Assembly (NCBI RefSeq): GCF_002571385.2
Contig: NW_019217797.1
Location: 861,856-925,855, forward strand
DNA: 64,000 nucleotides
Source: Stylophora pistillata
Lineage: Eukaryota
Direction of reading: 5' to 3'
Shown: positions 1 through 64,000 of the stretch, one piece after another
How the letters are laid out: the number at the start of each line of letters is the position of its first letter
How positions within the stretch are numbered: position 1 is the stretch's first letter
Translations under genes and position numbers: made by a program
The notes under the pieces: generated by a model
The model's input: only the letters and a program-made list of their open reading frames with translations
Database searches by the model: none
What the model was told of the DNA's origin: nothing

Positions 1-12216: not shown

Positions 12217-12640
12217 ACCGCCTCCCGGTTAGCCCAATTGGTTAGAGCACTGGACTGTTGTGCGGGAGGTCGAGGTCGATGGTTCGAGCCCCGGCCGGAC
12301 CAACACTCAAGGTCTTAAAATAACTGAGGAGAATGCGTTACCTTTCTATAATATCAAGAAATGGATAGACATTGTAGTCTTCGCGGATAAGGACGAATAA
12401 ACCGTAGGTCCCGTCTCCTGCATCGATGAATTAGTTAATTTGGTTAGGCAGGGGACATTAAAGAACCCACTCACGAGATTACTGTGATGTGGTCTGGCCT
12501 GTGTACTGGGAATTGGGGGGGAGGGTGCATCTTCAAATAAGTTTCCTTCGATTGTTTGTAAACTGCTGATGCAGTCCGGCCAATTTGCGCAATATTAATA
12601 TTAAATTATTATTATTATTATTATTATTGAATTATTATTA
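12217..12640 (+). mobile_element. Full-length tRNA-derived SINE with Deu/Nin-like body and (TTA)n tail
   Basis: A box TAGCCCAATTGG, B box GGTTCGAGCCC, body GTCTTCGCGGATAAGGACGAATAAACCGTAGGTCCC...GGACATTAAAGAACCCAC, ATT-repeat tail. Relatives at 29993 and 60075. Confidence 0.85.
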
Positions 12641-12997
12641 AATTATCAGAGCTGAATAACGTATGCGCATGCGTTAGATTTTGCCCCGGAAAACGGATTT
12701 TTGAGTAGTTTGCAGGGTTGATTTCCTATTCTGTTGCTTGAAGGCTTTGTTTTTCTTGCCGCTTTCCTTTTTTACAGAACGACCTACAAAAATTTGGTAC
12801 ACCCCCTAAAAATTTTCGAAAATTAATTTTCTCCTTAAAACTTCTGGAAATAGGAAAATGCCTTTGACGAAAACAAAGTTCCTCGGTTTTAAATGTTAGC
12901 CTTTGTTGTTTTCCACTAATTTCGCTAAATTTTAGACCTAGAACTTTTGAGCCCGCGTTGATGAACGCATACCCTCTTCCGTGTTTCAATCAGTTTC

Positions 12998-13024
12998 TTT
13001 GAATAATTGTTTTATTAAAAAAAA

Positions 13025-13062
<38 letters not shown>

Positions 13063-13182
13063 GTATTTCGTGAGAAGAGACCGGATATTACGATGTACAG
13101 ATATTAGATTATGGTAAATTGGCTGATATACCATAATGGCTAAAAGTCTTGAATATCCAATGATCCAGTTTTTAATAATAAC
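12998..13182 (-). repeat. Interspersed repeat homologous to 58233-58532 (possibly Crypton-derived)
   Basis: TTGGCTGATATACCATAATGGCTAA...TCCAATGATCCAGTTTTTAATAA is the reverse complement of sequence at 58236-58320. Confidence 0.65.
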
Positions 13183-13346
13183 CAATAACTAACTAATAAT
13201 AATAACTAAGCGCACGTCTGAGCCCGCATTTCGTACCGCACGTCTCTTTTCATTCCTGTTGGTTTGAATCAGGGTAAAAGAGTGTTTGAATCAGACTGAT
13301 CGTGAACTGTATCAGAAGAGAAACTACGATACCCTGAGACGATTTC

Positions 13347-15842
13347 ATGTTAGTTACTAACTCCAATCTGATATTTAGCCTGCATGACCTGTTAAGAAGA
13401 ACAACTTCAAGGCACCTTTTGGGTATTTCTCGAGATTTATTTCATCCAGTTCGAGGGAAAATGTCTTACAACGCCGTGGAAACACTGGATTCGCCCGAGT
13501 TCAAAAATGTTCTCTCTCCAGAATTACTCACTGTTGCAGAACCATTTCTACAGAACGGATACGACGTTAGAATAGTCGGTGGAGCAGTTCGCGACATTCT
13601 TTTGGGAATACAACCGAAGGACGTTGACCTTGGAACAAATGCTACCCCGGAAAAGATGATTCACTTGTTCAAACAACACAATATACATTTCATTGAGACC
13701 GGCCTAAGCCACGGAACTATCACAGCTCATGTTAACAAGCAAGATTTTGAAGTGACGACTTTGCGAACTGATGCTGAAACGGATGGTAGACATGCAAAAG
13801 TAGATTTTACCCAAAACTGGAAATTAGATGCAGAGAGGCGAGACCTTACTTTTAATGCCATGAGTTTGGGACTAGACGGTAGTTTGTATGACTATTTTGG
13901 CGGAAGGGAAGATCTGTTCAACCGTCGTGTCAGATTTGTAGGCGATCCACAGTTGCGAATAAAGGAGGATTACCTACGAATTCTGAGATATTTTCGTTTT
14001 TATGGAAGAATAGCTTTAAAAGAAGACAACCATGACCAAACAACCTTGAATGCCATACGGCAATGCGCAGAGGGATTGAAAAAGATTGCTGTTGAACGAA
14101 TTTGGATAGAAGTCTCAAAAATTTTGACTGGAAATTACACACCAAGTATTTTGCGCCATATGTATGAGCTTAATGTTTCTCAGTGCATTGGTGAGTGATA
14201 CATAGATACATACTGGAAGAAAGTGTACAGGCTGGGAAAGGTGCCGTGGGTCAGTAGTTAGTGCAGGGTGTATTGCCCTTTGCAGATTAGACATTTAGAT
14301 TTAGATCTAGATTTAGTGCACTGAATGCGTGTTTGAGAGGTTTGAGGTTGTGCCTAGACCAGGTTACTGTGTTGTGTCACTGAGCAAGACACTCAACTCT
14401 CACATTGTCCCTCTCCGCCCAGAAATATACATGGCTACAATCAAACTGCCAGGAAACTTTAAAGAATTCCCAACAGCCTGGGGCTATGTCCTATCAAAGT
14501 GAAAGAGCGATACTCCTGGTTCTCTCTGCTGAATGTAGGATAAGTTTGTGCTAGATGGGTTGTGAGGCTAATACAGGGACCAGGTCAAGTGGAAAGTTAA
14601 ATGTAGAGTAAAAAAAAAAAAAAAAAATCAGTGACAGATACTTGCATGTCTTTCTAGTATCCATTTGGAGTCTTTAGTACTTATTCCAGTCTTCTTACCT
14701 CCCTACCTTCCTTTCCCCATAGAGGACTGAGCCTATACCCCTCTGGCATTAACACATTTAACACCACAAAATCTTTTTTTCTTTTAGTGCTGTGAAGTAC
14801 TTATTTGAATAAGAAAAAGTTAAAATGGTAAAAATACAAAAATTGCACATAAAATCTATCTTGAGCTGAGGTCTAGATACTGCTACTGGTGATTAAGGAC
14901 AATTCACCAAAGTGGAGGTGGCTAGTGATGAATATTTACCTTGCGGCAAAGTTGTGAGGAAAATACCCACTGCTAACCACTAACATTGAGTATACACTAA
15001 AGCAGTGAGACAATATAATACAAAAAGACAATTTTTACCTCTTTGGCTGCAATGATTACAATACTTTTCAGGTGCAACTTCTGCACCCATTGCTCAGAGG
15101 TGAATAGCAAGGGATATTCAGAGTTTGAGAAGCCAATCAGAGCACACCTGGGATGCTTTCCACTGTTTTAGTATATAGTTGTTGATTAGGGTATAGACCA
15201 TGCTAAACCACTGTTGATTTGTTTTTTTACTGAGATAGCAACATAACTACCAATTATGGTAAAAAGCTGTTTTTTCCATATCAATAAATGTAAACTAAAA
15301 GTAGGTGTTGGTGTCTAATTTCAGGTTTGCCTACTTATTCTAAAGAGAGCATGCAGGAGTTGACAAGGGCATGGAGGGAACATAACATCCATCCACTTCA
15401 ACCTGAAACTCTACTTTGTTCCCTTGTCAACAATGCACAGGAGGCTGAAGACCTTGCAAGGCAGTGGAAACTTTCTAATGCAGAGAAAGCCTTGGGCAAA
15501 TTTGTAACTGAACACAGAATACCCAAGCCTCACGAGCATGTTCTTAAGCCATACCAAGACATAATAGTATCAGCACCTAATGAGAAAGTAAGAAGTTTGA
15601 TTAAAAGTCATGTTTTGGAACTCTTACACTACCAGGGAAAACATGATCATGCACAGGAAATAAACACATGGTGCATTCCAGTGTTTCCCATTACTGGTGG
15701 ACACTTGAAAAAGCTGGGAGTCAAGCCTGGACCAGAGTTTGGAAAAATCCTTGGAAAGCTAAAAGAGATCTGGAAGGAAAGTTATTATACTGCTAGTGAA
15801 GCAGATTTGCTAGAGAAGGCTAAATCGCTTAAAACAGGATAA
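13347..15842 (+). CDS. TRNT1: CCA tRNA nucleotidyltransferase (class II), 2 exons
   Basis: Exons 13347-14190 and 15325-15842 (phase 1, GTGAGT/TTTCAG). Motifs GGAVRD, DVD, EVTTLR, RRDLTFNA, EDYLRILRYFRF, ERIWxE and C-terminal FPITGxxL..G..PGP. Confidence 0.96.
14240..14575 (+). mobile_element. Decayed tRNA-derived SINE (second family) in the TRNT1 intron, interrupted by a short retro-insertion
   Basis: Head GGTGCCGTGGGTCAGTAGTTAGTGCA..., then TGTGTTGTGTCACTGAGCAAGACACTCAACTCTCAC, and 3' ATACTCCTGGTT...GGATAAGTTTG. The head module is shared with the SINE at 2371. Confidence 0.65.
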
Positions 15843-16975
15843 TTATTGATCACTTGTTGGTCAGTTATCAAGCACGAATTAATATCAATCACTGTATGTA
15901 AAGATGGTTAGGGACCTAAATTCAATTGTGATCTTGCTCCGATTCTGAACATTTCATCAGAGTTTTTCTGGCATTTCTAGTCATGTAGAAATGACTAATC
16001 TTTTAACTGAGATAATGATTGAAAACCTATGATTGAACACGAACATTTTTGGTATTTGATAACTATGGAAAGTGAATTTCTTTGAGAGATCAAAGCATTT
16101 TACATGGCCCTCACTGATAATATTTTTATGACTGAAGTGGCTGTTTTAAAATTTGTGTATGAATTCAGACTTGTACATAGTTGTCTTCATGTTTCTATGT
16201 ATGTGCAATTTGAAATGATAAGAGAGTACATCACAAATTAAAATGAAGTTGAAAGTTGAGATCCTCCCCGCACATCTCATGTAAAAGAGTAGCATTGCCT
16301 CTATTTTCTGTCCTAACATCAGTAATTGTCAAAGAAAGTTAGCGTTGCTGTTTAACACTTTTAATTTCTAGGGGAAGGAGGGGTTGGGCTCTTCTGAGTA
16401 AGAATTTGTTTTTGATGTAAACCCTAGCCTTGAGGAATATTTTGTACATTCATGTTTGTTCTTAAATCTCAGCCCATTCATGGTCCACAAGTATTTACCT
16501 GGATCTTGAAATCTTTGGTTCCTAAACCATCAAAGAAAATGTCCCCCATACCTTCCCCTTAACTGACACAAATTTTGCAAAATAAAGACTAATATTTGGA
16601 AAGCTACATAACTTTATTCTGACACATTGGTTACAAGATTTTTATCTCTGTTTGTTTTAATAATATTTCAAGGAGAGCGTGATTTGAAATTGTGGTTTAT
16701 GATTTGGAGTAGCTTGTAATCAAATTTGTGGAACCAACAATGAAAACCTCGCGTGACAGAGTTCAATTTGTACATCCCAGACAAGTTATTGCTTTCCTCA
16801 AATAGAGATGACGCATGTGTCACGTGATAAGGTTTTACTCTCACCGTCACTCACAACCAGGAGCGGCTGCTAAATTCTTAAGGGTGTTGAACTTCGTAGA
16901 CCGAAGGTGTAGTGTGTGATCAGTTCATGTTCTGATAGACTTGCTTCAAGTTTTAAAGGCAAAAAGTTTGCCAAA

Positions 16976-17785
16976 ATGTCAAGTGCGAAGGAAAAGCAAT
17001 TGGGGTTACACAAAGTGATCATGGTTGGAAGTGGTGGGGTTGGAAAGTCAGCTCTTACTCTGCAGTTTATGTATGACGAGGTGGGTGATAAGAGCGCTCA
17101 GACTTGACTGTCTTCAGAAGCAGCTATTCCACAGTTTATTTTATAGTGAGTGATTCATGTTTGCCCTGTTAGTGGATAATACTTTTAACCATAATTTGGA
17201 ATTTTTTTATTTTGAGGGAGTGGAACAGAATTTTCTCGTATGCCCATCAAGCTAGTGGATAATTGAAATTTATTTTGTCATAATTTATTTCAGTTTGTTG
17301 AAGACTACGAGCCTACCAAAGCTGACAGCTATAGGAAAAAGGTTGTTTTAGACGGAGAAGAGTGTCAAATAGATATTTTAGACACGGCAGGACAGGAAGA
17401 TTATGCCGCTATACGCGACAATTATTTTCGGAGTGGGGAAGGATTTCTCTGCGTGTTCTCAATCACTGAACCCGAGTCATTTGAAGCAACATCGGAATTT
17501 AGAGAGCAGATTCTTCGCGTTAAGGGAGACGACGAACATATACCTTTCTTGCTGGTTGGAAACAAGGCTGACTTAGAAGATAAACGGCAAGTAACAGCTG
17601 ACGAAGCTCAATCGAAGGCGAAGGAGTGGAACGTAGCTTTTGTCGAAACTTCAGCTAAAACAAAAGCGAACGTTGACAAAGTATTCTTTGATCTTATGAG
17701 GGAAATTAAATCGCGGAAAGAAGACGGTTTGAAACCAGTTAAGGACAGTAAAAGAAAAAAGAAAAAGAAATGTGAAATTCTGTAA
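16976..17785 (+). CDS. RALA: Ras-related GTPase Ral (RalA/RalB co-ortholog), 2 coding exons
   Basis: Exons 16976-17080 and 17294-17785. GSGGVGKS, Ral effector loop [30 protein letters not shown], polybasic tail and CaaX CEIL. Confidence 0.97.
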
Positions 17786-20337
17786 ATCTGTGGCCTACTT
17801 ACTCGAAATATTGCAAAATATTATATGCGAACTTTGTATCTGTGATCCCGTTCTTTATGCACTCCCTTATGGATTGCGGAAACTTTCATTTTCTTCCTTA
17901 TTGAGATACTGTTACGTTTTCTTCCTAGTAATTTACGAGCTTATACCTCCAAGGAGAATGTTTTGATGTTATGTATCACACTGAATACATTTATTTTAAA
18001 AAGCAATTTACCAAGATACATGTTTAAATTTCTAAGTGACCATTACATATTTTCTCCTCTTACATAGGAGGGTTACGAAATTAGGTATGATTTGACTTGA
18101 CAGCTTTGATCATCATCCTGTATTCTCTAAGTAAAATTTCAGAATATTACTGTTATTTCTAAGGAAAAGTAACAAATTGGAAGAGCTTGAGCTGAGGTTA
18201 CAATGAATTTGAAGACAGTTATCAATAATTGTCACAAAGTGTTTATAAATAACAGTGACACGTAAATAATTTATGTTTCTTGAATTGTACATTAAAATTA
18301 TTGACTCAAGCTATTTTAGTTTTTTGACACAGACCACTTTATTTCATTTATCTTACTGTTGCAACTGAATCATGGCATGTTATAGGAATTAAATCACTGT
18401 TGTTTTAGTGTAAAATCAATTTTCTTGACTCTGCTCCACTTGCATTTGTAGATTTACTCAGGTGACATTTTACTGTCTCATGGTATGGTCAATTCTAGGA
18501 AGTGACAATACCATAAGATAAATTGCAGTATTTTATTTCTTATGTATTCACTAGAGTAAAAAATGAGAATCTTTTACACTGTATACAATGTTAATTGTGA
18601 TGATTTTAATAAAAGTAAGGATAATGATGATGAGTCTCTATATAGGGGGCTCACATCACTGAAAAGGCGTATTCTGCAAGGCCTTGTAAAATAAGTTTAA
18701 AACATAAAATGATAAAATACACCAAATGTGTTCATAATAGTTGCTTAATTACATAATTGATTGAAAAAACTAATTGCAGAGGCTAAAAAATCTCAAAACT
18801 GACTTAACTGAATATAGTTTTTCACTCTTTACTTAAAAACAAGGAGAGTTGACTTCTGTTAAAGGACATGCCAATACAGCTGACCTTACTCTAATTGGTT
18901 GAGGTTTGTGGTTTACAGTCTTGCTAAAATTACCCCATGCAAGGTGATTATAATTCCAAAGCAGTAATTCCACTTTTTAATGTGTCTGAAGAAGCAAAGA
19001 TAATTCTTAAAAGTTGCCCTGATAATCACATGCTCAGTGAGTGCTCTTCCACAGCATTCATATCATTTGAAAGTATTCTTTGCATGTGGGTCCAGTCTGG
19101 AAGGAAACAGTCAACTATGTTTCACCTGTAGTCTGTACTCTTGAGCCAGGTGCCACCAGCCTCAGCTATTTGCAGATCTCATTCTTTTCCTGGACAATGA
19201 TATTAATAAAGTTTATTGAATCTGCGTGGTAAACACTTGATGATCTAGTTATGAAGGACAGAGTAATGCGTGTGAACAGCATGCACAATATTGTTTGCAG
19301 TAAGAACTCCGTTATGTTGGATACAAGTGGCTTATTTCTTTAACTTCTATTCAAGTTTAAATTTACGTTTACAGGATACAAGGATCACAAAGCAAAGTCC
19401 CTCACTGGTATGAACTGGGCTTCCTGAACTTTATGTCCATAGATGCTAAAATAATTGTGGTATTTAAGAGATAATTAAAGCTTGCGTGCAGTTCAATTTC
19501 TTTAGCCGTCAAATCTGATGTTGTATTAGCAGCCCAATTAAACATCCATTTCAACACAGAAAATGTCTGTTTAGTCAGAATTTAATAGTTGGTTATCATA
19601 CATGGTTGTGAAAATGTGCCAAGCGACTGAAGCAATTGTTGAGAACTACCAAATCACAGATCCCTCATCAGACAAGTGGCCACCATAAAACAAAGTTAAG
19701 GGAAGAATAGAAGCAGGCTAATTCACAAGCTTGAAAGTAACACTTTCACTTTTCTTTCATCCAGCCTACCCTTTTAGAAGTCTAACCTCCTCAGTTAGTT
19801 CAATGTTTGTTTCCTCTTGCACTGGGCAATACTGTAGAGTATGATGTCTATGTCACTTAATTGTTGTGCATGCATGATTGAATCTGTGGTCCAGCCATAA
19901 AATAAGGAAGGCGAACAAAAGAGACTAGAAGTGTTATTTTGTAGCACCGCTTGGTAACAAGTTCAAAAAACCCAAAATAAGCAATACAGCTACAAGGTAC
20001 TGAAGAATCAAATTAATAACCAGTTAAACTTTTTATTGCCTTATAAAGCCCTGCAGTGGTCAGACATGTTAACAAGTCAACCAGCGTAAAACATGCTGCT
20101 TACAATGGTAACATGATAGTTTGGTTGGTAGAAAAATTACATACTGATGAGAAGACGACAACTTCTCTTCTAGCAAGATAATTAGCAGTTGCTTCTTAAA
20201 AATAAAATTATATCATATTATATACAAGTCTCTGATAGAGTGTAGTGTTGATGACATCTCCTGATGTAGCACCAGTATTCTTTAGGTTGTTAAGCGAAAA
20301 AAAAAAAAAAAAGAAAAACCATTTGCCAAATTCTTTA

Positions 20338-23300
20338 TCACCATCCTTGATAAGACTCCACACCATGCTGTGGACTGGATCCTCTGTTTCCAGCAGTAAC
20401 AGGAAGGTGATCATAATGGGAATCACTGTAATCAAAGACTTCGCGCTTTTGAGTAAAACTTTCTGAGTAACGTTCTCTGTAAAGATAAGGTGCCGACTCC
20501 TCCCTGTATGATCGTGTGGAGGAGTTATTGTAATCTTTGTTACTACCGGTAGCGCCCTCTCCATAACTGTAATGTCTAAACTTATCAGAAAAGGAACATC
20601 TTTCTTGATCTGTAGGAGGAGACAACTGTTCATAATGCACAGTGGACTGTGAATACCTATTTCCCCTGCTGTTATCACTATTTTCCCTTGAATACGGATG
20701 AGGATAATCATCCACAGAAGCACTGTGAGAATTGTTGCTTGATCCTCCTGGATAGTCCCTTGGGTAATCACGATAATATGAATCCTGCAAGAAAGAAGAC
20801 TTCGGGTTGTCTTCAGTATATGAATACTGGTGTGCTTCTTCTCGATCATAGAACACATGTTCATCTCTTGTGGAATACCCATCAGCAGAAGTTTCTTCTG
20901 TCTCCATTTCAACTGTCTCGATGCTCTGTCTGCGAAGAATCGTTGAAGACTCGAGTGATTCTAATGATCTCTCTTCTTGCTCCCCCGTTACTGATAGTGT
21001 AGGAAGACTGTTGGAATTTTCTAGGCTGTCAGCAACAGATCCTCTCCTTGTTTGTTTTGCTAAGCCTGCATCCTCAGCTACTTTCCCCTCTCCTTTGCGT
21101 CTGCGTTTCTTACTCCACATCTCATGACAGTCCTGCCATGTTGGTAGGCTTAAAGAACAGAAAATATGAATGAAAATTAAATTACTTCATTCCATACTAA
21201 GTACAAAAACCAGTTACCTTTATTAAAAGAATAATTAATAAGGAAGCTAGTGAGAGAAAACACTTTCAATGCATGCCTGTGGATTTCTTGGTCTAGTAAG
21301 ATATCTTTGTTGATCCCTGATAGTAGCACCCAAAGATAGAATAATACCTTGGTGGGCTGATGTTCTCACAAACAACATCCTTCAGAAAGGGATGCTGTAG
21401 GGATTCTTCTGCTGTGATCCTCTTCGAAGGATCCAGTGTCAACATGCGGTCAAACAGGTCCAATGCATCAGCTGGCATACTAAAAGACAAACTAGACGTG
21501 TCCCTTAATACTGAAGTGAAAGTTAAGAGTAGAAAAGCTCAAATGTGTCTTTTTCAACTGAAAAAGACAACGCATGATATGACAAGAAATCAAAGTGCAA
21601 CTGACAAGCTTTTTTTTTTTTCATTTATGGCGCAACACTGAAATGATCACAGAAGGAAAAGAACAGATTGAGATGTTGTCTGAGAGCAAAGCAGAGAGGA
21701 GGGCCGCTGAAATAAGAAACTTAAGGGTTGAAAGGACATGGCAGAAGATATTCATTACATTTACTTGATGGGAAGATAAACTGTAAACAATAACTTCAAA
21801 ATTCTCGAGGCAGCATTCAACACACAGGAATTTTATCGCAGGTGACTTACAAAGAAAATTCATCTTTCACTCTTCTGCGGTACTGTTTCTTGGGCTTCAT
21901 TGTGTGAAAGTGTGGCAAATGAATGACATCAGGCCATACTGCCGGTGTTGGTGTTCCACAGATACGGCTTCACATTGAAAGAAACAAATTCTAGTTGCTG
22001 GTATCACAAACAATACCTCAAAAATATGAGAATTACTTTATGTGTTCATTAAATATTTTTGGAATTGATCTCACACAACCAATATTTCATTACTTTTTAC
22101 CTAATCTTAAGTCACGGGTTGCAAAGTGCTTTCTAAGATTATTCACATGCAAAAACTAACAAAAACATTCATTAATTTGGTTTCTTGATCTAACAATTCT
22201 CATAAACTGTATCATTCCATTAATTTATAATTTTAATTAAATCAAGAAGCCCTTTCCTATCTTTTTGGTAACAATATATAGTTGGAAGCAAAGAAAGTCT
22301 TGAAGTAAAGAAGTTTTAAATTCTTTAGATTGGTGGTGGCATATTTCATATAGGGGTAAGGGGTGGAATTTTGTCCACAGAAGTGGAAACAGCTACAGTG
22401 CATGTCTTGATCTACTTGTCTCAAACGGCAGGTTAAACAATGTGTGTTTCTCTCCTCACCTGATTAGTTCAAGCTGACCTATCTCCTGTAATGCAGGAAA
22501 TATTGGTTTCTTGGTGAATAGTTCCCCCAGTATACACCTGAGAAAGAGAAACAAAAAGTGAAAGCAAGAAGTTAGATAAATATGACAATTAATAATTGTA
22601 AAGGAGTACAAGAGTGCTCCAGGAGAGTGACTTGGTTCAATAGTGGTCAATCTATCTAAAAACTGTACCAAACCTTATCCAGTTATGTAATGAAATTAGA
22701 TGGCATATCTAAGTATTTTCTACATACCCCACACTCCAGATGTCTATGCCAGGCCCATAGCGTTCTTCTCCCAGTAACAGTTCTGGTGGTCTGTACCACA
22801 ATGTGATGACCTTATTTGTGTATGGCCTCCTAAATACAACAAAAGTTTCAAATTAAAGAAAAAAATTTATTATATTCAGAAATGTATCAAAAAAATGTCT
22901 ATTAATACTAGTAATTTTTACACCAGTGCCAAAACAAAAACCACTATGGATACCTTATTGTGTTTATATACTTTTCAATTCTAAAAGATTGCAATTTGCT
23001 TGACTTGGATCTATCCATTCAATTAGTGTTTCCTCGATGAAACATAAATGTTTATCATCTCGCAAACGCATTTTAATTGCTAAAAATAAATCTATTTTGT
23101 TGTTGTTTTTGTTAATATTATCTTCCTTATGAAATAATTTGAATTTTGATGGCTAGTCAGGCAACTGAAAGGTAATGGTTTATTTTTAAGAAATGCCATG
23201 CAAAGTTAGTATTACATGATAGGAGAGCGGCTATGTTCTTGTCAACTGCTTATATCATTTTATATTTTAACACCAAATTCTTTGTCTATTGGGTGGACAT

Positions 23301-26300
23301 CAGTAGAGACAACTTATCTTAGGTAAGAAAGGGGTAACATTGCATAATATGACTGCACCTTTCATCTGCCTCGTACAATCTTGCTAATCCAAAATCAGCC
23401 AGCTTTAATTCTCCTCTGCAAAGACACAGACATTTTCAATTCACAATGTAGACTAACAAGTTTAAGTTCATAAATAAATAAAGGGGGTACATTTCTGTGG
23501 TGTTGCATAAGTGGCGAATATTTCAAGATAATTTGATTTTATCAATCGAGTTGCTACTGCAAATTGGCGAGTTGAAAAGAGTTTCTAAGGCTGACATTTT
23601 GAGTGTTAACCATTCTTTCTGACAAAGGGCTGACACTCAAAATGTGGGCTTGAGAAACTCTTTACTGTGGCCAATTTACATAATCAGCTAAATTGATAAA
23701 TCCAAACTATCAGTTCTTGTAAGTTCATAAATGACGGGTTACCTCAATTCAATAGGAGAATTTTCAAAAGTGTTAAGCCAAACTTGGTCACATCTTTTGT
23801 GCTTTTTAAAATTTAATTTTTTTCAATCTCATTCATCAATTGCTCACCTCACACAAGGTGATTAGCACGAGATAAGACACAACCCTCCACCAATAAGAGC
23901 ACACGCATCTCTATAACCACCCAAACAATAGTCCTTTTTACAGTTCCAGGTGTCATATTGGATTTGTAACCGTGCAAACATAATGGCGAGGCTAGTGTTG
24001 AGTGGCATTACTAGTCTTAGAGAGATTACAGTGAAATGTGGCAGCACTCTGTTGTTTTCATCAAGATATTTTGACAATGAATGACACTTTCCCTATGCAG
24101 GATACCGTGTCTTTTTCTTCGAAAAGAGGAAGACACTGTGCCACCTTTAATTGTGTTACTAGCTATTAAGATGCTAAAGGCAATCCAACAGGCCTCTATT
24201 TCTTCTCGTTTCCGAAGGACGTCCAGCGGTGAAACTGGTAGGGCAATCTCATGAAGCGCCAGCATGGAAAGGACAGATTCTTCATCAGAAAATGAACTTT
24301 TTTATGCTCAGAACATTTAAAAAAAGAAGACATCCATGTGACTTTTGTGTGGAAACAACAAGGTAATTGTAAAGCTGAATGAAATTCATCTCACATAAAT
24401 TACGGAGATCACTTGACCAACCAAGGGCTGAAATCCTTACCATAGTTACTTCCTATTTAAAGTTACTCTGGTTTTGTTCTAGGTCCTGGACATCTGCAAG
24501 AAGCTCTCCGTTTTCTCCACCACTCGATGGAAGGATGTGTCACATCAGCAAAGCATAAACTTTCGACACTAAGTCCGCCCAGTGATTCTGAGATCTTTTG
24601 TTTTGAGTTTCTGGTTATCATCTAAAGATGAAATTTCTATATTGCTGTATTTAAGAACCATTTTGAAGGAAGAACTCGCATTAAAAGTGCATTATAACGC
24701 AAAACATCAGCAGATCAGGTGTTTGGAAGAACAGCCAGGTCAACACTAGCCTCACTATCATGTTTGCGTGGTTACAAATCAAATATGGTGCCTGGAACTG
24801 TAAAAAGGGCTATTACACTATTCAATTCAAGTTAACTCGTCATAATAATAAACAAAGTAAAATAGAACCAAGAGTAAGTAAAAAAGCCCACCAGCCTGCC
24901 ACATAAAAGAAAATGTCGAAAGATACTATACATACTTGTTGCTCAGCAAAATATTGGAGCATTTAATATCTCGGTGAAGAAAATTTTTGCGATGACAGTA
25001 ACTGAGGCCATCTAAAAGCTGTTTTGTGAAGGACTTGATGTGATCTTCCGTAAAATGAACCAAGCCAGATTCCAGTACACCCATCAGATCATGATCCAGG
25101 TATTCAAACACAAGATAAAACCCACCTGACATCAAGCAATAGATAAATCATTGGCATCATAAATTCAGTAAAAAGTTATTAACATTGTCACAATTCCATT
25201 CTTTTGAAACATTTATATTTTGCATAGAATGTGTACTGAATGAAGGAGAAAAGCTAATCACCAGAATCAATATCTCACTCACCTTTATCTTTTCGGAAAT
25301 CAAGAGCATTTGGTTTGTCTGTAACAATTTCTTTCAAGTTCACAATATTGTGATGATTCAGCTGACGAAGGATTTTGATCTCTCTCACTGCTGTAATAGG
25401 AAAACCTTCCTTCTCATTGTCAGTGCGTACTTTTTTCAGGGCAACCAGTTCCCCTGTTCATATAACAAGAACATTTCCTTAAATCCCATGATTAGCAGAC
25501 TGGATTCAATTTTTATTTGGTTTATAGGCTTCAAGTTGAGATGAAATTGGGCCAATTAACCTCCAATTCTAGATTTGTGTTTACCTATGTTAAAGACCTA
25601 TGATAATTTGACCCAAAATGAAAAAAAAAATGGACTTGAACATTTATGTGATTAGCCAATCAAATGTTCAAAATTTCTTGGCTTATATCATGAGTATGGT
25701 AACTTAGTCCAATAATTTACAACAAAGTTTAACTTCAGTATGAAAACAGTCAAGAAAAGTGGAGACTGGTTCACATTTAAGAGAAAACAGTTTTCACTGA
25801 GTGTTACATCCACGCATAAATACCTGTTATCTTGTCCTTTGCTTTATAAACTTGCCCATATGTTCCTTCTCCAACTTGATCAATGATCTGAAACATGTCA
25901 ACACACCTTTCTCCCCATTCACTCTCAGCTGGAGTCTTTGGAGTGGTATCTGGTGTTGACAGTGGTGTTTCACTCTGACTGCTTGGCCCTGAAACTGAGG
26001 GCAATCCAGAGCCATCTGTATCCTTTAAAGGGCGTAATGGAGGAAAGGAATGCTGTGAAGACTTGGGAGATTCAGGAAGTTTTCCTCCTGGGGAGCGTGG
26101 CGAGTAAGAAGTAGGAGATTCACCTGGAGTACCAGGAAGTTCTGGTGGTAAAGGTAGTGGTGGTAAAGTAGGGGCAGGAGGAGGAGGTGGCCTCTCTTCA
26201 TCTGGAGGTAAAGGAGGTGGCTCCTCGCTAGGAAGAGGTGGTGGCACTGGCTCATTCAAAGGAGGAAGTGGAAGAGCTGGTATTGATTCACTTTGCGTTG

Positions 26301-27552
26301 GCTTTTTAGTTTCTTCACATTCTGTTTTAACTCTAGATGAAGTCAAATTAGCTCCCTTTGCAGGACCATTCACTGGAGAATCTTTTGCACTAGGTTCTAA
26401 ATTTTGTTTTGATTTGTTGATGACATCCTTCACTGAATTCTTGCTCACTCCATCTACAGTATCACCTCTGCCTTTGTCCTTAAATAAATAATCCTTGTTA
26501 GTCAAAAGTTTGTCTCTTGTGTCTCGGTTTACAGACTTGTCATCTGCTTTCCTTATGGTGTCATTTCTCGAAGAACTTGACCTCTGCCATGAGGCATTTT
26601 TGCTTCCAGACTTAAGACCTGATTGATGAACATTTGGGCTTCGAGGTGAACAGCGTCGCTGGGTCCTCTTTGGAGGTGTGCGACTTCTAATATTGGAGCG
26701 TGCCGGTGGAGGTGGTGACAAAGACCTGCTGCGTGGTCTGTTAGGGTTCCTCTGATTTTTCCTATTCCTTAACCCTGAATTCCTGAAGGGTGGTGATGGT
26801 GAATGACGTCCATATGGTGAGGGTGTTCGTCTCCTGCTGTAGGGCATGTAAGACCTGCCTCGGCTGTCATATGGTGAGAATTGTCCTATAGGTGAGCGAT
26901 ATGGAGATCTCTCTTGAGATCTGAACGTCTCCATGGGTGACCTCCCCCGTGATCCATAAGGAGGAGGTGATGGTGATCTTGATCTATGGCTGTAAGGAGA
27001 TCTTGACCAAACTTTCATCATTGGACTCCTACTTGGTGACTTAGGTCTGTAAGCTCTTGGAACATGAGGCGATTCAGAGCCTCGCCGCTTAGATACAGTA
27101 CGCATAGGGGAGTAGTGCCCGATTGTATCCCTGTTCGACAGCATTTTTGGAGATGGTGTCACGTCTTTCCATTTCGACCTGGAAACTGGCGACAAAGCGC
27201 CTCCCTCCATTAGCGGAAGATTCATGGGCGACTTGCCATGTTTCTTACGTTTTTTGCTTGATCCTTGTACTGTGCTATCCTTTCTCGACTTCTTTCGTTT
27301 GACACTAGGTTTTGATTTTTTCGACGCAACGGGCGAGGGGCTCCGTGAGATTGAGCTGTACCTTTGAACAGGCAACTGTTCGGTTTCTTCTGAAGCGGAG
27401 GAAATATCTTCGTATTGTTCCTTTAGCTTTTCAACTGAGGCCTCAGTTTTAGGGCGTTTTCTATGTTTCTTTTGCTTATGGGATGACTTTTTTCCTTTGC
27501 TATAGTTTCGAGCAGAAGGGCTCAATTCCTTCTCATTACGAGAACTGGGCAT
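20338..27552 (-). CDS. CDK12: Cyclin-dependent kinase 12/13 co-ortholog, 9 exons
   Basis: Exons 27552-25824, 25453-25283, 25125-24936, 23415-23359, 22829-22728, 22537-22460, 21967-21851, 21479-21348 and 21148-20338, all GT-AG and in phase. RS-rich and Pro-rich N-terminus, [38 protein letters not shown] and [12 protein letters not shown]. Confidence 0.96.
23525..23712. mobile_element. Old, CpG-decayed foldback Penelope-type pseudo-LTR in CDK12/13 intron 3
   Basis: GGCTGACATTTTGAGTGTTAACC...CTGACAAAGGGCTGACACTCAAAATGTGGGC...GTGGCCAATTTAC is the same family, with CG changed to CA/TG. Confidence 0.65.
23930..24811 (+). mobile_element. Non-autonomous DNA transposon with about 75-bp TIRs, AT TSD and decayed THAP domain (ISL2EU/PIF-Harbinger-like)
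   Basis: AT|AGTCCTTTTTACAGTTCCAGG...CCTGGAACTGTAAAAAGGGCT|AT. The interior reads HCATFNC...[12 protein letters not shown]...KRQHGKD...CSEH with stops, a THAP C2CH pattern. Confidence 0.8.
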
Positions 27553-27813
27553 CTTGATGAGAAGTTTGGGCTGAAATGCCACTACATTGTTCACTTAATT
27601 GAGAACTAAACCGGCAAAACAAAAGAAATATGAACTGCAATATATATCTTTTATAAGGAACGCATTTTCGTGAAACAGGGAGCGAGATGAAATTGGATTG
27701 TGGTAATGATGTTTTTCTCTGTCGCCGGCGCCATTTTGGATTGTGGAGGCATTCAGGCAAATTATTTTGCGCATGTGTCCCACGCATAAATTATGTTAAT
27801 TCGAACTTCGAAC
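27553..27813. promoter_or_regulatory. Bidirectional CpG-rich promoter region CDK12/13 <-> YAE1
   Basis: Start codons lie 261 bp apart and diverge. YY1-type motifs point outward (AAAATGGCG on minus at 27729-27737; AACATGGCG on plus at 27811-27819). An NRF1-like TGCGCATGTG lies near 27768. Confidence 0.7.
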
Positions 27814-29772
27814 ATGGCGGATGTGATGGACGAACAGGAAGAGGTGTTTCAGGATATGGAATATACAGATATGGACTACAGAAAGATGAGACAAAGTCAG
27901 GAAGCGGTAATATATATCTTAATGGTGCATTAAAAACTAATTCCTAAATTTGGTTGATCTAAGAAAGTTAGACAAATTCTCAAAGTCATAATTTCCAATT
28001 TCCCTCGTTCCTGACGTTCCAAATGTCCTTGGAGGTGGAAACCCGGCTATTACCCTGGCTGATGGGACATCTCTATGCTGAGAGGAGATTTCTTACGTTT
28101 TCAAAGGCTCCCTCAGAATGATGGTTCGCTTTTATGTGGCTCTATATTCTGAGGGCTCAGTATCAGTATTTCTACACCCAGCCGATTTCTCTTCAGTTGG
28201 CCCGTTTGTTCTCGCTCTTTTCCTTTTTCTCTTTCTGTTTTCCCGCATTTTCCCATCGTTTCCAAGAGTACATTTTCAGGGTAAGTAGCTTTGGTACGTT
28301 ATAAATTTAGTATTTGCATTTCACAGACGGGTTATCTGATGGCTCAGGACTGCAATTACATTATGATCATCTGATGCTAACTAAAAAATAAGGATGTGAT
28401 AATCCCTTAAATATTCCTATTTCCATCGAATAGTAGATTCTTGGAATATGTTGCCTGTCGACATTCGCACTGCAAATTGTTCTGGGAATTTTAAATTTAA
28501 AAGTGAAGAAGTTTCTTACGGCTAAATCATGATTTTATTTTTCTTTATTACAACATAGTATCTCATTCGCACTATATATATATAGGGTGATCTGCTGTTA
28601 CATGGGGTCTGGGACTCTTTTGCAGATTCTCCTTCTGGCATATTTTTTTTTAATTAATTAACTGTATCATACCTGCACCTGTGTATTTCTGCCATTAAAT
28701 TGCTATAAATAAATAAAAATAAATGCAATTGCAGTGAGTTATATTATTTTGATGCACTTTTCAATAACAATCAAATCATGATGTTGGTGATACAGAATTG
28801 AAATTTCGATCGTTTTATGCTGCAGTCAAACGTGTTTCAGACCTGTTTTCCAACCTCTTTCCTGAAATTTGATCAGAGGACTTCAACCCTTTCTTCTATT
28901 TGCTTTTAGATGTCTGCTACAGTAATGAATAAAAGGAACATGAAGCAAAATACCATGTTTGGCTCTTTATCTCAGAATTTGCATCTTAATGAAGGGTGCC
29001 TTGGAATAAAAATGTTAATTTTTTTTTTTAAGGCTGGGTACCGTGAGGGTATGGAATCTGGAAAGGAAGCCAGTTTACAACAAGGTTTCAATGAAGGATT
29101 TATTTTTGGAGCCAGTGTTTCAAGGGAATGGGCAAAGCTTAGAGGAGTCTTGAGGTAAATCATGTCCATACATATCCTTAACAATATCTTTAAGTCGCTC
29201 TACATCTTCACTTTACTCATTCTTGTTATTCATACAACAGTGCTCTGATGTTATTTGCGAGTTCAAATTATGTGCAAGATCCTCATCCAAACATCACAAA
29301 TGAAATCACAGAACTACTTGCAGTGGTCTGCCAAATGGAGAAGGAAGCTTTAAGTGCCCAAACTATGCAAGATCCTATACTGGACCAAATGAACCCACAA
29401 GGTCAATGTTCTTTGAAAAGTTCAGAAACTGGAGGTGCCTCTCTTACTCATCACAAAGTGGGAACTATGAACAGAACTGTAAATGAACATGAATTATTGG
29501 CAGCATTTGAAATGCTTGGTACACAGGATGGCATTACTAATGGTATAATAAAAGATTTAAGAAGTAGATGTAAGCAAAGTAAAGACAGTGAAGGAGAAGG
29601 ATGTTCCCAAGACTCAGTTATGCCTGAAAAATCCTTCAACTGTAACCAGCCTCTAGTGGAGACATCTAAGATCAAACGTAATGACATGGAACATTTGTGG
29701 ACTAAGATTGTCTCATTAGCTGATAGAATTGGTGTCAATAAACAAAAAACACTTGATTTGAAAAACATTTAA
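27814..29772 (+). CDS. YAE1: YAE1 maturation factor of ABCE1 (Yae1 domain protein), 3 exons
   Basis: Exons 27814-27906, 29033-29154 and 29241-29772 are in phase. The GX3-repeat motif AGYREGMESGKEASLQQGFNEGF..G...WAKLRGVLSAL is the Yae1_N signature. Confidence 0.9.
28435..28723 (+). mobile_element. 3' fragment of a non-LTR retrotransposon in YAE1 intron 1
   Basis: WNMLPVDIRTANCSGNFK motif typical of CR1/L2-group ORF2 ends, followed by a 3' UTR and (TAAA)n tail. Confidence 0.55.
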
Positions 29773-29992
29773 TAAGCTTTCTCAATAAAAATAATATTAA
29801 TATTCTCGTATTTTTCGAGTAATGGCATGAAATCAAACACCTTGTAAAGTCGTATATGAGCACGATCACACATATGTTTCATATGTTTGTTGTTACCTTG
29901 TAAAGTGTTCATCTTTGAAAACCCATTCACAAGCAGTTCAATGCTGTGTCTGGCTGGTTTGATCTGTTTTAAAACTCAGAGAAAACAGAAAA

Positions 29993-30238
29993 GCTGGCTG
30001 GACCAATACTCATGGTCTCAAAATACCTGAGGAGAATTTGCTACCTTTCTATAGTCAAGAAATGGATAGATATTCTAGTCTTCTCGGATAAGGACGAATA
30101 AACCGTTGGCCCCGACTCCTGCAGGGTTAGGGGTAGGAGATGTTAATTTCCCCATGCACTAGATTACTGTGTGGTGGATGTCCTCCCTTGGGTGGGATGG
30201 GTGGTGTTGGCCCCGAAAAGCCCCTATGGGGAGCAGTC

Positions 30239-30288
<50 letters not shown>
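29993..30288 (+). mobile_element. 5'-truncated SINE of the 12217 family with a different 3' tail ending in (ATGT)n
   Basis: GGACCAATACTCATGGTCTCAAAATACCTGAGGAGAAT...GTCTTCTCGGATAAGGACGAATAAACC matches 12298-12405. The tail is GGCCCCGAAAAGCCCCTATGGGGAG plus about 12 ATGT units. Confidence 0.8.
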
Positions 30289-30291
<3 letters not shown>

Positions 30292-30394
30292 GCCAAGGCA
30301 CAGAGAAACACAAGCTGAATTGGACCAATAAATGCTTGAAAAGTAGTTTTTAGTGAAAAAATTTTCTTAATTCATATTTATCAAATCAAAGTGA

Positions 30395-30700
30395 ATTTAC
30401 CACGTCTCTACCACTGAATTTACCAAGTCTTCTTCTGCGTCGTGAGTCCTTGTGCTCTAAAAGTTTTTCCAAGTTAACTAGTCTTGCTAATCCAGGTTTC
30501 ATGCCCCTCGTCCCCACCCGGCGCTGTGATGCTAATGACTCCCCTATTCCTTTGGGCAACTCTTCTAATTTTACACTCGCAGCAGTATGTACCGAGCATT
30601 TCAAGTGTAGCTTTATTCCATCTATGCTTTTTAGACAATAAATAGTGTATATTACTTCATTTTTAATTTATTAGGTTACCTTTGATTGTAAATATATATA
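30395..30700 (+). mobile_element. 3' fragment of a CR1/L2-group LINE
   Basis: The plus frame LNLPSLLLRRESLCSKSFSKL...CTEHFKCSFIPSM resembles the ORF2 C-terminus of the LINE at 1368 (GLPKLHERREKI...KTERLKNIFI). Confidence 0.55.
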
Positions 30701-31490
30701 TATATATATAAAGTGTGACTTGATTTTCGTAGAACAGTGCTCAATGCATAGAAGTAGAGCGAAGTATATGTTGTGGGAGGAAAAAGNNNNNNNNNNNNNN
30801 NNNNNNNNNNNNNNNNNNNNNNNNNNNNNNNNNNNNNNNNNNNNNNNNNNNNNNNNNNNNNNNNNNNNNNNNNATGATATTGATGATATTGAATAAACCT
30901 ATCATATATATAAAGTAAAATTATTTTACTGGCTCTCTCTGTTGCTTGATATGTTATTTGTAGACATATTAATTTCGTTAATAGATGCACAAATATTACA
31001 GTCCCAGCACAGGGTGGATTTTAACTCTCTTCCAGCTTAAGAGAGACAAACAGGAACAAATCCTTTCATAGTCACTGTGGAATAATGAGTCTCTAATTTG
31101 TGGTTTAAAATGTTGTATGTGCTGCTATTTTGGTTATCATGTATTAACCCATGGAACTAATAGTCAAGGGTAGTCCAGTTGTCAGAACAATAACAGTCAA
31201 GAAAAATACTGAATGTAAAACTACCTTTATTTTAAAATTCTCACCCATGGAGTGAATAAAAAATCAACAAAAACTAAAGCCAAATAATTTACCTTAAATA
31301 TTTACATTTCTCAGTCAACACTAATTCCATTACATGGAAAAATAGCACAAATACTTTTGATTTAAGATAAATTATTATTATCTATCTGATGCTCAAGCTG
31401 ACAATGTTGTCTTCTTAGGAACAGATATTTGTGTATATGTCACCAACTTAACACGGTTACTCTTATGAGTAAACACAAAGTAATTTCTCT

Positions 31491-34400
31491 TCACTCAAAT
31501 GCTGGGAACTTTGATGAGTGAGGTTCCAGTATATCAGCTAAGAAGTAAACTGTGCCAGCCATCCCTGGAAAAACAGATTATTAACTCCAAAATGAATAAG
31601 AAATGTTATTAAAAACTAATTGGATTTTTGATTTCCCAAATTACGTACCTTTCAAGGTCTAAAATGGAAGGTCAATTGGTCTGGTACTAATCTTCGGTCA
31701 TCAAAAGTAGACAGTATACACTTCTCATTAATTTACTTAATTCTGCTTTGTCAAACCAAGATTCATAGAGAATCCAATCCATGCCTCCAAGACTATTATA
31801 TTCTAAGGGCAATTACCATGAATGGATAAATACCTTACTGTCCAGTTGTTCTCCAGTCCCACCACATCACATGTAAGTACATTTATGAAGGGTGCAGAGG
31901 AACAAACCTAGCAGCAATAATCTATCTGAATGATACATGTAGATGCAACTCATGTTAACCTACCCTCAAACAATGAGTAAGGGCGGTCTGGAGTGCGACA
32001 ACCATGTTCACCATAATCAAAACACCATTCTGCAAACTAAAACAAAAGTATTAACAGTAATTAAAACAATTTTTGCCTTGTACAAGTTATGTGGCCAGGT
32101 CACTGTGGGTCAAACCTGAATAACAGTGTTTGCATGCAGTTGAAATTTTTTTGTCAATTGAAACTGGCCTTAGAGAACACTATACCAGCCCTATAGAGTC
32201 CTTGTTGATGGTGAACTGGTCTTCAAAAATCACAAGCTTTACCAGCATTCCTGCCTGTTCTTTTATAATAAATTTGTACCTCACACCAATCAGTAGTGTT
32301 CAAAGCTGCAACCTACCTTCAGGGCGTGGTGGAGGTACCTAGAATCTCCAGTCTGCTTGTATAAACACAAAAAAGCATAAGCATTCCCTGCTACACCATG
32401 GCATATGCCATAGCCTTTCTTTAGTAAACCTCGCCTCCAAATTACATCTCCACACTTAACAGCTGCACTCAAGTACTTGTCTTTTCCAAAGACCTGTTGG
32501 TAATAATTTGCACCCTCAAGTGTAGCAAGATAGTTTCAATAACTTGATATAATTAGGTTAAAAAAAAAACAAAAACAAACAGTTGAGGTCAATTGAGATG
32601 AATTTACCTGGTATGCTTTGACCATAAGGTGGACTGCCCCAGGAGCTCCATGGCACCAGTGGATAAGCTTATCGGTGTCATTCTCAAGAGAGGAGGGAAA
32701 GTTACCAGATGAAAACTGCTCTGACATAAGAAACTCAACACAGCTCTCGATGTTTCCCAAGTTAGATTTTACTGAATGGGTTGACAAAGTCTTGCAATTC
32801 GTAAAAAGATCAATATCCAAATTAATTTTTGAATATTTTTTATCTTAACATCAATTCTTAGTTTCGTGTTATAAAGATTATGGGCAGATTGTGCTACATA
32901 AACATACCCAATATAAGCATTGTTAAAAAGAAAAAAGTTATATACCTTTAGAAAAAAGAAAAAAAAACAGCTGTCATTTCACTTTTGATATGTCCCTCCC
33001 TCCCTGGAATGCCGCTACAATGGCACTTTCCTCTGTTTCCAAGCTGGCCATTGTAGAGAGAATTAAGTTGATTAAATGGATTTCAGGAAAAAATTATGAG
33101 ATCACCATTATAGCAACAATAGTGTAATTCTAGGAGGCAAAGTCATGCTCACTTGCAGTAACATGAACAGGATTCCAACAATACCATGTGCTGCACCAAC
33201 ATAATGTTTGTGGTGCCATGTGTACATTAAGGGTGATCTGCTCCTCTCATGCTTTGCAAGCCTTTCACCAGAATCTAAAATAGCTTGACAGACCTACAAT
33301 GTCATGACAATTCATTAGAATATACTTTTTTCTCAAAATTATGGATATTACTAACACTCTATTTCATTTATTCATGACTTTACTAAAATGAGGTTGTCAA
33401 GCAGAGTGGTTGAGGGGCCTGACTTTTACTTTGATTGGTTAGTCTAGTATCCTACATTGCTAGATTTTTTCCTTTCCCTAAGTTCAACTCTTTTGCCCAA
33501 CTCTGTAAAAAGGTGGCTGATTGGGTTACATGGCAGTTCACTACAAATTCATCTTCATCACTTTTGGAGTATTTAATTGTATAATTGTTTTCCTTGGCCC
33601 TAAAAAGCCCTATCTGTGAGTGTGGCCAATAAGGCTTACAGTTGTACTTCAAAAAAAGGTAAATTACATACTTTAAAGTTTTAAAGTTGACAAAAGTTCA
33701 GTCGACTCTTACAACAAAATGAGCAGGTAAATATAGATACAATGAGTGCAGACAATATTCAATCGATCTGCCTAGCCTAACAGAAGAATACTATCGATGA
33801 GAGTCCATGTGAAGTGAAAAGATGTTTAGTAATTACTCTGACTAGTGCAATTTGTGACAGTTATTTCAGTCTTCTAACCCATTCAAATAATTTTGAGGCT
33901 TCAGTGTCCAGAAACTTCTAAGATACGCCAGTTGTCTATTATTAAGGCATTAATCAGATATGATGAATAAATGAAGTTCATATATTTTGAACTGCGGTTA
34001 TAGATACGTATGATGCACGATCCTCGCAGTAGAGAGCCCTACTTATGCAATTAATCTTAGATACGCGTAGTTCATGTACCCGTATCTCCTCTACAATGAT
34101 ATCATTTCTAGGATCACAAAAAAAACTGAGAAGTTTATAAACTAATCACCTGGTTAATTGTACTGGCACTAATTTTCTCTTCTCCCAAGTGCTTTTGCAC
34201 AAACAGCAATGAAAATAAGTACCCTGCTCGACCATAAAGCACCTCATCAGGAAGAGAATGATCTCTGCACACATTATCTGACAGACTTAATAGCTTGTAG
34301 AAACATTTCTCACTCTTGTCTTTCAGACCCATCTTTGAATAAAGAACAGTCAGCATAGAGAGGACACCTAATCAGATAGAAATCAAATAGAAAATAATCT

Positions 34401-35565
34401 TTTCCCCCTGCTTGCTTAATATAGATCATTACTAATAATTAATTATCAGTATTACTTCACATCAACAAGATTGAATTTAATTTACCACTATTTAAAGTGA
34501 ACCCACCATCTCTCTTCTCCCCTGACCTCTCTATCCCTCATCCTAGTGGATTGGGGACAGGAGGGACCCTGGGAAGGAGGTTATTTTTCTGCACTCACAG
34601 TGGTACCTAATCCAATTTGGTCAGGGATGAGTTTGACTAATGGTCGTGGGTCGTGGGTACAAGTCGTGGGTGTGGGTGTGGGCGTGGGTAAAAGTCGTGG
34701 GTGTGGTTAATACTTAATAATAAAAATAACCATTTAAAATATTAAATATAATAATACATAAATTTTATACAACCCTGTCATTCATTAATTTAACTGTTCT
34801 TTCTTCTAGTTATTTTATTTTGTTTATTCAATTTACCCTACTTTACGTCTATTTTTATCTGTTATCTCACTGTCAATGAAATTAGTTTCAGTTTCGCGAC
34901 GCATTCCGAGATCTCGTTTGATAACAAAGGGAAGAGAGATAAATCTTGTAATTACACACTGTGTACACGTTTTTCGAGCTGTGCGGTCTGCGGTCTGCGT
35001 TNCTTTGTGTATACAGTGTGTAATTACCAGATTTATCTATCATTCTTTTGTCATTGATGTTGTCAGACGAGATCTCGGAATTTCTGTTCCTTGGCCCCTG
35101 ACTTTAGCCGCAAATATAGAATTCACGAGCGCTGTCGCAATTTTAACGTTATAGTACTTCTACTATATGAAATCATTTTTGGTACAATTGTACAAAGCAA
35201 CGCGGGTGTCTCGTTAACACAGACCTTGAAAACGCAGAACTCAGACCGCAGACCGCACAGCTCAAAAAAAGTGTACACAGTGTGTAATTGCAAGATTTAT
35301 CTCTCTTCCCTTTGTTATCAAACGAGATCTCGGAATGCATCGCAAAACTGAAACTAATTTCATTGACAGTGAGATAACAGATAAAAATAGACATAAAGTA
35401 GGGTAAATTGAATAAACAAAATAAAATAACTAGAAGAAAGAACAGTTAAATTAATGGATGACAGGGTTGTATAAAATTTATGTACTATAATTATATTTAA
35501 TATTTTAAATGGTTATTTTTATTATTAAGTATTAACCACACCCACGACTTTTACCCACACCCACG

Positions 35566-35602
<37 letters not shown>

Positions 35603-38233
35603 ATTAGTCAAACTCGTCAGGGATAACTTTGAGTGATAACAGAGGTAATTATGGTCAGTGATACATGATGCACTTGACTCTACTACTAATGATCAGAGCT
35701 GAAACTGACTTCACAACCTATGGTAAATCTAACCACAAACTGTCAGAATTCAAAATCATTTTGTTATGAGTTTGATTGCAGTACAGAAATAAATGAGGTT
35801 TAAATCGACTTCTAAATGAACAGATCAAATATTCTTTCCATTGATAGATCTCACCTGAATCTCCACAAATAAATGTCACCCTCTTCCCTCTTAGACTATG
35901 CTGGCTATGTTCAAGGATTTTCAAAGCCTTCTTTAGACATTCCTGCTTTCCACTATCCTCTTCCTTGAAAAGAGTGTTTGACAAATGCATCTAAAGAAGG
36001 GCCATACCTACAAAAAGAAAACAGAAACTGATAATGGAACTTTTTCTCTTTATCACATATCTGTACGTACATTTTGCCAACAAGTAGTTATGAATTTTTT
36101 ACGGTCATATACATAATTCCTCAAGGAGTTATACGCGTTAACTGTTATCCTACTTTCACATGTACAAAATATATATATCTTATTAACCAAGCGCGAGNNN
36201 NNNNNNNNNNNNNNNNNNNNNNNNGACTGAAGTTCAAAGGGACACAAGTGCGGTATCATTCGGGACCATTCGGGACAGTGCCCGGTCCAATACTTAGAGA
36301 ATATTGACCGGCAATAGAGCATTTTGATTGGTTGATTTTAGTTATTGGCCCTCTGACTGCCCGAGTCGTGTAATAAATTTAATATTTTGCATTGCAATGT
36401 AATACTTTAACTCACCTGCAGCACCTGTGTAGACAGAACAATCACGATCATCTTTGCTGCGCTCAAAACCTTCCTCACATTTTTTCAACAGTTTTCGAGC
36501 TTCACCTCTTATCCTTGAGTAAAAAGGCTCACTAATCTACTGACAAGAAAAGATTAGTGAGCAAGAAAAGGAAAGAGTTCCATATAGCCCCATACATTAA
36601 TTATGCATTCATTTCATATAGACTAAATATAAAGGTTTCTTTGCAACACTCTATGCATAATTAATGTTGGGGGTTGAAGCGTATCCAACGAGGGAAAAGG
36701 TTTCAATATCTTTACAACTCACGAGCACATGGCATTACTTGACAACCTCACAACAAACGTAGGGGGAGACTGGAACCAATACTACTCAGTCTCTACAAAT
36801 ACACCACATCTCCCCCTTTCTTGGACCGAGCTACCACGGAAATAACAACGAAGAAATGGGTCCGAGAACATAGTTCAAACAGTCCATGTAAAAACTCCAA
36901 CATTAACTAGAAATGTCTGATGACAACAGTTAAATGTACGGAAGTCCCAGCCTTACTTCAGATAGACTCTATTAGTCTATCTGGAGCTCTTCGCCCCCTG
37001 GAAGATCGGCGAAACTGGGTGGGGGCCGCTTCCACGAACTGGGGAGGGGCCGTCGCTGGTGCCTCCGCAGTTACTGCCGGTGTTACGTCCTGCTTTTGAT
37101 CCTGAGCTGAATCTGTTTCAGCTGATACACCTTCTTGGGTATCAGGTGGTACCTGGGGTTGTCCGGAAATATCCGACCTGACCGGAATAACCCATGGAAC
37201 CTCCAAGAACTTCAACATCCTCAATCCTGACTGGGACCTTAATAGCGGGGGTTGAGATCTCTGAGCCCTGTATTTTAGCCTGGGACGATTCATTTACGCC
37301 GAGAATAGCACCGAGGAATTCATCTTCAGTTCCCTCTGGATCCTGATCTCTGTGGCGCTGCACNCGCACGTCCCTGCGAGTTTTTTTAAAGTTCGCACAT
37401 ACTCAGAGATTGACTGACTTGGTTTTTGACAAGCTGAGTGGAACCGATATCTTTCTGCTACCGTCAAACGCGTAGGCCTAAAATGTCCACGAAGGAGTGT
37501 CGCCAGCTGATCAAATGTTTTCGTGTTGGGGGCATCCGGGAACGCTAAATCTTTCAATACTCTGTACGAAGTGCTCCCAATCGACGTCAGTAAGATCGCC
37601 CTACGTTTGGCTGCGTTATCCTCATCATCATTGATGTCATAAGCCGTGAAGTACTCTTGAAGACGCTCCAAATAACTCTCGATGTCTTCGGTTTCAGCGT
37701 CGAACTCGTTGAAAGGAGGTCTGCCTGCCATTCTCCCGACACTTTCTTCAGTGAAATGTAGTCGTTTGGACTTCTCGAACGTATTTCCGAATAGCTCTAC
37801 GCTGGACAGAGTTGCCTTTAAAGCCCACGCATGGGTTTTGGGAATCCTCGTCGCCACTGAAGCTTATTCAACGAGGGAAAAGGTTTCAATATCTTTACAA
37901 CTCACAAGCACATGGCATTATTTGACAACCTCACAACAAACGTAGGGGGAGACTGGAACCAATACTACTCAGTCTCTACTAATACACCACAGGGGTTTTA
38001 TGGAACTCTTGCCCATTATAATCGCCAACCTTTTTGGTACATTTGTAGCACAGTAGTTAATGCTGACTTTCACAATGGGAATTTTACTATTTCTTCGGAA
38101 CTCTTTTTTTTTTTTTGGTAAGCCAATATTCCATGTCATATTTACCTACCTTGCCATCAGAACGCTGCAAAATTGTCTTTCCGTCATAATCCTCAAATGT
38201 GTTCGCAAAATACCTCCTCTCTGAGCTCGACAT
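31491..38233 (-). CDS. LANCL2: LanC-like protein (LANCL1/2 co-ortholog), 9 exons; in-frame TAG in exon 3 in this assembly
   Basis: Exons 38233-38150, 36536-36416, 36007-35855, 34367-34150, 33293-33153, 32790-32608, 32493-32317, 32036-31964 and 31564-31491. Motifs SVYTGAAG, TFICGDSG, DEVLYGRAGY, YVGAAHG, HWCHGAPG, GICHGVAGN, RTPDRPYSLFEGMAG and FPAFE. TAG at 35993-35991. Confidence 0.92.
34629..35615. mobile_element. Foldback / Mutator-like element with about 370-bp TIRs and 9-bp TSD
   Basis: TSD GTCAGGGAT at 34620-34628 and 35616-35624; termini GAGTTTGACTAATGG...CCATTAGTCAAACTC; subterminal GTCGTGG/GTGGGT repeats; near-identical arms. Confidence 0.9.
36675..37991 (-). mobile_element. Gypsy LTR retrotransposon with short LTRs; pol missing in the assembly
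   Basis: 134-bp LTRs at 36675-36808 and 37858-37991 (TG...CA, 5 mismatches), 5-bp TSD GGGGT, PBS TGGCGACGAGGAT, PPT GAAAGGGGGAGA. Gag reads YLERLQEYF...AERYRFHSACQKPSQSISEY, and the integrase tail reads RRSSRGRRAPDRL. Confidence 0.93.
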
Positions 38234-39260
38234 CCCTTGTTTTGATGGAAATCTACCAGGCGTTGCTTGAAAAAAAAAAAGCAGATAGAGTGGATGATAG
38301 TATTTAGTCGGGTCACCGCTGACAAGTTGTAAAACGCGGGCTAACTTGTGTCAAATTACTATCAAAGATCACCGGAAAGAAAATAAATATTTGCCTGAAT
38401 GTGGTCGAGTGACGGGTTTTGTGTTAGAAAATTTTTCTTTTCGAGTGATATTATCCTGATTGCAAAGGTACGTAGTGACTGAAATGGAAAAATTCTAGAT
38501 TCCATACGCTCAGTCAAGGTAGAGAAGATTTTGCTGGCTGTGTTTCTGTGGCGACAATCCTCAAATTGAAGATTTTTATCTTACTTAACATCACATCTGT
38601 TACAGATCGAAGACATATCTTGTTATGCATTTATGTTCAGTAAGAGATGAGTTTTAAACGTATCTGAAAGAATGGTTTGCTTTGCCTGAGTAACCTAAAC
38701 TGAATGAAAGCGTTACATTTGTAACGATTCAGTGTCCTTTCATCTCTAGTTAATTTTGCGGCTCAAAATGTGTCATGGGTCTTAGAATGTTATTATTCGA
38801 TTAAGCTTACAAAAATGGGGTTTGTCGACCACTGACGAATGTGTTATACACAATGCAATTTTGTACAGTTGATTTTTCAACTATTTCGTATTTACTTTTA
38901 ACATGTGGTAACATCTGATCTCCTCCATCAGTAATCATTACTTATATTATAATGTAAGATCAGATTGTCTTTTCAAACTTTTTATCTTGATTACAGACCA
39001 GACTTTATTTTAACTGCAATAAAACCTTTAAGGGTAACTTTTTCCTAGTAAGATTCTGTAATAGCAATCACAGACATTTGCAGAAAAAACATTTAATGTG
39101 ACATTCAATGTTTACTTTGTTTTTCCTGTGCGTATTTTCACAGGTCATGTGATTACCCAGTGAGTGACAAAGGGGAATTAAGCTCTGGGTCAATTGTCAA
39201 AGAACATTGCACTTGCATAATGCTCCTACTTCAATTTATAATTCCCTGGAACAGTAGATA

Positions 39261-42200
39261 ATGGCCTCTGCAGGTGATAGCAATGATCCAACAGATATCA
39301 ACGGTGTTTTGGAAAATTTGGGAAGCTTAATTGGTGAATTGGATGCATGTGTCACAGAAACTGGTGGAAAGGTTAGTACTGGTTCAAAGCCTTATTTCTT
39401 TCTGTCCAAGATTCCTTGTGGTCAGTCATATCCTCAGTGGTCTTTTAGGTTTAACTAGATGTTAGCCAGGAAAGTTATATGATACTCAGTATGTGTTACC
39501 GATAGCTCCTCAAGTGGAATAAATCCAGACCTAGTGGGTCAATACTACTTAATAAATATATCATGATCTCACATGTATTTGATTTAAATTTTGTCTTACA
39601 TTTGCTCAGTGTGTGGTGAAATAAAGGATACTCTTTTGCTCCTTATTGTCATGAGTTAAACTATTTTTTTTTTTTAAATTGTAGGCTGTTACCAGTGAAG
39701 TGGAAGACAATCAAAATTGTAAGTGTTGGACCTTTCACTAGAAATGTGCTTGATCATAGATGTCCTAGTAAGTTAAAAAAATGTGATTCTGTTTTCTTCA
39801 TTACAGTTGATGTACATTTGGAGTCCTTGCTAGCTGACACAGATGAGTTTGATGATGATGATGATGAGTATCAGTGTCTTATTCCTCATCAAAGATCATC
39901 TTCACACAGAACAACGACCAGTATCATCAATCACACTCATAACAAGAGCCCAATGGAAAGAGCAGTCAGTTCAACTCGTACTTTCCCCCAACAATCACTT
40001 AATTCAAACTCTGGCTCTATAAACAGGACACAGGAAAACCAGTACTCCACTCCACCAAATAGGAGTAGTCATAAGGGTGCTTCCAAAGAGGTTGCCCTTA
40101 GTGTAGAGTTGCATGGAAGTTTCAAACGAGTCGATGAAAGTTCAGTTACTGCTTCAGCTCAGAAGAATGCCACACCCAATCACAATGCAGCTCCCCATGT
40201 CAAAGCGCAGCCTAATCATTATGTTGGGCCCAGTGAACTTGGTTTTAATAGACACAATCCTGCAAAGTCTGGTGCTACGACAAACGGAATAATGCCCTGC
40301 AGTCAGCAACTCACAAAACAAGAAAAACATAAAATGCAGGTGACTAGTTTGAAATTATAGTCATTATATCAAGTTGCATTTGTTTTTTAATTTCATTGTC
40401 ATTTTTTCTCAAGACTCTTTCCCCTTTTATTCTTCATTCTTGACTAAATGGAGTGTTATCCATATCAGGTAAAACCAGATAAAATATGTTATTTAGAATT
40501 TACATCCTTTAACTGCTTAGAATCCTTGGCAACAGATAATGTGGTACAGGCAGTATATAGCTGAATGTAGGAGTTGTTTTTTTTATTTAAAAGGTCAGTG
40601 CAGTGTGATCCCAAATATTTTATCCATCCACCTACTTTTCTCTCCTTTTATTGATCCAATCATTGTTGGAGGTAGACTTGCTCACAAGTCGCGCTTCTGA
40701 GTGCGTAGCACGACAGTAAGCGCAAAGTGCAAGCGAGCGAAAGTGCGACTTGTTTCCCTTGCAGAGTTTCACATCAAGGGACGTCATTTTGGTGCAAACT
40801 TCTGCAAGCGCTGCCTGTCAAACTGTTAACATACTTTTTGCACCTTGCAAAATTGTTCAATGGTTTGGTAATAGAGGAGGAAACTACACCAACTAAAACT
40901 TTTATTCGGGTTGCTGTACCGGAAAACATTTGAAGAAAATCTGGAGTTACGGAGAAAGTTGTTTTCAGGGAAACAGAAGACCAAAACTTGTCAAAGTCTG
41001 GAGCTTCTTCTAGGAGATGTTTTTCCGCGAGACAACGAATTGGGAACTATTAAATTTGCCGAAACTGCTCGCAATGCAACGAAACGCAGACAAAGAAAAA
41101 TTTTCAAGTTAGGGCTAACTTTTCTGGACCAAAAGGAAGTCTAGGAAGCAATTTGCAAAGCTCTGTCAGGGTAAAGCGCTTAACAAAAGCTGAAAGAGCT
41201 GAGGTACCCGAACAAGGTGTGATTAGGCAAGGAGCTTCAACAAAGAGAAAAGCTTTATTTGCAAGTGAAACAGATTTAGCTTTGTCAACTGGAGAAGAAG
41301 TGACTAGTGCTGACCCAGATCTAAAACCTCTTCTCGAGACAAGAGATGCCTGTACGCAGACAGAGCCTTAACTCGCAAATACTGAAGAAAAGAGCTCAAC
41401 AGTGACGTATTAAAGTAAATTTCTCGCCTTTGAATTTTCACGACTATGTAGTTTGGCTGGATCTCGCATTATTAGCTAATCCAAGTGATTTGAAACTGTG
41501 AAGAGTAATATGCCTATTTTAAGAAAACACAACAAACTATAAAAATTAAAAATGACAAAATATACATAAACAAACAGCGAAGCTAAACACTCGAAGCAAA
41601 TTTTACCCAGACAGGTTTCATGTTTCAAGATCTTGCACGCGTGATCTGTTTGATTGAGGTGCGGTTTGATAAGGCTGCTTCTGATTGGATAAAATTACAG
41701 GAGGAAAATTCCTCCTGTAAATTTGGCACACTGCAAGGGTTAAAAGTCGTTCATGCGAGTCCTACCACACCAGAACAGAAAACCAAGCGAACAACTTTGA
41801 GAAAGTCTTATGTTGGAGGATGCCTGAAATGGGGTTCTGTGGCCTTGTTTTAGGAATTTACCAGCCATGATGGTTATATTCTACTTATGGACTGGTTATG
41901 CATATGAATACCCCAGTTACCCACTCTCCACTTATCCAGTTAAGTTAATTAGCAGCAAGTTTTCCATGTTTTTATTTTATTACAGCATGTAACAGTGGTA
42001 GTTTTTGATGAGGATGGCAATCCTGTTGGATTGGAAGTTTCATCCTCCATGAAGGCTCGTGAAGCCTGTTACAGGTTAACAATGTTAAACAAAGTTGAGG
42101 ATGATCCTCAATGGGTGCTGACAGAATATCTGACGGACCTAGGCATTGGTAAGTTACATCAAGTCTGCTCGTGTTAATTCTCTCCCAAGTATGATTTAAA

Positions 42201-45200
42201 AAATTACTGAAATGAATAATAATGGTGAATAATTTATTATAAATACCTATGCCAAAATTAATGTTGGTCAATAGATAGATTAATAAAAAATTTCTAAAAA
42301 CAATTCTTGTAATATCAGAGTCATCCCTCTGGTGCCTTTTTATGATGACCAGTAACAAGTTCTGAGGAGTGGGTTGTTTCAGATATCACTGGTCAGATTT
42401 ACCAACACAGTGTTTGGCCATTTTATTGCTAGCTATCAAATGTCTTGCAGGTCCCAATGAATTCAATATAGTTAAAGCTGATAATTTTTGAGCCTTGCTG
42501 AACTCTATGTTTTTTTTTCTCTGTTATCCAGAGCGAACCTTAGAGGATCATGAAAATTTGATGTCCATATTGAAAACATGGGCACCAAGTTCAAACAACA
42601 AGTTGATGTTTAGAAAAGACCCTAGAAAGTACCATTTCTTCGCACACACAACTGTAAGTTGACTTCTATTTAATATAACCACATATAGGATTATTACTAG
42701 AAAAAAATCAAAACGTTTTATTACACTAAGCCCCCAAGCTCTCACCACCTTATACAAAAACTGTCAATTAGAAATGGAACTTATGTTCAACTATTTACAG
42801 AATTATTTTCCATCACATTTGTTGGACTCTGAGAGTTCAGACAAAGCAGTCACAGAGAAAGCACAGAAGGCAAAGACAATCTTACAACAGGTAGATACTG
42901 TTCTGTATTTCTTGTACACAAATATTATTCCAGACTGCACCGTTGCATTGAGTAGACAGTTTCAAACTTCTGTTGCAGTAGTAATTTGATTTATTTTCAG
43001 TTTTAAGTGTATCAAATACTTTTTTTTTTGCATATTACCAATACCTCCAGTGTTTTTTCAGTTGCTTGTATATATATTGTACTGGGCCCAGTTGTTCAAA
43101 GGCCGATTAGCTCTAACCCAGGGTTAAATTTTAATCCAGGTTTCTAAATTTCTCTAATCAAAAGCCATTTTGGGATAATTTTTCCTAGTTTTTTTAGGAC
43201 ATTCCATCATCAAATTGTAGACAAATGAAATTAAGCTGAATTTTCTTTCAGAGCTTTCAGATCTGAAATCAAATTTCACACTAACCCTGGGTTATCTTAA
43301 CACAGCTTTGAACAACCCGGTCCTGGTGTGTACCTGTATCCATTTAGCTAACTAACTTCTTATTATGTAGGGTGACGTGTAATCTTTAAATGAGTGAAAT
43401 AAAAAAATGGTAGAAAAATTGAGCAGAGGACAACCTGACCATTATTGTAAATGATCTGTGATAATCAGTAAATATGAACCAATGAATCATCAGGTAAAGA
43501 TAAAAACCATACAACTTAAACAGGTCAAGACTGAATTAATTGAAGGTTGTTTACTTAGTAGTGAGTAAAACTAGCACAAATATTGGGCTAACAGTACACA
43601 TAAACTATAGTGCTTTATCCAGATAAAACAAATGTGAAGAAACCCACTCTTGGATTCCTTTTTGTTTTCCCATAGAAACTCTTCAGTACCTGTACCAGAG
43701 TTCCAGAAATAGAGGGGATTTTACATTGCAAGGATTTTGGAAAGAAGTCATGGAGCAAGAAATTCTTCTTCCTGAGAGGATCAGGGCTTTATTCTTCCAG
43801 TAAAGGAAAGTCAAAGGTATCACTCACATATTGAAAGCATTGCCTGTTTAAACTTTAATATAATATCTCAACTCATCATTTGAAAAATCATTGTTCAATA
43901 TCTTGGTAGAAAGTCTTCTCCCAGCAAACCCCAAAATTAATGAATGGATGTTCTTTGAAAAACTTTAGAATTCTTCCCTTTTTACTTTTCATGAGACCAT
44001 GCTTTTTATTTTTGTGGATTATTTGTTTTTCAACCAGTAGTCAGAATTATTAAAGCTGTATTTTAAGTAATTATAAATGTAAAGATTAAGTTTTTTTCAT
44101 TTTATTAATTTGTTGACGATAAACTTGGTGTGGCTGAAATTTTCTGCAAAATGTATCAGAAGTCTGTATTTTTTTTCGAAAATTGTCCATTCCAAACTGG
44201 GTTAGCAAAAACTCTTGGGAATATTTTCAGATTTTTTTTGTTACCTGTTTGCCACAACTTGTTTTTGCATATTCTACCACAACCTACTATTTTTCCATTT
44301 CTTCTTTCAGGCCTCTAAAGATTTGGAATGCTATGTTCAATTTGATGGAGCAAACTTGTACAACATTATAAATCCTAAAAAGTTTCATAAAGCGCCAGCA
44401 GAGTTCTGTTTTTGTATTGTGGTATGTATGATTAATTAACATCATTAAATCTCTGTGAGATAAGTTACCTTAACGAAGGGCTTTAGTGGCTCCAAGCAAC
44501 GAAACCAAACAAGAAATAGTACAGTGCTGTAGGACTTACCCTCCCCACCCCCTAGCCATGCTCTGTAAACTTTTCCTTTGTTGCACTTTCCTGCCAGCCG
44601 CACAGAGCCCGAGAGTTGAAGGAGCTGAAGTGTCTTTCCACTGATGATGAGAAAACAATGATGAGTTGGATGATGGCTGTCAGAATAGCTAAGGTTGGTA
44701 ACATTATTTTGTTACAAATGTTGCGTGCAAATTATTAGTTGTGTTTGTACTTTGACCCAATGTAGCCCGTAGTAACGATCCGTTTAAACTCAATTTCTAA
44801 ACTATGACGCTCCTTTTTTGTCATATGATGAAAGATGGCGTCAACACTTAACTAAGATCAATTTCAAAGTCGTTGACAAAGCAGGCAGAGGACGAAAAGA
44901 AACATAATCATGTCAACGATTTCGATATCGAGGGACAAGTTATTCGCACTGCAAACTTCATTTTCAAGAGCAGTGGAGCTATATGACAAGACTAGTCTGG
45001 CTGATTCTCTCTTTCTCACTGATCTGGACGGTGTACGATAAACTGTGTTCCATGGAAGGCTGAAATGTCACACGACATCGGCGGCGCTTATTTGGTTGAC
45101 ACATTGAAATTGAAGTTATTGCATGGGTCATCGGTCTCGTTGGGATGAGTTAAACAGATTATTAGCAGATGAACAACATTTTTTGAGCAACATGAGAAAT

Positions 45201-48200
45201 TCTTCCTTTGGGGAAAAACACGCGAGATGATTACTTAGCCGTGAATTGAGGCCGGATATCTTTCTGCTTGGTGGCTACAGGTCGGTTTTTCACTCATAAG
45301 GTGAACCACACGTGTTTCTTTTTTTTTTTCTTTAAAGAAATTTGTGCATAGAAATCTTGATTGTCTGCCAATAACACGTACAGCTATTTTAAGTGCTACA
45401 CGGCAAACAAATCTTGGAAGCTACTGAGTTTTCTTTTGTGTACAAAGTTTGATGCCTGTACTCTAAGACATAACTTTGACCGAATTTGTTTTATTATTGG
45501 AGGATGTCATCTCATTCTAAAAGAAGTGAGCAGCAGTTCTATTTTAGGCGATTTCATTGTATTACCCTCTGTGTGAGAATAAAAGTTTTAAACGGTTCAA
45601 ATATCACCAAACAGGCTCTCAGAGAGCAGTGTGATACGACAGTGCTGGTTGATCGTTGAACTGGGTCGAAAGTGTCCGAAACTGAATTGGGAATTGAACA
45701 TAATTTGTTTTAAGAAGCGAAATTGATCATGTTTGTAACACATGCACAGAGGTATTAAAGCGATAGAATTTTCTTTTTTTTTTTCAATTGAGCTGCGATC
45801 TCTTAGAGACAAAAGACTTAATCACAACAAAATATAATGTCTTCAATCGGACTTGAGCTTCCCTTAATTACCAAGAATATTTCCTTGAGTCTGAAGATCC
45901 GTGATGTGTATCCTTGAAGTATTGTTTTTATCAAATGAAGGTGCTGTGAACTAAGCTTCAGCTTGAGAAATATTAGAGCACTATTAGCGTATTTTGTTTT
46001 TAGATAAGTTTAGCATCACTCTTGCAACACTCAAATTGCGGTCATGTAAATAAAGCAATAGACCAATACTTGGTCCGACTGTTACGGAAGCGGAAACTCT
46101 TGTGGCTGCGCCAGGTTATTTTGCATGTCTCCTTTTAAGTTCACTGAAGCGTTGTTTTGTCTAAATAAAGAGAAGGGACAGAAATAAAGTCGATTTTATC
46201 CTTTTATGGTGAAAATGGTACTTTTCGCTCATTTATAGGCGTAGTTGCCTTTTTTTCTCCTCAATACTTTGCTACAAGGGTTAGTAGAGGGAACTAACAG
46301 TGATGGCGCCGGCTTCAGCTGTCACACTCACGGCCAGTTGGAGTTCAAAATTAATCTAATTAGGCTGAGTAAAACTTTCTCAATGTTGTCGGACGAGATA
46401 AAAGACTTTTGTAGCCTGAGCTGAGCTTCCTCATGAGTGACGTAAGACATATAATGCTATCTAGGGCGTTACGTGTTACATTTCAGTCGCCACTGTTGGA
46501 AAGACTCCATGGCAGCACAATAAACAGGAACTGGAATGTTTGTTAAGATTTGGCTGTCTTTACTTATTTTCTTTTTCTTTTTTTTTTTTTCTTTTCCTTT
46601 TTTGCCTCCCGTGTAATGTCGCTCTCTAGCAAACCTGGAGAGACACCGATTCTTCTTTAAGGCGAAATGTGGTCCGTATTTTGCTCTCGTCGAAATAAAA
46701 CATTAAAAATTCTGTCTGGCCGCTTTGTTATTTAGACACGTTTATGGCCGCTCTGTTATTTAGACACGTTTATGTGGGAGTCTCTCCTCCCACCTCGCCG
46801 CAGGAAGAATCTTGTTCGGTCACGTTATTCGGCTTTCGAGGATGATTATTAGAACTTCCTTTCTTCTCCAAACAAACAAATGGCACTGTTTCATTGATTA
46901 CTGAGTGTGCGGGAAACCACTAACGTCGTTATTGAAGGTTACTGCTGCGGCGCGCAATCGGTCAGTTTACTTGCTGTCGGTGCCTCGTGAAGTTCTGTCC
47001 ATTTCCCGCATGAAAATGTGAGTGGAATGATGATAAGGTGACCTCTCATTGAACTTTCCATCTATTTTCATCACGCGACGTCATATAGGTTTACTTGCCG
47101 ACTTTCCGTGTTAAACAGACCTCTTATAATTCTCTGTACCTCAAGTCGATCCACTCACAATTTGTATACCAGTGTAGTCTGTGTTGGCATACTCATTACA
47201 TTCGAGTGTTTCGTGAAGTTGTGTACAAGCACTATGGAAGTTGCCGATCACAGTCGAAGAAGCTTTCGGCTAAAGGTAGCAAAGGATTTTAGTGATTTTA
47301 AAAGATAACACAGCTCTTCTGTTACTCTGTTCTCTGTTTTGGTGATTATTACTCTGAAACCTTAATGTGTGTAGGATATAGGCTCTATAAGAGAGGGGAA
47401 TCTCGGAGGAACTTTAAAAACAGTTTTCTTTCTAGCCATGATGTCAGTTTTATGCGAAGCCTGTTCGAGGCGTTTAGTTCATTATTCCACAGGGTCGTGC
47501 CTTTTCGACTTTACTATCGGTTCTGTCTTAAAGTTTCGTAGCTCTTTCTCTCTCGTGCAAAACGTCGCAGGCCAGCCCTGTTTATCTGCTCGTAGCTGTC
47601 TTCTGAGACTAGGCGGGCAAACCTCTGAAAGTAAGGATGACTACTCCCTAACATGTAGATAAATTAAACTGCAGGTTTCAGTGGATAAGTAAGGTACTGT
47701 AACCTGCTTATGGGACATCTTTTGATGTTGCCGTTACTTTCTACGGCGATAGCTTCGTTCTCTTGTAGTTCTTTGTTTTCAGTAAAATTCACAAATCTGA
47801 GTTTAAAAAGGCGTGTTTCGATTTGCACAGACTTAAGGTACAAGTAGACGGCGCCATCAAAACGTTTATAATGTTTATTAGTCAGTGTTCACCACGTGTG
47901 TGTCGTAGTTTTCATTTACAGTTGTCTGTTAGAGAGAAGTTATGAAAACAGATTTAATTCTACACTCCTTAATCCGGTCATTATCCTATCGTGCCTGTTG
48001 TTAGTGTTTCCTTATCTGTCGCGAGACAGCTTTGCTCGCTGGTCACCCTCCTACGTCAGGAGTATGACGTATGAACTCATTTACCCCTCGTTACTTCAAG
48101 ATATTTATTGGACCCTCCAAACTCTTTCTCAACTTATCGTTTTTCCTCTTAAGATAAGAAACTGAGATATTTTCAGATAATTTTCTTGAGCTAAGAATTT

Positions 48201-51200
48201 CTGCATTATTTGGCAAGATCCACGATAATTGTCGTTCGAATGTCTTCAACATAACTGATGACTGTCCCACTCCAAGAAAATCTCATTGTGCAGTTTTTAG
48301 TCTTTCTGTGTAGTTTTAGATGTTGGTGTTGTATGTTATTACAAGCAAGCAGTTATTGAAACTCCAGAATAGTGGTAGAATCAATTCAAGCATAACCTGA
48401 AACATGCAAATTATAAAAAAAGGAAAGAAAAGGACAGTGTATAAATATATATTATTGTTTGGAGGTTAATGGAGTGTAACAGATAGACATCAAAGGAAAT
48501 TTACTAGACAGGCCCTAACACGAACTTCTACAATGATTTCTCTTAGTTTGGACCTCAACTCCGCCAAAATTACGACGACATGATACGAAAGTTTGCCAAG
48601 CTAACGAAGTACCGTGAACAGAGTTCGGAAAGTCAGGTAAGTTGTCTGTTTGTCAGAAGTATTTTGAAACGATCATAACTTTCCTTTACGACGTCTGCAA
48701 GACTAATTAAAAAAATCTGACTCTAGTTCAGCTTCCTTTTATTCGCTAAATGTACATTGCGCTTAACGTGTAAGGTCTTTTTTAAAACTCCAATTTGAGT
48801 TTAACACATTTTATTGTTTTGGAAATGGCCCAATGTCAAAGTAGTCTTTAATTAAGATGTAGTTCTTTTTAATTAGCAGCTTATTTGCCGCGGCTTTTAA
48901 TCAGCGAAAAAGCATTGTTATCTTCTCGGCTTTATGCAAGTACAGATTTAGCCTTAAGAAGTTAAACAAGTAAAAGATGGGTTGACCAAAGTCCCTAACT
49001 AACTATGGGTTGACGAATGTCTTAAATTACCAGTCCAGTATCAGAGAATATGATTCAGCCTGTCCGCATTGCTGCACATAGTAGTATTGATTACACGGTA
49101 AATATATGGCTTTTTCTTCAAGCTGCGGGTAGTAATTCCCTAAGGAGTTGCTGCAAAGATTGCAGTATTTATTAATACATTATTGTGATACTTCAATAAA
49201 ATTGCATTTCATACCATTCTAGTCATTGTAAACTCTTATTAAAGAGATCTCTGTGCTCAATTAGTCGGTAAAAGCTGTTAGAAATCGTAAACTGATATGG
49301 TTTCCATCCTTGGTCTTCCCTTCTCCATAGAGTAGCTAGTTGACGTTTTGGACAAGTGATTTTGTTGTCAAATGGCCTAGAAAGTCTTCGTTTACATTAG
49401 TAACTCTTGCAAGCACGCACACTGAACAGGCACCACACCTGAGATTAGTTTTTTGGACGCAAATGGCTAAAATTAGCCTTATTAAGAAGTAAATAGCTCA
49501 ACAGAAACGTGAATTCTTATTCTAAATTAGCGCTCGCGAGTGATCTTCCTTCCAATAACAAATATTACAACAGTGGTGTTGACACGGACGATACTAATGA
49601 GATCAGTGTCTGGTTGCAAACCTTTAGATCAGGTGTTGTTTTCTTTCATGCGTAGTCTTTGACAACGCTTTTTGGAAATATTTATCCGTCTAATCCCATA
49701 CTTTTCTCTAATAAAGCTGTAGCCCAAAAGGCAATGTATTGTTTTCGCTATTGTTTTAATTATTGAAAACTGTATGCATAATGAAGTATGAGGTTGAGCT
49801 GGGCTGTGCCGAAATCTTGCCGGGTTTTCTTTTTGCTCTGCCATTATTTAAAGCGTTTTAAACTTAAGCGAGTTTTAATCAAATAAAACGAAATCTGTAG
49901 TTAAGTAAAGAAAACAACGAAGACTATGCGGTGAAATTGATGTTTCTCACGCTAAAATGTATAAATATCTTCAATATATTGGAATTGAATACGCTGGAGC
50001 AAGGTTTCATGTCATATCCCGCTTGTTTTGAAATGAAAATGACGTTATGTTTGAGGTATTTCCCTCCAAATATTGCCGCGGTGTTCACATATAATAGGCA
50101 CTAAGCCCTAGAAATGTTGGAAAACTTTTCTTTTAGTATCTTTTGATGTCCTGTGCAGATAATACGGACAAAGACAGAAGGCTTTGTTTTGATCGCTCGT
50201 TGGCTTAAATTTCTTTCCGAAGAAAACTTGCGAGAACTGATAATTCGTTTTTCTCCCAGTCAGAGATATATAATTGTGCTATTCAAGGTAATTATTTGTG
50301 GTTTATTGATTAATTCCTTATGCCTAGTCTTTTCATTTTGATTTCTTATAATAGAACATACTTTTATTATCTAAATATATCAACAAAGTTGAAATGGTAA
50401 ATTGGCCACCGTTACGATTATAAAGGCTGTCGTTTCGGCGTTAGCCCTTCGTTGGAGCGAATTGGAGAATCAATTCTCTAATTCGCTCCGACGAAGGGCT
50501 AACGCTCGAAACGTCAGCCTTTATAATCGTAACGGTGGCCAATTTACCATTTCAACTTTGTTGATGTATTCAAATTATTTCGTTACCCCCACCGACGCAG
50601 CCCCAAACAGTTTCTTTAGAAACTATCAGCCTTTATACTTTTATTATCGTTCTGTACTTTAATTGTTGTACTCTAGGTATTCAAAGTACAGGATTTCATG
50701 AAATGATTAGATATTTTTCTTTCGATTTTCTTCTCGAGCGATCGCTCTTTGGTGACGGGAATGACTCGCTAGGAAAGTTTGAACCTTAAGTTAATGGAAA
50801 ATCTCAGTTTTAATGTACTGAATGGAAATTACTTAAGAGAATTGAGTTACGGTTATTTTCTTGGCCAAGATACGTGTTTAAACCTTTGGTGTTTCTTTGG
50901 CCGAACGTTAGGGTTCTCCAGGTGTTTTTGTTTTGTTTTTTTTGTTTTGTTATTTGTTAACTTTTGAAATGATCGACAATTACTAATAGCAGTGCAGTAT
51001 CAGTTAAAGCTGACAACTTTGAGAAGCTGGGATCTGTTAAAACTTTCAAAGATTCTGAGATGGGGCGCAAACTTCCTCAAATCAAAACCTTTCTGGATTT
51101 GATGCGCCCTTTGCAGATGTTTATTAGCTATCAGAATTCCCAAGACGTTTTGTTTGGGAACCAGCGTGGACCCCAAGTGTCAGGGAACGAAACCTTCGAC

Positions 51201-54200
51201 TGGAAGACTGAGAAGTGAGACGTGCTTGACTGACTGTCGTATAACGCGGGTCATGATGGATAATGAGACAATCATATCTGAAATTTTAAAAAAATTGTAA
51301 TAAAAAAGGAAAACTGGTATAGCTAGATTTATTTTAAATTTTGATAAAAGTAAAGAATTTAAAGGCAGAAAAACTGGAGCTAACAACTAAGATATGATAT
51401 ACATGATACATGTAAGTCGTAATTCAAGTAACAAATGGTCTTCTATCACTAAGATACTGAGATGTATTATTAGCAATATTCAATCGCCGAGATTGTCCAA
51501 TCTCAAAAATTAATTGCGGAAGTAGATAAGGGCGGAAATTGTTACTCTGCCCCGGAACGACTAACATTAGAATGTAACCTCACCGTGACGAAACTTTTCC
51601 TTTAGAATTGAAACGTCTTGGATTTTTCGTAGGATATTTTCTGCCTGCGCAACCCGGGACTCTTTAAAACAAATTTAGCTGTCCCCCCGAGGGAACAGAT
51701 TTTAGGTACATGAGGTAACATCCTATTTCGGATTAGCAATTCCTGTGGCTAAGAATACTGAGAAAATAAGGAATTAATAAGCATCGTTTTGATTTGTAGG
51801 ACGTTTCAAGCGAGAAGGAAGACGAAGGCATGAAAGAAACCACAAGAGAGGGACGAGTTCCAATGGATTTTACCGGTGAAAGAGGAAAAGTCATTACGGA
51901 TTTAAACGAAATCCAACAACTGGCTAACATAAGAAACAACGCAGTACGTGTCAAATTTTATTCTTTGTCATTCGCAAATTTTTTCTTATTTTTCATGTTT
52001 TCTTTCGACTTAATGCGACTTATCGCAGTGATCATTTGTTAAAAAAGAAACTGTGAATATAACGTGAAGCAATTTTGCCGGCCACTAAACTCTTCGTCGA
52101 TTACAGAGGCCCAGAGACCCACTCTATCCAGACTGTAATATAAAGTTTTAACTGTTAATTTGTTTTTGTTTTTCACAGAAACTAAGTAAACGCATGTCAT
52201 CTGAACATTTCATCCCAAACCACACCGTTACCTCCGGTATGTTTAGCATGAGTGTTGCTTTGTCTTATTGGTGCCGACATTTTTACTTTCGCTTATATTG
52301 TATTGGTCGTTTTTATCCAAAGCTTAACGACAAACAACTGGTTTTACACACTTTTATTGAAACTGACGAAGACTGAAGTTCTAGTTTTATGATCAGTTAC
52401 ATCTGATCGCTATCTTGATTATTAAAATGTTGAGTAGGATTGAATCTCTTCTTTTCAGGGCACCATTTTGTCAATGAACCATGGTTTCACGGGAGAATAA
52501 CAAGAGAACACTCGCTTCACTTGCTTGTTGCTGCAGGAATAGACGACGGGTAAGGAATATTACAAGTAATACTCTTTGGAAGCCTTGTTGTCCTGGTACT
52601 GCCTCGTTGATCGCTCGGGGTGGGATGGGTGGGAAGGTGAGATCGCTACATGGACTGAAGCGGCTGCCAGAGGCGCCTGATAATAATGCTGACGTCCGAT
52701 CTCAACCTTACGCGGATAGTGTTAAGCGCGACTGAATATATCCACATAGAAGTCTGCGCTATATAAATGTAAAATGTAAATGTAAATGTATCGGTCGGTA
52801 ACCACGATAATTACGTATTCTTTAAAGTTGCGGGAATAAGAATAATAATATTTAATACTTATAATGCGCTTTTTCTATAAAAATACTCAAAAGCGCATTA
52901 AAATATTAATTGTTAAACCCGATAAAATTACAATATTTACAGTATAAAAATTTCCAGAGTAATTAGTAAAACATAGAATTTTTTAAAAATCTCAATATTA
53001 AATTAAATGAATAAATAATCTAACTAAAAGCCTTTTTAAATAAATATGTTTTAACAGAGCGTTTGAAGGAGTTGATTGATGTTTCCTGTCTTATTGGCAG
53101 AGGAAGACTGTTCCATAAGAAGGGGCAGCTATTGAAAACTCGCGATCTTCCATAGTCTTCTTCGTTCTTAGCCGAGGTCTTTCTAACAATATACCATTAT
53201 TGTTACGGCGTAGTTGATAATGTGAGTCCGGCAAGACAGAGACTAGATCCTTAAGATAGCTGGGCGCAACATCGTGAAGTATCTTAAATGTGACAAGGAG
53301 AATCTTAAAATCTACACGCAAACGCACTGGTAACCAGTGGAGTTCTCTTAGAAAAGGAGTAATGTGAAAATAAATGAAAGAGTGAAAACAAATTGAAGCA
53401 GAATATTTGGAAAATCATTTCTCGATGAATTTATCTCGGTGACATTTGACATCTCAATTTTGCGTGTAAAATCAATTTTGGAAGTATTTTTCGCTGACTG
53501 AGACTTGAAATTTAAATTAATATACGCGCTCATTTCTAATGAGCACCTACATTAATTCTGAATATGATGACTTTGGTTGAAAGCCGACTTTAATTAGCCA
53601 TTTTAGGCTATGGGTTAACAGTTTCAAAGCCATACTTTGAGTGGACAAAGCAATGAGTGCCTCGTTATCTTTTTCAACTACAGGTTGTTCCTTGTGCGCG
53701 AAAGCAGCAGCGTTCCCGGCGTGTTTGTGTTAACGTTTTGCATGAACAGAAAAGTCTACCACTGTCAGCTTGTTGAGGTTTGTATTTGCTATAGTATAAA
53801 AACTGATTTTGATCGATATCTGTTACTAATAGTCCCTGTACACACTACAATAACCTATTGTGAGTGTGTCTGTACAGCCTCAACGGAAAAGAGCTTGCAG
53901 GATGTGAGAAAAGTTTTAAAACAGTCTTTTGTTTAAGCCGGTCAAAGCAACCAGGCTAGTTGTTAGTTGTCTTATTTTACTGCGGAGGAAACTTTTTTCA
54001 TTATTTGAGCTGAAATTGTAACTTACTTCGTCGGTGAGTTGTGAAGAGGCCGCAGCGAAGCTTCGTAAATAGTCGAGTACATTGGATTTGAATTATTTAA
54101 ACATGATCATCCAAACCAGCTGGCAAGAGAACTCAAGTTTATTCTCTCTGTGATCTTACCTGTTATCGATCAATCTGGTGAAATATACAGACATAATATT

Positions 54201-54405
54201 TTTAATTACGTCATGTGATGATTAAAACCTAATAGAGTTATAACTCGTCTTATTTCAGGACATCGGCCAGGGAAGCACAACGTTCTTTAGTCTTGGCAAG
54301 GGACCAGCATTTGAGACCTTGCGTCAACTGATTTACTTTTACCAACAGAAACCAATCAATGGCGTTACTCTGGCCCTGCGCACACCGTGCCCCAAATCAG
54401 GATAA
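39261..54405 (+). CDS. GRB10: Grb7/10/14-family adaptor (RA-PH-BPS-SH2), 15 coding exons
   Basis: Exons 39261-39371, 39685-39718, 39807-40339, 41986-42148, 42532-42653, 42801-42890, 43676-43816, 44311-44421, 44598-44693, 48547-48636, 51800-51943, 52179-52236, 52459-52549, 53684-53777 and 54259-54405 are in phase. RA (W.L.E...GIERTLEDHE), PH (PEIEG..GKKSW..F.LRGSGLY..WMMAVRIAKFGPQLRQNY), BPS (VPMDFTGERGKVI) and SH2 (PWFHGRITRE, FLVRES). Confidence 0.92.
40673..41810 (+). mobile_element. Non-autonomous DNA transposon with 9-bp TSD and short imperfect TIRs (Academ-like, tentative)
   Basis: TSD TGTTGGAGG at 40664-40672 and 41811-41819; termini TAGACTTGCTCACAAGT / ACTTTGAGAAAGTCTTA. The interior is CpG-rich with broken ORF fragments. 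Confidence 0.7.
43085..43322. mobile_element. Harbinger-type MITE
   Basis: CTG|GGCCCAGTTGTTCAAAG...CTTTGAACAACCCGGTC|CTG, with a 3-bp TSD and internal TAACCCAGGGTTA repeats. Confidence 0.8.
50372..50640 (+). mobile_element. Penelope-type pseudo-LTR with about 100-bp inverted 5' duplication and hammerhead-like motif
   Basis: Palindrome at 50372-50573, motif GCTCCGACGAAGGGCTAACGCTCGAAACGTCAGC at 50485-50518, and a 3' part CCCCCACCGACGCAGCCCCAAACAGTTTCTTTAGAAACT shared with 61970-62030. Confidence 0.82.
52600..52790 (+). mobile_element. SINE 3' fragment with L2-type tail and (TGTAAA)n
   Basis: GGGTGGGATGGGTGG module (also at 30190), followed by TAAGCGCGACTGAATAT...GCGCTATATAAATGTAAA repeats. 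Confidence 0.6.
52838..53370 (-). mobile_element. L2-clade LINE 3' fragment
   Basis: HITPFLRELHWLPVRLRVDFKILL.TFKILH..APSYL..FSIAAP..FKRSVKTYLFKKAF, then the 3' stem-loop TAATGCGCTTTTGAG...AAAGCGCATTATAAG and (ATT)n. Confidence 0.85.
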
Positions 54406-54934
54406 TGGGACAAACTGCGACCTGTTAGTTGTCCTGTGGTAGATCACGTGGTCTTTCAAAAACACGTTGGAAACACACTGTTCTCTCTTTGAACTGTGAC
54501 GTGTCACTTTCGACTTCAAGATTTCAGGATTTGACATGAATAGCCAAAGCGAAACAATGAAATCAATTCGATTGAACATAATGATTTTAATTAGCACTGT
54601 TTACTGCTGCTAAGCATGTAAATTGTAAACTGAGTACCACAGTCATCTACGTAAAGTATGGGGAATGTTTTCGCTTTTAATCGATTCAGTTTCTAATCGT
54701 TTCGCACTCTTGTAGATTAAATAATAACCAAGCACGACAATTTCACATCCCTTTTCGGTTTTCTTATCTGTTACTACATTGATACCATTTTGACTCCTTC
54801 CACTTGATAGAGGAACAAACTTTTCTTCTTACGGTAGAAGTTACGCACGAAGAAATATAAAAAATTCGTTGACAAAAGATCTTTGAAATGTAAAAAATAC
54901 GCAATTTACATCCTTTTAAATGAAACAAAATGAC

Positions 54935-55063
54935 TGGATATGCATGGATGATATATTTAGTGAAACCTTTTAATTCAGATGCACCTCGCGAATATGACCA
55001 TGGATATGAATGGATGATATATATAGTGAAACCTTTTAATTCAGATGCACCACGCGAAGATGA
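54935..55063. repeat. 66-bp tandem duplication in the putative GRB 3' UTR
   Basis: TGGATATGxATGGATGATATATxTAGTGAAACCTTTTAATTCAGATGCACC occurs at 54935 and 55001. Confidence 0.9.
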
Positions 55064-55402
55064 ATGAAAGACTTGTAAATAGTTTTATCAAAGGTGATGA
55101 TATAAAGAATTAAAATGTTCTCAGTCCTATTGATATTCCGCATGTAGTTTGTGTTGTGTGCTTAGTGAGATATTATTGTGATCCTTTTGTAACCTAACCA
55201 GGCGTTCAAAACTTCAAAACTCGGCTTATCGTAATTTTTTTCAGATAAATCATGGAAAGTAATTTCAATCAGTTTGTTACAGTTACCACAGTGAGAATTC
55301 GTTTCGCGAAAATCTTTCCGGGATAGAAAAGAAAAACTTACTGAAAAATCAGCTCAGTGAAACCTAATCGTGATGTCAACTCTTCCCCCCCCACTGCCCT
55401 CC

Positions 55403-56807
55403 AGACCTATGTTTTACTTCATGTCTGATATCAAATTAATAGCATATCTCACGGGCTATGAGATTGGCCTTTGTGCAAAAAATAACTGTGAGTTAAAGGA
55501 AAAGAAACCATTCTCTGGGTCTAATTCCACTGTAGTTGAATGTTGAAAGTTATAAATAAATTGGCAATCGAAACAGAGTTTTATTGTATCTTTACTAATT
55601 TGAGATAGTGCCGGGGGGGTGTTCATCCTGGGGGGACACCAGGGGCGGATACAGAGATTTTTGGTTCCAAACTTTTGTTCAGAAAAGACTGTTGGACTCT
55701 TTTGAGGCAAATTACTTCTCTCCAACACCCCCCCCCTCCCACCAGTCGCGGTTGCACGTTATAATTCCTTGGCGCCTTACCGTTTACTAGGATTCATTAA
55801 TGAAAAAAATCAGCCAGTTAAAAAGNNNNNNNNNNNNNNNNNNNNNNNNNNNNNNNNNNNNNNNNNNNNNNNNNNNNNNNNNNNNNNNNNNNNNNNNNNN
55901 NNNNNNNNNNNNNNNNNNNNNNNNNNNNNNNNNNNNNNNNNNNNNNNNNNNNNNNNNNNNNNNNNNNNNNNNNNNNNNNNNNNNNNNNNNNNNNNNNNNN
56001 NNNNNNNNNNNNNNNNNNNNNNNNNNNNNNNNNNNNNNNNNNNNNNNNNNNNNNNNNNNNNNNNNNNNNNNNNNNNNNNNNNNNNNNNNNNNNNNNNNNN
56101 NNNNNNNNNNNNNNNNNNNNNNNNNNNNNNNNNNNNNNNNNNNNNNNNNNNNNNNNNNNNNNNNNNNNNNNNNNNNNNNNNNNNNNNNNNNNNNNNNNNN
56201 NNNNNNNNNNNNNNNNNNNNNNNNNNNNNNNNNNNNNNNNNNNNNNNNNNNNNNNNNNNNNNNNNNNNNNNNNNNNNNNNNNNNNNNNNNNNNNNNNNNN
56301 NNNNNNNNNNNNNNNNNNNNNNNNNNNNNNNNNNNNNNNNNNNNNNNNNNNNNNNNNNNNNNNNNNNNNNNNNNNNNNNNNNNNAGACCTATGTTTTACT
56401 TCATGTCTGATATCAAATTAATAGCATATCTCACGGGCTATGAGATTGGCCTTTGTGCAAAAAATAACTGTGAGTTAAAGGAAAAGAAACCATTCTCTGG
56501 GTCTAATTCCACTGTAGTTGAATGTTGAAAGTTATAAATAAATTGGCAATCGAAACAGAGTTTTATTGTATCTTTACTAATTTGAGATAGTGCCGGGGGG
56601 GTGTTCATCCTGGGGGGACACCAGGGGCGGATACAGAGATTTTTGGTTCCAAACTTTTGTTCAGAAAAGACTGTTGGACTCTTTTGAGGCAAATTACTTC
56701 TCTCCCACACACACCCCCTCCCACCAGTCGCGGTTGCACGTTATAATTCCTTGGCGCCTTACCGTTTACTAGGATTCATTAATGAAAAAAATCAGCCAGT
56801 TAAAAAG
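55403..56807. other. About 422-bp duplication flanking an N gap (probable allelic-overlap assembly artefact)
   Basis: 55403-55825 and 56386-56807 are identical apart from a C-rich tract, and both abut the N run exactly. Confidence 0.85.
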
Positions 56808-57379
56808 TGATGTACATATACGATCCTGTCAATGTAAGAATTTCATTCTCAAAGTTGTAAGCGTCGGGTCTGATAGGGGGGGTCCGGACCCCCCGGACCC
56901 TCCCCCTGGATCCGCCACTGGACGCTTACTGGACATTTTGACCTAGAGGAGTCCGCGGGAAAGGTGGACGCTTATTCGAGGAAATAAGATCCTTGAAGAG
57001 GATGCAATTTTGAGGATGTGAGTAAGCAGCAGCCTTCAGCGACTATTAAAAACTCAGTAGAAAAAACAAACAGTTAAAAATTCTGGCGGAAACTTCTTAT
57101 TTCGAAAGAAATAGATGACTCATGGCCTACAACAACGTGGCTAAAATCCTGCTTAATCATAATGTGTTGTATGTAATCTTCTTTAACTATTTTTTTGCTA
57201 GTTGTCCCTGTATGTCGCAGGAGCTGTGACTCGTCCCCAGAGCCACTCGTTTTGACTCTCCCACAAAATGACCGACGAAGTGGACTCTGGGAACGACAAT
57301 TTGCTTGGCATCCCAGTTAGCAGTTGGGGTGTATGAACCCGTGCTGTGGATCTGTGATTTCAAAAACAGTTACTGCAGA

Positions 57380-58246
57380 ATGGCTTTTAATCCAAATTTT
57401 AACGACATAGGGAAAAATTTTGCGCAAGTTTACTACCAAACGTTCGACACCAACCGAGCAAATTTGGCATCTTTATATGTGAGTCTGCTTACGTGTTACT
57501 AACTTTACCATGGAACACACAACGTGTAATATGAGCATTTAGCGAATCTCTGATGTTACAATTTTGTATTTTTGCTTTGTTTTGGATAAGAGATCATTCA
57601 ATTTGAGAATTCGTAAGTTTGATGGCTGTTTAGAGTGCTTCAAAAGACATTTTGTTGAATTCGATATAACTCGTGCTATAATAGTCAGCGGTCTGTATCA
57701 CCAAAACCGATAACTTTTGAATTGGTTTGATGAGTAATCTTTGTTCATTACTCGAAACATTGGGTAACCGATGATATTTACCGCTCAATTTTTCAACCAG
57801 TATTTAGTCGTGGAATATTAATTTAAGTGTGATTTTTTTTTCAATTTGTTGTTCTTTTGAAGGAAAGCCAGTCTATGTTGACTTTTGAAGGAGATCAATT
57901 TCAAGGAAGAGAACCTATTATGAAGAAACTTACAGTAAGTCTTAAGGCTTGAATTACTTTGTACACAGAGAGATCTAGTCCAAAACATGCTTTTTTTTCT
58001 GTTGATATGTGTAAGTGGATAAAATTAAATGGGTTCTGCATTCTTCATTTATATCGCTGTATATCCCCTTACCTGAAAAAAATGCCTCAGTAACTGTGAA
58101 ATATGCTGAAAAAGGTTGAATTTCAAACGTTAGTTTACTTCATGTCATGATTCGTTGCATGATTGTTTATTTTACTGACTCAACAAAGAGCCTGATTTTA
58201 AAATTGGCAATGCAGAGGAAAGAATATTTTGCTTTATTAAAAACTA

Positions 58247-58301
<55 letters not shown>

Positions 58302-58473
58302 CAGCCAATATACCATAATCTACAAATATGGTAAGTGTACGTGTCAGCTTACAATTAAAAGAGAGCTAAAAATTTCATAAAATTTAATAATTTAATTTAA
58401 CGTTTTTAATAAAACAATTATTCCACTCGCGCTTGTTGTATATGAGATGATTATAGCCAACTCGGCGCTACGT

Positions 58474-58506
<33 letters not shown>

Positions 58507-58963
58507 ATGCGCTCGTGGAATAATTGTTAAATAGACCCAAGGTGACTTAGGTGAGGGAAAGATGATATTTTTTATCCATAAAGGCTTTCTTTAGAAATTC
58601 CAAGACTGTTGATTTTTTTACAGGGACTACCATTTACCACTGTTAAACATGTGATAACCACTATTGATTGTCAGCCAAGTACAGATAATGGAGTTGTAGT
58701 GTTTGTTGTCGGACAACTCAAGGTACTGAGCTTAAAGCATTTGTCTTATTTCTTTGTGTCAGCAAGAATAGTAATTACCATCCATTTTTTACTCTCTTAT
58801 ACCCTTGATAACAGGTTTGACGAGGATTGAATGTGTTTGTTTCTTTCCTTAGACAGATGATGACCCTCCACATGGCTTCAGCCAATGTTTCCACTTGAAG
58901 CCAGGGAGTACAAATTATTTTGTTCTTCATGACATGTTTAGACTAACCCTGCATCATGGGTGA
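57380..58963 (+). CDS. NUTF2: Nuclear transport factor 2, 4 exons, 126 aa
   Basis: Exons 57380-57478, 57863-57934, 58624-58722 and 58853-58963, all phase 0. IGKNFAQVYYQTFD.NRANL..LY, SMLTFEG..FQG, LPF..V.H.IT.IDCQP, VVGQLKTDDDPPHGFSQ.F.L and DMFRL. Confidence 0.97.
58233..58532 (+). repeat. Interspersed repeat ending in a long imperfect hairpin (possibly Crypton-derived)
   Basis: Hairpin AACAATTATTCCAC..TATGAGATGAT..TAGCCAAC / GTTGGCTA..ATCATCTCATA..GTGGAATAATTGTT at 58413-58529; a second partial copy lies at 12998-13182. Confidence 0.7.
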
Positions 58964-60074
58964 AAAGGATAACACTCAACAAATATGAAGATCATTGTTG
59001 TTCTCAGTGCATGTAAATGGATGTGGTGGTGTGTGACCTAGTAATAATATGCAAAAAGCAATCGAGGATATGCAGTTTTGTGGAAAAACCAAAGTAAATG
59101 CCTGTCCAGTACTACTCTGTAACTTAAAACGGTAGAGTTTTAAATGCAGCTTTTACTTGGTTGTTGACAAACCAGGCAATAACTATTCTCTAAAGTCTTG
59201 GATAATAAATTATTTTTTTGCAGGTTCATTTACTATTCTTTAACAAAAAAAAGTTACTTGCTAATTCCACATTGATGGCATAGTTTCTGATGGAATGGCC
59301 AATATTTTAGGAGTGCTAATAGACAACCATTGTACTGCAGAGAACTTGCAGTTACTGCATGCACCACTTGCAAGTTTCATAATCCTTGAAAAATATGCAA
59401 GTTGAAATGATTCTTCAGGTTTCTTATTAACCATCTTTTTAGATATTACTTACAGGAGCAAAGCCACCTTTTTACTTTGAAGTCTTGTGTTATAACAGTG
59501 AAGCAGGTGGAGAAAGAACTATAGGCTGGCTATGTCCCTTCCTTAGGTATTATTTAGGTTTGGATTCAAAGTGTTCTTTTAAAATAAAGTTTTAGCAAAG
59601 AGCTTGTTTCCCACACGGTGTGTCAAATGCATGTCACTGGCTCAATTGTCCTTAATTCCCATGATGGTACAGTAGTCAGTGAAAAGGTTTGCCACAAAGA
59701 AGTCTGCAAGGAACTCACCTAACAGCATGATGATATCAGAGATTTCACTGCACATTTTACAAGAATAAGAGTTTAACCCTTGTGCTGTTATTTAAGACAG
59801 TATAATCCCAAATCCCAGGTTCCTAAAGGTAATAGTTGCATGACATTGCTCAGAGTGTTTAAATGATTATTATAGACAACTGCTTACTCTCTCAGTATTT
59901 GAAGTTACTCCCCCAATTTTACTGGAGATAAAAAGGTTATATATTTAGCTTTGCCTAAATATCTCAGGCAGGGAGACCACTATAGCTTTAGCCATTTACA
60001 GTGGATCACGTGTTAACAATGACAAGGCTACACCCCCCCCCCACTAATTCCTAGTTAACAGGCCAGACCAACCC

Positions 60075-60335
60075 ACAGCAATCTTTTGAGTGGGTTCTTT
60101 AATGTCCCCTGTCTAACCAAATTAACTAATTAAGAGAAGAGGGGAGGGGACCTACGGTTTATTCATACTTATCCAAGAAGACTAGAATGTCTATCCATTT
60201 CTTGATATTATAGAAAGGTAGCACATTCTTCTCAGTTATTTTAAGACCTTGCGTGTTGGTCCGGCCAGTGCTTGAACCCTCTACCTCCTGCACAACAGTC
60301 CGGCCCTCTTACCAATTGAGCTCACCAGGAGGCAG
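60075..60335 (-). mobile_element. tRNA-derived SINE of the 12217 family
   Basis: Reverse complement of the tRNA head (GAGCTCAATTGG...GGGTTCAAGC...GGCCGGACCAACAC) and of the body through GGACATTAAAGAACCCAC. Confidence 0.85.
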
Positions 60336-61245
60336 TTAAAGAAATTGTAAAAAAATATGAAGAATTTTGGTGGCCTCTTTGATGCCATATGTAAGGTAAT
60401 CTTCACATATTAGTTTTACTGGCAGGAGTGATATGAATAACTTCATACACTGTTGATTGCCCACAAGCAAGTTATCAAACTTGTTCCCAGGCTCCTCTCT
60501 ATCCTCTCGAGGTGAGAGGGGCAAGGTGGGCTAGCAATTATGTCAACACAGTTATCAATGTGTGGTTTTTTACTTGGATGGTGTGTAAAGTAAGTATGAT
60601 ACCCTCACCTTCTGATGTACTATTTTCCCTAAACTCGTTGCATTCACAAGAGTCTTTAACTAACCCTTCATTTCTACCTTCTCTCAAAGCTTTTATCTTC
60701 CCCCAACTACTTCAGTGTGTGAGATTGGTCTAAACACATCCCATGACTGCCTTGGCTAAAACTCAGTAAATATCTTATGATGTTCCCAAATTGACCTTCC
60801 CCGATTATCCATAATGATGTTAGTCTTCATTTGATTTAAGATGAAAGAGCGGTTTGCTTTCGTTGCAAAAGGGAGATCTTTCTTTGTTCATAATGTCCTC
60901 CTAAAGGTTAATGGGAAGTGAACATCCCATGCAGTAAATAGAAAGCTATTGATAAACATTTTATCCTGTGCTCTACAAACACATTTGAAGGACACCTTAC
61001 ACGTTAGCCTCCAAGATAGCCAGAAAGGGGTTTATTTATTGTATTACCCACCCATTACTTTTCGTATCGCTCATCGACGCGACGGCAAATTTTGTTGACT
61101 TTTTTTGTACTTTTGGAAGCAGCATTTGAGATCAGCTTTTTAACTTCACTACCACTGGACTCTACGAGACGAGTTGGTTTTTTTCCTTGTAAAGATAGTA
61201 ATAAAGATGAAAAAGTGAAACTCTTGAGCTGGCTTTGTTTCTTTA

Positions 61246-61335
61246 GTAATTTGGATATATCAACAAAGTTGAAATGATAAATTGGCCACCGTAACGATTA
61301 CAAAAGCTGACGTTTCGGGCGTTACCCCTTCGTTT
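61246..61335 (-). mobile_element. Penelope-type pseudo-LTR fragment, truncated within the hammerhead core
   Basis: ATATATCAACAAAGTTGAAATGATAAATTGGCCACCGTAACGATTACAAAAGCTGACGTTTCGGGCGTTACCCTTCG. Confidence 0.75.
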
Positions 61336-61969
61336 CTTTGGAATGGAAATAATTAAAGGACAACTATCGTAAACGGGGGTTATTGCGTGACGACTTTCCA
61401 GTGATTCTGTACCACGCGAACGCTTTGGTTGTAAGCACAGATATTTGTCTGCAGACGTTATCTGTATCGAGAAGCGAAAAGTTTTCCGTAAGAGAAATTC
61501 GACAAAAAATGGGAGCTTCAAGGAACATAAAATATCTATTAGGGAAACACACAAGGGCATATTTTAGCGTGAAACGGATGCTGTTGTTTAAATAATTCCT
61601 ACATACAGGCTAACTTCGTATTTCTGGCTGATGTCCTGCCTTGCGTCCATTCGTTGCAATTCTTACATTTTGGAGTCTCCGTTAGAATGGACTACCAACA
61701 GGAGGCCGCAGTGGCCTTCACTTGGGCTTCCTGCCAAGATAGCATCATTTTGTGCCTTGTGGTTACTAACTTAAAGACAGTAACGCACCATGTTATGATA
61801 CTTTAAGTCCGCAAGTATAAGTAGCTACATCCTTCCGAAGCGCAGAGAACGACGGCATAACGCAACTACTCGCTTTTTCTAAATAAACAACTATATCTTC
61901 TTACCTGGTAGGATTACCTTTGTGATTACTGACTGACTGCCAGTAACGCACTATTCTATAGCAAATGAA

Positions 61970-62178
61970 TAAAGGCTGATAGTTTCTAAAGAAACTGTTT
62001 GGGGCTGCGTCGGTGGGGGTAACGAAATAATTTCAATATATAAACAAAGTTGAAATGGTAAATTGGCCACCGTTAAGATTTATAAAAGCTGACGTTTCGA
62101 GCGTTAGCCCTTCGTCGGAGCGAATAGAGGAATTGTGGGTTGTGTGTGCTTTTAAAGGCAGAAAATGGAGCTACGTGA
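61970..62178 (-). mobile_element. Penelope-type pseudo-LTR with hammerhead-like motif (CCGACGA variant)
   Basis: Near-identical reverse complement of 50483-50636; motif at 62121-62088. Confidence 0.8.
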
Positions 62179-63133
62179 AGCAAGTCGAATTAGAGGATTT
62201 TTTTGTTAAAAAGTAACAAACATGAAAGACAAAACAACCAGTTTATAGGACTTTTGTTTAGATTGTCAGAGCGTCTGTGCAGACAGGGAAGACGAAAAAC
62301 GCGATCGAATTTTAAACTTACAGTTTTTTCAAAGGAAACACGACTAATTAAAATAGATGGACAATGTAGATGACCCTCCTGCTTTTACGTCAGTGATTCA
62401 AAGAAAACGAACTGAGAAACTGCAAACTGCGAAGGTTTAGGGGATAGGGAAAAATATTATTTTTATCCAGAGTTGTTACGCTAAAGAAGAGGGATACAGA
62501 AAAATTGAATTAAAGAAAAACATGTCAATAGATTTTCAAGGAGCAAATTAGAAACTCCAAACTATCATGACATAAAATAAGGACGGTGAATTGCACACCC
62601 ATGTTCGGCTGGAGCCTTTTTAATGTTGTGACTGCATAAAAATGTCTGAGAGGTCCCACGGAAAGCGGAACCCTGTCTCAGTGAACTAATCACAATTTCA
62701 AATCTCAAGCGACGCACTGCAAATGAACGGTTCATTTCACCATGATTATTACATTATCACTGTTGCACGTTATTAACAATAATTTTTAGATCGGCAGCCT
62801 AGAGGAATAACACTATTTTGCCCCGAACATCTGAGGTCCATTTATCTCATGAATAAGCCAACGCCTTTGTGATACACTCTTACAATATATCGATGAGTAC
62901 GAAAAGTTACCAAGTAAGCTATGCCGTGCTTTTGACTGGATTCGTTTTGATACGTTAATAAATTAAAATAAGCACTGATTTAGCAAAAATATAGTTCCTT
63001 TACATACAAATACCGATGACGAAAATATAATAATACATTTAAGCACATTAGTCTAACTTGTTACTGCCTTTTCCATATTCAATTCCAAAATTCGTTATTG
63101 TTTTGAATGAAAATTTGGGTGTCTGACAAACGT

Positions 63134-64000
63134 CTAGGCATCTCTATAAGTGACGGACGAGTCGGCAGGAACAAGACCAACTGCAGAAAAGGAAAGTAAA
63201 AAGAAGTCACAAGGAGGGAAATGTTACCAAGTATCTTCACAATTATATCTCTCACGAGTAGAAGAACCAATCTGCGTATCCAGTCGTGACACAAAAGGAG
63301 AACTTTCTTCACAAAGCAGTGAGTGTTGAACAAGAGATTATTAACTGTTTATAATCTCTTGGTGTTGCATTATGTTCTTGAAGTGTTATATGTACGTTTT
63401 GCTTCCTTTTTGCTTCATCTTCATCTCCATGGATGTTAGTTTTTAAATTTTAACAAATGAAATAAAGGTGGTTCCCAAACGATATCTGAAACTGCGAGTT
63501 TTCATTTTCCATCTGAATGCGAAGGAGGCAAGTTTATCGAAGGTCAAATTCCCCTCCCCCCTCACCCCTCTTATCCTAATCAAAACCGTCACTTTTTTGA
63601 CAAATTATCGCGTTTCTCTTTTAGGAGAAGAGAGAAGGGCCTCGGTTTAACTTACGTTTTTGTTTTCGGACAGAATCCAAGTGTTCTTTTCCGAGAGGGG
63701 CTCCCGCTCCAGGCCTACCCCACATCTTGTCCATGGTCTTCAAATGCTGAGAAAGTCAAAAGAGATGGCGACTCAACCACTAAATAACGCAACAGTCGGG
63801 TATAAATATAATCATTCTGTCGAAAGAAACTCTCAAATATCATGACAGCGAATATACTACAGCAATGAATTTGGAAAGGCTAACGTTTACGGGGTCAGAC
63901 TGGTACGGTTTAGGGATCAACACAAATCTAACCTATACTTAGTACATGGCGTGACAGTCGCGTACCTCTACAGACTTGATTCTCTGTTGTTCTTCACTCT
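63134..64000 (-). CDS. Last three exons of an uncharacterised gene with a WGRPGAGAP motif (CSPP1-like motif, tentative)
   Basis: Exons 64000-63966 (SEEQQRIKSVE|GT), 63746-63656 (HLKTMDKMWGRPGAGAPLGKEHLDSVRKQK) and 63180-63134 (LGLVPADSSVTYRDA*). Splice sites are strong and phases 0 then 1 are compatible. Confidence 0.7.

Follow-up and report, generated by a model that had tools for sequence, protein, structure and literature searches.

A compact run of Ral, CDK12/13, YAE1, LANCL1/2-type and GRB-type adaptor genes on a Hox-bearing scaffold of the coral Stylophora pistillata

The analysed DNA of Stylophora pistillata (a stretch of 64,000 nucleotides, referred to as the window; all positions are those of the window) carries at 16976-54405 five genes in sequence: Ral (plus strand), CDK12/13 (minus), YAE1 (plus), LANCL1/2 (minus) and a GRB7/10/14-type adaptor (plus). 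These are unrelated genes, housekeeping or signalling, and all five are real and intact. They form a compact run on a scaffold that also bears Hox genes (C14; 1.46 Mb), and we regard the Ral-CDK12/13-YAE1 part as a passively retained remnant from the cnidarian-bilaterian ancestor, with a probability of roughly 0.6; part of the neighbourhood probably predates the separation of corals and vertebrates. The features of the block are listed in Table 1.

Table 1. Positions of genes, exons, promoter regions, assembly gaps and a mobile-element remnant in the five-gene block
Feature	Position	Strand	Remarks
Ral coding exon 1	16976-17080	+	MSSAKEK...MYDE; donor GT at 17081; six-frame reading, Pfam Ras
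Ral coding exon 2	17294-17785	+	opens with a 16-residue stretch, ends KKKKKCEIL, then stop
CDK12/13 coding span, nine coding exons	20338-27552	-	ATG at 27552-27550; Pfam Pkinase
CDK12/13 exons 1-5	25807-27552, 25278-25457, 24935-25135, 23376-23435, 22733-22834	-	internal ends approximate
CDK12/13 exons 6-9	22459-22536, 21850-21969, 21359-21478, 20338-21150	-	internal ends approximate
CDK12/13-YAE1 divergent promoter region	27553-27813		261 bp between the two ATGs; predicted from start codons
YAE1 coding span	27814-29772	+	exons 27814-27906, ~29033-29152 (Yae1_N), ~29239-29772
YAE1 alternative first exon	28134-28286	+	NCBI isoform X1
Assembly gap, 87 N	30787-30873		between convergent YAE1 and LANCL 3' ends; (TA)n and AT-rich flanks
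LANCL1/2-type gene, nine coding exons	31491-38233	-	Pfam LANC_like on four exons
LANCL exons 1-3	38150-38233 (transcript to ~38262), 36416-36536, exon 3 from 36007	-	spliced RNA
LANCL exons 4-9	~34138-34371, 33153-33293, 32614-32787, 32314-32496, 31962-32036, 31491-31568	-	
In-frame TAG, LANCL exon 3 of the reference	35991-35993	-	TAC (Tyr) in all other samples
Assembly gap, 27 N	36198-36224		LANCL intron 2; beside very high-copy repeat 36094-36487
Retroelement remnant, LANCL intron 1	36675-37991	-	gag-like open frame 36961-37857, direct repeats around
LANCL-GRB divergent promoter	38263-38346		transcribed ends observed lie at most ~85 bp apart
GRB-type adaptor	38347-54405	+	order RA, PH, weak BPS, SH2
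GRB exons 1-4	exon 1 non-coding to 38467; 39144-39371 (ATG 39261); 39685-39718; exon 4 from 39807	+	RNA joints
GRB RA exons	~41995-42150, 42531-42640	+	Pfam RA_2 (24.2 bits), RA
GRB PH exons	~43700-43822, 44314-44418, 44595-44690	+	Pfam PH
GRB linker exon	~48547-48636	+	
GRB BPS	~51800-51946	+	Pfam BPS 15.9 bits, E = 0.013; sub-threshold (cut-off 27)
GRB SH2 exons	~52458-52550, 53685-53777, 54244-54405 (stop)	+	Pfam SH2

The family identities proposed in the sequence-only reading were upheld for all five genes by exon-by-exon tests (Pfam, PDB and blastp matches). For Ral, the best PDB matches were RalA (260.6 bits) and RalB (243.8 bits), versus 178.9 bits for KRas; the switch/effector stretch of 23 residues is identical to that of RalA, and the protein ends in a polybasic stretch followed by a CAAX box (CEIL) with a terminal Leu and the stop codon, the arrangement that defines Ral. 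The first exon of CDK12/13 (596 aa) encodes an RS-rich arm with high Ser, Arg and Pro, and the second carries the PITAIRE-type cyclin-K helix (12-residue stretch read), PITAIRE being the CDK12/13 motif; exon 3 scored 118.6 bits against CDK12 and 114.6 against CDK13 in the PDB, versus 57.5 against CDK9. A post-kinase C-terminal extension with a DCHEL motif and a polybasic stretch is also present, and a tail stretch of 12-18 residues had no PDB matches other than CDK12 and CDK13 chains. YAE1 was recognised by Pfam Yae1_N (42.9 bits; cut-off 27.5), a domain with GX3G-type repeats that is also carried by LTO1/ORAOV1 and that was matched once in the genome, by the block gene; YAE1 proteins have about 200-250 residues. 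P0001 is 100% identical to YAE1 across both shared exons, the coral YAE1 proteins P0124-P0126 (homologs of 239-248 aa) map to all three exons, and the fungal matches include a 'Protein YAE1'. Ral, CDK12/13 and YAE1 are single-copy in the coral genome; the second-best Ral locus is only 45% identical, and the second-best kinase locus is 40-46% identical to CDK12/13.

The LANCL gene contains the LanC-like zinc-site motifs HWCHGAPG and GICHG (exons 32614-32787 and 32314-32496). Its exons, summed in blastp, reached 352-413 bits against named LANCL1/LANCL2 proteins and at most 317 bits against the LANCL3 set (71 proteins). The pieces of a second copy on scaffold C39 showed the opposite, with 170-221 bits against LANCL1/LANCL2 and up to 477 bits against the LANCL3 set, and in species from corals to mammals each of the best named matches of this copy was a 'lanC-like protein 3'; the block gene thus appears to be of the LANCL1/2 type, and the C39 copy of the LANCL3 type. 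Spliced reads establish the first two introns (joints 36536|38150 and 36007|36416). The latter joint skips the 27-N gap, where the repeat region has a depth of at least 10^5 in RNA and DNA contigs. The stop codon in exon 3 is confined to the reference: at 35991 its plus strand has C, where 12 of 12 raw RNA reads and every contig from three other runs have G. The retroelement remnant in intron 1, with two 134-bp direct repeats (36675-36808 and 37858-37991; 96% identical) and a gag frame recognised by Pfam Retrotrans_gag (27.6 bits), is spliced out of the mRNA.

For the adaptor gene, the RNA joints cover the 5' exons; the gene from RA to SH2 is predicted from DNA, and exon ends past exon 4 are approximate. 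RA and PH fall on successive exons, the arrangement called the 'GM' region in GRB7/10/14 adaptors. The SH2 exon 53685-53777 scored 27 bits in Pfam (cut-off 21), and the exon before it carries WFHGRITRE. Against structures with RA and PH domains, the PH exon matched RAPH1 (50 bits), GRB14 (46), RIAM (45) and GRB10 (41), and a genome-wide search for BPS found nothing. The second RA-PH gene of the genome, on scaffold C118, is RIAM/lamellipodin-like and has no SH2 exon within 18 kb downstream. Each gene of the block is the sole genomic member of its family or that family's vertebrate-type member; on sequence grounds, the coral genes appear to be the single pro-orthologs of RALA/B, CDK12/13 and YAE1, and the LANCL1/2-type and GRB-type members of their families.

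The claim of five consecutive genes without others between them was confirmed. No further genes were found at 16976-54405, where only transposon remnants inside introns were seen and the gag remnant in LANCL intron 1 was the sole additional element resembling a coding sequence; the remaining long open frames had no family match, and neither Rfam families nor tRNAs were present. Evidence for expression exists for LANCL and GRB only, the two genes within the RNA-read stretch 35700-41600. The 87-N gap lies 1,015 bp past the YAE1 stop codon and 618 bp past the LANCL stop codon, and candidate polyA signals of both genes precede it.

Both of the bidirectional promoters that had been proposed, CDK12/13-YAE1 and LANCL-GRB, are found in the coral; the head-to-head pairs, with 261 bp between start codons and at most about 85 bp between first exons, fit the limit of 1 kb between transcription starts for divergent promoters. 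The CDK12/13-YAE1 region has a CpG observed/expected ratio of 1.15, versus 0.69 for the whole window. At LANCL-GRB, the read strands agree with both genes; LANCL-strand molecules stop at 38262, and the GRB joint 38467|39144 is preceded by 121 nt or more of transcribed sequence, so that exon 1 begins at or before 38347.

The same three families, Ral, CDK12/13 and YAE1, are neighbours in mammals, as had been claimed for human 7p14.1. In a table of the mouse locus the order is Mplkip, Cdk13, Rala, (Gm5628), Yae1d1 and Vps41, and the three genes are thus consecutive apart from Gm5628, a predicted gene listed between Rala and Yae1d1 (PMC7674618); on human chromosome 7, SUGCT, CDK13, MPLKIP, RALA and YAE1D1 lie within 2 Mb (PMC5774710). 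The coral departs from the 7p14.1 trio in its order, Ral-CDK-YAE1 (+,-,+), in the head-to-head placing of CDK12/13 and YAE1, and in extent, all three lying within 13 kb. The mammalian trio presumably spans about 0.5 Mb, with RALA in the middle, without a shared promoter and with all three human genes on the same strand. In human, LANCL2 lies about 5 Mb from GRB10, and LANCL1 about 46 Mb from GRB14. Adjacency in two distant lineages (coral and mouse/human) holds for Ral, CDK12/13 and YAE1 only, and not for LANCL-GRB. The proposed microsynteny predating the cnidarian-bilaterian split is supported for the trio, whose members are consecutive in mouse and close on 7p14.1, and not for LANCL and GRB, which are far apart in human. 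This evidence for ancestry comes from two lineages, corals and mammals; metagenome contigs with Ral were too short or lacked the block neighbours.

The run was most likely preserved passively, in an anthozoan genome that rearranges slowly; the very short intergenic distances and shared promoters would make breaks within pairs harmful. LANCL and GRB would derive from the same ancestral Hox-linked region, their tight pairing being either ancestral or specific to the coral lineage. In vertebrates, the descendants were then probably scattered across 7p, 17q12 and 2q as the genome was duplicated twice, paralogs were lost, segments were inverted locally and the intergenic DNA grew.

A less probable account, though one with some weight, would have only macrosynteny conserved: the five genes belonged to the ancestral Hox-bearing linkage group, their packing is a product of the anthozoan or scleractinian lineage, and any likeness to the mammalian trio is coincidental. 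Conservation at the level of linkage groups is established knowledge and silent on gene order. Coral and mouse differ in order and orientation, human LANCL and GRB are megabases apart, and overall synteny is very limited even between corals and sea anemones, the HOX cluster excepted, according to the available part of Ying et al. (PMC6214176). Against coincidence, our rough model, which assumes full scrambling within linkage groups of about 600 genes, predicts that across the whole genome only about 0.2 triples would be consecutive in both species; conserved blocks that have been catalogued number hundreds of pairs. CDK12 and GRB7 also share one human amplicon, and in the coral block CDK12/13 and GRB stand three genes from each other.

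Selection on the promoters is an unlikely cause of the block as a whole. It would require that co-regulation within each pair, through a shared bidirectional promoter, kept all five genes together since before the cnidarian-bilaterian split, as had been suggested, and the coral pairs, truly head-to-head with tiny shared regions and locally raised CpG, would fit. In mouse, however, Rala sits between Cdk13 and Yae1d1 and the orientations differ from those in the coral, so shared promoters cannot have held the vertebrate block; because human order and orientation also differ from the coral, with the trio on one strand and LANCL2 and GRB10 separated by megabases, the shared promoters are not conserved in human either. 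A shared promoter can moreover lock a pair and not the links between pairs, and Ral-CDK and YAE1-LANCL are tail-to-tail. A misjoin at the 87-N gap, of one contig with Ral-CDK12/13-YAE1 and another with LANCL-GRB, is very improbable. The gap is indeed the sole link between the trio and LANCL-GRB and has simple (TA)n flanks, but when a gap is estimated to be small, many read pairs usually span it, the sequence on either side is plausible as the 3' end of a convergent gene, and the genes on both sides have human relatives on 7p. The remaining scaffold is also coherent, with a Hox cluster layout that agrees with published anthozoan clusters as described in the available part of PMC6214176.

Of the 143 homeodomain matches in the genome, 11-12 fall on scaffold C14, where about 0.5 would be expected. 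Hox-, Evx- and Mnx-type homeodomains lie 184-465 kb from the block (the Mnx-type gene at 184 kb), and a further, unassigned ANTP homeodomain is found at a distance of 13 kb from that of Mnx type. In the available part of Ying et al. 2018 (PMC6214176), the HOX cluster H1 of anthozoans comprises Hox genes, Evx, Rough and Mnx, and C14 resembles it in having several Hox-type, one Evx-type and one Mnx-type gene and an ANTP homeodomain near Mnx; the five-gene block, in contrast, adjoins the cluster and is not part of it, and that part of the article says nothing of a linkage between the block and H1.

The human relatives of the block genes lie on 7p, 17q12 and 2q, as do parts of the Hox/ERBB paralogon (human 2q, 7p, 12q and 17q). 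Membership in the Hox-bearing linkage group gains direct support, with Hox-, Evx- and Mnx-type homeodomains on the same scaffold. The EGFR/ERBB gene sought on C14 was not found there; the sole EGFR/insulin-receptor-type L-CR-L gene is on scaffold C757. STARD3 and PGAP3 are absent from C14 and located on C322 and C118, lunapark and PDE1 are on other scaffolds, and no TGF-beta or BAR-domain matches were found on C14. The block is flanked upstream by TRNT1, a kelch gene and a GPCR, and downstream by NTF2 and a bZIP gene; none of these immediate neighbours is known to belong to the human Hox paralogon.

CDK12 and GRB7 are both listed in the HER2 (17q12) amplicon (PMC9496705), and LANCL2 and EGFR share one amplicon in the available part of another report (PMC8404333). 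The core of the HER2 amplicon, in contrast, has no counterpart in the block (the search covered the ERBB-type receptor, STARD3 and PGAP3). These core genes lie on other scaffolds, and the ancestral order of the HER2 region, which the block had been proposed to show, is therefore not established.

The block is a real but ordinary case of a well-known class, ancient conserved microsynteny. Ancient metazoan microsyntenic blocks have been surveyed (Irimia et al. 2012, PMC3514665; Simakov et al. 2013, PMC4085046; Robert et al. 2022, PMC8851819), and shared divergent promoters are discussed there as one constraint on microsynteny. As in those blocks, unrelated genes lie directly beside one another both in a cnidarian and in vertebrates, and some pairs have divergent promoters; here, unlike there, the comparison involves two lineages, order and orientation are not conserved, and only three of the five genes are adjacent in mammals. 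The five-gene block was not found by name in the available parts of the supplements of these surveys.

As a tentative and rather doubtful extension, the block and the Hox-Evx-Rough-Mnx cluster may be near the ancestral core layout of the Hox-bearing chromosome. Human 7p15-p11 (HOXA/EVX1...YAE1-RALA-CDK13...GRB10...LANCL2) would then be a stretched and shuffled copy of a sub-megabase region, and 17q12 (CDK12, GRB7) and 2q (RALB, GRB14, LANCL1) would be its reciprocally thinned duplicates.

The run of five genes at window positions 16976-54405 (Ral, CDK12/13, YAE1, LANCL and a GRB7/10/14-type adaptor) was confirmed as an observation. The window (C14:861856-925855, C14 being scaffold NW_019217797.1) belongs to a Stylophora pistillata assembly of 398 Mb in 5,513 contigs; single exons, rather than joined spliced models, were used as queries in all protein searches. 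No other gene was found between the five, as had been claimed: ten further long open frames in the interval had no family match, no Rfam families or tRNAs were found in it, and its only extra coding-like piece, a gag-like frame, is not intergenic. The join of the trio Ral-CDK12/13-YAE1 to the LANCL-GRB pair crosses an assembly gap and rests on the scaffold.

Coordinates of the features of the block, of its neighbours and of the homeodomains on the same scaffold (window positions unless prefixed C14)
Feature	Position	Strand	Remarks
Hox-type homeodomains	C14 414, 424, 431, 437, 462, 473, 515 kb		seven; ELEKEFHFNRYL...RRIEIA...WFQNRRMKWKK
Evx-type homeodomain	C14 500 kb
ANTP homeodomain, possibly Rough	C14 665 kb		13 kb from Mnx-type
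Mnx-type homeodomain	C14 678 kb
TRNT1-like CCA-adding tRNA nucleotidyltransferase	13347-15842	+	PolyA_pol and RNA-binding domains; immediate upstream neighbour of block
Ral coding exons	16976-17080, 17294-17785	+	two exons
CDK12/13	start codon 27552, stop 20338	-	RS-rich 596-residue exon 1 and eight more exons
YAE1	start codon 27814	+	exon 2 with Yae1_N, 42.9 bits
Assembly gap	30787-30873		between convergent YAE1 and LANCL 3' ends, outside both coding regions; (TA)n on flanks
Gag-like frame	36961-37857		framed by 134-bp direct repeats; inside LANCL intron 1
GRB exon 1, non-coding	ends 38467	+	at least 121 nt seen; spliced reads
GRB exon 2	39144-39371, start codon 39261	+	spliced reads
GRB exons 3 and 4	exon 4 from 39807	+	exon 3 of 34 nt; spliced reads
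NTF2-like gene	57305-58830	+	identified by eye; immediate downstream neighbour of block

Ral exon 2 scored 260.6 bits against RalA and 243.8 against RalB, compared with 178.9 against KRas; the effector stretch is identical to that of RalA, the C-terminus carries a polybasic run followed by CEIL, and the next-best locus in the coral genome reaches 45% identity. The kinase exon of CDK12/13 scored 118.6 bits (CDK12) and 114.6 bits (CDK13) versus 57.5 bits (CDK9), the stretch after the kinase domain matched CDK12 and CDK13 chains only, and other kinase loci showed at most 46% identity. YAE1 exon 2 is the single Yae1_N match in the coral genome, and the exon is 100% identical to the S. pistillata NCBI protein LOC111340812. 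All three YAE1 exons are covered by alignments to P0124-P0126, YAE1 proteins of 239-248 aa from other corals, and these alignments together with the Yae1_N match identify the gene as a predicted member of the YAE1 family. Because the first exon is included in the alignments, the start codon is fixed at 261 bp from that of CDK12/13, and the proposed head-to-head pair was borne out. For NCBI isoform X1 (P0001), the first exon is an alternative one located within intron 1 (28134-28286); the N-terminus that it encodes is of low complexity and not conserved, and YAE1 of other corals uses 27814-27906.

LANC_like matches were found on four exons of the LANCL gene (minus strand), and a second LANCL locus of the coral genome is located on scaffold C39; its best named relatives, which range from corals to mammals, each carry the name 'lanC-like protein 3'. 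Summed over exons, blastp scores in a set of 93 full-length LANCL proteins were, for the C14 gene, 352-413 bits to named LANCL1/LANCL2 versus at most 317 to the LANCL3 set, and the C39 pieces showed the opposite preference (170-221 versus up to 477); by this preference, the C14 gene is the putative LANCL1/2 pro-ortholog. Large LANCL-containing proteins were also considered as fusions with neighbouring genes, which was rejected, as they comprise tandem LANCL domains only.

RNA evidence was collected for window positions 35700-41600 from one stranded raw-read run, two polyA contig runs and one probable DNA run. Spliced reads of LANCL join 36007 to 36416 and 36536 to 38150; the latter joint places exon 1 at 38150-38233, and transcripts extend to ~38262. 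The exons flanking a second assembly gap (36198-36224) are joined in one LANCL mRNA in the expected phase, and this gap is intronic. The reference carries an in-frame TAG at 35993-35991 (LANCL exon 3, minus strand), and all four runs read TAC (Tyr) at this codon, with 12/12 raw reads and all contigs in agreement. The TAG is either a reference-private allele or a base error, and the LANCL gene is intact; a possible pseudogene was rejected since every other sample reads Tyr. Gene models derived from this assembly would be truncated by the reference TAG.

The GRB-type adaptor presents, in exon order, an RA domain, a PH domain, a weak BPS match (15.9 bits) and an SH2 domain (27 bits), and its PH exon resembles GRB14, GRB10, lamellipodin and RIAM to about the same degree. 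A separate RA-PH gene on scaffold C118 appears more lamellipodin-like by reading of its PH exon, and no SH2 exon was found within 18 kb downstream of it. Since the SH2 domain is with the C14 gene and none was found by the C118 gene, the former is the candidate SH2-bearing, GRB-type member. The divergent arrangement of LANCL and GRB was likewise upheld, with the outermost transcribed bases at most ~85 bp apart and read strands that fit both orientations.

The gag remnant was initially a candidate for the space between LANCL and GRB, which was rejected because the spliced reads place it in LANCL intron 1. In the probable DNA run, contigs join 36666 to ~37991 and skip one repeat and the gag-like interior; these could stem from an allele with a solo repeat at this site, or from copies of the element elsewhere in the genome. 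A short repeat in LANCL intron 2 (36094-36487), adjoining the 36198-36224 gap, has a word depth of at least 10^5 in RNA and DNA runs alike and ~700-900x on both strands in the raw RNA reads; it had no match in Rfam or among tRNAs, and probably caused the gap.

The immediate flanks of the block comprise a kelch gene, a GPCR gene and the TRNT1-like gene upstream, and the NTF2-like gene and a bZIP gene downstream. To the extent that these genes can be placed, we take none to be a member of the Hox paralogon, and the human counterparts of the TRNT1-like and NTF2-like genes are presumably not on 7p, 17q or 2q. Near-identical copies at 55456-55790 and 56438-56772, with open frames of 90 and 60 aa that differ in one or two residues, lie on either side of a 559-N gap (55826-56384), and were duplicated either in tandem or by the assembly at a gap edge.

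At larger distance, C14 is rich in homeobox genes: of the 143 homeodomain matches from a genome-wide search, 11-12 are on this scaffold, versus ~0.5 expected for 0.37% of the genome. Ten homeodomain sequences were examined, in a cluster that spans C14:414080-515217 and 664761-678333, and the Hox, Evx and Mnx subtypes were called by what we take to be their signature residues, not by a tree; the Hox-type homeodomain at 431 kb contains an in-frame stop at 430880. The composition of this cluster fits the published anthozoan 'HOX cluster H1', which comprises several Hox genes and single Evx, Rough and Mnx genes (PMC6214176). With Ral starting at C14:878831, the distance from the block is 184 kb to the Mnx-type gene and 350-465 kb to the Hox and Evx genes. 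Between the homeobox cluster and the block, 45-95 kb before the window, about ten single-exon bHLH genes form a tandem cluster (C14:766-817 kb; loci L090-L095). One member is TCF15/paraxis-like (L094:5218-5700), the remaining members are mutually related, and the one examined (L090) is generic group-A, so that a NeuroD-like identity of the cluster is unsupported. The Hox-, Evx- and Mnx-type homeodomains on C14 directly support the claim that the block belongs to the Hox-bearing linkage group, the conservation of which, as a whole, is already known.

The sequence-only reading had interpreted the block as microsynteny that predates the cnidarian-bilaterian split and is held by two bidirectional promoters, and this interpretation is partly supported. 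The trio is still consecutive in mammals, but its order differs, no promoter is shared, and LANCL and GRB share only a chromosome arm in the human map. The order in a mouse locus table is Sugct, Mplkip, Cdk13, Rala, (Gm5628), Yae1d1, Vps41 (PMC7674618), and in a rat/human synteny table (PMC5774710), SUGCT, CDK13, MPLKIP, RALA and YAE1D1 lie no more than 2 Mb apart on human chr7, the matching interval of mouse chr13 containing Inhba and Gli3. Ral exon 2 matched 80 loci on metagenome contigs, mostly short and transcript-like, for which a neighbour test was uninformative; with all coral exons as tblastn queries, neither CDK12/13 nor YAE1, LANCL or GRB turned up beside any Ral on these mostly short contigs. 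The block had no match by gene names in searchable microsynteny-survey supplements, and a literature text search for the gene combinations found no paper describing it. If adjacency were due to chance, i.e. to complete shuffling inside linkage groups of ~600 genes, ~0.2 triples consecutive in both genomes would be expected genome-wide, by our rough estimate, the trio having been noticed post hoc. Genuine conserved blocks number hundreds of pairs in published catalogues, and on these two grounds the trio is rated as probably ancestral; the whole five-gene order as ancestral is unproven.

The HER2 amplicon list includes GRB7 and CDK12 (PMC9496705), and LANCL2 and EGFR have one amplicon in common (PMC8404333). 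A search for an ERBB gene on C14 found Recep_L and Furin-like domains on scaffold C757 only, in an EGFR- or insulin-receptor-type gene, the sole one in this genome to carry receptor L and furin-like domains. Other paralogon genes are also located elsewhere (STARD3 on C322, PGAP3 on C118, lunapark on C2739, PDE1 on C409), the TGF-beta and BAR families matched scaffolds other than C14 only, and COBL, the NeuroD C-terminal domain, MED1, CALCOCO and secernin had no match anywhere in the genome; in an assembly of 5,513 contigs, absence from C14 says nothing about the chromosome. The block as the ancestral order of the HER2-amplicon region was not borne out, and the amplicon is unexplained by the block because the receptor and the core neighbours lie outside it. 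On C118, PGAP3 (Per1 domain) is ~22 kb from the RIAM/lamellipodin-like RA-PH gene (C118:396188-402898 and 424497-427741). Human PGAP3 is a core HER2-amplicon gene about two genes from GRB7; the proximity on C118 may reflect an old linkage of PGAP3 and an RA-PH adaptor, or may be coincidence.

For coral genomics, the analysis provides corrected LANCL and GRB first exons, the LANCL-truncating reference base, and a block tied to the Hox scaffold. If the trio or the block recurs in further animals, both early-branching and slow-evolving ones, it would be a well-anchored marker beside the Hox cluster, and would aid reconstruction of the gene order of the Hox paralogon before duplication. It would then also show concretely how a tight ancestral gene neighbourhood fares through two rounds of genome duplication, the copies being, if true, Ral-CDK-YAE1 at 7p14.1, CDK-GRB at 17q12, and Ral, GRB and LANCL loosely linked on 2q.

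Follow-up and report, generated by a model that had tools for sequence, protein, structure and literature searches.

Two families of adaptor proteins are among the closest described systems. Grb7, Grb10 and Grb14 have the domain order RA-PH-BPS-SH2, and Grb14 binds Ras via K111, R120 and K140 (PMC3742580), while human GRB10 occurs as 594-aa and 536-aa isoforms that differ by an N-terminal extension (PMC2674303). The MRL proteins (RIAM/APBB1IP, lamellipodin/RAPH1 and MIG-10) have the RA-PH fold in common with them. In RIAM, K213 is required for Rap1 binding (PMC8813058), and helix 2 serves both as TBS2 (PMC3605642) and as part of an autoinhibitory segment in which Glu60 and Asp63 bridge Lys213 (PMC8813058; review PMC9250098). 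Talin-binding LD motifs follow the consensus I/L-D-x-h-h-x-x-h (PMC8260872), the Asp of which contacts talin K1544 (PMC4938799).

The window, the whole stretch of 64,000 nucleotides of Stylophora pistillata DNA that was analysed, contains on its forward strand a Grb7/10/14-family gene with a coding span of 39261..54405, for which a model of 15 exons gave GT-AG boundaries at 14/14 introns and a single open frame of 674 aa. The modelled protein is identical at 674/674 residues to P0165, the S. pistillata GRB14-like protein XP_022803560.1, and the gene is thus already annotated as GRB14-like. Coding exon 1 (39261..39371, + strand; residues 1-37) starts with the ATG at 39261 and carries DINGVLENLGSLIGELDACVTE in frame at 39294-39359, whereas FDVHLESLLADTDEF opens with a Phe codon split over the exon 2/3 junction (39718 and 39807) and ends at 39850; both of the N-terminal peptides quoted in an earlier, sequence-only reading of this DNA are therefore present and in frame. 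The joining of these exons to those coding for SH2, on which that reading depended, is borne out by raw RNA reads from run X23, in which all 14 introns were recovered as GT-AG joints (4 reads for intron 1 and 8 for intron 2), and by contigs from three other RNA runs, in which all 14 were joined as well. Furthermore, among the matches listed, 9/13 further cluster members are proteins assembled to full length, in which the two helices as well as the SH2 end are present.

Searched against Pfam, the whole coral protein gave RA, RA_2, PH and SH2 matches above the cut-offs. The RA domain (41986..42653, + strand) occupies exons 4-5, the PH domain and its C-terminal helix (43676..48636, + strand) exons 7-10, and the SH2 domain (52459..54405, + strand; 55 bits), with its FLVRES motif intact, exons 13-15. 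The Pfam BPS model was matched at 16.9 bits by its exon alone (cut-off 27) and not by the whole protein; the BPS core VPMDFTGERGKVI is nevertheless present at 51857..51895 (+ strand; residues 517-529), and the coral order of RA-PH, partial BPS and SH2 corresponds to that of Grb7/10/14. An AlphaFold2 model based on a 112-sequence alignment (mean pLDDT 72.5; a 5-sequence version with a mean pLDDT of 33 was discarded) had both RA-PH and SH2 confidently folded, and the SH2 model matched Grb7/10/14 SH2 structures. For RA-PH, sequence scores placed Grb14 (194 bits) ahead of Grb10 (174 bits) and RIAM (170 bits), with the Grb14 structure 4K81 as the best match, while Foldseek placed RIAM and lamellipodin slightly ahead of Grb14. 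The coral protein differs from Grb7, Grb10 and Grb14 in retaining helix 1, in the divergence of the second half of its BPS and in lacking the PNPFPEL-type proline motif. This motif was absent in all cnidarian Grb rows and unmatched in several bilaterian rows too, and may consequently be a bilaterian addition. The differences from MRL proteins lie in the presence of BPS-SH2, the absence (by inspection and in the AlphaFold model) of the MRL coiled coil before RA, and the absence of a proline-rich C-terminal tail, there being no PPPP run and SH2 standing in its place. No SAM domain is present. The BPS core or a close variant occurs in the cnidarian and most bilaterian rows, and this common core, together with the common absence of SAM and coiled coil, favours membership of the Grb7 family for the coral protein.

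The RNA data also indicated shorter products. An exon within intron 9 (47156-47275, coding part 47234..47275 on the + strand) was joined in frame to exon 10 at 48547 by 12 reads with 7 starts in run X23 and by none in the three other runs; it is likely to be an alternative first exon, and would yield an isoform of 221 aa that consists of BPS-SH2 and is devoid of the helices and of RA. More short forms are hinted at by a further joint, 45280-48547, and by P0170, a protein assembled at 210 aa. A cassette exon at 44835-45280, 3' of the PH exon, appeared in contigs of two runs with a frame that stops at 473 aa; the transcript would either code for RA-PH with BPS-SH2 missing or be destined for decay. 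The introns of the coral Grb gene were also examined for an alternative tail of the proline-rich MRL type, which was discounted, no such open frame of at least 70 codons being found.

Helix 1 (39297..39347, + strand; residues 13-29) is the likely counterpart of RIAM TBS1, with Asn14 in place of the LD-consensus Asp. Helix 2 (39807..39850, + strand; residues 49-63), which precedes a long low-complexity linker in exon 3 (39807..40339, + strand), is the likely, degenerate counterpart of RIAM TBS2 and the inhibitory segment, with Thr at LD position +7 and with His and Phe where RIAM has Asp63 and Glu60. Ungapped MRL-only profiles were built from those of the 84 MRL rows that matched the pattern, 28 for helix 1 and 56 for helix 2; in coral residues 1-226 they scored highest at the two helices, which stood in the right order. 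The scores were modest: 7.5 bits for helix 1 (shuffle P 0.028) and 10.5 bits for helix 2 (P 0.002, or 0.012 for the near-identical P0001), with a joint P of 0.0013-0.0027 for both in order. The proposal that these helices are RIAM/lamellipodin-like was upheld to the extent that they are likely to be homologous, although HHalign of the coral against MRL N-termini returned a probability of only 29%, a score attained by 0/200 column shuffles.

A second profile, prepared from seven SAM-type proteins of choanoflagellates and sponges (vide infra), matched helix 1 at 21.8 bits (0/1000 shuffles; decoy maximum 11.5), with the choanoflagellate seeds anchored by a pattern picked after the coral motif had been seen and with the same segments chosen independently by the MRL-only profile in 5/7 of the seed proteins. 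The corresponding HHalign probability was 87%, again attained by 0/200 column shuffles. With this profile helix 1 was also detected in Rhopilema, Glandiceps and Tubulanus and in four further proteins of stony-coral type; the anemone isoforms retrieved and the echinoderm, amphioxus, annelid and GRB10 rows gave no match. Helix 1 is present in 5/5 full-length scleractinian-type proteins, whereas helix 2 appears to be decaying in cnidarians. Helix 1 is nearly invariant among stony corals and about as amphipathic as lizard RIAM TBS1 (moment 0.36, against 0.39), which makes some binding role likely. The 112-sequence AlphaFold2 model placed a helix at residues 13-24 (pLDDT about 60), and left residues 27-94 nearly all below a pLDDT of 50 with helix 2 non-helical. 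A protein-atlas search with residues 1-70 returned no usable feature match, structure matches being meaningless for so short a disordered stretch, and a PDB sequence search with the whole coral protein left the RIAM N-terminal segment unmatched.

Stronger evidence was provided by gene structure. A separate MRL gene was located in the coral genome at G000:C118:417054-431300 (L004-L005), with both helices as strict LD motifs, a coiled coil, RA-PH and a proline-rich exon; its product groups with Nematostella and bilaterian MRL proteins at 100/97. Its helix 1 is shorter than that of RIAM and preceded by a long acidic run. With the RA exon as query only the coral Grb gene and this MRL gene were recovered, and with the PH exon the MRL gene was the one other clear locus, a third match (C347) having an E value of 0.68. 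Directly 5' of its helix-2 exon the MRL gene has a 34-nt exon of phase 0-1, and a linker exon of the same length, phases and position is found in the Grb gene (39685..39718, + strand). Intron positions and phases are common to the two genes through RA-PH, where exons of 122, 141 and 111 nt are equal in length. The coral Grb protein resembles MRL proteins in the presence and order of its N-terminal helix pair, and its gene resembles the coral MRL gene in the 34-nt exon and in the positions of the RA-PH introns. Isoform pairs of a starfish and a fish Grb protein diverge immediately ahead of helix 2, an indirect indication that this exon boundary exists there too. This gene structure is stronger evidence of homology than the MRL-only profile and HHalign scores, as is the choanoflagellate/sponge match taken with the shared exon; on order, profiles and the 34-nt exon combined, the coral helices are likely homologues of RIAM TBS1 and TBS2.

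The existence of a separate MRL gene means that the Grb and MRL families had already split in cnidarians and, since this gene has both LD motifs intact, the coiled coil, RA-PH and a proline-rich tail, that the coral Grb gene is not their undivided ancestor; the suggestion that the protein keeps a pre-split ancestral form is in this respect not supported. Grb-like and MRL genes were also noted on equal-sized contigs in two amphioxus assemblies (2,654,524 and 17,176,021) and in Nematostella (22,031,953), the pairs being P0198/P0220, P0019/P0022 and P0011/P0034, which suggests an old Grb-MRL linkage after local duplication.

Proteins that combine the features of the two families were found elsewhere. 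The homologue set was the best 150 of 772 RA-PH relatives from an HMMER representative search, word-indexed searches having given just 10 matches, the named ones all cnidarian. Within those best 150, Pfam assigned SAM, RA and SH2 to eight proteins, and PH to seven of the eight; by inspection all eight have both helices and the MRL coiled coil, and in none of them was the BPS core found. Five are from named species: the choanoflagellates Salpingoeca urceolata, S. infusionum and Microstomoeca roanoka and the sponges Oscarella lobularis and Sycon ciliatum, and in these three choanoflagellates and two sponges the order is SAM, helix 1, helix 2, coiled coil, RA-PH, SH2. The SAM-type proteins resemble the coral protein in having the helix pair, RA-PH and SH2 in one chain and provide its closest helix-1 match; they differ in that SAM and the coiled coil are present, the LD motifs are intact, the RA lysines are kept and BPS is missing. 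The form uniting the two families is found in choanoflagellates and sponges and not in the coral, which is without SAM and coiled coil and has the BPS core; moreover, a uniting form without BPS is one without the insulin-receptor-inhibiting element. The uniting ancestor would accordingly seem better represented by the choanoflagellate and sponge proteins than by the coral gene. A Sycon protein with SAM and RA-PH and without SH2 sits with MRL. Another Sycon protein (P0122) has SAM, the helices, the coiled coil and RA-PH separated from SH2 by a proline-rich linker of 705 aa, and a nemertean protein (P0032) has RA-PH-SH2 and helix 1 without BPS. No treatment of the SAM-helix-RA-PH-SH2 architecture was found in the literature on evolution covered, in which subscription papers were few. 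Surveys of SH2 evolution and of Monosiga may already list the choanoflagellate RA-PH-SH2 protein.

In an RA-PH tree with a choanoflagellate-type outgroup, the cnidarian Grb clade (100/96) was sister to all other animal rows (94/81, unstarred), and so fell outside MRL plus bilaterian Grb. However, a constrained clade of cnidarian and bilaterian Grb was 6.7 log-units worse and not rejected (AU p 0.177), and the RA-PH + SH2 tree had a polytomy at its base. Phylogeny, which the sequence-only reading had put forward as a check, thus leaves Grb monophyly tenable, and these trees cannot decide the base of Grb/MRL.

As regards talin, no match to the LD consensus, strict or relaxed, was found in coral residues 1-226, and the consensus was present in 0/8 cnidarian Grb rows, whereas it was present in 9/9 SAM-type rows and in 3/3 of the MRL rows tested. 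Coral helix 1 resembles the LD motifs of DLC1, paxillin, CDK1 and RIAM TBS1 in being acidic and amphipathic and in placing hydrophobic residues at positions 0, +3, +4 and +7, but it has Asn or Ser for the Asp, and helix 2 has Glu for the Asp in addition to the Thr at +7. The surface of the potential partner is conserved: a coral talin exon aligned ungapped with talin-1 1491-1544, and all the R8 LD-box residues named in PMC4938799 were kept (L1492, R1523, K1530, V1540, K1541, I1543 and K1544), as expected because the coral MRL gene needs this surface. The talin gene lies at G000:C675:59000-84400 (L009-L012), with the R8 helix 2-3 exon at L011:220-381.

The Ras/Rap contacts, too, are lost. The coral RA domain has Val231, Val240 and Leu260 at the positions of Grb14 Lys111, Arg120 and Lys140, and Leu260 is also the position of RIAM K213, where K or R occurs in 84/84 MRL rows. 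Basic residues at the K111, R120 and K140 columns were counted in 1/8, 0/9 and 0/9 cnidarian Grb rows respectively, as against 78/80, 79/84 and 84/84 MRL rows and 18/26, 20/27 and 19/27 bilaterian Grb rows. The RA stretch concerned is 41998-42087, and its Ras-binding basic residues are lost across the cnidarian Grb-type proteins examined. The coral RA domain is hence likely, on these substitutions, to be Ras-blind, a condition that may possibly extend to the whole cnidarian Grb lineage. Both acids and the lysine of the RIAM bridge are lost from the coral Grb protein, while both sides of the bridge are mostly preserved in MRL, choanoflagellate, amphioxus, starfish and GRB10 rows. A missed LD consensus combined with the loss of the RA basic residues makes a Rap1-dependent recruiter of talin unlikely, and both features argue against the RIAM-type integrin/talin activation suggested for the protein at the outset.

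Helix 2 is in fact better preserved in several other Grb proteins than in the coral. Against the MRL-only profile, GRB10 of Carassius (21.1 bits) and Varanus (17.6 bits), together with amphioxus (17.9 bits), starfish (22.8 bits) and crinoid (18.0 bits) proteins, all exceeded the 10.5 bits of the coral; GRB14-like and GRB7-like rows, so labelled by resemblance, were without it. A short carp isoform begins at the Met that ends the helix-2 motif, and the N-terminal extension of human GRB10 presumably contains the same motif. No description of GRB10 with an LD motif, an amphipathic helix or talin was found in the main texts covered, few of them from subscription journals, though an LD-motif prediction table could list GRB10. 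The statement that vertebrate Grb7/10/14 proteins are not described with such helices hence holds for the literature covered, but not for the proteins themselves, fish and lizard GRB10 retaining helix 2, which would be an overlooked candidate binding site.

Taken together, these data make it reasonably probable that the coral gene codes for a derived cnidarian Grb7/10/14-family adaptor, likely to act as an RTK brake, the helices of which are likely to be worn relics of a pre-animal ancestor shared with RIAM and lamellipodin. By analogy with Grb14, SH2 would attach the protein to phosphotyrosine of an activated receptor, the groove in which the kinase takes its substrate would be occupied by the BPS core, and the PH domain would keep the protein at the membrane. 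The RA domain appears to have lost the usual Ras/Rap binding; with that loss there would be no Rap1-driven recruitment of talin by the coral Grb protein, and the task would fall to the MRL gene. Helix 1 would most likely dock weakly by joining a partner's helical bundle as an extra helix; that partner could possibly be the talin rod, a minority expectation, and otherwise FAK FAT or vinculin. Helix 2 would be decaying in cnidarians while retained in deuterostome Grb proteins and GRB10. The corresponding partition of the ancestral protein would have left MRL with the helices and coiled coil but no SH2, and the Grb7 line, after losing SAM and coiled coil, with a newly gained BPS.

A surviving pre-split lineage, in which the protein activates integrins through talin recruitment and binds receptor kinases as well, would account for the first-branching position of the cnidarian Grb clade in the RA-PH tree (unstarred), for a helix 1 nearer to the choanoflagellate form than to RIAM and as amphipathic as lizard RIAM TBS1, and for the retention of all seven named R8 LD-box residues in coral talin. 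It is nonetheless unlikely given the intact separate MRL gene, a domain content (BPS present, SAM and coiled coil absent) unlike that of the SAM-type ancestors, the departure of both helices from the LD consensus and the loss of the Ras/Rap contacts. A marginally better, though still improbable, case can be made for helices that act in cis, one of them folding onto the now-hydrophobic former Ras face of RA and keeping the protein closed in the manner of the RIAM inhibitory segment (PMC8813058). In favour of such docking, the coral protein has lost the bridging acids and lysine together and presents Val/Val/Leu on that face; however, the aromatic part of the inhibitory segment, coded for by the 34-nt exon, is lost in the coral Grb gene, and the absence of an ordered helix 2 from the AlphaFold2 model (residues 27-94 mostly below a pLDDT of 50, considered for confidence and secondary structure only) leaves cis docking unsupported.

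That the helices are generic acidic leucine-rich stretches, LD-like by convergence or chance, is the least probable of these readings and one already weakened. The motifs are short, with scores of 7.5 and 10.5 bits, the two profiles cross-match each other's helices, residues 1-70 gave no usable protein-atlas match, and helix 1 is missing from the anemone isoforms retrieved; yet chance would have to explain helices in the same order and position within one gene family, an identical 34-nt exon with identical phases in the MRL paralogue, two HHalign scores attained by none of 200 column shuffles, and the helix pair in choanoflagellates and sponges. A wider extension of the relic reading is offered tentatively: the RIAM helix pair may predate animals, as part of a single choanoflagellate adaptor (SAM, helix 1, helix 2, coiled coil, RA-PH, SH2) through which phosphotyrosine and Ras/Rap were linked to talin. 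After the duplication the helices may have remained functional in the Grb7 line, helix 1 in a hemichordate, jellyfish and corals and helix 2 in the long isoforms of GRB10, which would give a receptor-kinase inhibitor an overlooked isoform-specific talin/FAK-binding or Ras-autoinhibitory switch.

The coral gene alone is of moderate significance, being annotated already and having the more degenerate copies of the helices. The GRB10 and choanoflagellate leads weigh more, the helix in long GRB10 isoforms being the most testable. Two well-studied adaptor families would acquire a history in which one pre-animal protein with both toolkits was subsequently partitioned. Were the long-isoform helix of GRB10 to bind talin, FAK or its own RA domain, insulin/IGF signalling would be linked to adhesion and the isoform differences explained. 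The question is also raised of whether cnidarian Grb proteins are Ras-blind.

The remainder of the window contains several further genes which, from their translations, we take to code for a CCA-adding enzyme (13338-15839, + strand), a Ral GTPase (17267-17782, + strand), a CDK12/13 kinase (20211-27594, - strand), a YAE1-like protein (28910-29769, + strand), a LanC-like protein (32293-35990, - strand) and NTF2 (57379-58960, + strand). An open frame of ~150 aa occurs in two similar copies at 3907-4313 and 5783-6289 (+ strand), the former being interrupted by a change of frame. Likely mobile-element remnants were observed upstream of the Grb gene and in its introns (36961-37863, - strand; 41054-41368, + strand; and 50393-50659), that near 50400-50640 being a very high-copy inverted repeat in the RNA data.
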